Counted from the first letter of the stretch, positions 1-64,000 are shown. The stretch is 64,000 nucleotides of DNA from an uncultured Actinomycetota bacterium (GCA_963738695.1 CAVTXO010000012.1:40742-104741), one strand, 5' to 3'. Numbers and translations: made by a program. Notes: generated from the letters alone by a model not told the origin.

Positions 1-89
1 GCTGCGTGGGCGCGAAGCTGGGATCGGGTGGCATCGCTTCAATGATGCGGCGTCGGAGCCGAACTACGCAGGTCGGTAGTGTGTACGAC

Positions 90-747
90 GTGCCGACCGC
101 GATGATCACCGGGGCGTCGGCGGCGGGCTCGGCCGGCCTCGCCGCCGCGCTGGCGCCGACCCACACGCTGCTGCTGGCAGGCCGCCCGTCGGACCGCCTC
201 GACGCGATGGCCGAGCGGCTCGGCGCTACCACCTGGCCGATGGACCTCACCGATCCCGACTCGCATCGAGGCGGGCGTCGAGCCGATGCTGTCGAACTCG
301 ACGTGCTGTCCACAACGCCGGGGTGGCCTATCCCGGGCGGGTCGCGGAGTCGTCGGTCGACGAGTGGCGCGCCACCATCGAGGTCAACGTCATCGGGGCG
401 GTCGCGCTGACGCTGGCGCTGCTGCCGGCGCTGCGCAGCGCCGGCGGCCAGGTCGTGTTCATCAACTCGAGCTCGGGAATCACCGTCTCGCCCGGGCTGG
501 CGTCCTACTCGGCGAGCAAGTTCGCGCTGCGGGCGTTCGCCGATTCGCTGCGGACCGACGAACCGACCTGCGGGTGACGTCGGTGCACCCCGGCCGCATC
601 GACACACCGATGCAGGAGATCCGGTCGATTACGACGGTCGCGAGTACGACCCGTCGCAGTTTCTCAGCCCGGAGACCGTCGCCGCGATCGTCGCCCAGGC
701 CGTGAACGCGCCTGCCGACGCGCACGTCCGCGAGGTCGTCGTCCGCC

Positions 748-751
<4 letters not shown>
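90..751 (+). CDS. Short-chain dehydrogenase/reductase (frameshifted in this sequence)
   Basis: TAMITGAS N-terminus, 'VFINS' and catalytic 'YSASK', '[14 protein letters not shown]' spread across three frames; TAG at 749-751. Confidence 0.85.
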
Positions 752-3606
<2,855 letters not shown>

Positions 3607-3863
3607 GTGAACAGGGTAGTCAACGGGGTGTGCGCGGCCGTCGGCACGCCATGTGGCCCAGGTCACGGCCCGGCGCACGCGTCCCCGGGGAGTTCGGCAA
3701 CGGGCTGATCTCGGTTCCGTTGCAGACCGGTCAGCGCATGGTTGCGAGTCGATTCCAGCCCTGGTGGCCGGCCGCTCGGCGCGTGGATACAGTCGGCGCC
3801 TGACCCAAGGGCACATCCGCGTGCCCTGAACCGTGCCGAAGAGTTTCGGAAGGACCGCGTCAG

Positions 3864-4823
3864 ATGTTCGAGAACGCCCGCCGCTGGGGGCTTCTGGCAG
3901 GAGGTATGGCCGCCGGTGTGGCCGGCGTCGTCGGCTTCGCAGGCACCACCGCCTCGGCCGAGCCCAGCCTCCCGCAGCCATCGCTGCCCGCACCCGCGAC
4001 GGTGACGCAGACGTCACCGTCGCGGCGGGCGCACCGTGCCGGCCGCCGCCCCCGGCCAGGTCGCCGCGATGCCGTGGCGGCCCGCGCAGGTACCGGGCGC
4101 GCTACCGGTCGGGCGCACAGCCCGTCGCAGGCCTGAACGCGGCCACCGTCCCCGACGTGCCCGTCCCGCGCCGCGCCGTCGACGATCGTGCCCGCCGCCT
4201 CCGGCACCATCACCGACTTCCTCAAGAGAAGAACGTCGGCCTCGAGCCGCAGATCGCCAAGGACTTCAAGGCGCTCAACATCGTGCTGCCGATGCCGACC
4301 GGGCTGGAGCCAGATGCCCGATCCCAACGTCCCCGACGCCTTCGCGGTGATCGCCGACCGCGTCGGCGGCGACGGGCTCTACTCGTCGAACGCCGCGGTC
4401 GTCGTCTACAAGCTGGTCGGTGACTTCGATCCGAAGGAGGCCATCAGCCACGGGCTGATCGACAGCCAGCAGCTTCCGGCGTGGCGCTCCACCGACGCGT
4501 CGCTCGCCGACTTCGGCGGCATGCCGTCCTCGATGATCGAGGGCACCTACCGGCAGAACAACATGACCCTCAACACCTCCAGGCGCCACGTCATCGCCAC
4601 CTCCGGACCCGACCGCTACCTGGTGACGCTGTCCGTGACGACGAGCGCGCAGGTGTCGGTGGCCGCGGGCGCAGCGACCGACGCCATCGTCAACGGCTTC
4701 CGGGTCAGCTCGCCCGACGCGCCACCCCCCGCCCCGCCCCCAGCCGCACCGCCTGCCGCCGCGCCGCCGGCAGCCCTGCCGGCCGTACCTGCGCAGGCGC
4801 CGGTGCTCGGGGTACCGCGCTAG
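3864..4823 (+). CDS. mtc28: Secreted proline-rich Mtc28-like / LpqN-LpqT family protein (Rv0040c-like)
   Basis: Signal peptide ending ASA, Pro-rich linker, 'PDPNVPDAFAVIADR...SNAAVVVYKLVGDFDPKEAISHG'; position beside leuS. Confidence 0.85.
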
Positions 4824-4871
4824 CCCCGATCCGCCGCACCCGGCGCCGCGGGCCTCGTATTGTGTCGGCCC

Positions 4872-5214
4872 ATGTTGATCGCCGCGGTGCTCTGCCTGTG
4901 CGCCGCCGCCGTCACCGCCGGCCTCGGGGTGTGGCTGCTGACCCGACCACGGTCCAGCGATCCGGTCCGCCAGGTGTTGCGCACCGTCGCCCCCACCCAG
5001 TTGGCGGCCGCCGCCATGCTGGCCGCGGGAGGCACCGTGGCGCTGTCGGCACGCCCGCAGACCGGCGATGCTCGTCGTCGTGGTCTGCGTCATCGGTGCC
5101 GTCGGCACCGTCGCCGCCGGGTGCTACCAGAGCGCCAAGGCCGTGGCACGCCAGGAAGCCACGGTCGGCGGCTGCGCGGGCGCCTGCGCGTCCTGCACGC
5201 TGTCCTGCAACTGA
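4872..5214 (+). CDS. Small Cys-rich membrane protein (Rv0039c-like)
   Basis: Hydrophobic helices, 'RTVAPTQLAAAAMLAAGG', C-terminal 'GCAGACASCTLSCN*' after a frameshift; synteny. Confidence 0.75.
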
Positions 5215-5218
5215 CGTC

Positions 5219-6223
5219 ATGCTCCGCGCACTGCGGGCACTACCCGCTGACGGCTTCGTCGTCGCGCTGCTCGCGGTCGTCGCGCTGGCTGCGGTGCTAC
5301 CCGCGACCGGCGCGTTCGGCGACGCGCTGTCGGTCGCGACGAAGGTCGTCATCGCGCTGCTGTTCGCGCTGTACGGCGCGCGGCTCGTCCCCCGCGCGAG
5401 GCGTGGCACGGCCTGCGCCACTGGCGGCTGCACCTGCTGGTGCTGGCCGCCACGTTCGTCGCCTTCCCGCTGCTCGGGCTTGGCCGCCAAGGCGCTGGTC
5501 CCCGGTGTCCTGACCCCCGATCTGTACACGGGGGTGCTGTTCCTGTGCCTGGTGCCGTCGACGGTGCAGTCGTCGATCGCCTTCACGTCGATCGCGCACG
5601 GCAACGTGCCAGCCGCGATCGTGAGCGCGTCGCTGTCGAACATCCTCGGCGTCGTGCTCACCCCGCTGCTGGTGGTGCTGCTGCTTCAGACCGCGGGCGG
5701 CGTACGCGTCGACGGGTCGGCGGTGCTCGACATCGTGGTGCAGCTGCTGCTGCCGTTCGTCGATCGGCCAGTGTGCTGCGGCCGCTGGGTGGCGGGCTGG
5801 CTCGGACCGCCACCCGGTGGTCACCAAGACCTTCGACCGCGGTTCGATCCTGCTGGTGGTCTACACGGCCTTCTCGCTCAGCATGACCGAGCACATCTGG
5901 AGCACGGTCAGCGTGCGGCGGCTCGCTCGCGGTGGCCGCGGTGTGCGCGGCTGCTGCTGGCGATCATGCTGGCGCGTCACCGTCGGGACCGCCCGGCTGG
6001 CCCGGCTGAACCGGGCGGACATGATCGGTGCTGCTGTTCTGCGGCTCCAAGAAGAGCCTGGCGTCGGGGCTGCCGATGGCGCTGGTGTTCTTCGGAACCG
6101 GGCGCCGTCGGCCTGATCATGTTGCCGCTGATGATCTTTCACCAGATTCAGCTGCTGGCGTGCGCGGCGATCGCCAGCCGGATGTCGCGCGCCGACGAGG
6201 TCGGCGAGCTTAGTTCCGGCTGA
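5219..6223 (+). CDS. Bile acid:sodium symporter family (SBF-like) transporter
   Basis: 'LCLVPSTVQSSIAFTSIAHGNV', 'FCGSKKSLASGLPMA', 'MLPLMIFHQIQL'. Confidence 0.9.
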   Translation: MLRALRALPADGFVVALLAVVALAAVLPATGAFGDALSVATKVVIALLFALYGARLVPRARRGTACATGGCTCWCWPPRSSPSRCSGLAAKALVPGVLTPDLYTGVLFLCLVPSTVQSSIAFTSIAHGNVPAAIVSASLSNILGVVLTPLLVVLLLQTAGGVRVDGSAVLDIVVQLLLPFVDRPVCCGRWVAGWLGPPPGGHQDLRPRFDPAGGLHGLLAQHDRAHLEHGQRAAARSRWPRCARLLLAIMLARHRRDRPAGPAEPGGHDRCCCSAAPRRAWRRGCRWRWCSSEPGAVGLIMLPLMIFHQIQLLACAAIASRMSRADEVGELSSG

Positions 6224-6816
6224 CGTCGATCGGGTGCGTCGCCAGCATGGACAGCGGCAACGGCTGACGCCGCAGCACCCGCGACCACAGGTCCACCCTC
6301 GGCTCGACCAGGACGTCGGATGGCAAGGCGGACAACACGATCCAGTCGTCGCGCTCGATCTCGCCGTCGAGCTGACCGATGGTCCAACCGGAGTAGCCGG
6401 CGTAGACGCGCACGCCCTCGACCATGGGAGCGATCTGGTCGGGGTCGGCGTCCAGGTCGACCATCACCATCCGGCCCTGCACGTGCCGCAGCCCCGGCAC
6501 GCCGGCGGGGTCCATGCCGACCCGCAAGCGTGGCAAGGCACAGCGCGGCGTCGCGCTTGACCGGTCCGCCGATGAACATGGTCTTGGGCTTGGTGGCCAG
6601 CTTCGCCCACTGCGGCAGGACGTTGTAGACGGCGGTCTCGCTCGGCCGGTTCAGCACCACGCCGAGGGTGCCGCCGTCGTTGTGCTCGACGACGTAGATG
6701 ACGCTGCGCCGGAACGTCGGCTCCAGCAGATCGGTGTTGGCGAGCAGCAGCGTTCCCGCACGTACCCGAGGCACCGCAGGAGCGATGAAGTCCTCCGGGT
6801 CGTCTGAATGCGCCAC
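6210..6816 (-). CDS. YqgE/AlgH family protein (Rv0038-like)
   Basis: 'FRRSVIYVVEHNDGGTLGVVLNRP', 'GGPV', 'YAGYSGWTIGQLDGEI'. Confidence 0.92.
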
Positions 6817-6938
6817 CCATCCATCATGTCACCAGCACCCATCTGACGTGGCGAACAGGCGCGGCCTGCCGGGATATTTGTAGTGTGGGTGGGGTTGCCG
6901 ATCTCCGCGTAACACCGTTCGACAGGATCGGATCTGAC

Positions 6939-8249
6939 GTGACCGAATCTCGCGCACGCAGTTGCCCTGTGGCACTCGGTGCGCGCGCTGCCCGAGTTCC
7001 GCCGACTGCTCGAGCTGCGCGCGGTCAGCCAGTTCGGCGACGGCGTGTTCCAGGCCGGCCTGGCGGGTGCGCTGCTGTTCAATCCCGAGCGCGCCGCCGG
7101 GCCGTGGGAGATCGCGGGCGCCTTCGCCGTGCTGTTCCTGCCGTACTCGCTGCTCGGCCCGTTCGCGGGTGCGCTGCTCGACCGGTGGGACCGCCGGATC
7201 GGTGCTCATCGGCGCGAACCTGGCCCGGCTGCTGCTGATGCTCGGCGTCGCCACTCTGCTGGCCGTCGGCGCCGGACGATCTGGCGATCCTGCTGCGGGG
7301 CGCTGATCGTCAACGGCTTCACCCGGTTCGTGTCGTCAGGCCTGTCCGCCGCGCTGCCGCACGTCGTGCCGCGCGAGCAGGTGGTGACGATGAACTCGGT
7401 GGCCACCGCGACCGGCGCGGCCGCGGCCTTCCTCGGCGCCATCTTCATGCTGCTGCCGCGCTGGCTGTTCGGCACCGGACGACGCGGGAGCCGCGTCGGT
7501 GATCTTCCTCGCGGCGGTGCCCGTCGCGCTCGCGCTGTGGCTGTCGGTGCGGTTCAAGCCGCACGTGCTCGGACCCGACGACAGCGTGCGGGCCGTGCAC
7601 GGTTCGGCGGCCTACGCGGTGGCCACCGGCTGGGGCTACGGCCTCCGGACCGTGCTCACCGTGCCCGACGGTCGCCGCCACGCTGTCCGGGCTGGCCGCC
7701 CACCGCGATGGTGTTCGGCATCAACACGATGCTGGTGCTGGTCATCGTGCGGCACACCGACGAGCACGACGTCGCGGGGCTCGGCACCGCGGTGCTGTTC
7801 GTCGCCGCGACCGGGTCTCGGGGCGTTCGTCGCCACGTTCGTCACCCCGGCCGCGGTTCGGCGATGGGGACGCTTCGCCACGGCCAACGGCGCGCTCGGG
7901 CTGGCGGCGATCATCCAGCTGGGCGCGGCGGGACTGCAGCTGCCGGTGATGATGGTCGTGCGGGTTCCTGCTCGGCACCACAGGCCAGGTGGTCAAGCTG
8001 TGTGCCGACTCCGCCATGCAGATCGACGTCGACGACGCGCTGCGCGGCCACGTCTTCACGGTCCAGGATTCGCTGTTCTGGGTGTCGTTCATCGCCGCGA
8101 TCGCGGTGTCGGCCGCCGTCATTCCCGCCGACGGCCACGCGCCGCGCGCTGGTGGTCGCAGGCGCGCGCGGTGTACCTCGTCGGTCTGGTCGCGCACGCA
8201 TCGCGTCGGCCGACGGTCGAGGCCCGAACCAGGCGTGCGGCAAGGATAG
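6939..8249 (+). CDS. MFS transporter (Rv0037c-like), frameshifted; 3' end approximate
   Basis: '[17 protein letters not shown]', '[13 protein letters not shown]', '[18 protein letters not shown]'. Confidence 0.85.
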
Positions 8250-8254
8250 CGGCC

Positions 8255-9035
8255 ATGGCTGGTGCCGACTCCGTGGTCGCCGATCTTCGTGCGGAGAGCG
8301 ACGAACTCGACGCGCTCGTCGCCGACCTGCCTGCGGAGCGCTGGCGCACCGAGACCCCCGCGCCGGGGTGGACCATCGCGCACCAGATCGCACACCTGCT
8401 GTGGACCGACCGGGTCGCGGTCGTCGCCGTCACCGACGAAGCGGGCTTCGGCGAGCTGTTGACCGAGGCGGCCGCGAATCCGACGGGCTTCGTCGACGAC
8501 GGCGCCGAGGAGCTCGCCGCGACCCCGCCCGCCGAGCTGCTGGCCGACTGGCGGCGCACCCGGACCCGGCTGCACGACGAACTGCTCGACGTCACCGACG
8601 GTCGCAAGCTGCCCGTGGTTCGGCCCGCCGATGAGCGCGACGTCGATGGCGACGGCCCGCCTGATGGAGACCTGGGCGCACGGCCTCGACGTCGCCGACG
8701 CGCTCGGGGTCACCCGCCCCGCCACGGCCCGACTGCGGTCGATCGCCCACATCGGGGTCAGGACACGGGATTTCGCGTTCACCGTGCACGGGCTGACCGC
8801 GCCCGCCGATCCGTTCCTCGTCGAGCTGCGCGCACCCGACGGGGACACGTGGTCGTGGGGCCCCGCCGACGCCGCCGCAACGCGTGACCGGTTCGCGCCG
8901 AGGACTTCTGCATGCTGGTCACGCAGCGTCGGCCGCGTCGCCGAACTCGACGTGACGGCCGACGGCGCCGACGCGCAGAAGTGGTTGACGATCGCGCAGG
9001 CGTTCGCGGGTCCGCCGGGGCCCGGCAGGAACTAG
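8255..9035 (+). CDS. TIGR03084 / MDMPI-like metal-binding protein (Rv0036c-like)
   Basis: '[15 protein letters not shown]', '[10 protein letters not shown]', C-terminal '[13 protein letters not shown]'. Confidence 0.88.
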
Positions 9036-9038
9036 GCC

Positions 9039-9548
9039 CTACAGCTCGGCGGCCGCGTCGGCCGCACCGTCGCCGTCGGTGTCGGCCAGCCGGACGTCCC
9101 ACCGCCCGTCGCCGTCGGCGTCGACGTACGCCTGATCGCCGACGAGCGCACGGTCGGCCAGGCCGTCCCGATCGGCGTCGAGCAGCCGGTCGTCGACCTG
9201 CGCCGTCACCGTCGAAGTCGACCAGCGGACCGCCGCTCGTCTCCGCGCCGTCCAGCCCGAACCAGCGCAGCTCGACCGCCTCGGTCCCTTCGCGTCGACG
9301 CTGACCGCCCACGTCCCCGTGCCGTCGTCGGTGAACGACGCCTCGGCGTGCCCGTCGTCGTCGAGGTCGAGGACGGCGTGGTCGGCCACGCCGTCGCCGT
9401 CGAGGTCGGCCAACGCGTCGTCGAGGAGGCCGTCGCCGTCGAAGTCCAGGCCGATCGCGTCGAACTCGCCGTCACCGTCGATGTCGAGATTCGGCTCGGC
9501 CGACCACATCGCCGCCGTACCGTCACCGTCGCCCAAGCAGTAGTCCAT
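9039..9548 (-). CDS. Acidic DxDxDG-repeat protein (Rv3906c-like)
   Basis: Repeated DIDGDG/DFDGDG/DLDGDG/DADGDG/DTDGDG motifs; directly downstream of pcnA. Confidence 0.85.
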   Translation of the reverse strand: MDYCLGDGDGTAAMWSAEPNLDIDGDGEFDAIGLDFDGDGLLDDALADLDGDGVADHAVLDLDDDGHAEASFTDDGTGTWAVSVDAKGPRRSSCAGSGWTARRRAAVRWSTSTVTAQVDDRLLDADRDGLADRALVGDQAYVDADGDGRWDVRLADTDGDGAADAAAEL

Positions 9549-9594
9549 ACATCCCCCGTCGCTTCGCTCGCCTCCATGGGTTTAAGACGCGAGC

Positions 9595-11057
9595 CTAGCC
9601 CCTCGCGTTCCACCAGTTCTGGAGTTCGGCGACGGCCTCGTCGTGATCGAGCGGACCGCGGTCCAGCCGCAGCTCCTTGAGGTACCGCCAGGCCTGCCCC
9701 GACCTGCGGGCCCGCCGGGATGCCGAGGATCCCCATGATCTCGTTGCCGTCGAGGTCGGGCCGGACCCGCTGCAGGTCCTCCTTGGCCGCCAGTTCGGCG
9801 ATGCGCTGCTCGAGGCTGTCGTAGTTGGCCTGCAGCCGCGCGGCCCGCCGCTTGTTGCGGGTGGTGCAGTCGGCGCGGACCAGCTTGTGCAGCCTGTCCA
9901 GCAGCGGTCCCGCGTCGGTGACGTAGCGGCGCACCGCGGAGTCCGTCCACTTGCCGGCCCCTCGGCATCCGCGTAGCCGTGGAACCGCAGGTGCAGATAG
10001 ACCAGCTGGGAGACGTCGTCGACCATCTGCTTGGAGTACTTCAGCGCCCGCATCCGCTTGCGGGTCATCTTCGCGCCCGACCACCTCGTGGTGGTGGAAG
10101 CTCACGCCGCCGTCGGCCTCGTGCCTGCGGGTGCCGGCTTGCCGATGTCGTGCAGCAGCGCCGCCCACCGCAGCACCAGATCCGGGCCGCTCGTCGGGCT
10201 CCTCGAGATCGATCGGCCTGCGCCAGCACCGTCAGCGAATGCTGGTAGACGTCCTTGTGCTGGTGGTGCTCGTCGATGGCCATCTGCATCGCCCCGATCT
10301 CGGGCAGCACCACCTCGCCGAGCCCGGTCTGCACCATCAGGTCGATGCCCGCGACCGGGTCGGCGCCGAGCATCAGCTTGTCCAGCTCGGCGGCCACCCG
10401 CTCGGCGGTGATGCGGCCGAGCTCCGGCGCCATCCGCTCCATCGCGTCGCGGACCCTCGGCGCGACGGCGAAGCCGAGCTGCGAGACGAACCGCGCCGCC
10501 CGCAGCATCCGCAGCGGATCGTCGCCGAACGACACCTCCGGCGCCGCGGGGGTGTCCAGCACGCCGGCCCGCAGCGCCGCCAATCCGCCTAGGGGATCGT
10601 GGAATTCGCCGAGCGCCGGCGGCCGGTCGATGCGCACCGCCATCGCGTTGACGGTGAAGTCGCGGCGCACCAGGTCGTCGTCGAGGGTGTCGCCGAAGCG
10701 CACCTGCGGATTGCGCGACACCTGGTCGTAGCTGTCGGCGCGGAACGTCGTGATCTCGATGCGCTGGTCGCCCTTGGCCGCGCCGATGGTGCCGAACTCG
10801 ATGCCGGTGTCCCACAGCCCGTCGGCCCAGCGCCGCACGATCTGCTGCACCCGCTCCGGCCGGGCGTCGGTGGTGAAGTCCAGATCGGTTCGGCCACCCG
10901 GTCGAGCAGCGCGTCGCGGACGCTGCCGCCGACCAGATACAGCTCGTGGCCGGCCTCAGCGAACAACTCGCCCAAGCTCGCCCAGCACGGGGGCGTGCGG
11001 CTGCAGCGCCATGGCGGCGGCCAACAGCTCGGCGTCGGCGCTGGGATCGTTCGGCAC
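9595..11057 (-). CDS. pcnA: CCA tRNA nucleotidyltransferase / poly(A) polymerase family with HD domain
   Basis: 'LYLVGGSVRD', 'DDLVRRDFTVNAMA', 'FGDDPLRMLRAARF', 'LLHDIGKP'. Confidence 0.95.
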
Positions 11058-11178
11058 GTTCGATGATCTTCCACCGAGCTCGCTGCGCTCACGGCGACCG
11101 TAACGACCCGGCGACAAGCCGACCACGAACGGCGAGTGCAGCGGGGGCGAAAGTTCAGCGGCAGCTACTATCGCTTGG

Positions 11179-11992
11179 GTGTCGGAGGGCGAACGGGCCA
11201 AACCACGACGGCGCCGAGGAAGGCGCCGCGGCCGACGCTCGGCTGGTCCGCCGGAGGCCGCGTGCAGCCGGCGAACCCCGACCCATCGCCGACCCCATCG
11301 CACACGACCACGACCCAGCCCCGCAACCCCGACGGCGCCACGCCACCCAGCACAACGGCCACAAGCCCGGCCCGGCCGGCGTCAGCACCGGACCGGCTGC
11401 GCACCGTGCACGAGACCTCGGCGGGCGGCCTGGTGATCGACGGCATCGACGGCCCGAAGGACGATCAGGTGGCGGCGCTGATCGGACGCGTCGACCGCCG
11501 AGGCCGCATGTTGTGGTCGCTGCCGAAGGGCCACATCGAACTCGGCGAGACCGCCGAGCAGACCGCGATCCGCGAGGTCGCCGAGGAGACCGGCATCCAG
11601 GGCAGCGTGCTCGCCGCACTCGGCAGCATCGACTACTGGTTCGTCACCGAGGGCCGCCGCGTGCACAAGACCGTGCACCATTACCTGATGCGCTTCCTCG
11701 GCGGTGAGCTCTCCGACGAGGACGTCGAGGTCAGCGAGGTGGCCTGGGTGCCCGCTCAAGGAGCTTCCCGCCCGGCTGGCCTACGCCGACGAGCGCGCGC
11801 CTGGCCGAGGTCGCCGGAGAGCTGATCGACCAGCTGCACACCGACGGCCCGGCGTCACTGCCGCCGCTGCCGCACTCCTCGCCGCGGCGCCGCGCCCAGA
11901 CCCATTCGCACACCCGAAACCGTCGACCCGACGACTCCACGCAACCCCCGAAACCTGGCCGGCGGGCGAACGGCTGCGGCCAGGGACCATGA
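11179..11992 (+). CDS. mutT4: NUDIX hydrolase (Rv3908-like)
   Basis: Nudix box '[25 protein letters not shown]'; N-terminal '[18 protein letters not shown]'. Confidence 0.9.
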
Positions 11993-14403
11993 CGCGCCGC
12001 GCCGGCTGTTGACGGCTCTGGTCGCGCTTGCTGGCCGCCGCCGCACTGCTGACGCTGATCGCCGCACCCGCCCTCCTGCCTCGCGCCGCCGCGGGCGAAC
12101 CCGGCGCGACCCCCTTCCTCGCTGCTGCACATCGACCGCGTCACGCCCGACATCGTCAGCACCACGAGCGAACCCATCGTCACCGTGGCGGGCACCGTGA
12201 CCAACGTCGGCGACCGCCCCGTGCGCGACGTCATGGTGCGCCTCGAGCACGCGCGCGGCGGTGACGTCGTCGGCGGGCCTGCGCACCAACCTGGCCGGCG
12301 ACGTCGACGCAGTACGAGGCGGTCGCCGACTTCATCACGGTGGCGCCCGGAGCTGGAGCAGGGCCAGAACGTCCCGTTCACGCTGTCCTATCCGGTGCGC
12401 TCGACGGAGCTGCCGTCGCTGCAGCATCGACCAGCCCGGCGTCTACCCCGTGCTGGTCAACGTCAACGGCACCCCCGACTACGGCGCGCCCGCGCGCCTC
12501 GACGACGCCCGCTTCCTGCTGCCGGTGCTCGGCGTGCCACCCGACCCGTCCACCGACGCGGCCGACCCGCTGTCGGCCGTCGTGCCACCCGACACGTCGC
12601 GGCCGACCCGCATCACCATGCTGTGGCCGCTGGCCGACCGGCCACGCCTCGCCGCGGGCGTCCCGGGCGGCACCACCCCGGTCCGCCTCGTCGACGACGA
12701 TCTGGCGACCTCGCTGGCCGCCGGTGGCCGGCTCGACACGCTGCTCTCGGCGATCGACTTCGCGACCAGCCCGGCCGTCGACCCCGGCGGCCAGGTCCGC
12801 AGCGCCACCTGCCTCGCGGTCGACCCCGACCTGCTGGTCACCGTGAACGCGATGACGGCGGGCTACGTCGTCAACGACGATCCCCGACGGCGGGCTGAGC
12901 TCCCCGACCCACCCCGGCACCGGCCAGGACGCCGCGATGAACTGGCTGAACCGGCTGAGGGCGCTCGGCCAGCGGATGTGCGTGGCGTCGTCGGTGTACG
13001 CGCAGGCCGATCTCGGCGCGCTGCAGCGGGTCGGCGATCCCGGCCTCGGCGCGGTGGCGACCACGCGACGGCGGTGACATCGTCGACCAGATCCTCGGCG
13101 TCAAGTCGGTGCGCGGCGCGACCCTGGTCGGCGACGGCCCGCTCACCGGCCCTGCGGTCCGGCTGCTGTCGGATGCGCAGGCCCGACCGTCGCGATCGCG
13201 GCCCCCGAGTTCACCGCCCAGGACTCCGTCCAACGGCGAGCCGCCGCCCCTCGACCTGACGCCGCGCCGGTACACCCCGCAGGTGGTCACCGCGCCGTTC
13301 GACCCGATGGTCGGCGCCGCACTGGCCGGCGCGGGCACGCAGCCCGACGGCGCCCGTCGTACCTCGATCCGTCGCTGGACGTCCCGCTGCGGCACGACTC
13401 CGTCGGTCGCGCGCCGCCAGGACGCGCTGGCGTCGATGCTGTGGCGCGGGCTGCGACCCGACGCCGAACCGCGCACCCAGATCGCTGGTGCCGCCGCTGG
13501 TGTGGGACCTCGCCGCCCGACGACGCGACGGCCATGCTCTCCACGCTCGCCACGTCCATCCACGCCGGGCTGACGGTGCCGCGGCCGCTGACCGCGGTGA
13601 TCGCCGAGAGCGAGGCCGTGCCGCCGCCGGACAGTCAGCCGCTGCCCGGCGACTGCGCTCGGCAACTCGCGCGCCCGCTTCGACGACTCGGTGACCGACG
13701 GACGTCGCGGCGGTGACCGGCACGGGTGGCGGGTCTGACGTCGGCGCTGACCGTCGACCCGCGCACCGGGCTGACCGGCACGCAGTACACCGCGCCGCTG
13801 CGCGAGGACATGCTGCGGGCGCTGAGCCAGTCGGTGCCGCCCGACGCGCGCAACGGCATGGCCGGGCAACGCGTGCGCACCGTCGGCGCCACCGTCGACG
13901 ACCTGTTCCGCGCCGTCACCATCGTCAACCCCGGCGGCTCCTACACCCTGGCCACCGAGCGCAGCCCGCTGCCGCTGGCGCTGCGCAACGACCTGCCCGT
14001 GCCGATCCGGGTGCGGCTGGCCGTCGACGCACCGCCGGGGATGACGGTCACCGACATGGGCGAGATCGAGTTGCCGCCAGGGTTCCTTCCGCTGCGGGTG
14101 CCGATCGAGGTGCACTTCACCCAGCGGGTGGCCGTCGACGTGGCGCTGCGCACCGCCGACGGGCTGCCGCTCGGCGAGCCGGTGCGGCTGTCGGTGCACT
14201 CCAACGCGTACGGCAAGGTGCTGTTCTTCATCACGCTGTCGGCGGGCGTCGTGCTCGTCCTGCTGGCCGGGCGACGGCTGTGGCACCGCTTCCGCGGCCA
14301 ACCCGACCGCGCCGATCTCGACCGGCCGCGGCGCCGCAGCTCGCGCGGCGACGATCCCGATCCGCTCGACGTCGCGATCGCCCACGCACCGGACGACTCG
14401 TGA
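11989..14403 (+). CDS. Large exported glycoprotein-like protein (Rv3909-like), frameshifted
   Basis: Signal peptide, '[16 protein letters not shown]', '[10 protein letters not shown]', C-terminal TM '[14 protein letters not shown]...RRLWHRFRG'; ATGA coupling to mutT4. Confidence 0.85.
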
Positions 14404-17400
14404 GCGCGCCCTGGCCGCCGGCACCTCCGCCGCCCCGCCACGCAGGCACCCACCGCCGCCACCGCGCATGCGCACGCCACCGCCGCCGCCGCGTCGGACC
14501 GGCTCCCCCGCCGCCCCGGCAGCGGATCCCCCGCGGCCCCGCGCCGCGCCGCCGCGCCGGCCAACCCGAACTGTCCGACGCCGCGGTGGTGTCGCGGTCG
14601 TGGGGCATGGCGTTCGCGACGCTGATCAGCCGGATCACCGGCTTCATCCGCATCGCGCTGCTGGCCGCCATCCTCGGTGCGGCACTGTCCAGCGCGTTCT
14701 CGGTCGCCTATCAGCTGCCGAACCTGATCGCCGCGCTGGTGCTGGAGGCCACGTTCACCGCGATCTTCGTGCCGGTGCTGGCCCGCGCCGAGCGCGACGA
14801 CGCCGACGGCGGGACGGCGTTCGTGCGTCGACTGGTGACGTTGGCCACGGCACTGCTGCTGGTCGCCACCGTCGCGTCGGTGGCGGCCGCGCCGCTGCTG
14901 GTGCGCCTGATGCTGGGCAGCGACCCACAGGTCAACCGGCAGCTGACGACGGCGTTCGCCTATCTGCTGCTGCCGGAGGTGCTCTTCTACGGCCTGTCGT
15001 CGGTGTTCATGGCAATCCTCAACACCCGCAACGTCTTTGGTCCCACCGCGTGGGCACCGGTGTTCAACAACCTGGTCGCCATCGCCACCCTCGGCGTGTA
15101 TCTGCTTGTCCCGGGCGAACTCTCGCTGAACCCCGTCGAGATGGGCAACGCCAAGCTGCTGGTGCTCGGCCTCGGGACCACGCTCGGCGTGTTCGCCCAG
15201 ATCGCGGTGCTGCTGGTGGCCATCCGGCGCGAGCGGATCAGCCTGCGCCCGCTGTGGGGTATCGACGACCGGCTGAAGAAGTTCGGCGCGATGGCCTCGG
15301 CCATGGTGCTGTACGTGCTGATCAGCCAGGCCGGCCTGATCGTCGGCAACCGGATCGCCAGCACCGCAGCGGCTTCCGGCCCCGCGATCTACAACTACAC
15401 CTGGCTGGTGCTGATGCTGCCGTTCGGCATCATCGGCGTGACGGTGCTGACCGTGGTGATGCCGCGGCTGTCCCGCAACGCCGCCGCCGAGGACACCCCG
15501 GCCGTGCTGGCCGACCTCTCGCTGGCCACCCGGCTGACCATGGTGACGCTGATCCCGATCGTCGCGTTCATGACGGTCGGCGGCCCGGCGATCGGCAGCG
15601 CGCTGTTCGCGTACGGCAACTTCGGCGAGGTCGACGCCGGCTACCTCGGGCATGGCGATCACGCTGTCGGCGTTCACCCTGATCCCGTACGCGCTGGTGC
15701 TGCTGCAGCTGCGGGTGTTCTACGCCCGCGAGCAGCCGTGGACACCGATCCTGGTGATCGTCGTGATCACCGCGGTCAAGATCGTCGGCGTCGCTGGCCG
15801 CGCCGCACCTGACCGACGACCCCGAGCTGGTCGCCGGATACCTCGGCCTGGCCAACGGACTCGGCTTCCTCGCGGGCGCGACGCTCGGTTACGTCGTGCT
15901 GCGCGCCAACCTCAATCCGCCGGGCGGCCGGCTGCTCAACCTGCAGGTGGTCCGCACCGATCCTGGTCACGATCGCGGCGTCGCTGGTCGCCGGACTCGA
16001 TCGCGCACGTCGTGGACCAACTGGCTCGGCCTCGAGTCGCTGACCGCGCACGGCGGCGGCGCCGGGTCGTTGCTCCGGCTCCTGCGTGCTCGGCCTGATC
16101 ATGCTGCCGATCGTCGCCGGGGTGCTGCTGGCGGCCCGGGTGCCCGAGGCGCAGCGCCGCGCTGGCCGGCGGTGCGCCGGCGGCTGGGTCGGGGCGGCCA
16201 ACCTGCCGCGACGGTAGCCGCTCCATCCCCGCCAGGCCGCCCGACCGACCTCGTCGCGATGGGCCCCCTCACGTACTCTGATCAGAGGAATTCGTACCCG
16301 TTGCGGCCGCGTCCGAACACGGCGGTGCCGCGGGGCGGACCTCCGGCAGGGGTTGCCGGAGCAGGGCTGCGGAAAGGACCAGCGGTGACCGACGACTCCG
16401 CGGGCGGTTCCGCGCCGGCGACGCCGGTGCGACCACCCGCATCCCGCGCCCGGCGGCCGACGATTTCCAGCCCGACGTACCGCCGGACGCGTCCTACCCC
16501 ACGTCGGGTCGGCCGCCCGCCGACTACGGCGGCGACCCCACCCGCGAACCGCTGTCGCTCGGCATGCCGAACGAGCCGCCGATCGAGGCCGCCACCGCGA
16601 GGACGACGTCCACCTCATTCCCGGCGCCACCATCGCCGGCGGGCGCTACCGGCTGCTGGTGTTCCACGGCGGTCCGCCGCACCTGCAGTTCTGGCATGCG
16701 CTGGACACCGCGCTCGACCGCCAGGTCGCGCTGACGTTCGTCGATCCCGACGCCACGCTGCCGGACCCCGAACTCGACCGAGATCCTGTCGCGGACAATG
16801 AAGCTGAGCCACATCGAGACTGCCGGGCGTGGCGCGCGTGCTCGACGTCGCGCAGACCGGGTCGGGTGGGCTGGTCGTGTCGGAGTGGATCCGCGGCGGC
16901 TCGCTCGCCGAGGTCGCCGAGACCGCGCCGTCGCCGATCGGCGGGGCCCGCGCCATCCAGTCGCTCGCCGCGGCCGCCGAGGCCGCGCACCGCGCGGGCG
17001 TCGCGCTGTCCATCGATCATCCCGGCCGGGTGCGGGTCAGCATCGACGGTGACGTCGCGCTCGCCTTCCCCGCCACCATGCCGACCGCCACCCCCGAGGA
17101 CGACATCCGCGGCATCGGCGCCGCGCTCTACGCCCTGCTGGTCAACCGGTGGCCGCTGCCCGAGTCCGGTGTGCGCAGCGGCATGGAAGCCGCCGAGCTG
17201 GACGCCGCGGGGCAGCCCGTCGAGCCGCGCGCCGTCGACCGCGACATTCCGTTCCAGATCTCGGCGGCCGCGGCCGGGCGGTCCAGGAGAACGGTGGCAT
17301 CCGCTCCGCGCCGACGCTGCTCAACCTGCTTCAGCAGGCCACGGCCGTCGCCGACCGCACGGAGCTGATCACGCCGATCGACGAGCCCGCCGCGCCGCAG

Positions 17401-18078
17401 CAGCGCTTCCGCGCCGAGCACCGAACCCGACGCGCAGGCGCGCGTCGCCGCAAGGGACTGATGATCGGGGTGAGCGTCGGCGCGGTGATCCTCGTCGTCG
17501 CGCTCGTCGTCCTCGCCACCGTGCTGAGCCGGATGTTCGGCGACGTCGGCGGCCCGCTCGACAAGCAGCGAACTCGGCCTCAACAATCCGTCCAGTTCCA
17601 GTTCCAGCAGCAGCACCGCCGACGCCAGCGTCGTGAAACCCGACCAGGGCGACGGTCTTCTCGCCCGGCGGCGAGGCGGACAACCCGGCCCAGGCGGCCA
17701 GGCGATCGACGGCAACCCGGCGACGGCGTGGTCCACGGACACCTACAGCGACCCGGTGCCGTTCCCGATCGTTCAAGAACGGCGTCGGGCTGATCCTGCA
17801 GTTGCCGCAACCGACCGCGCTGGCCTCGGTGACGTTGAGCCTCAACAGCACCGGTACCTCGATCCAGATCCGGTCGGCCGCAGACCCCGACGCCCGCGAC
17901 GCTCGACGACACCACCGAGCTCAGCCCGCCGACACCGATGAAGACCGGCTCCAACACCATCACCATCGCCAACCCGACGCCCACGTCGAACGTGCTGGTG
18001 TGGATCACGACGCTGGGCACCGTGGACGGCAAGAGCGAGTCGGCGCTGTCGGACATCACGCTCAAGGCCGCGTCCTAG
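14400..18078 (+). CDS. murJ: Lipid II flippase MurJ/MviN with pseudokinase and extracytoplasmic domains (Rv3910-like)
   Basis: 'MAFATLISRITGF', 'AYQLPNLI', 'LRVFYARE'; kinase-homology segment 'FWHALDTALDRQVALTFVDP...VVSEWIRGGSL'; second TM and C-terminal domain. Confidence 0.93.
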
Positions 18079-18189
18079 CGCGCCATCCCCAGGCCGCGGG
18101 ACGGGCCGATCGGCTGCAGGTCCAGACGGCCAGCGCGCCGGCCAAAAGAAGTGTCTTCGAGAGTGCTGTGGGCTCATTAGGGTTCGGCT

Positions 18190-18831
18190 GTGGGGAGTTT
18201 CGGGGGGATCGCCGATCCAGGACCGGTCGGACGCCGAGCTGCTCGGCGGCGCACGTCGCGGGCGATCGGTACGCCTTCGAGGAGCTGTTCCACCGCCATC
18301 ACCGGCAGCTGTACCGGCTCGCCCACATCACCAGCCGCAACCCCGAGGACGCCGCCGACGCGCTTCAGGACGCCATGCTGTCCGCGCACCGCAGCGCGCC
18401 GAGGTTTCGCCACGACGCGTCGGTCAGCAGCTGGCTGTACCGCATCGTCGTCAACGCGTGCCTGGACCGGCTGCGCCGCAACAAGTCTCACCCGACCACC
18501 GCCCTGGAGGACGACGCCTACCACGGTCGGCGATCCGACACCTCGGGTGGACACCGCGCTGGTGGTCGAACGTGCGCTCATGCGCCTGCCGGTCGAGCAG
18601 CGCGCCGCCGTCGTCGCGGTCGACATGCAGGGGTTCTCCGTCGCCGAGACCGCCCGGCTCCTCGGCGTCGCCGAGGGCACGGTCAAGAGCAGATGCTCAC
18701 GAGCGCGGGCCAAGCTCGCCGAGACGCTCGACTACTTCTCACCGGACACCGCCGCTGCGGGTCGTCGGGCTAACGACTCTGCCGAACCCTGGTGTCCGGC
18801 TGCGGTACCCGAACCAGACCGGGGCCGTTGA
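18190..18831 (+). CDS. sigM: ECF sigma factor SigM (3' end approximate; alternative stop at 18773)
   Basis: '[11 protein letters not shown]' like segment, '[17 protein letters not shown]', '[16 protein letters not shown]'; synteny murJ-sigM-trxB. Confidence 0.92.
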
Positions 18832-19063
18832 CGACGTACGACAGGCAGCCCGGGATGTTGCGGCAGGCGATGATCGCGCCCGCACTGGGTGAACCACCGA
18901 TCGCGGACGGCGGTCTGCTCGGGATCCCGCAGACTGCAAGGGACGGGTCGCCGGGCACGATGTACGGGCTGCACGCCGACGCGGCCCCAGCCCCGAGGAA
19001 CAAGCTCGTCGCGACCCCCAGTGTCCCGACGCCCAGTGTCAGCGCCGATCCGCAGGCCATCAA
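18770..19063 (-). CDS. Small secreted protein (about 97 aa, 4 Cys in mature part) ending [14 protein letters not shown]
   Basis: Hydrophobic signal peptide ending 'GAASA', then [10 protein letters not shown]...; C-terminus matches the peptides at 58464 and 59088; true start may be a few codons upstream. Confidence 0.75.
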
Positions 19064-19199
19064 CGATGCCGTCGTGAGCTCACTTCATCCATCATCCGCT
19101 TCTTCACAGCTGAATGTCGACATGTTTACAGCGAAGCTCCGGAAGCGTCGGCGATTGCCATTCCCTAGACTGCCCGCGAGGCCAACCACGGGAGTGACA

Positions 19200-19971
19200 G
19201 TGGACGACGACACGGACGGGCCGGCGCCCGCCGCGGTGCCCGTGTCGCTGCTCGCCGACCTACAGGCCGGATTGCTCGACGACGACACCGCCGCCCTGGT
19301 ACGCCGCCGCATCCGCGACGATCCCGAGACCGCCGAACGCATGGAAGCCCTCGACCGGGTCCGGCGGGATCTGGCCGACCTCGGCACCGATGCCGCGTCC
19401 GCCCCCGAGGTGCCCGCCGACGTCACCGCTCGCGTCGGCGCCGCGCTGCGCGGCGAGCCGCCCGCCACGAACCGGGTCGTCGGATCGCTCGCGGACGCTC
19501 GCCGCGGCCCACGCCGTGCGCGGGCCATCGCCCCGCGGCTCCGGATCGCCGCGGCGGTGGTCGGCTCGGCGCCGCGCTCGCGGCCGCCGGCATCGGCACG
19601 GCCATGCTGCTGCGATCGCCCCCGACCGCATGCCCAACGACGGGCCCGACCGCCGACCGCATCACCGTCTCGAAGCCGTCCGGACGGCATCCCCCTGACC
19701 GATCCGCAGCTCCTCGACCTGCTCGGGCAACCACCCGACCTGGGACCGCTTGCCGATCCGCAGCGGCGCGCGTCGTGCCTCAGCGGCCTCGGCTACCCGA
19801 CGTCGACGACCGTCCTCGGCGCGCGGCCCGTCGCCGTCTGGCGGCAGGCCCGGTGTGCTGTTGCTGCTGCCAGGCGACGCGCCGCGGGCGGTGAACGCCG
19901 TCGTGGTCGGGCTCAACTGCAGTTCGGTCGACACCGGACTGCTCGCCGAACGGGTGGTGACCCGACCATGA
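19200..19971 (+). CDS. rsmA: Anti-sigma-M factor (Rv3912/RsmA-like), frameshifted
   Basis: '[12 protein letters not shown]...RRRIRDDP', single TM, '[20 protein letters not shown]', '[10 protein letters not shown]...[10 protein letters not shown]'. Confidence 0.85.
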
Positions 19972-19993
19972 CGCGTCCCGGCAACGACCGCGG

Positions 19994-20019
19994 GGAACAG
20001 CCGGGCTTACGCTGGTGTT
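19994..20019 (+). promoter_or_regulatory. SigH/SigE-type ECF promoter upstream of trxB-trxA
   Basis: GGAAC-N18-GTT; mycobacterial trxB-trxC is a known SigH target. Confidence 0.75.
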
Positions 20020-20066
20020 ATATGCGTGCCAAACGCGGATGGCTACGCAGGGGCAGAAAGGCGGAC

Positions 20067-21002
20067 ATGACCTCCACTCCCACGGTGCATGACGTGATCA
20101 TCATCGGTTCCGGGCCTGCCGGATACACGGCGGCGGTTTACGCGGCACGCGCTCAGCTCAAGCCGCTGGTGTTCGAGGGCGTCCAGTTCGGCGGCGCCCT
20201 GATGACCACCACCGAGGTGGAGAACTACCCCGGCTTCAAGGAGGGCATCACCGGCCCCGAGCTGATGGAGGAGATGCGCGAGCAGGCCCTCCGATTCGGC
20301 GCCGACCTGCGCATGGAGGACGTCGACGAGGTGTCGCTCGACGGCCCCGTCAAGACCGTCACCGTCGGCGACGAGACCTTCCAGGCCCGCGCCGTGATCC
20401 TCGCGATGGGCGCGGCCGCGCGGCACCTCGGCGTTCCCGGCGAGCAGGAGCGCATCGGCACGGGCGTCAGCACCTGTGCCACCTGCGACGGCTTCTTCTT
20501 CCGCGACCAGGACATCGCGGTCATCGGCGGCGGCGACTCCGCGATGGAGGAGGCCATCTTCCTGACCCGGTTCGCCCGCAGCGTCACGCTGATCCACCGC
20601 CGCGAGGAGTTCCGCGCCTCCAAGATCATGCTCGAACGGGCCAAGGCCAACGAGAAGATCACCATCCTGACCAACACCGCCGTCACCGAGGTCGAGGGCG
20701 AGCCCAAGGTCACCGGTCTGCGGCTGCGCGACACCGTGACCGGCGAGGAGTCCAAGCTGGCCGTCACCGGTGTGTTCGTCGCCATCGGCCACGATCCCCG
20801 CTCGGATCTGGTCCGCGGTCAGGTCGAGCTCGACGACGAGGGCTACGTGCAGGTGGTGGGTCGCACCACCAGCACGTCGATCGACGGCGTGTTCGCCGCC
20901 GGCGACCTCGTCGACCACACCTACCGTCAGGCCATCACGGCTGCGGGCAGCGGATGTTCCGCCGCCATCGACGCCGAGCGCTGGCTCACCGACAACGACT
21001 GA
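20067..21002 (+). CDS. trxB: Thioredoxin reductase
   Basis: '[12 protein letters not shown]', 'CATCDG', '[10 protein letters not shown]', '[11 protein letters not shown]'. Confidence 0.98.
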
Positions 21003-21045
21003 CCAGCCCGTCCACCAGTCCGATTTCCAACGAAGGAGCAACCCC

Positions 21046-21379
21046 ATGAGTGACACGCAAGGCAACGGTCGCCGTCACCGACGACTCGTTCTCCGACGAC
21101 GTGCTGTCCAGCAGCACTCCGGTGCTGGTCGACTTCTGGGCCACCTGGTGCGGCCCGTGCAAGATGGTCGCGCCGGTGCTCGAGGAGATCGCCACCGAGA
21201 AGGCCGGTCAGCTGACCGTGGCCAAGATCGACGTCGACGCGAACCCCGCCACCGCACGGGACTTCCAGGTGGTGTCGATCCCGACGATGATCCTGTTCAA
21301 GGACGGCGCCGCGGTGAAGCGGATCGTCGGCGCGAAGGGCAAGGCCGCGCTGCTGCGCGAGCTCTCCGACGTCGTCTAA
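21046..21379 (+). CDS. trxA: Thioredoxin (TrxC/TrxA)
   Basis: 'DFWATWCGPCKMVAP'; AAGGAG RBS upstream. Confidence 0.97.
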
Positions 21380-21526
21380 CGACGCGGGCCGCCGGGCTCG
21401 GCGCCTGGCCTGTAGGTTTCCGAATCTTCGGGGGCGTCTGCGACAATGCTGTCCGAGGCTGTTCCGCCTGGCATTGCAATCGCCAGCGTTGAATTCGCTG
21501 CCATCCGTGACCCGAAAGGCCTGGGT

Positions 21527-22725
21527 ATGTCGAGTCTGCGTCGCGGTGACCGGGGAGGTCCGGTCACCGAGATTCGGGCCGCTCTGTCGGCCCTTGGGCT
21601 CATAGACAGCCCCGACTCGGATCTGACCACCGGCAGGCACGTCGCGCTCGACGCCTTCGACGACGAGCTCGACCAGGCGGTCCGCGCGTTCCAGCAGCAT
21701 CGCGGACTGCTGGTCGACGGCGTCGTCGGTGAGGCCACCTACCGCGCGCTCAAGGAGGCGTCCTACCGGCTCGGGGCCCGCACGCTGGCTCACCAGTTCG
21801 GCGCGCCGATGTACGGCGACGACGTCGCGACGCTGCAGGCCCGCCTGCAGGATCTCGGTTTCTACACCGGCCTGGTCGACGGACACTTCGGCCTGCAGAC
21901 GCACAACGGGCTGATGTCCTACCAACGTGAGTACGGGCTGTACCCAGACGGTATCTGCGGCCCAGAGACGTTGCGCTCCTTGTACTTTCTGGGTTCGCGG
22001 GTCACCGGCGGCTCGCTGCACGCCATCCGCGAGGAGGAACTGGTCCGGCGGTCCGGCCCGCGCCTGTCCGGCAAGCGGGTGATCGTCGATCCGGGTCGCG
22101 GCGGCGACGACCACGGCCCGATCATGCAGGGCCCGTCGGGTCCCATCAGCGAAGCAGACATCCTGTGGGACTTGGCAAGTCGCCTCGAGGGCCGGATGAC
22201 CGCCATCGGCATGGAGACGTTCCTGTCGCGGCCCGTCGGTCGCAGCCCGTCGGACGCCGAACGGGCCGACCACGGCCAACACCGTCGGCGCCGACCTCAT
22301 GATCAGCCTGCGGTGTGCCGCTCTGCCCGGGTCGGCCGCCAACGGCTTGGCGTCGTTCCACTTCGGCAACTCGCACGGCTCGGTGTCCACCATCGGCCGC
22401 AACCTCGCCGACTTCATTCAGCGAGAAGTCGTGGCACGCACCGGATTACGCGACTGCCGTACACACGGCCGGACATGGGACCTACTCCGGCTGACCCGGA
22501 TGCCGACCGTTCAGGTCGACATCGGCTACGTCACCAATCCGCACGATCGCGATCTGCTGGTGTCGCCGACAGACCCGGGACTCGATCGCCGAGGGCATCC
22601 TCGCCGCGGTGAAGCGCCTCTACCTGCTCGGCAAGAACGACCGGCCCACCGGTACGTTCACGTTCGCCGAACTGTTGGCCCACGAGCTGTCGGTCGAACA
22701 GGCCGGCCGCGCCGCCCAGGGCTGA
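21527..22725 (+). CDS. cwlM: N-acetylmuramoyl-L-alanine amidase-like peptidoglycan regulator
   Basis: Two PG-binding repeats ('VRAFQQHRGLLVDGVVG', 'YQREYGLYPDGICG'), Amidase_3-like domain, C-terminal 'DRPTGTFTFAELLAHE'. Confidence 0.95.
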
Positions 22726-22732
22726 CCGCCCG

Positions 22733-23471
22733 CTACACGCACGGGCACCGCGCCGGCACCCACCGGTCGCAGTTGGGCACTCTCCAGCAGACGCTCCAGC
22801 GCCGCCTCGACGTCGGCCTTCCAGCCCAGCCCCTGCTCCAGTTCGAGGCGCAGCCGCGGGAAGTAGCGATGCGGGGCGACGACCTCGAACCCGACGTCGC
22901 CGAGGAAGTCCGCGTCGACGATGCACTGGTCGACCGAGCAGTCGCCGAGTACCTCGACCGCGGCGCGCAGTTCGGGCGGCACCAGCCGGGGATCGCCGAG
23001 TTCGGCCGCTTCGGCCGTCCGACCGAACGCCTCCAACGCCCGACACCGCGGCGGACGAGATCCCCCACCACCGCGGCGATCAGACCGCGCGGCAGTCCGT
23101 CGGTGTCGTCGGCGCATCGATGCCGATCGAGGTCAGCAGAACGGCGTCGGCACTCACCGGGCCGCTGGGGAACAGCCGGGCCCGCGGCACCGCGCGCGGC
23201 GGCGCGTAGAACGCATACCCGAGGCACGGCGCATCGTCCGACGACGACGAGCAGCTCGCCGTCCGGGCCGCACTGCACGGCGAGCTGACCGCACGACCCC
23301 CACTCGAGCATCACCATCGACAGCCAGGCTTCCTTCTCGAACTCCGGGTCGGCGAGGTGATCGTCACCCGGCAGCGTCGACGGGATCGACTTCCCAGAAC
23401 ACGCAGCGCCGCGCATGCTTGGGCAGCTGCTCGAATGCTTCGAGCCGCAGCGGCGTGATTCGTGCCGACAC
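22733..23471 (-). CDS. GNAT-like protein (Rv3916c-like), frameshifted
   Basis: 'SARITPLRLEAFEQLPKHARRCVFWE', 'EFEKEAWLSMVMLEWGSCGQ', 'PRLRLELEQGLGWKADVEAALERLL'. Confidence 0.88.
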
Positions 23472-23694
23472 TAGACTCCCCGGTTCTCAGACGGTCCAGA
23501 AATCATCGGTTGCCCCTCCAGGATAGGAGAGCCCGCCGCGGCGGTCACCCGCCTCGGCATCGACGCATCACCGCACACGCTCGGCTCGCGTCCGAATCCG
23601 ATTGGTGCGCAACGTATTTCCTCCTCGGAGCGGCGATTGCGAGCCGCTCGAGCGGCCGATGTGTCACAGTGACGTAATTACGCCGTGTGGTTGG

Positions 23695-24714
23695 TCACGG
23701 CTTCGTCGCGTTCATCAGGTCCACTATTCGCTGCAGGTCGTCGACCGACCCGAACTCCACCACGATCTTGCCCTTCCGTTTGCCGAGGCTCACCGTGACC
23801 CGGGTGTCGAACGCCGACGACAGCGTTCTCAGCAACGTCCTGGAGCCCCGGCATCTGAATCGGCTTGCGGCGCGGCGCCGGGCGGTGCGGTGACATCCTC
23901 CCGGTTGGCCAGCGTGACCGCCTCCTCCGTCGCGCGGACGGACAGCCCCTCCGCGACGATCCGGGCGGCCAGCTCCTCCTGCTTCTCCGATCCGCCCTCG
24001 AGGGCCAGCAGTGCGCGCGCGTGCCCGGCGGACAGCACTCCGGCCGCCACCCGGCGCTGCACCGCGATCGGCAGCCGCATCAACCGGATCATGTTGGTGA
24101 TCACCGGTCGCGAGCGGCCGATGCGGACGGCGAGCTCGTCGTGCGTCACGCCGAACTCGTCGAGCAGCTGCTGATAGGCGGCCGCCTCTTCCAACGGGTT
24201 CAGCTGTGCCCGGTGGATGTTCTCGAGGAGGGCGTCGCGCAGCATGCTGTCGTCGGCGGTCTCGCGGACGATCGACGGGATGGTCGGCGAGTCCGGCCTC
24301 CTGGGCGGCCCGCCACCGCCGCTCCCCCATGACGAGTTGATACCGCGGCGCGCTGCCGTCCGATTCGACCGCGCGCACGACGATCGGCTGCATGAGGCCG
24401 AACTCGCGGATCGAGTGCACGAGCTCGGCCAGCGCGTCACCGTCGAACACCTGCCGCGGCTGCCGCGGGTTCGGTTCGATGGCCGCCGGATCGATCTCCC
24501 GGTACACCGCGCCGACGTCGGTGACGGCGGCTGCGGGGGCGCCGCCCAGACAGACGTCGGCCGCCGCGTCACCCATCCGCGGGCCCATGTCGTCCGGGCT
24601 CGTCGCCTCGGCGGGCCCGGTCGGAATCAGCGATGCGAGTCCGCGGCCAAGGCCGCTCTTCTTGCGTGACGGCTGCGTCATCGGTGCTGTCTCCTCTTTC
24701 GCGGAAGTGCTCAT
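23695..24714 (-). CDS. parB: Chromosome partitioning protein ParB (start at 24681 or at the in-frame repeat-derived ATG 24714)
   Basis: '[11 protein letters not shown]', '[11 protein letters not shown]', 'GERRWRA', '[17 protein letters not shown]'. Confidence 0.96.
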
Positions 24715-24806
24715 CGGTGCTGTCTCCTCTTCGCGCAAGCGCTCATCGGTGCTGTCTCCTCTTCGCGCAAGCGCTCATCGGTGCTGTCTGCTCTTCGCGC
24801 AAGCGC

Positions 24807-24815
<9 letters not shown>
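24679..24815 (-). repeat. MIRU-like tandem repeat: three 32-bp units plus one 33-bp unit, each starting with ATG
   Basis: Minus-strand unit ATGAGCGCTTGCGCGAAGAGGAGACAGCACCG; ATG starts at 24810, 24778, 24746, 24714, then 24681. Confidence 0.92.
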
Positions 24816-26523
<1,708 letters not shown>

Positions 26524-26581
26524 CCCTCCGGATCCACCATCGGGCCGCCGCTCGGAACTACATCGATGTAACTCGGCGCCG

Positions 26582-27106
26582 TCAATCTGAGCAGCACGAC
26601 GACGCGCCGAGACGGCTCGGCACCTTCGCTCTCGCTGTGCACGCCGTCGACGGCGGCCACCGCGTCGTGCACGATCTTGCGCTCGAACGGCGTCATCGGA
26701 TCGAGCTGCTCACGCTCACCGCTCTCCAGCACGCGCCGCGCCACGCGGTCACCCAACGCGGCCAGCTCGTCACGGCGACGGCGACGCCACTTCGCGATGT
26801 CCAGCATCAGCCGGCTGCGCTCACCCGTCTTCTGATGCACCGCGAGCCGCGTCAGTTCCTGGAGCGCGTCGAGCACCTCGCCCTTGCGTCCGACCAGCTT
26901 GTTCAGATCCTCGCCGCCGTCGATGCTGACGATCGCGCGGTCCCCCTCGACGTCGAGGTCGATGTCGCCGTCGAAGTCCAGCAGGTCGAGCAGCTCCTCG
27001 AGATAGTCGCCGGCGATCTCGCCCTCGGCCACCAATCGATCTTCGAGCTCCTCGGTCTTCGGCTCATCGTCGTCGCGCTGCGTTCGGTCGTATCAGCTTC
27101 TGTCAT
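26582..27106 (-). CDS. jag: Jag/EloR (KH + R3H) RNA-binding protein
   Basis: 'LVGRKGEVLDALQELTRLAV', 'PMTPFERKIVHDAV', 'SESEGAEPSRRVVV'. Confidence 0.93.
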
Positions 27107-27166
27107 GTCCGTCCTTCCTTCTCATCCACCGGTCGGCCACGGGCCGTGCTCCGCGGTTGGGTCCGG

Positions 27167-28311
27167 TCAAGGCCTTCGTTTCCGGGCCGGTTGTTCGTCC
27201 GGCGCGGTGCGCGGTTGGCCGCTGGGCCGCGCGCAGTTCCACTCTTGGAGCCATTGGTCGTCGGCGCGTCGGAGGTCGTCCCCGAGTCACTCGGCGGCGC
27301 CTCGTCTGCCGTCGCCTCGACGTCGTACCGTCCGTCATCGACCGTCTCGTCCCGCCGCCGCGGGTTTGGTCGCGTCAGTCGTGACCGCCGGCTTTCGGCG
27401 CTTCGGCTTCGCTCCCGGCGCCGGCGCGTTCGACGCGCGGCGTTCCTGCTCCTCGACCTTCTTGGCCTCTTCGCGCTTCTCGATCTTGCCGAACACGTAG
27501 TGCTGCTGGCCGTAGGTCCAGATGTTGTTGGACACCCAGTAGAAGAGGATCGCCAGCGGCAGGAACGGACCACCGACCACGACGCCGATCGGAAAGACGT
27601 ACAGCGCCAACTTGTTCATCATCGCGGTCTGCGGGTTGGCCGCCGCCTCGGGGCTCTGCCGGGCGACCGACGCGCGGCTGTTGAAGTGCGTCGCGATGCC
27701 CGCGAGGATCATCAGCGGGATGCCCACCGCGATCACTGCCGGACGGATCGAACTCCTTGAACGCGTCCACACCCGTGGTCTGGATCATCGTCGCGCCGAG
27801 CGGCGCACCGAACAGATGCGCGTCGAGGAAGTGCCCGACGTCGGTGGCGCTGAAGAAGTAGTTGCCCAGCGAGCGGTTCAACTCGACCGACAGCTTCGGC
27901 TGGCCGAAGCCGCCCTGCGTCCGGTTGAACGACCGCAGCACGTGGTACAGCCCGAGGAAGACGGGGATCTGCGCGAGCATCGGGAGGCAGCCCAGGATCG
28001 GGTTGAAGCCGTGGTCCTTCTGGAGCTTCTGCATCTCCAGCGCCATCCGCTGGCGGTCCTTGCCGTACTTCTTCTGCAGCGCCTTGATCTGCGGCTGCAA
28101 TTCCTGCATCTGGCGCGTCGTCTCGATCTGGCGGACGAACGGCTTGTACAGGATGGCGCGCAGGGTGAAGACGAGGAACATCACCGACAGCGCCCAGGCG
28201 AAGAAGTTCGACGGCCCAAGCAGAAAGCCGAACAGCTTGTACCAGACCCACATGATCGCCGGAGACCGGATAGTAGATGTAGTCGAGACTGAACCAGTTG
28301 AAATCAAACAA
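27167..28311 (-). CDS. yidC: Membrane protein insertase YidC (3' end approximate)
   Basis: '[12 protein letters not shown]', '[15 protein letters not shown]', '[12 protein letters not shown]', '[15 protein letters not shown]'. Confidence 0.96.
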
Positions 28312-28607
28312 GCGAATCGCTCCTCAACGTCGCGGCTGCCGTCGGCGTGGTCATGGTGACCGTGGCGCGGCTCCGGTATTGGGTCCCATCCTCCCGGATG
28401 CCACGGCCCGCACTTCAGCAGCCGCACCATCGCCAACCAACTACCGCGGATCAGCCCGTGCTCGCGCAACGCATCGACCGCGTACTGACTACACGTCGGG
28501 GTGAACCGGCACGACGGTGGTCGCAGCGGCGAGATCATGTTGCGGTACAGCTCGATCGCGTAGATCAGGCCGCGCGCGGCCAGCCTGCGCAGTCCGAGTC
28601 GGCTCAT
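28300..28607 (-). CDS. yidD: Membrane protein insertion efficiency factor (3' end approximate)
   Basis: '[18 protein letters not shown]', '[17 protein letters not shown]'. Confidence 0.93.
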
Positions 28608-28963
28608 CGTCGACTCGCCCGAGCTCCCGAGCTGACCCGACGGAGCGCCGTCACGCAGTTCCTGGTCGAGCCGGGCCGAGATGGCGTCGCGACTGCCGGG
28701 AAGCGCGCGGATCACGACCCGGTCGCCGGCGTCGAGTTCGTCGATCACGCCCGTGCCACGTGCCGCAGCCGCCGCGCGACCCGGTGACGCTGCGACCGCG
28801 TTACCGACCGACTTCGCCACGACCAGACCGATCCTTGGGCGCGCTCGTCGTCGACGGATCGCAGCGCGTGCACGACGAGATCGGGCTGGACGGCTCGCAC
28901 TCCCCGTTTGACCGTCAACCCGAAATCCGTCGACCGCGTCATCCGGTACCGGGCCGGAAGCAC
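28604..28963 (-). CDS. rnpA: RNase P protein component (frameshifted)
   Basis: '[14 protein letters not shown]', '[13 protein letters not shown]', 'VVIRALPGS'. Confidence 0.92.
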
Positions 28964-28996
28964 CTGCGCTAAACCCTGCTGCGGATCAGAACAGCA

Positions 28997-29140
28997 TCAC
29001 GCAGTGAGAGAGCGGCGGCCCTTGCTACGCCGGCCGGACACGATGGCGCGCCCGGCACGCGTGCGCATCCGCAGCCGGAAGCCGTGCACGCGTGCACGAC
29101 GCCGGTTGTTCGGCTGAAAGGTCCGCTTGCCCTTGGCCAC
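28997..29140 (-). CDS. rpmH: 50S ribosomal protein L34 (47 aa; not in the ORF track)
   Basis: GTG start, [47 protein letters not shown]. Confidence 0.97.
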
Positions 29141-29622
29141 GGCTGTGTCTCCTCAGTTACAGTCGCGTCGGCATCCGTCACCGACACGATGTACGTCATG
29201 CCGGTTGGGACACAGTCGCGATTCGTCCGAACGTCCGTCTCGCTTGCTAGCCCCGGCGCGGTACCCCGAACTTCCGGGTCGCAGCCGTGTCGCCACGTTC
29301 GGGCGACTGTTCGAGGGTACTGACGAGATTTCCCTAGGTCAAACCACTCGCGCCCACCACGGACTTCGCCACATTCGTCACAGTTTTCACCGATCCCTCA
29401 GCCGGCGTCTCACGAAGCGTCCAATCAATGTTGCAGAACGGTTGGCACCCGCGACGAAAACTGTTAGCTTCTGCGCAATGCCGTTTCAGAGCGGAACGGC
29501 GATCGACAACCAACCGAGGACGGCCACCCACCCGCGAGCCCACAGCATCTTCGACCGCTGTGACGAGCCCCGGGAGCCCGGCCTTCCGACAAGTAGACAA
29601 CGACACGACGACCCGCTGTCCG

Positions 29623-29656
29623 CTGTCCACAGGCTGTGGATAACTATGTGGACAGT
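29623..29656. promoter_or_regulatory. Three DnaA boxes upstream of dnaA
   Basis: CTGTCCACA (29623), TGTGGATAA (29635, perfect box on the minus strand), TGTGGACAG (29648). Confidence 0.88.
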
Positions 29657-29712
29657 TTGGGCTTCGTCTATTCGGCCGTCTCCTCAAGCGGGCCTCGAGG
29701 GGGTACGTCTCA

Positions 29713-31196
29713 TTGACAACCGACCCTGACCCTCCGTTCGTCGCGATCTGGAACGACGTCGTCGCCGAGCTCAACGGCGACATCGCTCCCGACGACTCGA
29801 TCAACGGCGGATCCGCGTCGCCGTCGCTCACCCCTCAGCAAAGGGCATGGCTCAAGATGGTCAAGCCCTTGGTCATCGCCGAGGGGTTTGCCCTGCTGTC
29901 GGTTCCGACCCCGTTCGTCCAGAACGAGATCGAACGTCACCTGCGCGAGCCGATCATCACCAGTCTTAGCCGACGGCTCGGACAGCGGGTCGAACTCGGC
30001 GTCCGCATCGCTACCCCCGAGTCCGAACCCGAACCGCGACCTCGGCGACGACACCCTGCCCGATCCCGACGAGGTCGACGAGGACGAGGAAGCGCTCGCC
30101 AGCGCCGAGGAGAGCTGGCCGAGTTACTTCACCAGGGAGCCGCAGAACAGCTCGTCGTCCAACGACGTCAGCCTCAACCGCCGGTACACGTTCGACACCT
30201 TCGTCATCGGTGCCTCCAACCGGTTCGCCCACGCGGCCAGCCTCGCCATCGCCGAGGCGCCGGCGCGTGCCTACAACCCGCTCTTCATCTGGGGTGAGTC
30301 CGGGCTCGGCAAGACACACCTCCTGCACGCGGCGGGCAACTACGCGCAGCGGCTCTTTCCCGGCATGCGCGTCAAGTACGTCTCCACCGAGGAGTTCACC
30401 AACGACTTCATCAACTCGCTGCGCGACGACCGCAAGGCGTCGTTCAAGCGCAGTTATCGCGACATCGACGTACTGCTCGTCGACGACATCCAGTTCATCG
30501 AGGGCAAGGAAGGCATCCAGGAGGAGTTCTTCCACACCTTCAACACGCTGCACAACGCGAACAAGCAGATCGTCATCTCCTCCGATCGGCCGCCCAAGCA
30601 GCTGGCCACCCTGGAGGACCGCCTCCGGACCCGGTTCGAGTGGGGTCTGATCACCGACGTTCAACCGCCGGAACTCGAGACCCGCATCGCCATCCTCCGC
30701 AAGAAGGCACAGATGGACCGGCTCGACGTGCCCGGCGACGTACTCGAACTCATCGCCAGCAGCATCGAGCGCAACATCCGCGAGCTCGAGGGCGCGCTGA
30801 TCCGCGTCACCGCATTCGCGTCGCTGAACAAGACCACGATCGACAAGGCGCTGGCGGAGATCGTCCTGCGCGATCTCATCTCGGACTCCAGCACGATGCA
30901 GATCAGCGCCGCGACGATCATGGCCGTCACCGCCGAGTACTTCGAGATCACGCGTCGAGGAACTCCGCGGGCCCGGCAAGACCCGGGCCCTGGCCCAGTC
31001 CCGTCAGATCGCCATGTACCTGTGCCGCGAGCTGACCGATCTCTCACTGCCCAGGATCGGTCAGGCCTTCGGCCGCGACCACACCACGGTCATGTACGCG
31101 GAGAAGAAGATCCGCGGCGAAATGGCCGAGCGACGCGAGATCTTCGATCACGTCACCGAACTCACGACGCGGATTCGGCAGCGCTCCAAGCGCTGA
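29713..31196 (+). CDS. dnaA: Chromosomal replication initiator DnaA (indels)
   Basis: '[18 protein letters not shown]', 'LLVDDIQF', '[11 protein letters not shown]'. Confidence 0.98.
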
Positions 31197-31711
31197 CCGA
31201 CTTTTCTCGCATCGAAATCTCGAAAAAACTTTGGTCACAGCCGCACCACTCGTCACACCAACTGCTCGTGGATGCCACTGTGCACAACCCTCGGACAACC
31301 TGGACCGCGCCTGGCGCCGCTCACACTCGGTGGACCCCGTCCACAGCGGCACCGAACCACGCCCGCGGTCATCCACACCCCATCCACGAGCGGCGACACG
31401 CTCCCACCTGCACACCAACGGCTTCATCCCCAACTTCCACAGCCCCTATTACTGTTACTCATCTACCTACTAAGGAATTCCTTCTAAAAGTAGGGCCTTG
31501 GGGAAGGCACCGTTCGATCGCCACTCCGACGACCGCTCGGCGACGTGGTCGTCGGTCCGATCGATTAGCTTTCAAGTTGGACCGGAACGCTCTACGGTGG
31601 TTCTTCGACAGCCGGTACGGTCGTCGAACCGCAGGGATCGCGACCCGTCGCAAGACGGACGCAAACCCGCTGCTTAGAGCTTGTTGGTTGGGTTGTCATC
31701 GAAGGGACGCT
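31197..31711. other. oriC: Replication origin oriC (dnaA-dnaN intergenic)
   Basis: Degenerate DnaA boxes CTGTGCACA 31278, CCGTCCACA 31337, TCATCCACA 31369, tandem TCATCCCCA/ACTTCCACA 31424-31441, followed by an AT-rich tract at about 31447-31492. Confidence 0.92.
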
Positions 31712-32915
31712 ATGGACGTGGTGACGACGACGGTTGGTCTCACCGATTTGAAGTTCCGGTTGGTCCGCGAGGACTTCGCCGACGCGGTGGCCTGGGTGGC
31801 GCGAATCCTGCCGAGCCGGCCGACCGTGCCCGTCCTGTCCGGCGTGCTTCTCACCGGTTCCGATGACGGCCTGATGATCTCCGGATACGACTACGAAGTG
31901 TCGGCCGAGGTTCGGGTCGCAGCTGAAATCGCTTCTCCTGGAAGCGTTTTGGTATCGGGGCGGCTGTTGTCGGACATCACCCGGTCGCTGCCGGCCAAGC
32001 CGGTCGACGTCAGCGTCGAGGGCACCAGGGTGTCGTTGACCTGCGGTAGCGCGACGATTCTCGCTGCCGACGATGGCCGTCGAGGACTACCCGACGCTGC
32101 CGACGCTGCCCGAGGAGACCGGGGTGGTGTCCTCGGATCTGTTCGGTCAGGCGATCGGCCAGGTCGCCGTCGCCGCAGGCCGTGACGACACGCTGCCCAT
32201 GCTGACCGGCATCCGCGTCGAGATCTCCGGTGAGAAGGTCGTTTTGGCCGCGACCGACCGGTTCCGGCTGGCCGTTCGCGAGCTGACCTGGTCCACCGAC
32301 ATCGGCGGACATCGAGGCGGCAGTCCTGGTGCCCGCGAAGACGCTGGCCGAGGCGGCCAAGGCGGGCACCGACGGCGCTGAGGTCCACCTGTCGCTGGGT
32401 GCGGGTAGCGCCGTCGGCAAGGAGGGCCTGCTCGGCATCCGCAGCAACGGCAAGCGCACCACCAGCCGGCTGCTCGATGCGGAGTTCCCGAAGTTCCGTC
32501 AGTTGCTGCCCTCCGAGCACACGGCGGTCGCGACGGTCGGCAGTGGCCGAGCTGACCGAGGCCATCAAGCGCGTGGCGCTGGTGGCCGACCGCGGCGCCC
32601 AGGTTCGGCTGGAGTTCGCCGACGGACGTGCTGCACCTGTCGGCCGGCGCCGACGACGTGGGTCGCGCCGAGGAGGATCTGCCGGTCGAGTTCTTCGGCG
32701 AGCCGCTCACCATCGCGTTCAACCCGACCTACCTGACCGATGGCCTCGGCTCGTTGCACTCCGAGAAGGTGACGTTCGGCTTCACGACACCCAGCCGTCC
32801 CGCGGTGTTGCGCCCGGCAGGCGATGATGATGGATACGTCGGTTCGTCGGGCCCGTTCCCGGCGGCTCAAACCGACTACGTCTATCTGTTGATGCCGGTG
32901 CGCCTCCCGGGCTGA
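31712..32915 (+). CDS. dnaN: DNA polymerase III beta clamp
   Basis: '[12 protein letters not shown]', '[13 protein letters not shown]', '[12 protein letters not shown]', C-terminal '[10 protein letters not shown]'. Confidence 0.97.
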
Positions 32916-32944
32916 CCGGCCCTGACGCCACGAAAGAGGCGCAC

Positions 32945-33839
32945 ATGCAACTGGGGTTGGTCGGTCTCGGCAAAATGGGCTTCAACATGCGCGAGCGTCT
33001 GCGCGAGGGCGGACACGAGGTGGTCGGCTACGACCCGCGGCCGGAGGTCACCGACGTCCCGACGCTGGCTGCGCTGGCCGCGGCGCTGCCGGCCCCGCGT
33101 GTGGTGTGGGTGATGGTGCCCTCCGGCCCGATCACCAACGACACGATCGTCGGGCTCGCCGCCGAACTCAGCGAAGGCGACTTGGTGATCGACGGCGGCA
33201 ACTCGCGCTACACCGAGGACGGCCCGCACGCGAAGTTGTTGGGCGAGAAGGGAATCGGATTCATCGACGCCGGCGTGTCCGGCGGTATCTGGGGACTGAC
33301 CGAGGGTTACGGCCTGATGGTCGGCGGCAGCGACGCCGACGTCGCCCGGGCGATGCCGATCTTCGACACGCTGCGGCCGCCCGGCGACGTCGCCGACGGA
33401 TTCGTGCACGCCGGCCCGGTCGGCGCTGGGCACTTCGCCAAGATGGTGCACAACGGCGTCGAGTACGCGTTGATGACGGCCTACGGCGAGGGCTACGAGA
33501 TCCTCGCCGCCGAGGACCTGATCAAGAGTCCGCAGGCGGTCATACCAGGCCTGGACCAACGGCACCGTCGTGCGGTCGTGGCTGCAGCAGCTGCTGGCCA
33601 AGGCGCTCAAGGAAGATCCCGGGCTCGACGAGATCACCGGCTACGCCGAGGACTCCGGTGAGGGCCGCTGGACGGTCGAGGAGGCGATCCGGCTGCGGGT
33701 GCCGGTGCCGGGCATCGCGGCGTCGCTGTTCGCGAGGTTCCTGTCCAGGCAGGACGACTCGCCGACCATGAAGGCCGTCGCCGCGCTGCGGAACCAGTTC
33801 GGCGGGCACGCCGTCCAAAGGATCAGCAAGTCCGGATGA
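32945..33839 (+). CDS. gnd: 6-phosphogluconate dehydrogenase (short, NAD-dependent type)
   Basis: 'LGLVGLGKMG', 'IDGGNS', 'GAGHFAKMVHNGVEY', 'ALRNQFGGH'. Confidence 0.95.
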
Positions 33840-33878
33840 GCCGGCGGGCTGCAGTCGATACGACTCGGGGTTCGGGAT

Positions 33879-35041
33879 TTGTACGTTCGTCATGTGGGTT
33901 TGACCGACTTCCGGTCGTGGCCGCGGGTCGAGCTGGAGCTCGAACCCGGCCGCACGGTGTTCATCGGCCCGAATGGCTTCGGCAAGACGAATCTCGTTGA
34001 GGCGCTGTGGTATTCGTCGACGCTCGGCTCGCATCGGGTGGCTTCGGACGCCCCGCTGATCAGGGCGGGCGCCGAGCGCGCGGTGGTCTCGACGATCGTC
34101 GTCAACGAGGGTCGCGAGCTCGCGGTCGACCTCGAGATCACGGCGGGCCGGGCGAACAAGGCGCGGCTCAACCGCTCCCCCGTGCGCAGCGCCCGCGAGA
34201 TTCTCGGTGCGCTGCGGGCGGTGTTGTTCGCGCCGGAGGATCTGGCGCTGGTGCGCGGCGATCCGGGTGAACGACGACGCTACCTCGACGAGCTGGCCAC
34301 CACGCGGCGGCCGACGATCGCCGGTGTCCGTGCGGACTACGACAAGGTGCTCCGTCAGCGCACCGCGCTGCTGAAGACACGCCGCCGGCGGCAGATTCCG
34401 CAGCGATTCCAGCGCCCTGGAGACCCTCGACGTGTGGGACGGCCATCTCGCCACCCACGGTGCGCAGCTGATCGCCGCCCGGGTCGATCTGGTCAACCAG
34501 CTCGCGCCCGAGGTGGAGAAGGCCTATCAACTGCTGGCACCGGCGTCGCGCGCCGCGGCCGTGCGCTACCGCAGCTCGGTCGAGACCGTCGAGGCCGAGG
34601 CGGCGGCAGGCACCGTGAGCGTCGAGCTGTTCGAGGCCGCGTTGCTGGCCGAACTGGCGCGCAGGCGCGCCGCCGAACTGGAACGCGGCGTGTGTCTGGT
34701 CGGTCCACACCGCGACGATCTGGAGCTGCGGCTCGGCGATCAACCGGCGAAAGGCTTTGCCAGCCATGGGGAATCGTGGTCGATGGCACTGGCACTGCGG
34801 CTGGCCGCCTACGAGCTGTTGCGTTCGGAGGGCAGCGATCCGGTGCTGCTGCTCGACGACGTCTTCGCCGAACTCGACACCGCGCGCAGGCGCGCGCTGG
34901 TCGACGTCGCGGCGTCGGCCGAGCAGGTGCTGGTCACCGCCGCGGTGCACGACGACGTTCCCGTCGGACTGGGATGCGCGCAGAATCGAGATCGGAATGC
35001 GCGACGACGACACGGGTCGAGTCTCGGAGGTGATCGGATGA
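33879..35041 (+). CDS. recF: DNA replication/repair protein RecF
   Basis: '[10 protein letters not shown]', 'VGPHRDDL', '[12 protein letters not shown]'. Confidence 0.96.
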
Positions 35042-35606
35042 CGGAGTCCGAAGACGCGGCGAGCCGGCAGGCCCGCCAGAGCACCTGGCGCATCTGCGCG
35101 GGATGGATCTGGTGCGCCGCACGTTCGAGGAGGCCCGCGGCGCCGCGCGCAGTCAGGGCAAGGACGTCGGCCGCGGCCGCACGTCGCCCGGCACGACGGG
35201 TCGCCGGCCGAGGACGCCGCCGCACGTGGTCGGGACCCGGGCCCGGACGTGCGGGATCCCCAGACGTTCGGCTCGGCGACCATGGATCTGGCACGCACCC
35301 GCGGCTGGACCCCTCGTGTCGCCGAGGGCTCCGATCTTCGGCCAGTGGCCGACGGTGGTCGGCGAGCAGATCGCCGAGCACGCGAACCCGTCGTCGCTGC
35401 GCGAGGGCGTGCTCACCGTCGATGGCCGAGTCGACGGCGTGGGCCACCCAGCTGCGGATGGTGCAGGCGCAGATCCTGGCGAAGATCGCGGCGGCCGTCG
35501 GCGACGGCGTCGTCACGTCGCTGAAGATCGTCGGTCCGACCGCTCCGACGTGGCGCAAGGGCAGGTACCACATCGCCGGCCGCGGCCCCGCGACACCTAC
35601 GGATGA
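35038..35606 (+). CDS. dciA: DUF721/DciA helicase-loader-like protein (Rv0004-like)
   Basis: '[16 protein letters not shown]', '[14 protein letters not shown]', '[11 protein letters not shown]'; position between recF and gyrB. Confidence 0.85.
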
Positions 35607-35796
35607 GCGCCGGACTCGGCGGTGGCTGAGAGCCGCGTCAGTCGGCAAAGAGCCGCTCTCGAGCGGCCGGACGCGAGGATCATCGAGAAATTCCGCGCAC
35701 GGCGTCATTTAGGTGTGCAGAAACGCCGCCTCAGAGTCAGTGCTGACGGTGCCTGACGGTAGACTGGACGGCAGATCCGCGAGGGGCCACTCGTAA

Positions 35797-37873
<2,077 letters not shown>

Positions 37874-37926
37874 CGCCGTTCGAATCCGAACCAATCCCGA
37901 GCTGCTCATAGACGAGCGAGGAGCAC

Positions 37927-40441
37927 ATGACAGACACCACCCTGCCGCCCGGGCGACGACGGCGCGACCACCGACCGCATCGAACCGGTCGACATCCAGC
38001 AGGAGATGCAGCGCAGCTACATCGACTACGCGATGAGCGTCATCGTCGGCCGCGCACTGCCCGAGGTTCGTGACGGTCTCAAGCCGGTGCACCGCCGCGT
38101 GCTGTACGCGATGTACGACTCGGGTTTCCGGCCGGACCGCGGTCACGCGAAATCCGCACGCTCCGTTGCCGAGACGATGGGCAACTATCACCCGCACGGC
38201 GACTCGTCGATCTACGACACCCTGGTCCGGATGGCCCAGCCGTGGTCGCTGCGCTACCCGCTCGTCGACGGGCAGGGCAACTTCGGCTCGCCGGGCAACG
38301 ATCCACCGGCCGCGATGAGGTACACGGAAGCGCGCCTCACTCCGCTGGCGATGGAGATGCTGCGCGAAATCGACGAGGAGACAGTCGATTTCATCCCGAA
38401 CTACGACGGCCGGGTGCAGGAGCCGACCGTCCTGCCCAGCCGGTTCCCCAACCTGTTGGCCAACGGCTCGGGCGGTATCGCGGTCGGCATGGCCACCAAC
38501 ATGCCGCCGCACAACCTCCGCGAGCTCGTCCGAGGCGGTGTTCTGGTGCCTCGACAACTTCGAGGCCGACGAAGAGGCCACGCTGGCGGCGGTCACCGAG
38601 CGGGTCAAGGGTCCTGACTTCCCGACCTACGGTTTGATCGTTGGCTCGCAGGGGATTCACGACGCCTACACGACGGGCCGCGGATCCATCCGCATGCGCG
38701 GCGTCGTCGAGATCGAGGAGGACTCGCAAGGGCCGCACGCTGCTGGTCATCACCGAGCTGCCCTACCAGGTCAACCACGACAACTTCATCACCTCGATCG
38801 CCGACCAGGTCCGCGACGGCAAGCTCGCCGGCATCTCCAACATCGAGGACCAGGGCAGCGACCGGGTCGGCATGCGCATCGTCGTCGAGGTCAAGCGCGA
38901 CGCCGTGGCGAAGGTGGTGCTGAACAACCTCTACAAGCACACCCAGCTGCAGACCAGCTTCGGCGCGAACATGCTGTCGATCGTCGACGGCGTCCCGCGC
39001 ACGCTGCGCATCGACCAGCTGATCCGGCTGTACGTGGTGCACCAGTTGGACGTCATCGTCCGCCGGACCACCTACCGGTTGCGCAAGGCCAACGAGCGGG
39101 CCCACATCTTGCGCGGCCTGGTCAAGGCGCTCGACGCGCTCGACGAGGTCATCGCGCTGATCCGGGCGTCGGAGACCGTCGACGTCGCCCGCGCAGGGCC
39201 TGATCGAGTTGCTCGACATCGACGACATCCAGGCGCAGGCGATCCTCGACATGCAGCTGCGGCGCCTCGCCGCCCTGGAACGCCAGCGCATCGTCGACGA
39301 TCTGGCCAAGATCGAGGCCGGAGATCGCCGACCTCGAGGACATCCTGGCCAAGCCGGAGCGTCAGCGCGCGATCGTGCACGACGAGCTCGCCGAGCTCGT
39401 CGAGAAGTACGGCGACGACCGCCGCACCCGGATCATCCCCGCCGACGGCGACGTCGCCGACGAGGATCTGATCGCGCGCGAAGAGGTGGTCGTCACGATC
39501 ACCGAGACCGGCTACGCCAAGCGGACCAAGTCCGATCTGTACCGCAGCCAGAAGCGCGGCGGCAAGGGCGTGCAGGGCGCCGGCCTCAAGCAGGACGACA
39601 TCGTCCGGCACTTCTTCGTCAGCTCGACCCACGACTGGATCCTGTTCTTCACCACGCAGGGCCGGGTGTACCGGGCGAAGGCCTACGAGCTGCCGGAGGC
39701 GTCGCGGACGGCGCGCGGCCAGCACGTCGCGAACCTGCTGGCCTTCCAGCCCGAGGAGCGCATCGCGCAGGTCATCCAGATCAAGAGCTACGAGGACGCG
39801 CCGTACCTGGTGCTCGCCACCCGCAACGGTCTGGTGAAGAAGTCCAAGCTGACCGACTTCGACTCCAACCGGTCGGGCGGCATCGTCGCGGTGAACCTGC
39901 GCGACGGCGACGAACTGGTCGGCGCGGTGCTGTGCTCCGCCGAGGAGGACCTGCTGCTGGTGTCGGCCAAGGGGCAGTCGATCCGGTTCTCGGCGACCGA
40001 CGAGGCGCTGCGTCCGATGGGCCGGGCCACCTCGGGCGTGCAGGGCATGCGGTTCAACGAGGAGGACCAGCTGCTGTCGCTCAACGTCGTCCGCGAGGGC
40101 ACGTATCTGCTGGTCGCGACGTCGGGCGGCTACGCCAAGCGCACCGCGATCGAGGAGTACACCGACGCAGGGCCGCGGCGGCAAGGGCATCCTCACCATC
40201 CAGTACGACCGCAGGCGTGGCACTCTGGTCGGAGCGTTGATCGTCGACGACGACACCGAGCTGTACGCCATCACCTCCGGAGGGGGTGTCATCCGGACCG
40301 GGCACGTCAGGTGCGCAAGGCCGGACGGCAAACCAAGGGGGTGCGCTTGATGAACCTGGGCGAGGGCGACACACTGGTTGCCGTTGCGCGCAACGCCGAC
40401 GAGGACGCTGTCACGAAGACGACGAGTCCGACGAGACGTAA
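37927..40441 (+). CDS. gyrA: DNA gyrase subunit A (3' end approximate)
   Basis: '[11 protein letters not shown]', 'AAMRYTEAR', GyrA box 'QKRGGKG'. Confidence 0.98.
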
Positions 40442-40489
40442 CGCGACACCGATTGCCGCCGGCAGTCGGCCTGAGCGAAGGAGCCGTAG

Positions 40490-41384
40490 GTGAGTTCACC
40501 GAACGAGCCGGGATACCCGCGCACGGGTGACGGGCCCGGTAGCGCCAACGGCTCGGGCGGCGGCCGGCGACGCACAGCGGCGACGTTCCGCCGTGGCAGC
40601 GGGGCGCGTCGCCGGGTCCGCGCCGCGCCGCGTCCAGCCCGAGACCGCCCGAGGGTGGACGGGCCGGCTGCCGCAGCCGGCCACACCCCCGGCGTCGACG
40701 CCCGGCATCAACCGGTTCATCTCGGGTGGTCCGCGACGCCCGCCGGCTCCGCCGGCTCCGCCCGCGGGAGTCCGGCCCCGCGCGTGAGTCGGCCCGGCCC
40801 GCGAGCCTGGCCCGGCCCGCGAGCCGGACTCCGCGCCGCCGCGCGGCGACCGCTCCGAGACGGTTCGTCCCGAGGCCTACGCCAGCGAGCTGCCGGACCT
40901 CTCGGGCCCGATCCCCGCGGCGCCGCAGCGCAAGCCGCGTCGAACGGACTGCCGCCGAGCCGGCTACCCGGTCGGCCGCGCCGGCGGTCCGTACGCCAGC
41001 GTGCCGCCGGCCGGTCCGCAGGGCCCGGTGCGCGCGAGCATGCAGATCCGGCGGTTCGATCCGTGGAGCGTGCTGAAGGTCTCACTGGTGCTGTCGGTGG
41101 CGCTGTTCTTCGTGTGGATGATCGCCGTCGCGTTCCTGTACCTGGTGCTCGGCGGCATGGGCGTGTGGAGCAAGCTCAACAGCAACGTCGGCGACCTGCT
41201 CACCAGCGCGAGCGGCAGCGGCGGCGAATTGGTCTCCAGCGGCACCATCTTCGGCGGCGCGGCGCTGATCGGACTGGTCAACATCGTGCTGCTGACCGCG
41301 ATGGCAACGTGCGGTGCGTTCATCTACAACCTCACCACCGACATCGTCGGCGGCATCGAGGTGACCCTCGCCGACCGGGACTGA
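40490..41384 (+). CDS. DUF3566 membrane protein (Rv0007-like)
   Basis: Pro-rich N-terminus; '[18 protein letters not shown]', '[21 protein letters not shown]'. Confidence 0.9.
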
Positions 41385-41452
41385 CGTCCCGCGGTTTGGG
41401 GCTGATGGGCCGGCGTTACGGTAATCTCGTCGCTCGGCCGTATGCGATTTAC

Positions 41453-41526
41453 GGGCCTATAGCTCAGGTGGTTAGAGCGCTTCGCTGATAACGAAGAGGT
41501 CGGAGGTTCGAGTCCTCCTAGGCCCA
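41453..41526 (+). tRNA. ileT: tRNA-Ile(GAT)
   Basis: GGGCCTATAGCTCAG...CTGATAA anticodon loop...GGTTCGAGTCC...TAGGCCCA. Confidence 0.97.
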
Positions 41527-41569
41527 CGGTTGCCGGTTCGACCGGCGGGCTCGACCGGAAGGGTGCACC

Positions 41570-41674
41570 GTGAGGCTGGTGTTGCTGTTCGTCGCGGTCG
41601 CCGCGGCGGTGATCGTGTGGCGATCGCGGCACGGCGTCGAGGTGTGGCACGTGGCCGCCGATCAGCCCAGCTGA
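41570..41674 (+). CDS. 34-aa single-TM micro-protein in the tRNA-Ile/tRNA-Ala spacer (possibly DLW-39-like)
   Basis: GGAAGG RBS, GTG start, MRLVLLFVAVAAAVIVWRSRHGVEVWHVAADQPS*; GC-rich third codon positions. Confidence 0.65.
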   Translation: MRLVLLFVAVAAAVIVWRSRHGVEVWHVAADQPS

Positions 41675-41685
41675 CCGACCGATCA

Positions 41686-41758
41686 GGGGCCTTAGCTCAG
41701 TTGGTAGAGCGCTGCCTTTGCAAGGCAGATGTCAGGGGTTCGAATCTCCTAGGCTCCA
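41686..41758 (+). tRNA. alaT: tRNA-Ala(TGC)
   Basis: GGGGCCTTAGCTCAG...TTTGCAA anticodon loop...GGTTCGAAT...GGCTCCA. Confidence 0.97.
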
Positions 41759-41902
41759 CAAAGTTGGATATCGGGCGGCGGCCCTTGAGTAGGTACCCAC
41801 ACCTGTCACCCCTTGACCGTCGAATAGCGTTGTCGGACAACAAGACATGATTCGACCCGCCACCGGAGTCGAGTGACGGGCCGAATCGGTCGGTGCGGCT
41901 GT

Positions 41903-42400
41903 TCAGAACGCGAGTTGATTCACCCGCCCGGTGAATGCCCTGTTCGGACCGGTGGCGTTCGTGCAACCCACCGTGGCGATGCGACCGCCGCCGTTGGCAT
42001 TCAGGGCCGCGGTCTGTGAGCTGACGACGCTCGGGCCCAGGCCGCTGTGCCAGTGGTCGAAGTCGACCGCGTCGACGGCGAGGGCGACGCACTGGTTGAC
42101 GGCGTAACCGGTGAGCACGCAGTGGTTGCCGCCGGCGTTCTGGCACGCGCCGAGCGCACCGGCGTTGGTCTCGTTGAAGGAACCGCCATTGACCCAGCTC
42201 GCCCAGACTCCGGTCTCGGACGACAACGCGATGGCGGAGTACTTGGCGGGGTTGGAGGGAGCCTGCGGAACTCCGGGTACCCCCGGGACGCCCGGGACGG
42301 CGGGGCGGGCATTGGCGGTCGCTGCGGCGCCCAAGCCGGCGGCGATGATGGCACCGGCAGCGAGCAACAGGGTGGCGGACTTCGTGTGCGTGGTGATCAC
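41903..42400 (-). CDS. Secreted DUF4189-like protein
   Basis: Signal peptide ending ANA, PGVPGVP linker, 'YSAIALS...ALGACQNAGGNHC...NQCVALAV...AALNAN...C' pattern. Confidence 0.75.
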   Translation of the reverse strand: MITTHTKSATLLLAAGAIIAAGLGAAATANARPAVPGVPGVPGVPQAPSNPAKYSAIALSSETGVWASWVNGGSFNETNAGALGACQNAGGNHCVLTGYAVNQCVALAVDAVDFDHWHSGLGPSVVSSQTAALNANGGGRIATVGCTNATGPNRAFTGRVNQLAF

Positions 42401-42509
42401 GAGGTCGTCCCTGGGGTTTTCGCCGCCCGGGATGGGCTGCGTTCACCAGCTAGGAGCGACCGACCGCACGGAATCCCTCACTTTCTCTGCAAGTGAGCGA
42501 CCGCGATCG

Positions 42510-42937
42510 TCAGGGCTTCGGCGACACCTCGACACTCGGCGGGCGCGGCGAGGGATCCGGCTGCGTCGACCGTCGAATGATCGAGAACGTCACCGCCCCG
42601 ACGGCCAGCACGGCGGCGCCTGCGGCGATCAGCAGGATCGGACGCGGGCGGCGCTTGGTGCGCGCGGGCGTCCTGCAGCGCCTGCGGCAGGTTGGCGACG
42701 ACCTCCTGGGCGGCGGCGAGCTCGTTGGCGATCGACGTCCTGCGCGGCCGCCAGATCCTTGCGCAGCTTTCCGCTGCGGTAGCGATGACCCAGCCACGCG
42801 ACCGACGACTGCGCCGAGTTCAGCCCGACGCCCAGCGCTCCCCTGGTGACGTCGACCGGTCCGACCGTCGAGTACTTCAGACCGCGGGCGAACCGCTGCC
42901 GCGGGGTCAACCGGACGGCGCTCGTCTTGGAGCTCAT
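42510..42937 (-). CDS. cwsA: Cell wall synthesis protein CwsA
   Basis: '[16 protein letters not shown]...GPVDVTRG', C-terminal TM then '[16 protein letters not shown]'. Confidence 0.88.
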
Positions 42938-43078
42938 GGCGCACCTCTCTGCGGTCGGGATCGGGTGAGCTTCCAGCCTGCCATCAACCGTAGCCACGCG
43001 GTGGGCGTTGACGGCGACAACACTATTCGGGCGGGGGCGCCATCCGGCGCCGAAACGCGAATGGCAGACTGGCTTCCC

Positions 43079-43607
<529 letters not shown>

Positions 43608-43622
43608 CGGCCCCTGCTCTGC

Positions 43623-43685
43623 GCGAGCGTGCGCAGAGTGCCTACCTTTCGCGGCGTGTCGCGCAGCAGACGCGCACGGTCGCGG
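43623..43685. repeat. REP-like imperfect palindrome between convergent genes
   Basis: Arms CGCGAGCGTGCGC and GCGCACGGTCGCG flank a CGGCGTGTCG core. Confidence 0.6.
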
Positions 43686-43693
43686 ACGGCTGA

Positions 43694-44113
43694 CTAGCCG
43701 GCGTAACCCGCGTCGGTGAGTGCGTCGAGCACGTCCAGCGGGTCGGTGCCCAGATCCCAGCGGGTGAACACCAGCAAGCGGTCATCGGCGCGGTGTCGAG
43801 TCTCCAGCAGGCGCACCTTGCGCCCGATGCGACGGAACTCCGTGATGCGGATCTTCGCGATGTCGTCGCGGCGGCAGCACGTGCGGTGCGCCACCACCCG
43901 CGGACCACCAGCCCGTCAGGCGTGATTGCCAGTTTTGGCCGTGCGCGCCACGACATGCTTGCAAACGCGAGCAGTCCGACCGCGGCAATGCCCGCGAGGA
44001 TGCGACCGGGGGCGTCTGTGACTACGGTCACAACGCCGATAGCCATCATCAGGCCGAGAGACCGCGCACGCCGCGATTCCAGCCGTCGACGGGCTCCACT
44101 GAGTTTGCTGCAT
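43694..44113 (-). CDS. PH-domain membrane protein (Rv0010c-like)
   Basis: 'MQQTQWSP', 'DAPGRILAGIAAVGL...RARPKLAITPDGL', 'FTRWDLGTDPLDVLDAL'. Confidence 0.88.
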
Positions 44114-44149
44114 CGCGTTCTGAACACCCTCTAACCGTGGCGTATCGAG

Positions 44150-44179
44150 TTATCCACAGGCGCTATCCCCAATGGGGAT
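44150..44179. promoter_or_regulatory. DnaA box cluster in the Rv0010c-crgA intergenic region
   Basis: Perfect TTATCCACA at 44150-44158 followed by degenerate CTATCCCCA and TGGGGATGA. Confidence 0.78.
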
Positions 44180-44270
44180 GAATCACAACGATGTGATTGG
44201 GTGACGAAAAGGTTGCGGAACGGGTAACGCACCGAGACCAATTTGAATGCATCCTGCGACCGGGAGGACG

Positions 44271-44556
44271 TCACCGCCACCGCATGGTGAGCAACAGACC
44301 GGTGATCATGAAGGCAAACGCGATCGCGTAGTTCCACTGGGCGAGGTCTGGCCATCCAGTGCAGGAAACTCGGCGAGTCCACGGGGTTGGTCGCCGCCAG
44401 CTGGAAGACGAGCAGCCAGAGCAGTCCGATCAGCATCAATCCGATGAACAGCGCGACGAACCACATGCTCGACGGCCCGGCCTTGACCTTGACCGGAGTG
44501 CGGCTCACCGGGTTGACGGTGAAATCGCTCTTCTTGCGAACCTTGGACTTGGGCAT
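44271..44556 (-). CDS. crgA: Cell division protein CrgA
   Basis: 'MPKSKVRKK', '[17 protein letters not shown]', '[21 protein letters not shown]'. Confidence 0.95.
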
Positions 44557-44671
44557 GGGTACCTTCGCGGACAGTCGGCGTCGCGGGTGCGACGATGGAG
44601 CGGATGCAATTGAGAGCCTAACCCAGCACGCCGCCGGTCCGAGAATCCCAGAGGCCACGGAGGAGGGGACG

Positions 44672-45434
44672 ATGGCCGCAGCCCGCGGGTCCGCCGCCCC
44701 GCCGTGGCGCGTTCGGCGTACCCGCTCGTGTGCCTGTGCGCCGGTCTGCTGCTGGCGGCCACCCACACCGCGTCCGGCGGCGGCGAGATCCGCCGCAGTG
44801 ACGCGCCGCGGCTCGTCGACCTGGTCCGCGACGCCCAGCAGTCGGTCGACCGGCTGTCCGGCGAGCGCGACGCACTGGTGACGCAGATCGACAACCACCA
44901 CGGCGGCTCCCCCGGCGTCGACGCGGCGCTGGCCGCGATCACCGACCGCGCCGACGTCCTGGCCGCCGACGCCGGCCTCGACCCGATGCGCGGGCCCGGC
45001 CTGGTGGTCACGCTCGACGACGCGCAGCGCGACGCCGAGGGCCGCTTCCCCGGCGATGCCTCCCCCGACGACCTGGTGGTGCACCAGCAGGACGTCCAGG
45101 CCGTGCTGAACGCGCTGTGGACCGCGGGCGCCGAGGGCATCCAGATGCAGGATCAGCGGATCATCGGCACGTCGGCGCCGCGCTGCGTCGGCAACACCCT
45201 GCTGCTCAACGGGCGCACCTACAGCCCGCCGTACGTCATCACCGCCATCGGCGACGTACCGGCGATGCAGGCGCGCCCTCGCGGCGGCGCCGCTTGGTGA
45301 CGCTCTACAAGCAGTACGTGGTGCGGTTCGGGCTGGGCTACACCGAAGAGCCGCAGGCCCAGGTCGACCTGGTCGGGTACCCGGCGCCGGTGCGGATGCG
45401 CTTCGCCAAGCCTGCCGGTCCGCTCGGCTACTGA
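44672..45434 (+). CDS. DUF881 protein (Rv0012-like)
   Basis: '[11 protein letters not shown]', '[20 protein letters not shown]', '[23 protein letters not shown]'. Confidence 0.9.
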
Positions 45435-45455
45435 CGATCCCAGTAGCCTGGTCAG

Positions 45456-46110
45456 ATGCGGGTTCTCGTCGTCGACAACTACGACAGCTTCGTGTTCAAC
45501 CTGGTCCAGTACCTCGGCCAGCTCGGCGTGAACGCGGAGGTCTGGCGCAACGACGACGCCGCGGCTGGCCGAGCGACGCGGACGTCGCGCCGGCGGCCGA
45601 GGAGTTCGACGGCATCCTGCTGAGCCCCGGGCCCGGCACGCCGGAGCGGGCCGGCGCGTCCATCCCGCTGGTGCGCGCCTGCGCGGCGACGACGACCCCG
45701 CTGCTCGGCGTCTGCCTCGGGCACCAGGCGATCGGCGTGGCGTTCGGCGGCACGGTCGACCGCGCGCCCGAACTGCTGCACGGCAAGACCAGCAGCGTGC
45801 ACCACTCGAATATCGGTGTGCTGCAAGGACTTCCGGATCCGTTCACGGCGACGCGGTATCACTCGCTGACCATCCTGCCCGAGACCCTGCCCGACGACTG
45901 CAGGTCACCGCGCGCACCGACGGCGGCGTCATCATGGGCGTGCAGCACGTCGAGCTGCCGATCCACGGCGTCCAGTTCCACCCCGAGTCGATCCTGACCG
46001 AGGGTGGTCACCGGATGCTGGCCAACTGGCTGGCGCGTGTGCGGCGAGGCGCCCGCGGAGGGGCTGGTGAGCCAGCTCGAGCAGCGAGGTCGCCGATACG
46101 GTGCGGGCGG

Positions 46111-46133
<23 letters not shown>
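45456..46133 (+). CDS. trpG: Anthranilate / aminodeoxychorismate synthase glutamine amidotransferase subunit
   Basis: '[16 protein letters not shown]', 'LSPGPG', 'GVCLGHQ', 'GVQFHPES'. Confidence 0.93.
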
Positions 46134-48012
<1,879 letters not shown>

Positions 48013-48016
<4 letters not shown>

Positions 48017-49311
48017 CGAAAGTTCTGTTCTGGTGCCGCCGTCGAGGGCCGCGAGGAGGCCGCAGCTGTTGCCTCCACCATGCCCGATCGGGCCCTGTTC
48101 GGTCCAATCGGGCGTCGGGCATGGCACCCGGCGACGCAGGTGGCGGGGGCACGACCGTGGTGCTGGTGTTGGTCACCGTGGGCGGCGGCACGTTGCTTGT
48201 CCTTGCGGTCCTGGGCGTTGAGCACGATCAGGATCGCGATGACGATGGCGAGCGCGCCGAGCACCCCGGCCGCCCACAGCAGCGCCCGCTGACCGGGGGA
48301 GAAGGTGCGACGCTGCGGCACCGGCGTGCGGTGGCTGCCCGTCACGGGCGCGGCCGGGCCGCGGGCGGCGGCCTGCTCCCGAAGTCCGCGGCGGCGCGGG
48401 CCTGGGTGACCGACGGGATCGCGGCCGGAGCGGCGCGGCCGATGGTCGGCGCCTGGTTCGGGCGCGGGGGGCCGTGCGCCCGGCGCGCACCGCGGCCACG
48501 GCGTCGGCGAACGGGCCGCCGGAGCGGTACCGCTGGCCGGGCTCCTTGGCCAGGGTGATCTCGATCAGCTCGCGCACGTTCGGCGGCAGGTCGGCGGGCA
48601 GCGGCGCGGGTTGCTCCTTGATGTGCTTCATCGCGACGGTCAGCGCGCCGTCGCCGGTGAACGGACGTCGACCCGAAACCGACTCGTAGCCAACGACTCC
48701 CAGTGAGTAGACGTCGCTGGCGGCGGTGGCGTCGCGGCCGAGCGCCTGCTCGGGCGCGATGTACTGCGCGGTGCCCATGACCATGCCGGTCTGCGTGACC
48801 GGGGCGGCGTCGACGGCCTTGGCGATGCCGAAGTCGGTGAGCTTCACCTGGCCGGTCGGGGTGATCAGGATGTTGCCCGGCTTGACGTCGCGGTGCACCA
48901 GCCCCGCGGTGTGGGCGACCTGCAGCGCCCGGCCGGTCTGCTCGAGCATGTCGAGCGCGTGCCGCAGCGACAGCCGTCCCGGTGCGCTTGATCACGGCGT
49001 TGAGCGGTTCGCCGTTGACGAGCTCCATCACCAGGTACGCGGTGCGACCCTCGCCTGTCCAGCTCGGTCTCGCCGTAGTCGTAGACGCTGGCGATGCCGG
49101 GGTGGTTGAGCATGGCGACCGTGCGGGCCTCGGCGCGGAACCGCTCGACGAACTCGGGGTCGGAGGAGAACTCCGCCTTGAGCACCTTGATGGCGACCTG
49201 TCGCCCGAGCCGGGTGTCGACGCTCTCCCACACCTGGCCCATGCCGCCGGTGGCGATCAGCCGCTGCAACCGGTAGCGGTCGGACAGCGTCACTCCGACG
49301 CGCGCGCTCAT
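48013..49311 (-). CDS. pknA: Ser/Thr protein kinase PknA
   Basis: '[10 protein letters not shown]', 'HRDVKPGN', 'DFGIAK', '[10 protein letters not shown]'. Confidence 0.96.
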
Positions 49312-50789
49312 GATCCCTCCCGCAGCGCCGCGGCAATGGTGGCCCGCCCGATCGGCGCGGCCAGCGCGCCGCCGGTGGCGGACAATCGGTCGCCACCATT
49401 CTCCACGAGGACCGCGATGGCCACCTTGGGGGCCTTGGCCGGGGCGAACGCGATGTACCAGGCGTGTGGCGGGGTGTTGCGGGGGTCGGTGCCGTGCTCG
49501 GCGGTGCCCGTCTTGGAGGCGATCTGCACGCCGGCGATGGCTCCCTTCTGCTGACGTCGCCTGCTCGGCGTCAATCATCAGATCCGTAAGTGTAGTAGCG
49601 ACCTGCGCGGACACCGCCCGCCGGACTTCGCGCGGGCGCCGTCGTGCTGATGTTGGCCAGGTCGGGACCCTTGAGGTCCTGGACCAGATAGGGCTCCATC
49701 GTGACCCCGTCGTTGGCGATGGTGGCGGCCACCATGGCGTTCTGCAGCGGGGTCACCGCGACGTCCTTCTGCCCGATGCTGGACATGCCGAGGGCGGCGA
49801 CGTCGTTGATCGGACCGACCGTCGACGTCGGCGACCTGAAGGGGCATCGGCGGCGGAGCCGAGTCGAGCCCGAACGCCCGCGCCGTGTTCCGCAGCGCGT
49901 CGGCTCCCGGTGTTGATGCCGAGTTGGACGAAGGCGGTGTTGCACGACTTCGCGAAGGCGTCGCGCAGCGAGGCCGTCGGACCGCTGCCGCACGACGTCC
50001 CGCCGTAGTTCTCCAGCGTTGCGGTGCTGTCCGGCAACGGGATTCGCGGTGCCGACGTGAGCTGGGTGTCCTCCGTCGCACCGGCCTGCAGGGCGGCCGC
50101 GGTGGTGATCACCTTGAACGTCGAACCCGGGGGATAGGTCTCCGAGATGGCGCGGTTGACCAGCGGGGAGTTGGGGTCGTCGCGCAGCTGCTGCCAGGCG
50201 CTCGACTGCTGGTCGACGTCGTGGGACGCCAGCAGGTTCGGGTCGTAGGACGGCGACGACACCATTGCCAGGATCTTGCCGGTCGACGGCTCCAGCGCCA
50301 CCACCGCACCCTTGCACGGTCCGTTGCACCCCTGCTGCATGGCGTCCCAGGCGGCCTGCTGCACCTGCGGGTTGATGGTGGTCGCCACGTTGCCTCCGCG
50401 GGGATCGCGACCGGTGAAGAAGTCGGCGAGCCGCCTGCCGAACAGCCGCTCGTCGGAGCCGTTGAGGATGCGTGTCCTCGGCGCGCTCCAGGCCCGCGCT
50501 GGAGTACCGCAGCGAGTAGAAGCCGGTCACCGGGGCGTACGCCAGCGGGTTCGGGTACACGCGCAGGAACCGGAAGTGCCCGTTGGTCGACGTCGAGTAC
50601 GCCAGCAGCTGGCCGCCCGCCGAGATCTGTCCGCGCTGCCGGGAGTACTCGTCGAGCAGGACGCGCTGGTTGCGCGGGTCGGATCGCAGGCCGTCGGCGG
50701 TGAAGACCTGGGTCAGGGTGGCGTTGGCGAGCAGCAGCACGATCAGCGCCATGATCGTCGACGGAGACGCGGCGCAGGGAGGTGTTCAT
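49308..50789 (-). CDS. pbpA: Class B penicillin-binding protein PbpA
   Basis: 'PPGSTFK' (SxxK), 'SCN' (SxN), 'KTGTA' (KTG). Confidence 0.95.
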
Positions 50790-52207
50790 ACCTTCTCGAT
50801 CACCTCCGTGCTCGGCGGCGGCGATCGGCGTGGTGTTGGGCCGGCTGGTGCGTGATCGGACGACGCGCGGAGTGCGAGATGCGGATCAGGATCGCCAGCA
50901 GCACGTAGTTGGCGAGCAGCGACGAGCCGCCGTAGGACATCCACGGGGTGGTCAGGCCGGTGAGCGGGATCAGCTTCGTCACGCCGCCGACGACGATGAA
51001 CAGCTGGATCGCCAGCGTCGAGGCCAGACCGGCGGCCAGCAGCTTGCCGAAGCTGTCGCGCACGGCGATCGCGGTGCGCAGGCCGCGGATGATGAGGATG
51101 GTGTAGAGCATCAGCACGCCTGCCAGACCGACGAGGCCGAGCTCCTCGCCGATCGCGGCGATGATGAAGTCGGTGGACGCCGCGGGCACCGTGCCGGGCT
51201 GGCCGTTGCCGAGACCGGTGCCGAAGATGCCGCCGGTGGCGAAGCTGAACAACGACTGCACCATCTGGTAGCCGGCACCGTCGGGATCGGCGAACGGGTC
51301 GAGCCAGTTCTGCGACGCGAATCTGGACGTGCGCGAACGCGTAGTACGCCACGACGCTGCCCGCGGCGAACAGCGTGAGTCCGATGAGGACCCAGCTGAT
51401 CCGGTCGGTGGCGATGTAGACCATCACCAGGAACGACGCGTACAGCAGCAGCGAGGTGCCGAGGTCCTTCTCGAACACCATCACGCCGACCGAGGCGATC
51501 CACGCCGCCAGCAGCGGCGCGAGGTCGCGGGGCCGGGGCAGGTCCATGCCGAGCACGTGCTTGCCCGCGCTGGTGAACAGGCTGCGCTTGGCCACCAGTA
51601 CCGCGGCGAAGAAGATCAGCAGCAGGATCTTGGAGAACTCGGCGGGCTGAATCGAGAAGCCGGGCAAGCGAATCCAGATCTTCGCGCCGTTCTCCTCGGA
51701 CATCGAGCGGGCAGCATCGCCGGAATGACCAGCAGCACCAGGCCGGTCAGGCCGCACACGTAGCCGTAGCGGGCCAGGATCCGGTGGTCGCTCAGGAAGA
51801 TCACGACGAGTGAGAAGCGCGACGACGCCGACCAGCGTCCACAGCATCTGCTGGTTGGCGCTCGGGCCCGCGGGCGGCACCCGTGACCAGGGGGCCCGCG
51901 GCGAGGTCGAGGCGGTGAATCATGACCAGTCCCAAGCCATTCAGCAGCGCGACGACGGGAAGCAGCAGCGGATCGGCGTACGGCGCGAAGCGTCGGACCG
52001 CCAGGTGGGCGCCGGCGAACAGCGCGACGTAGGCGACCGCGTACTGGACCAGATCCCAGCGCAGACCCCTGCTCCTGATTGGCCTCGACGATGAGCAGGG
52101 CCACCATCGTGATCAAGCGCGGCGAACCCGAGCAGGAACAGTTCGGCGTTGCGCCGGTTGGGCATTGGCGGTATGACGGTGACCGGGGCCTGCGGTTGGG
52201 TCGTCAT
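50786..52207 (-). CDS. rodA: SEDS protein RodA
   Basis: 'QPAEFSKI', 'EKDLGT', '[13 protein letters not shown]', '[16 protein letters not shown]'. Confidence 0.95.
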
Positions 52208-53772
52208 GACGCCGCCCGGCAAGTTGGTGCCCGGCTCCTGCGGTGGGGGCGGCAGCGCCGTCACGGTCGGCGACGGCGCGGGCGCCTGCGTCGGGGCTGG
52301 GGCGGGCGGGGGTTCCGGCGGCGACTCCGGCGGCGGTGCGGGACGGTGACGGTGGTGGGCACCTCGGGCGCCGAAGGATCCGTAGGCACGCGGTGGGGGC
52401 GTCGGCGACGGAGGGGCGCCCGGCGAAGGCGGAGTGGCCGGCGGCGGTGGGATGGCGCTGCTGGTCGTCGTGGGTCGTGGTGGTCGGGGTGGGCGGCGCG
52501 CAGAGCGGTAGCAGCGAGGACTGGCCGAGCTTCCTTGCAGCTGACGGATGGCGTCGTCGACGCTGCCTGCGGGCAGCCCCGCCGCCACCTGAGCGCGTTC
52601 GGATTCCCGTAGATCGCCGACCTTGAGCAGCTGGCAGCCGGAGCGGTCGTCGTCGGACGCCGATGATCTTCAGCTCGTCGCGGTCGTCGAGGCAGGCGAT
52701 GCGGAATGGCTGCTGCAGCGGCATTCCGAGGAACGAGCCCTGCACGCCGCGCATGATGTAGACCGCGCCGTCGTGCTCGGCGACGTAGTAGTTGCTGCGA
52801 ATCACGGTGCGGCCGATGGCGAGGCCGGCGAGCACGAGCAGGACCAGAGCAGGATGCGGCGTAGATGCATCCTGCGGCGCGATCGCGGCTTGCGCGCCGG
52901 CGATTCCGGTTCGGCCGAAGGACGTTTCGGCGGCGCGGCAGCGACGCGACGCGGATTGAACGCCGACGCGCGGCCCGCGGCGGTGTTGGGCGGGGCGGTC
53001 TGGTCGTCGTCGCCCGACACGGCGCCCGCCAGGATCGGCTGGGTCTGACCGTAGCCGTAGTCGACGACGTCGGCGACGACGACGGTGACGTTGTCGGGTC
53101 CACCGCCGCGGAGCGCCAATTCGATGAGCCGGTCGGCACTTTCGGCGACGTCGGGGATCTGCAGCGCGTCCATGGATGGTGTCGTGGCTGACCGGGATCG
53201 GACAGCCCGTCGGAGCACAGCAGGTAGCGGTCGCCGACGCGGGCCTCGCGCACGATCAGCGTCGGCTCGACCTCGTGCCCGGTGAGCGCGCGCATGATCA
53301 GCGACCGCTGCGGGTGGCTGTGCGCTTCCTCGGCGGTGATGCGGCCCTCGTCGACCAGGGTCTGGACGAACGTGTCGTCCTTGGTGATCTGGTTGAGTTC
53401 GCCGTCGCGGAGCAGATAGCCGCGCGAGTCACCGATGTGGACGAGGCCAAGTCTGTTGCCCGCGAACAGGATTGCGGTGAGCGTGGTGCCCATGCCCTCG
53501 AGTTCGGGGTCGGCCTCGACGTGGGCGGCGATCGCGGCGTTGCCCTCGTGGACGGCCTCGTTGAGCTGGCTGAGGAGGTCACCACCCGGCTCGTCGTCGT
53601 CGAGGTGCGCGAGCGCGGCGATCACCAATTGGGAGGCGACCTCGCCCGCGGCGTGACCGCCCATGCCGTCGGCCAGGGCCAGCAGCCGGGCGCCGGCGTA
53701 GACCGAGTCTTCGTTGTTGGCGCGGACCAGGCCGCGGTCGCTGCGCGCCGCGTAGCGGAGGACGAGCGTCAC
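52204..53772 (-). CDS. pstP: PP2C-type Ser/Thr phosphatase
   Basis: 'GLVRANNEDS', 'ADGMGGHAAGEVAS', 'LLCSDGL', 'GGPDNVTVV'; TM and Pro-rich tail. Confidence 0.96.
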
Positions 53773-54235
53773 GGGCGCAGCTCGATTACCGTCTTGCCGA
53801 TTCGCACCGGCGTGCCCATCGGAACCCTAACCGCCGTCGTCACCTTCGCCCTGTCGAGGTATGTACCGTTGGTCGATCCTAGGTCTTCGACGTACCATTC
53901 GGCGCCCCGCTGGGACAGGCGGGCATGCCGTGTCGACGCGTAGTCGTCGGTGAGCACCAGGGTCGAGTCGTCGGCGCGGCCGATCAGCACGGGCTGGGCG
54001 CCCAACGTGATCCGCGTGCCGGCCAGCGCGCCCTCGGTGACGACAGTTGACGGGCGATGTGCCGGCGCTGCCGACTGGGCAGCAGGGTGCCGCGCAGCGC
54101 CAGGCCGCGCTTGACCATCACGGCGCCGGTCGGGGCGTAGATGTCGGTGCGCAGGATCCGCAGCACCGACCAGATGAACAGCCACAACAGCAACAGGAAA
54201 CCGACGCGCGTCAGCTGCAGAACTAGCCCCTGCAT
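53769..54235 (-). CDS. fhaB: FHA-domain protein FhaB/FipA
   Basis: N-terminal TM 'MQGLVLQLTRVGFLLLLW'; FHA motifs 'IGR', 'STRHA', 'DLGSTNGT'. Confidence 0.94.
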
Positions 54236-54418
54236 CTGACGTCCTCTCCGTCACCGTCCCGATGCCGTCGCGTCGGCGCCACCGGACCGGTTTCCGGGTC
54301 GCTTCGCTCCTGCCCGCCGAACGGTCTGGCTACGTTCGGCAACGTCACGATACTTGGGCGCGAACGGCGTGAGGGCGAAGCGAACAGCTTGCACCCGGGC
54401 TGTGACCGGCCCGGGCCC

Positions 54419-55883
54419 TCAGTGAACGCGGACGATGATCTCGGAGTGGCCCAGCCGGATCACGTCGCCGTCGGCCAGCTGCCATTCCTGCACCGGCGCG
54501 TTGTTCACCGTGGTGCCGTTCGTCGAGTTGAGGTCCGACAGCAGGGCGACCTGGCCGTCCCAGCGGATCTCCAGATGCCGACGTGACACGCCGGTGTCCG
54601 GGAGCCGGAACTGAGCGTCCTGGCCGCGACCGATGACGTTGGCGCCCTCGCGCAGCTGGTAGGTCCGGCCGCTGCCGTCGTCGAGCTGCAGGGTGACGTT
54701 GGCGCCGGCAGCACCGTAACCGCCGCCGTACCCGGCGGGCGGCGCGGCGGGCTGCTGGCCGTAGTCGTACCCGGCGGGCTGGCCGTAGCCGCGCCTCGCC
54801 GTAGCCGGGCTGCCCCTGCTGGCCGTAGTCGTAACCCGCGGGCGGCTGCGCGTAGTCCTGGCGTGCCGTAGGCCTGCCCTGCGCCGTACCCGGCCTGGTT
54901 CGCCGTAGCCGCCCTGCTCGGGATAGCCGCCCTGGTCGGGGTAACCGCCCTGCTCCGGGTAGCCGCCCTGGTCGGGGTAGGCGGGACGGCGCCGTCGGGC
55001 CTGCCGTAGCTCCGTCGTGACGCCCGGCGGGGCGGCGGGCGGGCGGCCGTAGTCGTAGTCACCCTGCGGGCTGGCCGTAGCCCGCCGGGAGCACCTGGGG
55101 GCGGGCCGTGGGAGGGCCGTAGCCGGCCGGGGCCGGGCGGACCCTGGTCGGGGTAGCCGCCACCGGGCGGCGGGCCGTACCCGGCGGGCGGGCGCTGCTC
55201 GTAGGACGGCGGCGGATAGCCCTGCGTCCGGGTAGCCACCCTGCTCGGGCTAGCCGCCCTGGTCGTAGGGCGCCTGCCGGGCGGCGGGTAGCCGGGCGCC
55301 GGAGCGCCCTGCGGCGGGTAACCGCCCTGCTCGGGCGGGTAGGCGCACGGGGCTCTTCGCCCTGGCGCCCGTAGTCGTAGTACTCGTCGCCGGGCTGCCC
55401 TTGTCCCTGGCCGCCGCGGTAGCTCGGGTTGTCGCTCATCGGGGGTACTCCTGGTTCTGCGGTGTGCGCGCGGTCTGGTGCGTGCCGGGGCGGGTTCGCC
55501 TCGTGGTCGAGTCGGGGTTGACCGCTCCACGTGTGCGGAACTGGCCGGTGTGCAGGTTCGGTGACGATTCGAATCTGACGACCACCTCACCATACGTTTG
55601 CCACCCTTGGTCATGGATGTAACCCTCCAGGTATCTGGCAAAAGTGGTCGAACTGAGGTCTGGGTCGGCGCTCACCTTCTGATGGTCGGGCACACTGAGG
55701 GTAATGACGTAGTCGTTCGGGGCCAAAATCCGACCGCCCCCGACTTCGCGCGCTCCGGCCTCCGCTTCACGCTGCAAGCATCGCCTCGACCTCTTGCGGC
55801 ACGATCGGACCACCGAATACGCGGGCGAAGGCATCGCCGACGGTGGACTCGAGCTTGCGCTCGAAGCGGCCGACAAGGCCCAT
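54419..55883 (-). CDS. fhaA: FhaA (DUF3662 domain, GYPxQG-repeat linker, FHA domain)
   Basis: 'MGLVGRFERKLESTVGDAFARVF', 'LAPNDY', low-complexity G/Y/P/Q repeats, C-terminal FHA 'SRRH...NSTNGT'. Confidence 0.93.
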
Positions 55884-56116
55884 GTCACCGCCCACCTCGC
55901 TCGTCGTCGTTCCCGGTCCGGCGTCACGCGGCCCTGCGTGTCGCGGAGCCGCGATGACCCGTACTCATGGTATCGGCCCAGCACCGACGCAACGGGACCA
56001 ACAGAACTCTGAGAATCGGATCACGGCAGGTCAAGGGCGCCGCTGCGGTTCGCACCGGTGCGATCTGCGCGGTTGGGGAGTGGGCCGGTGTGCGTGATAG
56101 GCTCCCCCGGTTGTTG

Positions 56117-56199
56117 GGGCGAGTGGCGGAATGGCAGACGCGCTGGCTTCAGGTGCCAGTGTCCTTCGGGACGTGGGGGTTCAAGTCCCCCTTCGCCCA
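56117..56199 (+). tRNA. leuT: tRNA-Leu(CAG)
   Basis: GGGCGAGTGGCGGAATGG...TTCAGGT anticodon loop, long variable arm GTCCTTCGGGAC, GGTTCAAGTCC...TTCGCCCA. Confidence 0.97.
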
Positions 56200-56234
56200 C
56201 AATTGTGATGAGTCGAGTCATCGGTTACAGAGAA

Positions 56235-56261
56235 TCCCGGCCTTGGGCCGGGTTTTTTGTT
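56235..56261 (+). terminator. Intrinsic terminator after tRNA-Leu
   Basis: CCCGGCC-TTG-GGCCGGG followed by TTTTTTGTT. Confidence 0.85.
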
Positions 56262-56750
56262 GGTTGCGCCATCGGGCGGAAATGGCGCCTGCTCCGACTG
56301 GTCGACCGCGATGATTGGCCGATGCGAGATCCCGCTCTGCGGTTGTGCCGTGGCGATTCCCGGGCGCTGGCCGTTTCTCGCTGGCGGGTCTCCTCCTGTG
56401 GATGTGAAGTGGATGGACGGGATGCCGATGGCTCTCGAGATGATCTCGCGGCGTAGGTGGCGCGAACGAGTTCATCCGCTGGGTCGAGGATGCGAACAAC
56501 AAGGGACGACCCGAAGCGGCGCCTTCGTCGGCCTCAGGAGGAGCTCGAGGTAGGTCAAGGCCCGGCACCGCGAACGCGCCGGCGGGTAGGCGCCCGCTCC
56601 GGGCATGAGTCGTCCGAAGAGAACCAGCCAGGGGAATAGTTCGGTACGCGCCAAGGATATATAGGTTGCCTATATTCGAGACGGCGCCGGCAGCATGACC
56701 CCTGTAGAGGACTCTGATGCTCGGCGTGGTGCAGGTTTCTGGAGGTCGGG

Positions 56751-57518
56751 GTGGCGATTGGTGTTGCACCAAAGGGTGTTCAGCATCCGCGCGTGCTGGT
56801 GGTCGACGACGACACGAACGTCGTGAACCTGCTGTCGACGAGCCTGAGTTTCCAGGGCTTCGAGGTCGATACCGCTACCAACGGGCCCACCGCCCTGGAC
56901 CAGGCCCACAAGGTACGCCCGGACGCGGTGGTCCTCGATGTCACGTTGCCCGGTATCGATGGCTTCGGAGTGCTGCGCCGACTGCGTGCTGACCGCATCG
57001 ACACCCCGGTGGTGTTCCTCACCGGGCGCGACTCGTTGCAAGACAGGATCACCGGCCTGTCCCTTGGCGGCGACGATTACATCACCAAGCCGTTCAGCCT
57101 CGAAGAGGTGGTCGCCCGGCTGCGCGCGATTCTGCGCCGCACCGGTGTGGGTGCCCAAAAGCCCTTCACTGCCCGGCTCACCTTCGCCGACATCGAACTC
57201 GACGAACGCACCCGCGAGGTGTCGAGGGCGGGCGTGCCAGTGTCGCTCTCGCCGACGGAGTTCAGGCTGCTGCGCTACATGGTCATCAACGCCGGAACAG
57301 TGCTCAGCAAGCAGAGGATCCTCAACCACGTGTGGCGCTACAACTTCAGTGGCAACGATGGCTGCGTGGAGTGCTATATCTCCTACCTGCGCCGCAAGAT
57401 CGACACTGACGTCGACAAGCGCCTTCTACACACACTGCGCGGTGTGGGATATGTCCTGCGCGAACCACGGCAACAAGATCAACGATCTTCCTGCACGGGC
57501 GCTGCTCGAGAGGCGTAG
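56751..57518 (+). CDS. Orphan OmpR/PhoP-family response regulator
   Basis: 'VLVVDDD', phosphoacceptor 'VLDVTLP', 'DDYITKPF', winged helix 'LSPTEFRLLRY...YISYLRRKID...HTLRGVGY'; no kinase adjacent. Confidence 0.93.
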   Translation: MAIGVAPKGVQHPRVLVVDDDTNVVNLLSTSLSFQGFEVDTATNGPTALDQAHKVRPDAVVLDVTLPGIDGFGVLRRLRADRIDTPVVFLTGRDSLQDRITGLSLGGDDYITKPFSLEEVVARLRAILRRTGVGAQKPFTARLTFADIELDERTREVSRAGVPVSLSPTEFRLLRYMVINAGTVLSKQRILNHVWRYNFSGNDGCVECYISYLRRKIDTDVDKRLLHTLRGVGYVLREPRQQDQRSSCTGAAREA

Positions 57519-57849
57519 CCACGGCCGATGGCGTCCCGCATCGGTTCGGTGGTGTGGCTGTAGAGCGCAGTCTCCCCTTCCCAGTCGGGACGTACCAAAC
57601 GCAACGCCCGCTGCCCGGCTCCCGGGGCCTCTATGTCGCCCCGCAGCTTCCGAAATAGTCGGACAGGTAGTGACCCACCTCACCCTTGGCATTCACTGTG
57701 ATATTGCCTACCGCAACGGGGATGGCCGTCGCCGCCTTCCGCAACTGGGCCCGAAGGACAAAGGGATGGGTCTGCTCGACGACTTCACCCCGCTGCGTCG
57801 GGTGGTCCACGGACGGGTGATGAGACGACACACACCAGGAAGGAATTCG

Positions 57850-58365
57850 ATGAAGCATTCACTCCAAGCTGGCGTGCGGACACTTGTGGTCGTAGGCGTA
57901 GGACTCGCCACAGCGCCCATGTCTGCCGCCGACCCTGGTGAGCTGCCGCCGGATCCCGACTCCCCGGCGATCGCAACAGCTGAGCACGACATGTCCGCCG
58001 CCGAGACTGCCTGCGCGCAGTTCGCCGGTGGTCTGGACCTCGCCGCCAGTAGCTACTCGGATTTCGCTGACGTCACATCCGGGAACGAATGGAGGTATGG
58101 CGATCCTGCGGTGGCCAGTGCAAACGTAACCGGTAGGACTGCGTTGCGGGAGGCTGCGGCAGCCGCGATGCACGCTTCGGCAATCCCTGGTCTACAACCT
58201 GAGATCGCGGGTCCAATGCGTCGATGGTCAGTTAGGGCGATGAAGCTCATCCTCATCATGGGAGTGCGCGGCAACAACGAGATGACGAATGAAGCGGCAT
58301 CTGAGCTCAATGACGATGCTTACAAGGCCCAAACCGCGTGTGCGGATGTCGTCACGCAGGGCTGA
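57850..58365 (+). CDS. Secreted hypothetical protein (171 aa, two Cys)
   Basis: AGGAAGGA RBS, ATG, signal peptide ending SAA-DP, helical Ala-rich body with C near each end. Confidence 0.75.
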   Translation: MKHSLQAGVRTLVVVGVGLATAPMSAADPGELPPDPDSPAIATAEHDMSAAETACAQFAGGLDLAASSYSDFADVTSGNEWRYGDPAVASANVTGRTALREAAAAAMHASAIPGLQPEIAGPMRRWSVRAMKLILIMGVRGNNEMTNEAASELNDDAYKAQTACADVVTQG

Positions 58366-58419
58366 CGCGGGCCAGTCCGGCCGGGCGGTGCGCGCGGAAA
58401 TCCGATCCGCCACAACAAG

Positions 58420-58449
58420 AAGAGGGGCACCCGATTGGGTGCCCCTCTT
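58420..58449 (-). terminator. Hairpin terminator (possibly bidirectional) downstream of peptide gene A
   Basis: AAGAGGGGCACCC-GATT-GGGTGCCCCTCTT; T-rich flanks on both strands. Confidence 0.85.
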
Positions 58450-58463
58450 GTTGGTTCGCTGCG

Positions 58464-58670
58464 TCAGCGGCTCTGGTGGACGCTGGTGTCGACCTTCGGC
58501 ACGTTCACCTGGGGGCCGATCTGGTCGAGCCACACGTGGTGGTCGACGCCGGCCGAGATGGTGGTCGACGACACGGGGCCGACGGCTGCCTGCGCGGCCG
58601 GGGCGGCGATGCCCATGACGCCCGCAACCAGTCCGCTGGCGATGATGGTGGCAAATCCAAACTTCTTCAC
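58464..58670 (-). CDS. Small secreted peptide A (68 aa) ending VNVPKVDTSVHQSR
   Basis: AGAGGAG RBS, GTG start, Sec signal MKKFGF...AQA, mature part with DHHVW. Confidence 0.85.
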   Translation of the reverse strand: MKKFGFATIIASGLVAGVMGIAAPAAQAAVGPVSSTTISAGVDHHVWLDQIGPQVNVPKVDTSVHQSR

Positions 58671-58780
58671 TTCGGTGACTCCTCTTGCGTTGTTTCCTGC
58701 GTTCGAACCGTCGCGCGTACGTCTCGGTTCGGTTTTGTTCGTCCGGTTCTCCGTGCTGCTCGTTCCGGTCTGATCTACAA

Positions 58781-58806
58781 AACCAACAGGTCAGGGGATT
58801 AATTCC
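58781..58806 (-). promoter_or_regulatory. Putative ECF-sigma promoter for peptide A
   Basis: Minus-strand GGAAT-N18-GTT, the same geometry as the trxB promoter; conserved in copy B. Confidence 0.55.
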
Positions 58807-59044
58807 GCTGGCAGTAATTGACCGGCCGTTGGCAGGAATCACGCGGTGGTATGGCAGAACTGCCAGGTCGGCGCAACGGCCGGCTGACGATCGAACGCAG
58901 CTGGGCACGGCTACTGCAACCGCTTCTAGCAAAGGGTCTCGCCGCCCGTAGACGCGGCGCGCCGTGCCAGGTCGCACCGAGCGCGTGCTGTTGTCGCCTT
59001 GCAGCCGAACCTAATTGGACTTGTCTCGCCCGACTTCATGCAAA

Positions 59045-59073
59045 AGAAGGGCACCCGATTGGGTGCCCCTCTT
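59045..59073 (-). terminator. Hairpin terminator downstream of peptide gene B
   Basis: AAGAAGGGCACCC-GATT-GGGTGCCCCTCTT. Confidence 0.8.
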
Positions 59074-59087
59074 GTTGGTTCGCTGTG

Positions 59088-59294
59088 TCAGCGGCTCTGA
59101 TGCACGGTGGTGTCGACCTGCGGCACGTTCACGTGCGGGGCGATCTGGTCGAGCCACGCGTGGTGGTCGACGTCGGCCGAGATGGTGGTCGACGACACGG
59201 GGAGGACGGCTGCCAGTGCGGCGGGGGCGGTGAGACCCAGGGCGCCTGCAACCAGTCCGCTGGCGATGATGGTGGCAAATCCGAACTTCTTCAT
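59088..59294 (-). CDS. Small secreted peptide B (68 aa) ending VNVPQVDTTVHQSR
   Basis: AGAGGAG RBS, ATG, Sec signal ending ALA; 56 of 68 residues identical to peptide A by manual count. Confidence 0.87.
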   Translation of the reverse strand: MKKFGFATIIASGLVAGALGLTAPAALAAVLPVSSTTISADVDHHAWLDQIAPHVNVPQVDTTVHQSR

Positions 59295-59404
59295 TGTGGT
59301 GACTCCTCTTGCGTTGTTTCCTGCGTTCGAACCGCGGCGCGTACATCGCGATTCTGTTTTGGCCTTCCGGACCCTCGTGCTGCTCGTTCCGGTCTGATCT
59401 ACAA

Positions 59405-59430
59405 AACAGACAGGTCAGGGGATTAATTCC
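59405..59430 (-). promoter_or_regulatory. Putative ECF-sigma promoter for peptide B
   Basis: Minus-strand GGAAT-N18-GTT. Confidence 0.55.
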
Positions 59431-59535
59431 GGTGGCAGCAATTGACCGGCGGTTGGCAGGAATCAAGCGGTGGTGCAGCAGAACTGCCAGGTCGGCGCAA
59501 CGGCCGGATGGCCATCGAACGTGCCGGGGCTGCGG

Positions 59536-60980
59536 CTACTTGAACCGCTTGTAGCAAAGGTCCTTGTCGCCGCCGAGACCGGAGCGGTAGGCGACGATGC
59601 GGGTGAAGCCGGCCGGCACCGTCTGACCGTCGACGTTGCTTGCGGCCAGACCGTTGGTGAGCAGTCCGGCGACGGCCTCGTCGAGGTCGCCCGCGGTCAG
59701 GGTGAGGCTCTGGCCGTCGACGGGCGTCGACATGGCGCGCTGTGCCACGCCGGTAAGGCACGCGGTCCGCAACGCAGCCGCGGGCGTGTCGAGGGGGTCG
59801 CCGTTCTCGTGCTCCATCGCCAGCGCATAGCGCGACGTCAGAACGGAGAGCGCGGTGTTGTCACCTTGCAGCAGAACGTAATTGGACTCATCGGCGGCCT
59901 CGCCCATCTGTTGCAGCGAGGACAGGTCGACGGAGATCGCGTTGCTGTCGGGACAGTACGACGCCGGCGGGGTGGGCTGCGCGTCGGGGCACGACTCCGG
60001 GTCCAACGACAGGGTGGGTGCCTTGCTCGGCTGGAACACCGCCTTGAGGGTCGCCATCATGCTGTCGAGGATGTCCTCGTCGATCTTCACGTCGCCGCTC
60101 TGCACGTCGCCGGTCTGGCTCGAGCGGCAGCTCCATCGGCAGGTCGGCGCGCCGTTCCTGGACCTCGTCGAGGTCGATCTTGGCGCATTCCGGCGCGCCA
60201 CTGACGAACCCCATCTGGAATGCGCTGACCCGGTCCAGCGCGGTGCCGTGCCCCTGTTCGAGCATTTCGGTGTCCTGCGGGCCCAGGACCGGGTCGCGCA
60301 GTGTGATTGCAGCGGCGAGCACGTGATTCAGGCCGTCGCCGGTGCTCAGTGAGAAGCGCGGCGACTTGCCCTCTGCCACCCAGCGGACGTACGTACCGGC
60401 GAAGCAGTCGGCCTGCTGTTCGGACACGACCACCGGCGTCGACTTGTCGACGAGGTTCGCCATGTGTTGCACGGCGTGCCCGTACTCGTGGGCCATCAAC
60501 GCCGCGATGGCGACGTCGCCGAAGAACTTCTGTCCCGTTGGGGACGAGCACGCCGCGATCCCACGCCATGATCTGCTTGCTCGGGCAGTAGAACGCGTTG
60601 GGATTGTCGTATGTCTCGGTACCGCAGATCGTCGGACTGGACCGGTCGTGCGAGTCGTACGACATCAGACGGTCGATGGCCGTGAACGAGCCCGGCAACG
60701 AGCCACTGTAGTTCTGCTCCCAGAACTCGGCGATGTCGTTGATGGACAGCAGCGCCAACTTGTCGATGTCCCCGCCGTCGCCGTCGGTGATGTCGCCGGT
60801 CGGCGCGGGGGCGTTGTCCCGCACCCCGCTCGGGCCGTCCGCGGCGGGCAGGCCGCCGGCGCGGAATGGGTCGTACAGCGGGGACACCGCCCGCCCCTCG
60901 ATGACCGACGAGCATCCCGCGATGAGCACTACCGCGCACGCGGCGCTGACGGCCGCCATCACTCTGCTGACTCGAATCAT
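59536..60980 (-). CDS. LpqM-like lipoprotein zinc metallopeptidase (two indels)
   Basis: Lipobox 'LIAGC', 'NAFYCP', zinc motif 'AHEYGHAVQ', 'EQQADCFAG', 'HGTALDRVSAF'. Confidence 0.9.
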
Positions 60981-61260
60981 GTCCTGACGATCTCGTGAAT
61001 TTGGTTCGCGTTTGCGCAGAGGCTATACCGGCGGCGCACCATTGGGGCCGCGGCGCGGGGGACGGGCACCCGCGGTGGACTGCGGGGATACCCCCATGGG
61101 CGCTGCGGTAAACAGCAACTTCAATGTTGCCCGTACGTTAACCACAGCGCGAAAAGCCGTTCTTAGCATCGTATTAGAGGCCGCTGCCGGACGCCTTAGA
61201 TTTGCGGCTTACCTTCGATGCCAACGGCGCACAGAGCCCCTGATCGAAACGAGGCGTCCC

Positions 61261-61689
61261 ATGACGAAAACCTTCCGCTCCGGAAACCCTGCGTTCGATT
61301 GCGGCGGCGCCCAGGTCTTTGCCTACTGCCGCCAGCTGGCCACGGTGGTCACCGTGCGCGGTGCGGTCGACGCGCGCAACCTCGACCGCGTCACCGAGTA
61401 CGCCAGCCGCTTCATCCTCGGGGACAAGCCCTTCATCCTCGACCTCACCGACGTCGAACCGGTCCGCGGCTACTGCGGGTACCTGTTGGACGTCGTCGAC
61501 GCTCGGTGCCGGGTGGCCGGCGTGAACTGGGTGCTCGTCGCGTGCGACGACGTCGTCGAAGCGCTGGGGTTGACCGATGACGACCCGGTCATGATCGCCA
61601 GTTCGTTGCCCGTGGCCCTGCACTACTTCGCCGACGAGATCAGCGCCCGCCGCAGGCTGCTGTTGCCGATGCTCAGCAAGACGGCCTGA
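61261..61689 (+). CDS. STAS-domain (anti-sigma antagonist-like) protein
   Basis: GAGG RBS; 'VVTVRGAVDARN', 'FILDLTDVE', 'WVLVAC...VVEAL'. Confidence 0.82.
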   Translation: MTKTFRSGNPAFDCGGAQVFAYCRQLATVVTVRGAVDARNLDRVTEYASRFILGDKPFILDLTDVEPVRGYCGYLLDVVDARCRVAGVNWVLVACDDVVEALGLTDDDPVMIASSLPVALHYFADEISARRRLLLPMLSKTA

Positions 61690-61696
61690 CCGGCGG

Positions 61697-62287
61697 CTAG
61701 ACCAAGACGCCGCGCAGCACGAGCTGCGTCAGCTCCCTGGCGGCACGGTCGACGTCCTTGACGTGCCGCACGCACACCGCGTACCACGCGGCCCCGGCGA
61801 TCGCGTCCATCAGGGCGTCCGCGTCGACCGCCCTCGCGGAGCCCTCGGCCACGGCGTCGTTCAGCCGAGTGGCGAGTTGGCTGCGCGCGGCCGCTTCGAG
61901 TCGGTCGCTGAGCACGCGCCGCAGCCGCCGATCCGACCGTAGGTCGACGAGCAGGCCGGGAATCGACTCGCGGACCACGGGGTCGCCGTACATGCGGATG
62001 GCTCCGTGGCACAGGCGGGTGATCTCGGCGGTGAAGTCGTCCTCGGGCGACTCCGGCCCCAGGCCGGGGAACGCCGCCTCGTGGACCAGGTGCGCCTTCG
62101 AACTCCACCTGCGATAGATGGCCGGGCGGCTGACCCCGGCGGTGGCGGCGATGAGGTCGATGGAGGTCGACGCGTAGCCCCGTTCGACCAGGAGGCGGCG
62201 GGTCGCCGCGAGCACCGACGCGTCGATGGAGGGATCCCGGCGCGACCCCTGGCGGCGGTGCCGCGACGTCGTGGCGACGGTCTTCAC
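61697..62287 (-). CDS. TetR/AcrR family regulator (start approximate)
   Basis: HTH 'GYASTSIDLIAATAGVSRPAIYRRWSSK'. Confidence 0.92.
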   Translation of the reverse strand: MKTVATTSRHRRQGSRRDPSIDASVLAATRRLLVERGYASTSIDLIAATAGVSRPAIYRRWSSKAHLVHEAAFPGLGPESPEDDFTAEITRLCHGAIRMYGDPVVRESIPGLLVDLRSDRRLRRVLSDRLEAAARSQLATRLNDAVAEGSARAVDADALMDAIAGAAWYAVCVRHVKDVDRAARELTQLVLRGVLV

Positions 62288-62309
62288 GATTACCCTCTCC
62301 GCCCGCTCG

Positions 62310-62338
62310 ATTTGTCGATACAGTCTGTCACAACAAAT
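62310..62338. promoter_or_regulatory. Probable TetR operator in the divergent promoter
   Basis: Imperfect palindrome ATTTGTCGATACAG-T-CTGTCACAACAAAT (11 of 14 positions paired). Confidence 0.7.
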
Positions 62339-62357
62339 GCCGAAAAGGAGGCGTTCG

Positions 62358-64000
62358 ATGACGAGCGGATCCACCAGGAAGTTGGCGGACGTCGGCGAGG
62401 ACGGCCTGCATCTCTACACCTGCCCGTTGTGTGAGGCCATGTGCGGCTTGGAGATTGAGGTCGAAGAGGGCAAGGTGACCGGCATCCGCGGCAACCGGGC
62501 GGACAACTGGAGCGGCGGGCACCTCTGTCCCAAGGGCGCCACCCTCGGAGCGGTGCACCACGACCCCGACCGGATCCGCCAACCCATGATCAAGGTCGAC
62601 GGGCAGTGGAAGGAGGTCAGCTGGGACGAGGCGTTCCGACGGTGCACGGAACTGCTGACGCCGGTCATCGAGAAGTACGGCATCGGCGCGGTGACCGCCT
62701 ACACCGGCAACCCGCTGGCGCACTCGTTCTCGCTGGCCCGGTACGCCGGCGTGCTGCTCGGCATGTCGGGCATGCCGATCACCTACTCCCCGGGCACCGT
62801 CGACCAGTGGCCGAAGAACCTGTCGTCGCATCTGATGTACGGCGGGTGGTGGTCGTTCCCGGTGCCCGACATCCAACGCACGGACCTGTTCGTCGTGATG
62901 GGCGCGAACCCCGCGGCGTCGCAGGGATCATTGCTGGCAGCCCCCGACGTGATGGGCATCATCGATGGAATTCGCAAGCGCGGCAGGGTGATCGTCATCG
63001 ATCCGGTGCGCACGGCGACGGCGGCGCGGGCGGACGAGTGGCTGCCCATCACGCCCGGCACCGACGCGGCACTGCTGCTGGCCATCGCGCACACCCTCTT
63101 CGACGAGGACCTGGTGTCGCTCGGCGCGGTCGAGCCCTACCTCGACGGCATCGAGCGGATGCGGGAGGTGGCCGCGGACTGGTCGCCGGAACGCGTCGCC
63201 GAGGCGACCGGCATCGCCGCGCCGCGGATCAGGGCACTGGCCCGGGAACTGGCCGCCACCCCGCGCGCGGTGGTGTACGGACGAATCGGGTTGTGCAATC
63301 AGGAGTTTGGCAGCCTCGCCAGCTGGCTGGTGGACGTCGTGAACATCCTCACCGCGCATTTCGACACCCCCGGCGGGTTGATGTTCGCCACGCCGGTGGC
63401 GTGGTCGATCACCGTGCAGCCGCAGCCCGGCCTCGAGGACGGACTGGCCGAGTTCGGCCGGTTCCGGACCAGGGTGCGCGGGGCGAAGGAGGTGCTGGGC
63501 CAGGTTCCGGTGTCGTGCATGGCCGAGGAGATCGCGACGCCGGGGGAGGGCCAGATCAAGGCGTTGATCACGGTCGCAGGCAACCCGGTGTTGTCGACGC
63601 CGGGCGGGCACCGGCTCGACGAGGTGCTGCCCGAGCTCGAGGCGATGATCGCCGTCGACCTCTGGCTCAACGAGACCACCCGGCACGCCGACGTGATCCT
63701 GCCGGGGCTGTCGCCGCTGGAACAGGCCCACCACGACGACCTGATCCTGAACTTCGCGGTCAACAGCTTCGCGAACTACTCGCCGCCGGTGTTTCACGCC
63801 CCCGATCCCGATCGCCCCGAGGAGTGGGAGATCCTCATCCGCCTGACCGGCCTGTGCACCGGCACTCCCGCCGAGGACGTCGACGTGGCGGCCATCGACG
63901 ACGGGTTCTTCGATTACATGGCGTTCACCCAGGGTTTCGACGGCGCGGCGATCCGGGCGAATTACGGCTCAACTGGTTTGGCCGGCGGCCCCGAACGGGT
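62358..64000 (+). CDS. Molybdopterin-dependent oxidoreductase (Rv0197-like), 3'-truncated by the window edge; absent from the ORF track
   Basis: AGGAGG RBS, ATG 62358; 4Fe-4S motif 'TCPLCEAMCG...LCPKG', 'MGANPAASQGS', 'VIDPVRTATA', 'NETTRHADVILP'. Confidence 0.92.
   Translation, partial: MTSGSTRKLADVGEDGLHLYTCPLCEAMCGLEIEVEEGKVTGIRGNRADNWSGGHLCPKGATLGAVHHDPDRIRQPMIKVDGQWKEVSWDEAFRRCTELLTPVIEKYGIGAVTAYTGNPLAHSFSLARYAGVLLGMSGMPITYSPGTVDQWPKNLSSHLMYGGWWSFPVPDIQRTDLFVVMGANPAASQGSLLAAPDVMGIIDGIRKRGRVIVIDPVRTATAARADEWLPITPGTDAALLLAIAHTLFDEDLVSLGAVEPYLDGIERMREVAADWSPERVAEATGIAAPRIRALARELAATPRAVVYGRIGLCNQEFGSLASWLVDVVNILTAHFDTPGGLMFATPVAWSITVQPQPGLEDGLAEFGRFRTRVRGAKEVLGQVPVSCMAEEIATPGEGQIKALITVAGNPVLSTPGGHRLDEVLPELEAMIAVDLWLNETTRHADVILPGLSPLEQAHHDDLILNFAVNSFANYSPPVFHAPDPDRPEEWEILIRLTGLCTGTPAEDVDVAAIDDGFFDYMAFTQGFDGAAIRANYGSTGLAGGPER

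Follow-up and report, generated by a model that had tools for sequence, protein, structure and literature searches.

Why do small secreted proteins at two separate loci end in the same few residues? In the window, a 64,000-nt stretch of DNA from an uncultured soil mycobacterium (Actinomycetota), three minus-strand ORFs close with the tail V-x-V-P-x-x-D-T-x-V-x-Q-S-R-stop (Table 1). One of them, Fam1, lies at the sigM locus and has 97 aa as assembled, and the other two, copies A and B of Fam2, are tandem duplicates. The common tail at the stop codon had been reported in a preliminary description and was found as claimed, with nine of the 14 final residues identical across the three ORFs. A six-frame scan of the 7.87-Mb genome revealed the tail with its stop codon in no other ORF. 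Sec-type signal peptides had been ascribed to all three proteins. Judged by eye only, they are clear in both Fam2 copies (MKKFGF..., with AxA at the end), whereas the basic n-region seen in homologues of the 97-aa ORF is missing from this ORF as assembled.

Table 1. Positions of the features discussed, counted from the first nucleotide of the window.
Feature	Position	Strand	Details
sigM	18190..18831	+	3' end overlapped by the 3' end of Fam1
Fam1, 4-Cys small secreted protein with C-terminal module	18770..19063	-	GC3 0.82
Fam1 tail	18770..18814	-	14 codons + TAG
Fam1 probable true 5' end, out of frame here	19063..19092	-	ATG at 19092; by comparison with P0001
Fam2 copy A, 68-aa precursor	58464..58670	-	signal peptide, Ser/Thr linker, module (DHHVWLDQIGPQ then tail); GC3 0.91
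Fam2 copy A tail	58464..58508	-	VNVPKVDTSVHQSR + TGA
Copy A promoter cassette	58781..58838	-	repeats at 58838-58830 and 58814-58809; -35 GGAAT 58806-58802; -10 GTT 58783-58781
Terminator-like hairpin 3' of copy A	58424..58445	-	identical to that of copy B
Fam2 copy B, 68-aa precursor	59088..59294	-	layout as copy A; GC3 0.87; spanned by metatranscriptome contigs
Fam2 copy B tail	59088..59132	-	VNVPQVDTTVHQSR + TGA
Copy B promoter cassette	59405..59462	-	direct repeats (TTCCTGCCA at 59462-59454, CTGCCA at 59438-59433); -35 GGAAT 59430-59426; 18-nt spacer; -10 GTT 59407-59405
Intrinsic-terminator-like hairpin 3' of copy B	59048..59069	-	GGGGCACCC-AATC-GGGTGCCC, then T-rich run

The tail is not a product of chance, because the DNA pattern VP..DT.V.(Q/H)S. 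followed by a stop occurs 116 times among 401 genomes of the genus, 75 of which contain it, against no occurrence of the reversed control pattern in the same genomes, and because its matches in an order-wide scan (401 genomes) do not extend beyond the genus of the window (none in 367 genomes of 96 other genera; one match to the control pattern). A tail-profile search of 1.84 billion proteins (1.84e9 representatives) retrieved 67 clusters. Except for fusions created by gene calling and a single spurious repeat protein, their members are tiny (49-150 aa), and the tail sits at their extreme C-terminus. Where hosts are named, they belong to Mycolicibacterium. The conserved unit exceeds the 14 residues of the tail. 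An aromatic/hydrophobic short helix (W-L-D-x-I or C-L-S-x-V-V-N) and Gly/Pro precede the extended part, V-x-V-P-x-(V/P)-D-T-x-V-x-Q-S-x, and the stop. As had been suspected from the window, this unit corresponds to nothing described, with no match for the tail in Pfam, NCBIfam, PDB, or paper text. With about 22 residues, it represents a hitherto undescribed C-terminal peptide module that is restricted to a single genus and ends very small Sec-type secreted proteins in only part of Mycobacterium. The invariant tail residues are each encoded by three to four synonymous codons, Ser as both AGY and TCG, and thus reflect selection at the protein level; all three stop codons are used after the tail. 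The final residue is variable (R, H, Q, or P), and P0151, P0153, P0160, and P0163 extend 2-10 residues past the usual end. For the mature peptide, AlphaFold2 predicts a single helix of six residues without tertiary structure (pTM 0.18), with the highest local confidence in the last 10 residues (pLDDT 83). The Fam1 tail has no regular secondary structure.

The preliminary description regarded the bodies that bear the tail as unrelated. This view stands in so far as the main carriers are of two kinds, a 4-Cys secreted superfamily and Cys-less "module-only" peptides, besides a few decayed intermediates that retain one Cys pair or none (P0185, P0196, P0240, and P0247), and the tail thereby extends beyond full-length homologues of one family. 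It fails within the 4-Cys group. After trimming of tails and signal peptides, the bodies of Fam1 and Fam1b align with an hhalign probability of 99.3% (E 2e-20) and those of Fam1b and Fam1c with 94% (E 1e-7). The 4-Cys bodies, including the one encoded at the sigM locus, thus belong to one superfamily. Among 20 genomes that encode a tailed 4-Cys protein, 15 also have Fam2, compared to 55 of 381 others, a co-occurrence that could merely reflect common ancestry because the genomes are not phylogenetically independent. By protein-language-model features, the clusters nearest to the 4-Cys bodies (scores 0.90-0.95) are the "intersectin-EH binding protein Ibp1 family"/DUF7155 (PF23710). These small Cys-containing actinobacterial secreted proteins, themselves uncharacterised, share size, signal peptide, and phylum with the 4-Cys proteins. 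However, the link concerns language-model features of the bodies only, and hmmscan at E<=1 detected neither DUF7155 nor Pilin_Mycobact (PF26380) or CDGP (PF24238) in Fam1, Fam1b, Fam1c, and Fam2.

The demonstrable homology of the 4-Cys bodies, the existence of the intermediates, and a gradual decay of the tail within Fam1, where it is present, degenerate, or absent, would be in line with common descent only. All carriers would then be fast-diverging members of one ancient family, and the tail, as the best-conserved structural element (for example, a last strand packing on the disulfide-bonded body), would have no function that is separate or portable, and the Cys-less peptides would be decayed remnants. 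This scenario is unlikely. The supposed remnants make up 44 of the 67 representative clusters, more than any other class of carriers, and are conserved best; they have a conserved promoter and terminator of their own, and occur in RNA libraries; their module is under purifying selection although there is no body to pack on. Fam1 members also do well without the tail, as exemplified by P0107 of M. grossiae and a paralogue at C5 of the window genome. Moreover, the 5' half of Fam2 has its origin in another gene family. Both 68-aa genes are chimeras, which consist of a 5' promoter/leader/signal-peptide cassette and the 3' module. Their 5' half shows DNA-level homology, ending at the signal-peptidase site, to a tail-less gene (C8:1380061-1380528). 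The same cassette is common to other small secreted proteins without the tail, and in relatives it drives three different mature peptides. Homologues of Fam2 form 64 clusters and occur in several unrelated upstream contexts across species. In the 55-aa precursors of this type, the mature part comprises only about 28 residues.

Whether the ORF at the sigM locus is conserved had been a point of doubt. Fam1 homologues form 130 clusters, and the gene is conserved, with a constant place between sigM and rsmA, as in L046, L047, L049, L050, L042, and L039. The start of Fam1 in this assembly is uncertain, and the true length of the protein is probably about 106 aa. Reading from the upstream ATG (Table 1) runs to a stop one frame off Fam1, whereas P0001, an 88%-identical homologue, has MNEMRSRRLL in frame at the corresponding start. 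A 1-nt indel is therefore suspected near 19063-19070. The assembly is noisy, with several frame changes each in rsmA and the Zn-peptidase gene, and the genome is 77% complete.

Promoter sequences offer a clue to when the carriers may be made. The consensus of SigH promoters is GGAAT-N18-19-GTT, and the criterion applied here was a -35 element GGAA(T/C), an 18-19-nt spacer, and a -10 element GTT (PMC10012870). The Fam2 promoter cassette is kept upstream of 27 genes in many species, both window copies included, and contains GGAAT-N18-GTT; GGGAAT-N19-GTT precedes Fam1 in L049, L042, and L023. Since both agree with the published consensus, they are regarded as SigH-type promoters, and the Fam2 genes are by this sequence criterion candidate members of the SigH (ECF) regulon of Mycobacteriales. 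No clear -10 was found in the region upstream of Fam1 in the window. Membership of Fam1 and Fam2 in the SigM regulon was not supported by the promoter sequences, because the SigM -35 consensus of M. abscessus and M. smegmatis, GGAACCG, is absent upstream of both families; the published regulon table lists ESX-type substrates (PMC13491425). Soil metatranscriptome contigs from three studies, which cannot prove transcription, cover the peptide genes and leave out the spacers between them.

A C-terminal motif on Sec-exported proteins could also be a sorting, anchoring, or processing signal, which a sortase-like enzyme or an LpqM-like Zn lipoprotease would remove or link covalently to the envelope. 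The LPXTG/sortase, PEP-CTERM/exosortase, GlyGly-CTERM/rhombosortase, and T9SS systems all employ conserved C-terminal elements on Sec-exported proteins with different bodies. In the window, a gene for a lipoprotein Zn peptidase (LpqM-like, with lipobox and HEYGH) is located directly upstream of the peptide genes, and in L044/L045 it is found about 4.5 kb upstream. The adjacency is missing, however, in Mycolicibacterium sp. 050158 and most other upstream contexts, and the proposed link to this protease was dropped as a peculiarity of the window's lineage. No sorting-enzyme gene occurs in the carrier neighbourhoods examined. Unlike the sortase, exosortase, and rhombosortase signals, the module lacks a hydrophobic helix and basic cluster after the motif. 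Such signals were rejected, as only one residue follows Q-S before the protein ends and the final 14 positions hold polar residues or Val, giving a hydrophilic tail without a membrane-spanning stretch. A T9SS C-terminal domain, which requires a folded beta-sandwich of 70-100 residues, was rejected for a module that is predicted to be a short helix plus coil. Furthermore, sorting systems have many varied cargo proteins per genome, whereas one to four carriers of this module exist per genome, none exceeds 150 aa, and the module-only forms would carry nothing to sort. A sorting function is thus very unlikely, and the suggestion of a classical sorting or anchoring signal was given up. Self-assembly of a Val-rich extended tail into fibres or surface layers, similar to curli, chaplins, or pilins, is even harder to credit and appears highly improbable. 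Beta strands could accommodate the V-x-V ... V-D-T-x-V pattern, and ESM features put Fam1 in weak proximity to a pilin family of mycobacteria (score 0.84, no more than a lead), but the module is polar overall and has no repeat structure, hmmscan did not detect the pilin family, and nothing pointed to self-association.

Functional models in which the tail itself is active must account for its position and its conservation. The Phr/RRNPP pro-peptides of Firmicutes are tiny Sec-type precursors as well, with the functional part at the extreme C-terminus and genes that often are duplicated. By analogy, an extracellular protease would free the tail as a diffusible oligopeptide, which would be sensed by a receptor or re-imported and would feed back on gene expression. 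The precursors of 49-68 aa, with a signal peptide recognised by eye and the conserved part exactly at the stop codon, and the tandem gene duplication fit this model. So does the complex and strongly conserved promoter, in which two direct repeats precede an ECF-type core; paired direct repeats are typical of response-regulator binding. An orphan OmpR-type regulator, like the Zn lipoprotein protease, is encoded near the peptide genes in the window. In other species, however, the peptide genes have no conserved neighbour that encodes a receptor, transporter, or protease, and the Pfam lists of their neighbours (L043, L044, and L045) contain no adjoining TPR-type regulator or phosphatase, whereas the Phr/RRNPP systems have a cognate TPR receptor gene at this place. 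The conserved part of Phr/RRNPP peptides has 5-10 residues compared to 14-22 in the module. Known peptide pheromones diversify into specificity groups, but the tail is almost invariant over many species. It also ends larger 4-Cys proteins with other promoters, and its hosts are Actinomycetota. A signalling pro-peptide of this kind is therefore doubtful.

The explanation preferred here, plausible although short of probable, is that the tail represents an exposed linear recognition peptide, which is the active part of its carriers and is released into the envelope under SigH-type stress. After export and cleavage of the signal peptide, the module would stay exposed and linear, without a domain fold and with its C-terminus free. 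It would be recognised by one conserved partner outside the cytoplasm, for instance a binding protein, protease, or receptor whose gene lies elsewhere in the genome; this single shared partner is pure conjecture, because no gene is conserved adjoining any carrier in the neighbourhoods examined across relatives. If the module is the active part and not a disposable sorting tag, it would make sense that peptides consisting of little but the module exist and outnumber the other forms. The SigH-type promoters of the peptide genes, and of the sigM-locus gene of relatives, suggest that release would occur under thiol-oxidative or heat stress. Truncated tails in some relatives (L086 and L090) and the lack of a shared SigH-type promoter in Fam1b and Fam1c count against this explanation, and the variable last residue and the extensions of 2-10 residues weaken a strict requirement for a free C-terminus. 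Among the options of the preliminary description, the active moiety of a peptide is, in our view, the better half.

A recognition peptide of this type has a parallel in the YxF peptides of outer membrane proteins, which bind to the PDZ domain of DegS and thereby trigger cleavage of the anti-sigma factor RseA. There, too, the exposed C-terminal peptide of an exported protein serves as ligand, and one carrier gene of the module lies between sigM, an ECF sigma gene, and the gene of the cognate anti-sigma factor. A DegS-activating peptide in the strict sense was rejected, as it needs a C-terminal aromatic-x-Phe and the tail ends with Q-S-(R/H/Q/P). The module further differs from the DegS case in that no PDZ protein is implicated, and the tail persists in species with a short, soluble RsmA that has no extracytoplasmic domain. 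It is conceivable, if quite unlikely, that the module is a SigH-driven stress alarm peptide. SigH-type promoters would supply the envelope with both module-only peptides and 4-Cys proteins that bear the tail; there, a PDZ-bearing protease or a receptor would read the conserved D-T-x-V core, a canonical class-I PDZ-ligand pattern once the last four residues are trimmed. The signal might be passed on through cleavage of an anti-sigma factor in the membrane, for example RsmA, in whose locus a carrier gene is embedded. If true, this would be the first case of extracytoplasmic signalling by peptides in mycobacteria.

The preliminary description claimed a common C-terminal tail on three small secreted proteins of the window. 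This observation is confirmed, and the interpretation attached to it is supported in part. The three ORFs share nine of their last 14 residues and encode a four-cysteine protein at the sigM locus (Fam1) and two copies, A and B, of a cysteine-free peptide (Fam2; see the table). The two Fam2 genes represent a tandem duplication, and each has a purine-rich ribosome-binding site, an upstream region of its own, and a terminator-like hairpin. Scanning all six frames of the complete assembly (7.87 Mb on 12 contigs) revealed no other tail at a stop codon. The GC3 values (0.82 for Fam1, 0.91 and 0.87 for Fam2 copies A and B) match what genes of high-GC organisms usually show, and a close relative (genome G243) has the same layout on one contig, where a single Fam1 gene is separated by approximately 40 kb from a tandem pair of Fam2 genes. 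Repeated changes of the reading frame occur in the window at 19120-19900 (rsmA), 59536-61000 (zinc lipoprotease), and 37000-40500 (gyrB/gyrA region). The window assembly seems to contain many indel errors (genome completeness is 77%), and the ORF boundaries in the window therefore need to be read with caution.

Features of the tail carriers, their expression cassettes, and their genomic surroundings
Feature	Location	Strand	Remarks
Fam1, 97 aa	window 18770-19063	minus	ORF listing and raw sequence
Fam2 copy A, 68 aa	window 58464-58670	minus	C-terminus VNVPKVDTSVHQSR-stop; ORF listing and raw sequence
Fam2 copy B, 68 aa	window 59088-59294	minus	C-terminus VNVPQVDTTVHQSR-stop; ORF listing and raw sequence
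Cassette copies	window 58781-58838 and 59405-59462	minus	Two CTGCCA direct repeats, GGAAT-N18-GTT, leader
Third cassette copy with 99-aa secreted protein	same genome (G000), contig C8:1380061-1380528 (= locus L081:262-729), outside window		Different body, no tail
Tail-less 4-Cys paralogue	same genome (G000), contig C5, ~1069634-1069930, outside window	minus	Ends ...IIACRHHPGCLSWYVNNP-stop
Orphan OmpR-type response regulator	window 56760-57515	plus	Response_reg + Trans_reg_C; convergent to peptide genes
Secreted protein, 171 aa	window 57850-58365	plus	No Pfam match; convergent to peptide genes
RsmA, short form	L046:5569-5841; L047:5538-5897		Compared with long form
RsmA, long form	L049:5123-5881		Compared with short form

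Whole-genome searches with a degenerate DNA pattern for the tail plus stop codon gave 116 matches in 75 of 401 genomes of the window's genus, versus none for the same pattern reversed as control. Tail matches in the order-wide sample (401 genomes) were confined to the window's own genus, and the 367 genomes from 96 other genera of the order yielded none, with one match of the control. The residues of the tail that never change are encoded by three to four synonymous codons, its serines by AGC, AGT, or TCG, and all three types of stop codon were found. This variety of synonymous codons at invariant positions indicates selection on the peptide rather than on DNA or RNA.

The first 30 pattern matches inspected were all Fam1 or Fam2, and 20 additional, odd-looking matches led to other 4-Cys bodies (Fam1b, Fam1c, and one more). 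With a 34-column profile (A1) built on the tail region, 67 clusters were retrieved at E<=1e-3 from 1.84 billion representative proteins; by our own classification, they comprise 44 Fam2-like, 13 4-Cys, and 9 other or decayed bodies, and one spurious repeat protein. The latter (P0231) is eukaryote-like and contains seven NVPSPDSSVQQTS repeats that are not C-terminal, and it was treated as a chance resemblance. This protein aside, the tail forms the very C-terminus in nearly every match and a few sequences extend 2-40 residues further; apart from evident gene-call fusions, every match is 49-150 aa long. The named database entries, among them proteins of Mycolicibacterium conceptionense, senegalense, peregrinum, lutetiense, porcinum, and hodleri and of M. 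yunnanensis, are all annotated as 'hypothetical protein'. According to the alignments, the conserved unit (in the following, the module) spans approximately 22 residues and consists of a short aromatic or hydrophobic segment, followed by Gly/Pro and the 14-residue tail. For the peptides this segment is W-L-D-x-I, for the 4-Cys proteins C-L-S-x-V-V-N or L-Y. The module is C-terminal, genus-restricted, and under selection, and resides on very small secreted proteins.

All Fam1 homologues (130 clusters, usually 103-106 aa) possess a signal peptide and four invariant cysteines. Their tail is complete in many cases, partly decayed in others (for example ...PRPGSTIRHSQ), and missing in some, such as P0107 of M. 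grossiae. Nearly all of the 64 Fam2 clusters (55-81 aa) carry the tail, and the mature part of the shortest forms has only about 28 residues; Fam2 was present in roughly 70 genomes. The commonest carrier is essentially the module alone, which argues against the tail being a disposable sorting tag. Altered or shortened Fam2 tails (...VDTSVHG-stop, ...VDMTAR-stop, ...VHGSR-stop) were observed in relatives at loci L086, L090, and L095, indicating that decay or variation of the module is ongoing in certain lineages.

The passengers of the tail had initially been regarded as unrelated, and this holds only in part. After trimming of signal peptides and tails, hhalign aligned the bodies of Fam1 and Fam1b with a probability of 99.3% (E 2e-20) and those of Fam1b and Fam1c with 94% (E 1e-7); a direct link between Fam1 and Fam1c was not found in this comparison. 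Through these two homologies the 4-Cys carriers form one superfamily. Fam2 is different in kind, and its 5' part is derived from another gene. DNA-level homology to a gene on contig C8 of the same genome extends over the promoter, leader, ribosome-binding region, and signal peptide of Fam2 and stops at the signal-peptidase site. The tail-less 99-aa protein encoded there belongs to a mycobacterial family of 907 clusters, which are annotated as 'hypothetical' throughout. In relatives (L082-L101), this cassette of promoter, leader, and signal peptide drives at least three small secreted products, which are Fam2, the 99-aa family, and a peptide of ~60 aa ending ...GTIDxIQRD. Fam2 therefore looks like a chimera of an export and expression cassette with the module. 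That the tail merely is the last strand of one fold is argued against by the independent conservation of the module in the Cys-less peptides. The module is modular, occurring in one 4-Cys superfamily and in module-only peptides with a borrowed export cassette. The proposed portability is borne out insofar as the module did pass from one gene context to another, although these contexts are few.

A common upstream architecture was seen in 27 Fam2 genes of many species. CTGCCA occurs twice as a direct repeat, at a distance of approximately 21 bp, and is followed by GGAAT, an 18-nt spacer, GTT, and a partly conserved leader of ~100 nt. This promoter core equals the published SigH consensus, GGAAT-N18-19-GTT, in which a T at -31 is typical of SigH and not of SigE (PMC10012870). 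Fam1 genes of relatives are preceded by GGGAAT-N19-GTT, and no clear -10 element was seen upstream of the window's own Fam1. A SigM-dependent promoter, which would have GGAACCG as its -35 element (PMC13491425), was rejected, because this motif is lacking upstream of Fam1 and Fam2. One promoter common to all tail genes was rejected as well, since the upstream regions of Fam1b and Fam1c differ. The cassette looks like the basis of a compact stress-secretome regulon that drives several unrelated small secreted peptides. The OmpR-type regulator encoded near Fam2 in the window is a candidate for binding the CTGCCA repeats; it is not adjacent to Fam2 in other species.

Contigs from four soil metatranscriptome runs of three studies span the peptide genes, with one covering 59085-59295 and another 59082-59386. 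Summed word depths reach hundreds to thousands on conserved parts and are zero on the spacers between the peptide genes; stretches that no contig covers carry no weight. The contig end at 59386 falls ~12 nt away from the predicted start of transcription, without reaching it, and counts as a weak hint only. These data are compatible with strong expression of the family in soil, although RNA-library contigs, which here derive from relatives, are no proof of transcription.

Fam1 is always located between sigM, which codes for an ECF sigma factor, and the anti-sigma factor gene rsmA, on the opposite strand and upstream of trxB-trxC-cwlM. Any sigM-rsmA co-transcript must consequently run antisense through Fam1. 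The gene converges on sigM, and the 3' ends of the two genes adjoin or overlap (window 18770-19120; L046, L047, L049, L042, L039). Conservation of the tail cannot be attributed to this overlap, because the C-terminal extension of sigM that it covers is itself poorly conserved and the two genes do not overlap at all in L046. Two types of RsmA are found, depending on the species, namely a membrane protein of 252 aa with an RsmA_C domain and a soluble protein of 90-119 aa in which just the N-terminal anti-sigma part is present. The window, L049, L042, and L039 have a full-length RsmA with PF27063, and L018, L020, L036, and L046 a short one without a membrane segment. Since a tailed Fam1 is kept in these latter four loci, the tail as a ligand of the extracytoplasmic domain of RsmA was rejected as a general explanation.

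Fam2 is a free-standing gene whose neighborhood varies between species. The suggested link of the tail to an LpqM-like zinc lipoprotease was not upheld, and this enzyme was rejected as a dedicated partner, because its adjacency to Fam2 is restricted to the window's lineage. No conserved neighbors were found for Fam1b and Fam1c, which adjoin genes for an ABC-2 transporter, OtsA, an ammonium transporter, and a ferredoxin, and no partner gene lies beside any carrier at the Fam1, Fam2, Fam1b, and Fam1c loci examined.

The AlphaFold2 model of the mature Fam2 peptide (40 rows) consists of a single short helix (HHAWLD) with the tail extended and has no tertiary structure (pTM 0.18), and local confidence was highest in the last ten residues (pLDDT 83). 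The Fam1 model, of low confidence (mean pLDDT 62, pTM 0.37), has two short helices around the second cysteine pair, and its tail is modeled as coil. A complex prediction with four copies of the mature peptide scored 0.02, below the mark, and has no bearing either way on self-association. Sequence-profile relatives of Fam1 or Fam2 were absent from the PDB at E<=1. Consistent with the expectation that the tail matches no characterized domain, the carriers matched no Pfam or NCBIfam model, and the exact tail strings were not found in the text of 8.4 million papers. Rfam searches of the peptide loci gave sub-threshold terminator-like matches only, and plasmid and phage collections gave none. Language-model features place the 4-Cys bodies near uncharacterized actinobacterial clusters named 'Ibp1 family' or DUF7155, which may serve as a lead; for 'intersectin-EH binding protein' the sole lead in the literature was a microarray table entry, MSMEG_5887.

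A sorting or anchoring signal of a known kind, as initially considered, does not agree with the features of the tail, which lacks the hydrophobic helix and basic end of sortase, exosortase, and rhombosortase signals and whose cargoes are few and tiny. The C-terminal domain of T9SS cargo is a folded domain, whereas the module has none, and the C-terminus of DegS-activating peptides is aromatic, unlike that of the tail. The tail peptides share their precursor architecture with the Phr/RRNPP pro-peptides, but they have no adjacent receptor, and the tail is conserved instead of diversified. That the tail is nearly invariant across species also speaks against a classical pheromone. The feature is real, has not been described before, and fits no known kind of C-terminal signal. 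We consider it possible, at slightly less than even odds, that the module is an exposed linear peptide and itself the working part, which would be produced from stress-type promoters and recognized by a conserved extracytoplasmic partner encoded elsewhere.

We know of no described C-terminal peptide motif common to Sec-exported proteins of mycobacteria, and of no established peptide signaling system in these organisms. The module is sharply defined, under selection, limited to a subset of environmental, fast-growing mycobacteria, abundant in soil RNA-library contigs, and coupled to stress-type promoters. The analysis also exposes a promoter, leader, and signal-peptide cassette that serves several unrelated small secreted peptides. 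As the minimal form of ~28 residues is easily synthesized, a search for the partner is directly feasible. Its identification would uncover either a novel signaling route or a novel means by which small proteins are addressed to, or retained in, the mycobacterial envelope.
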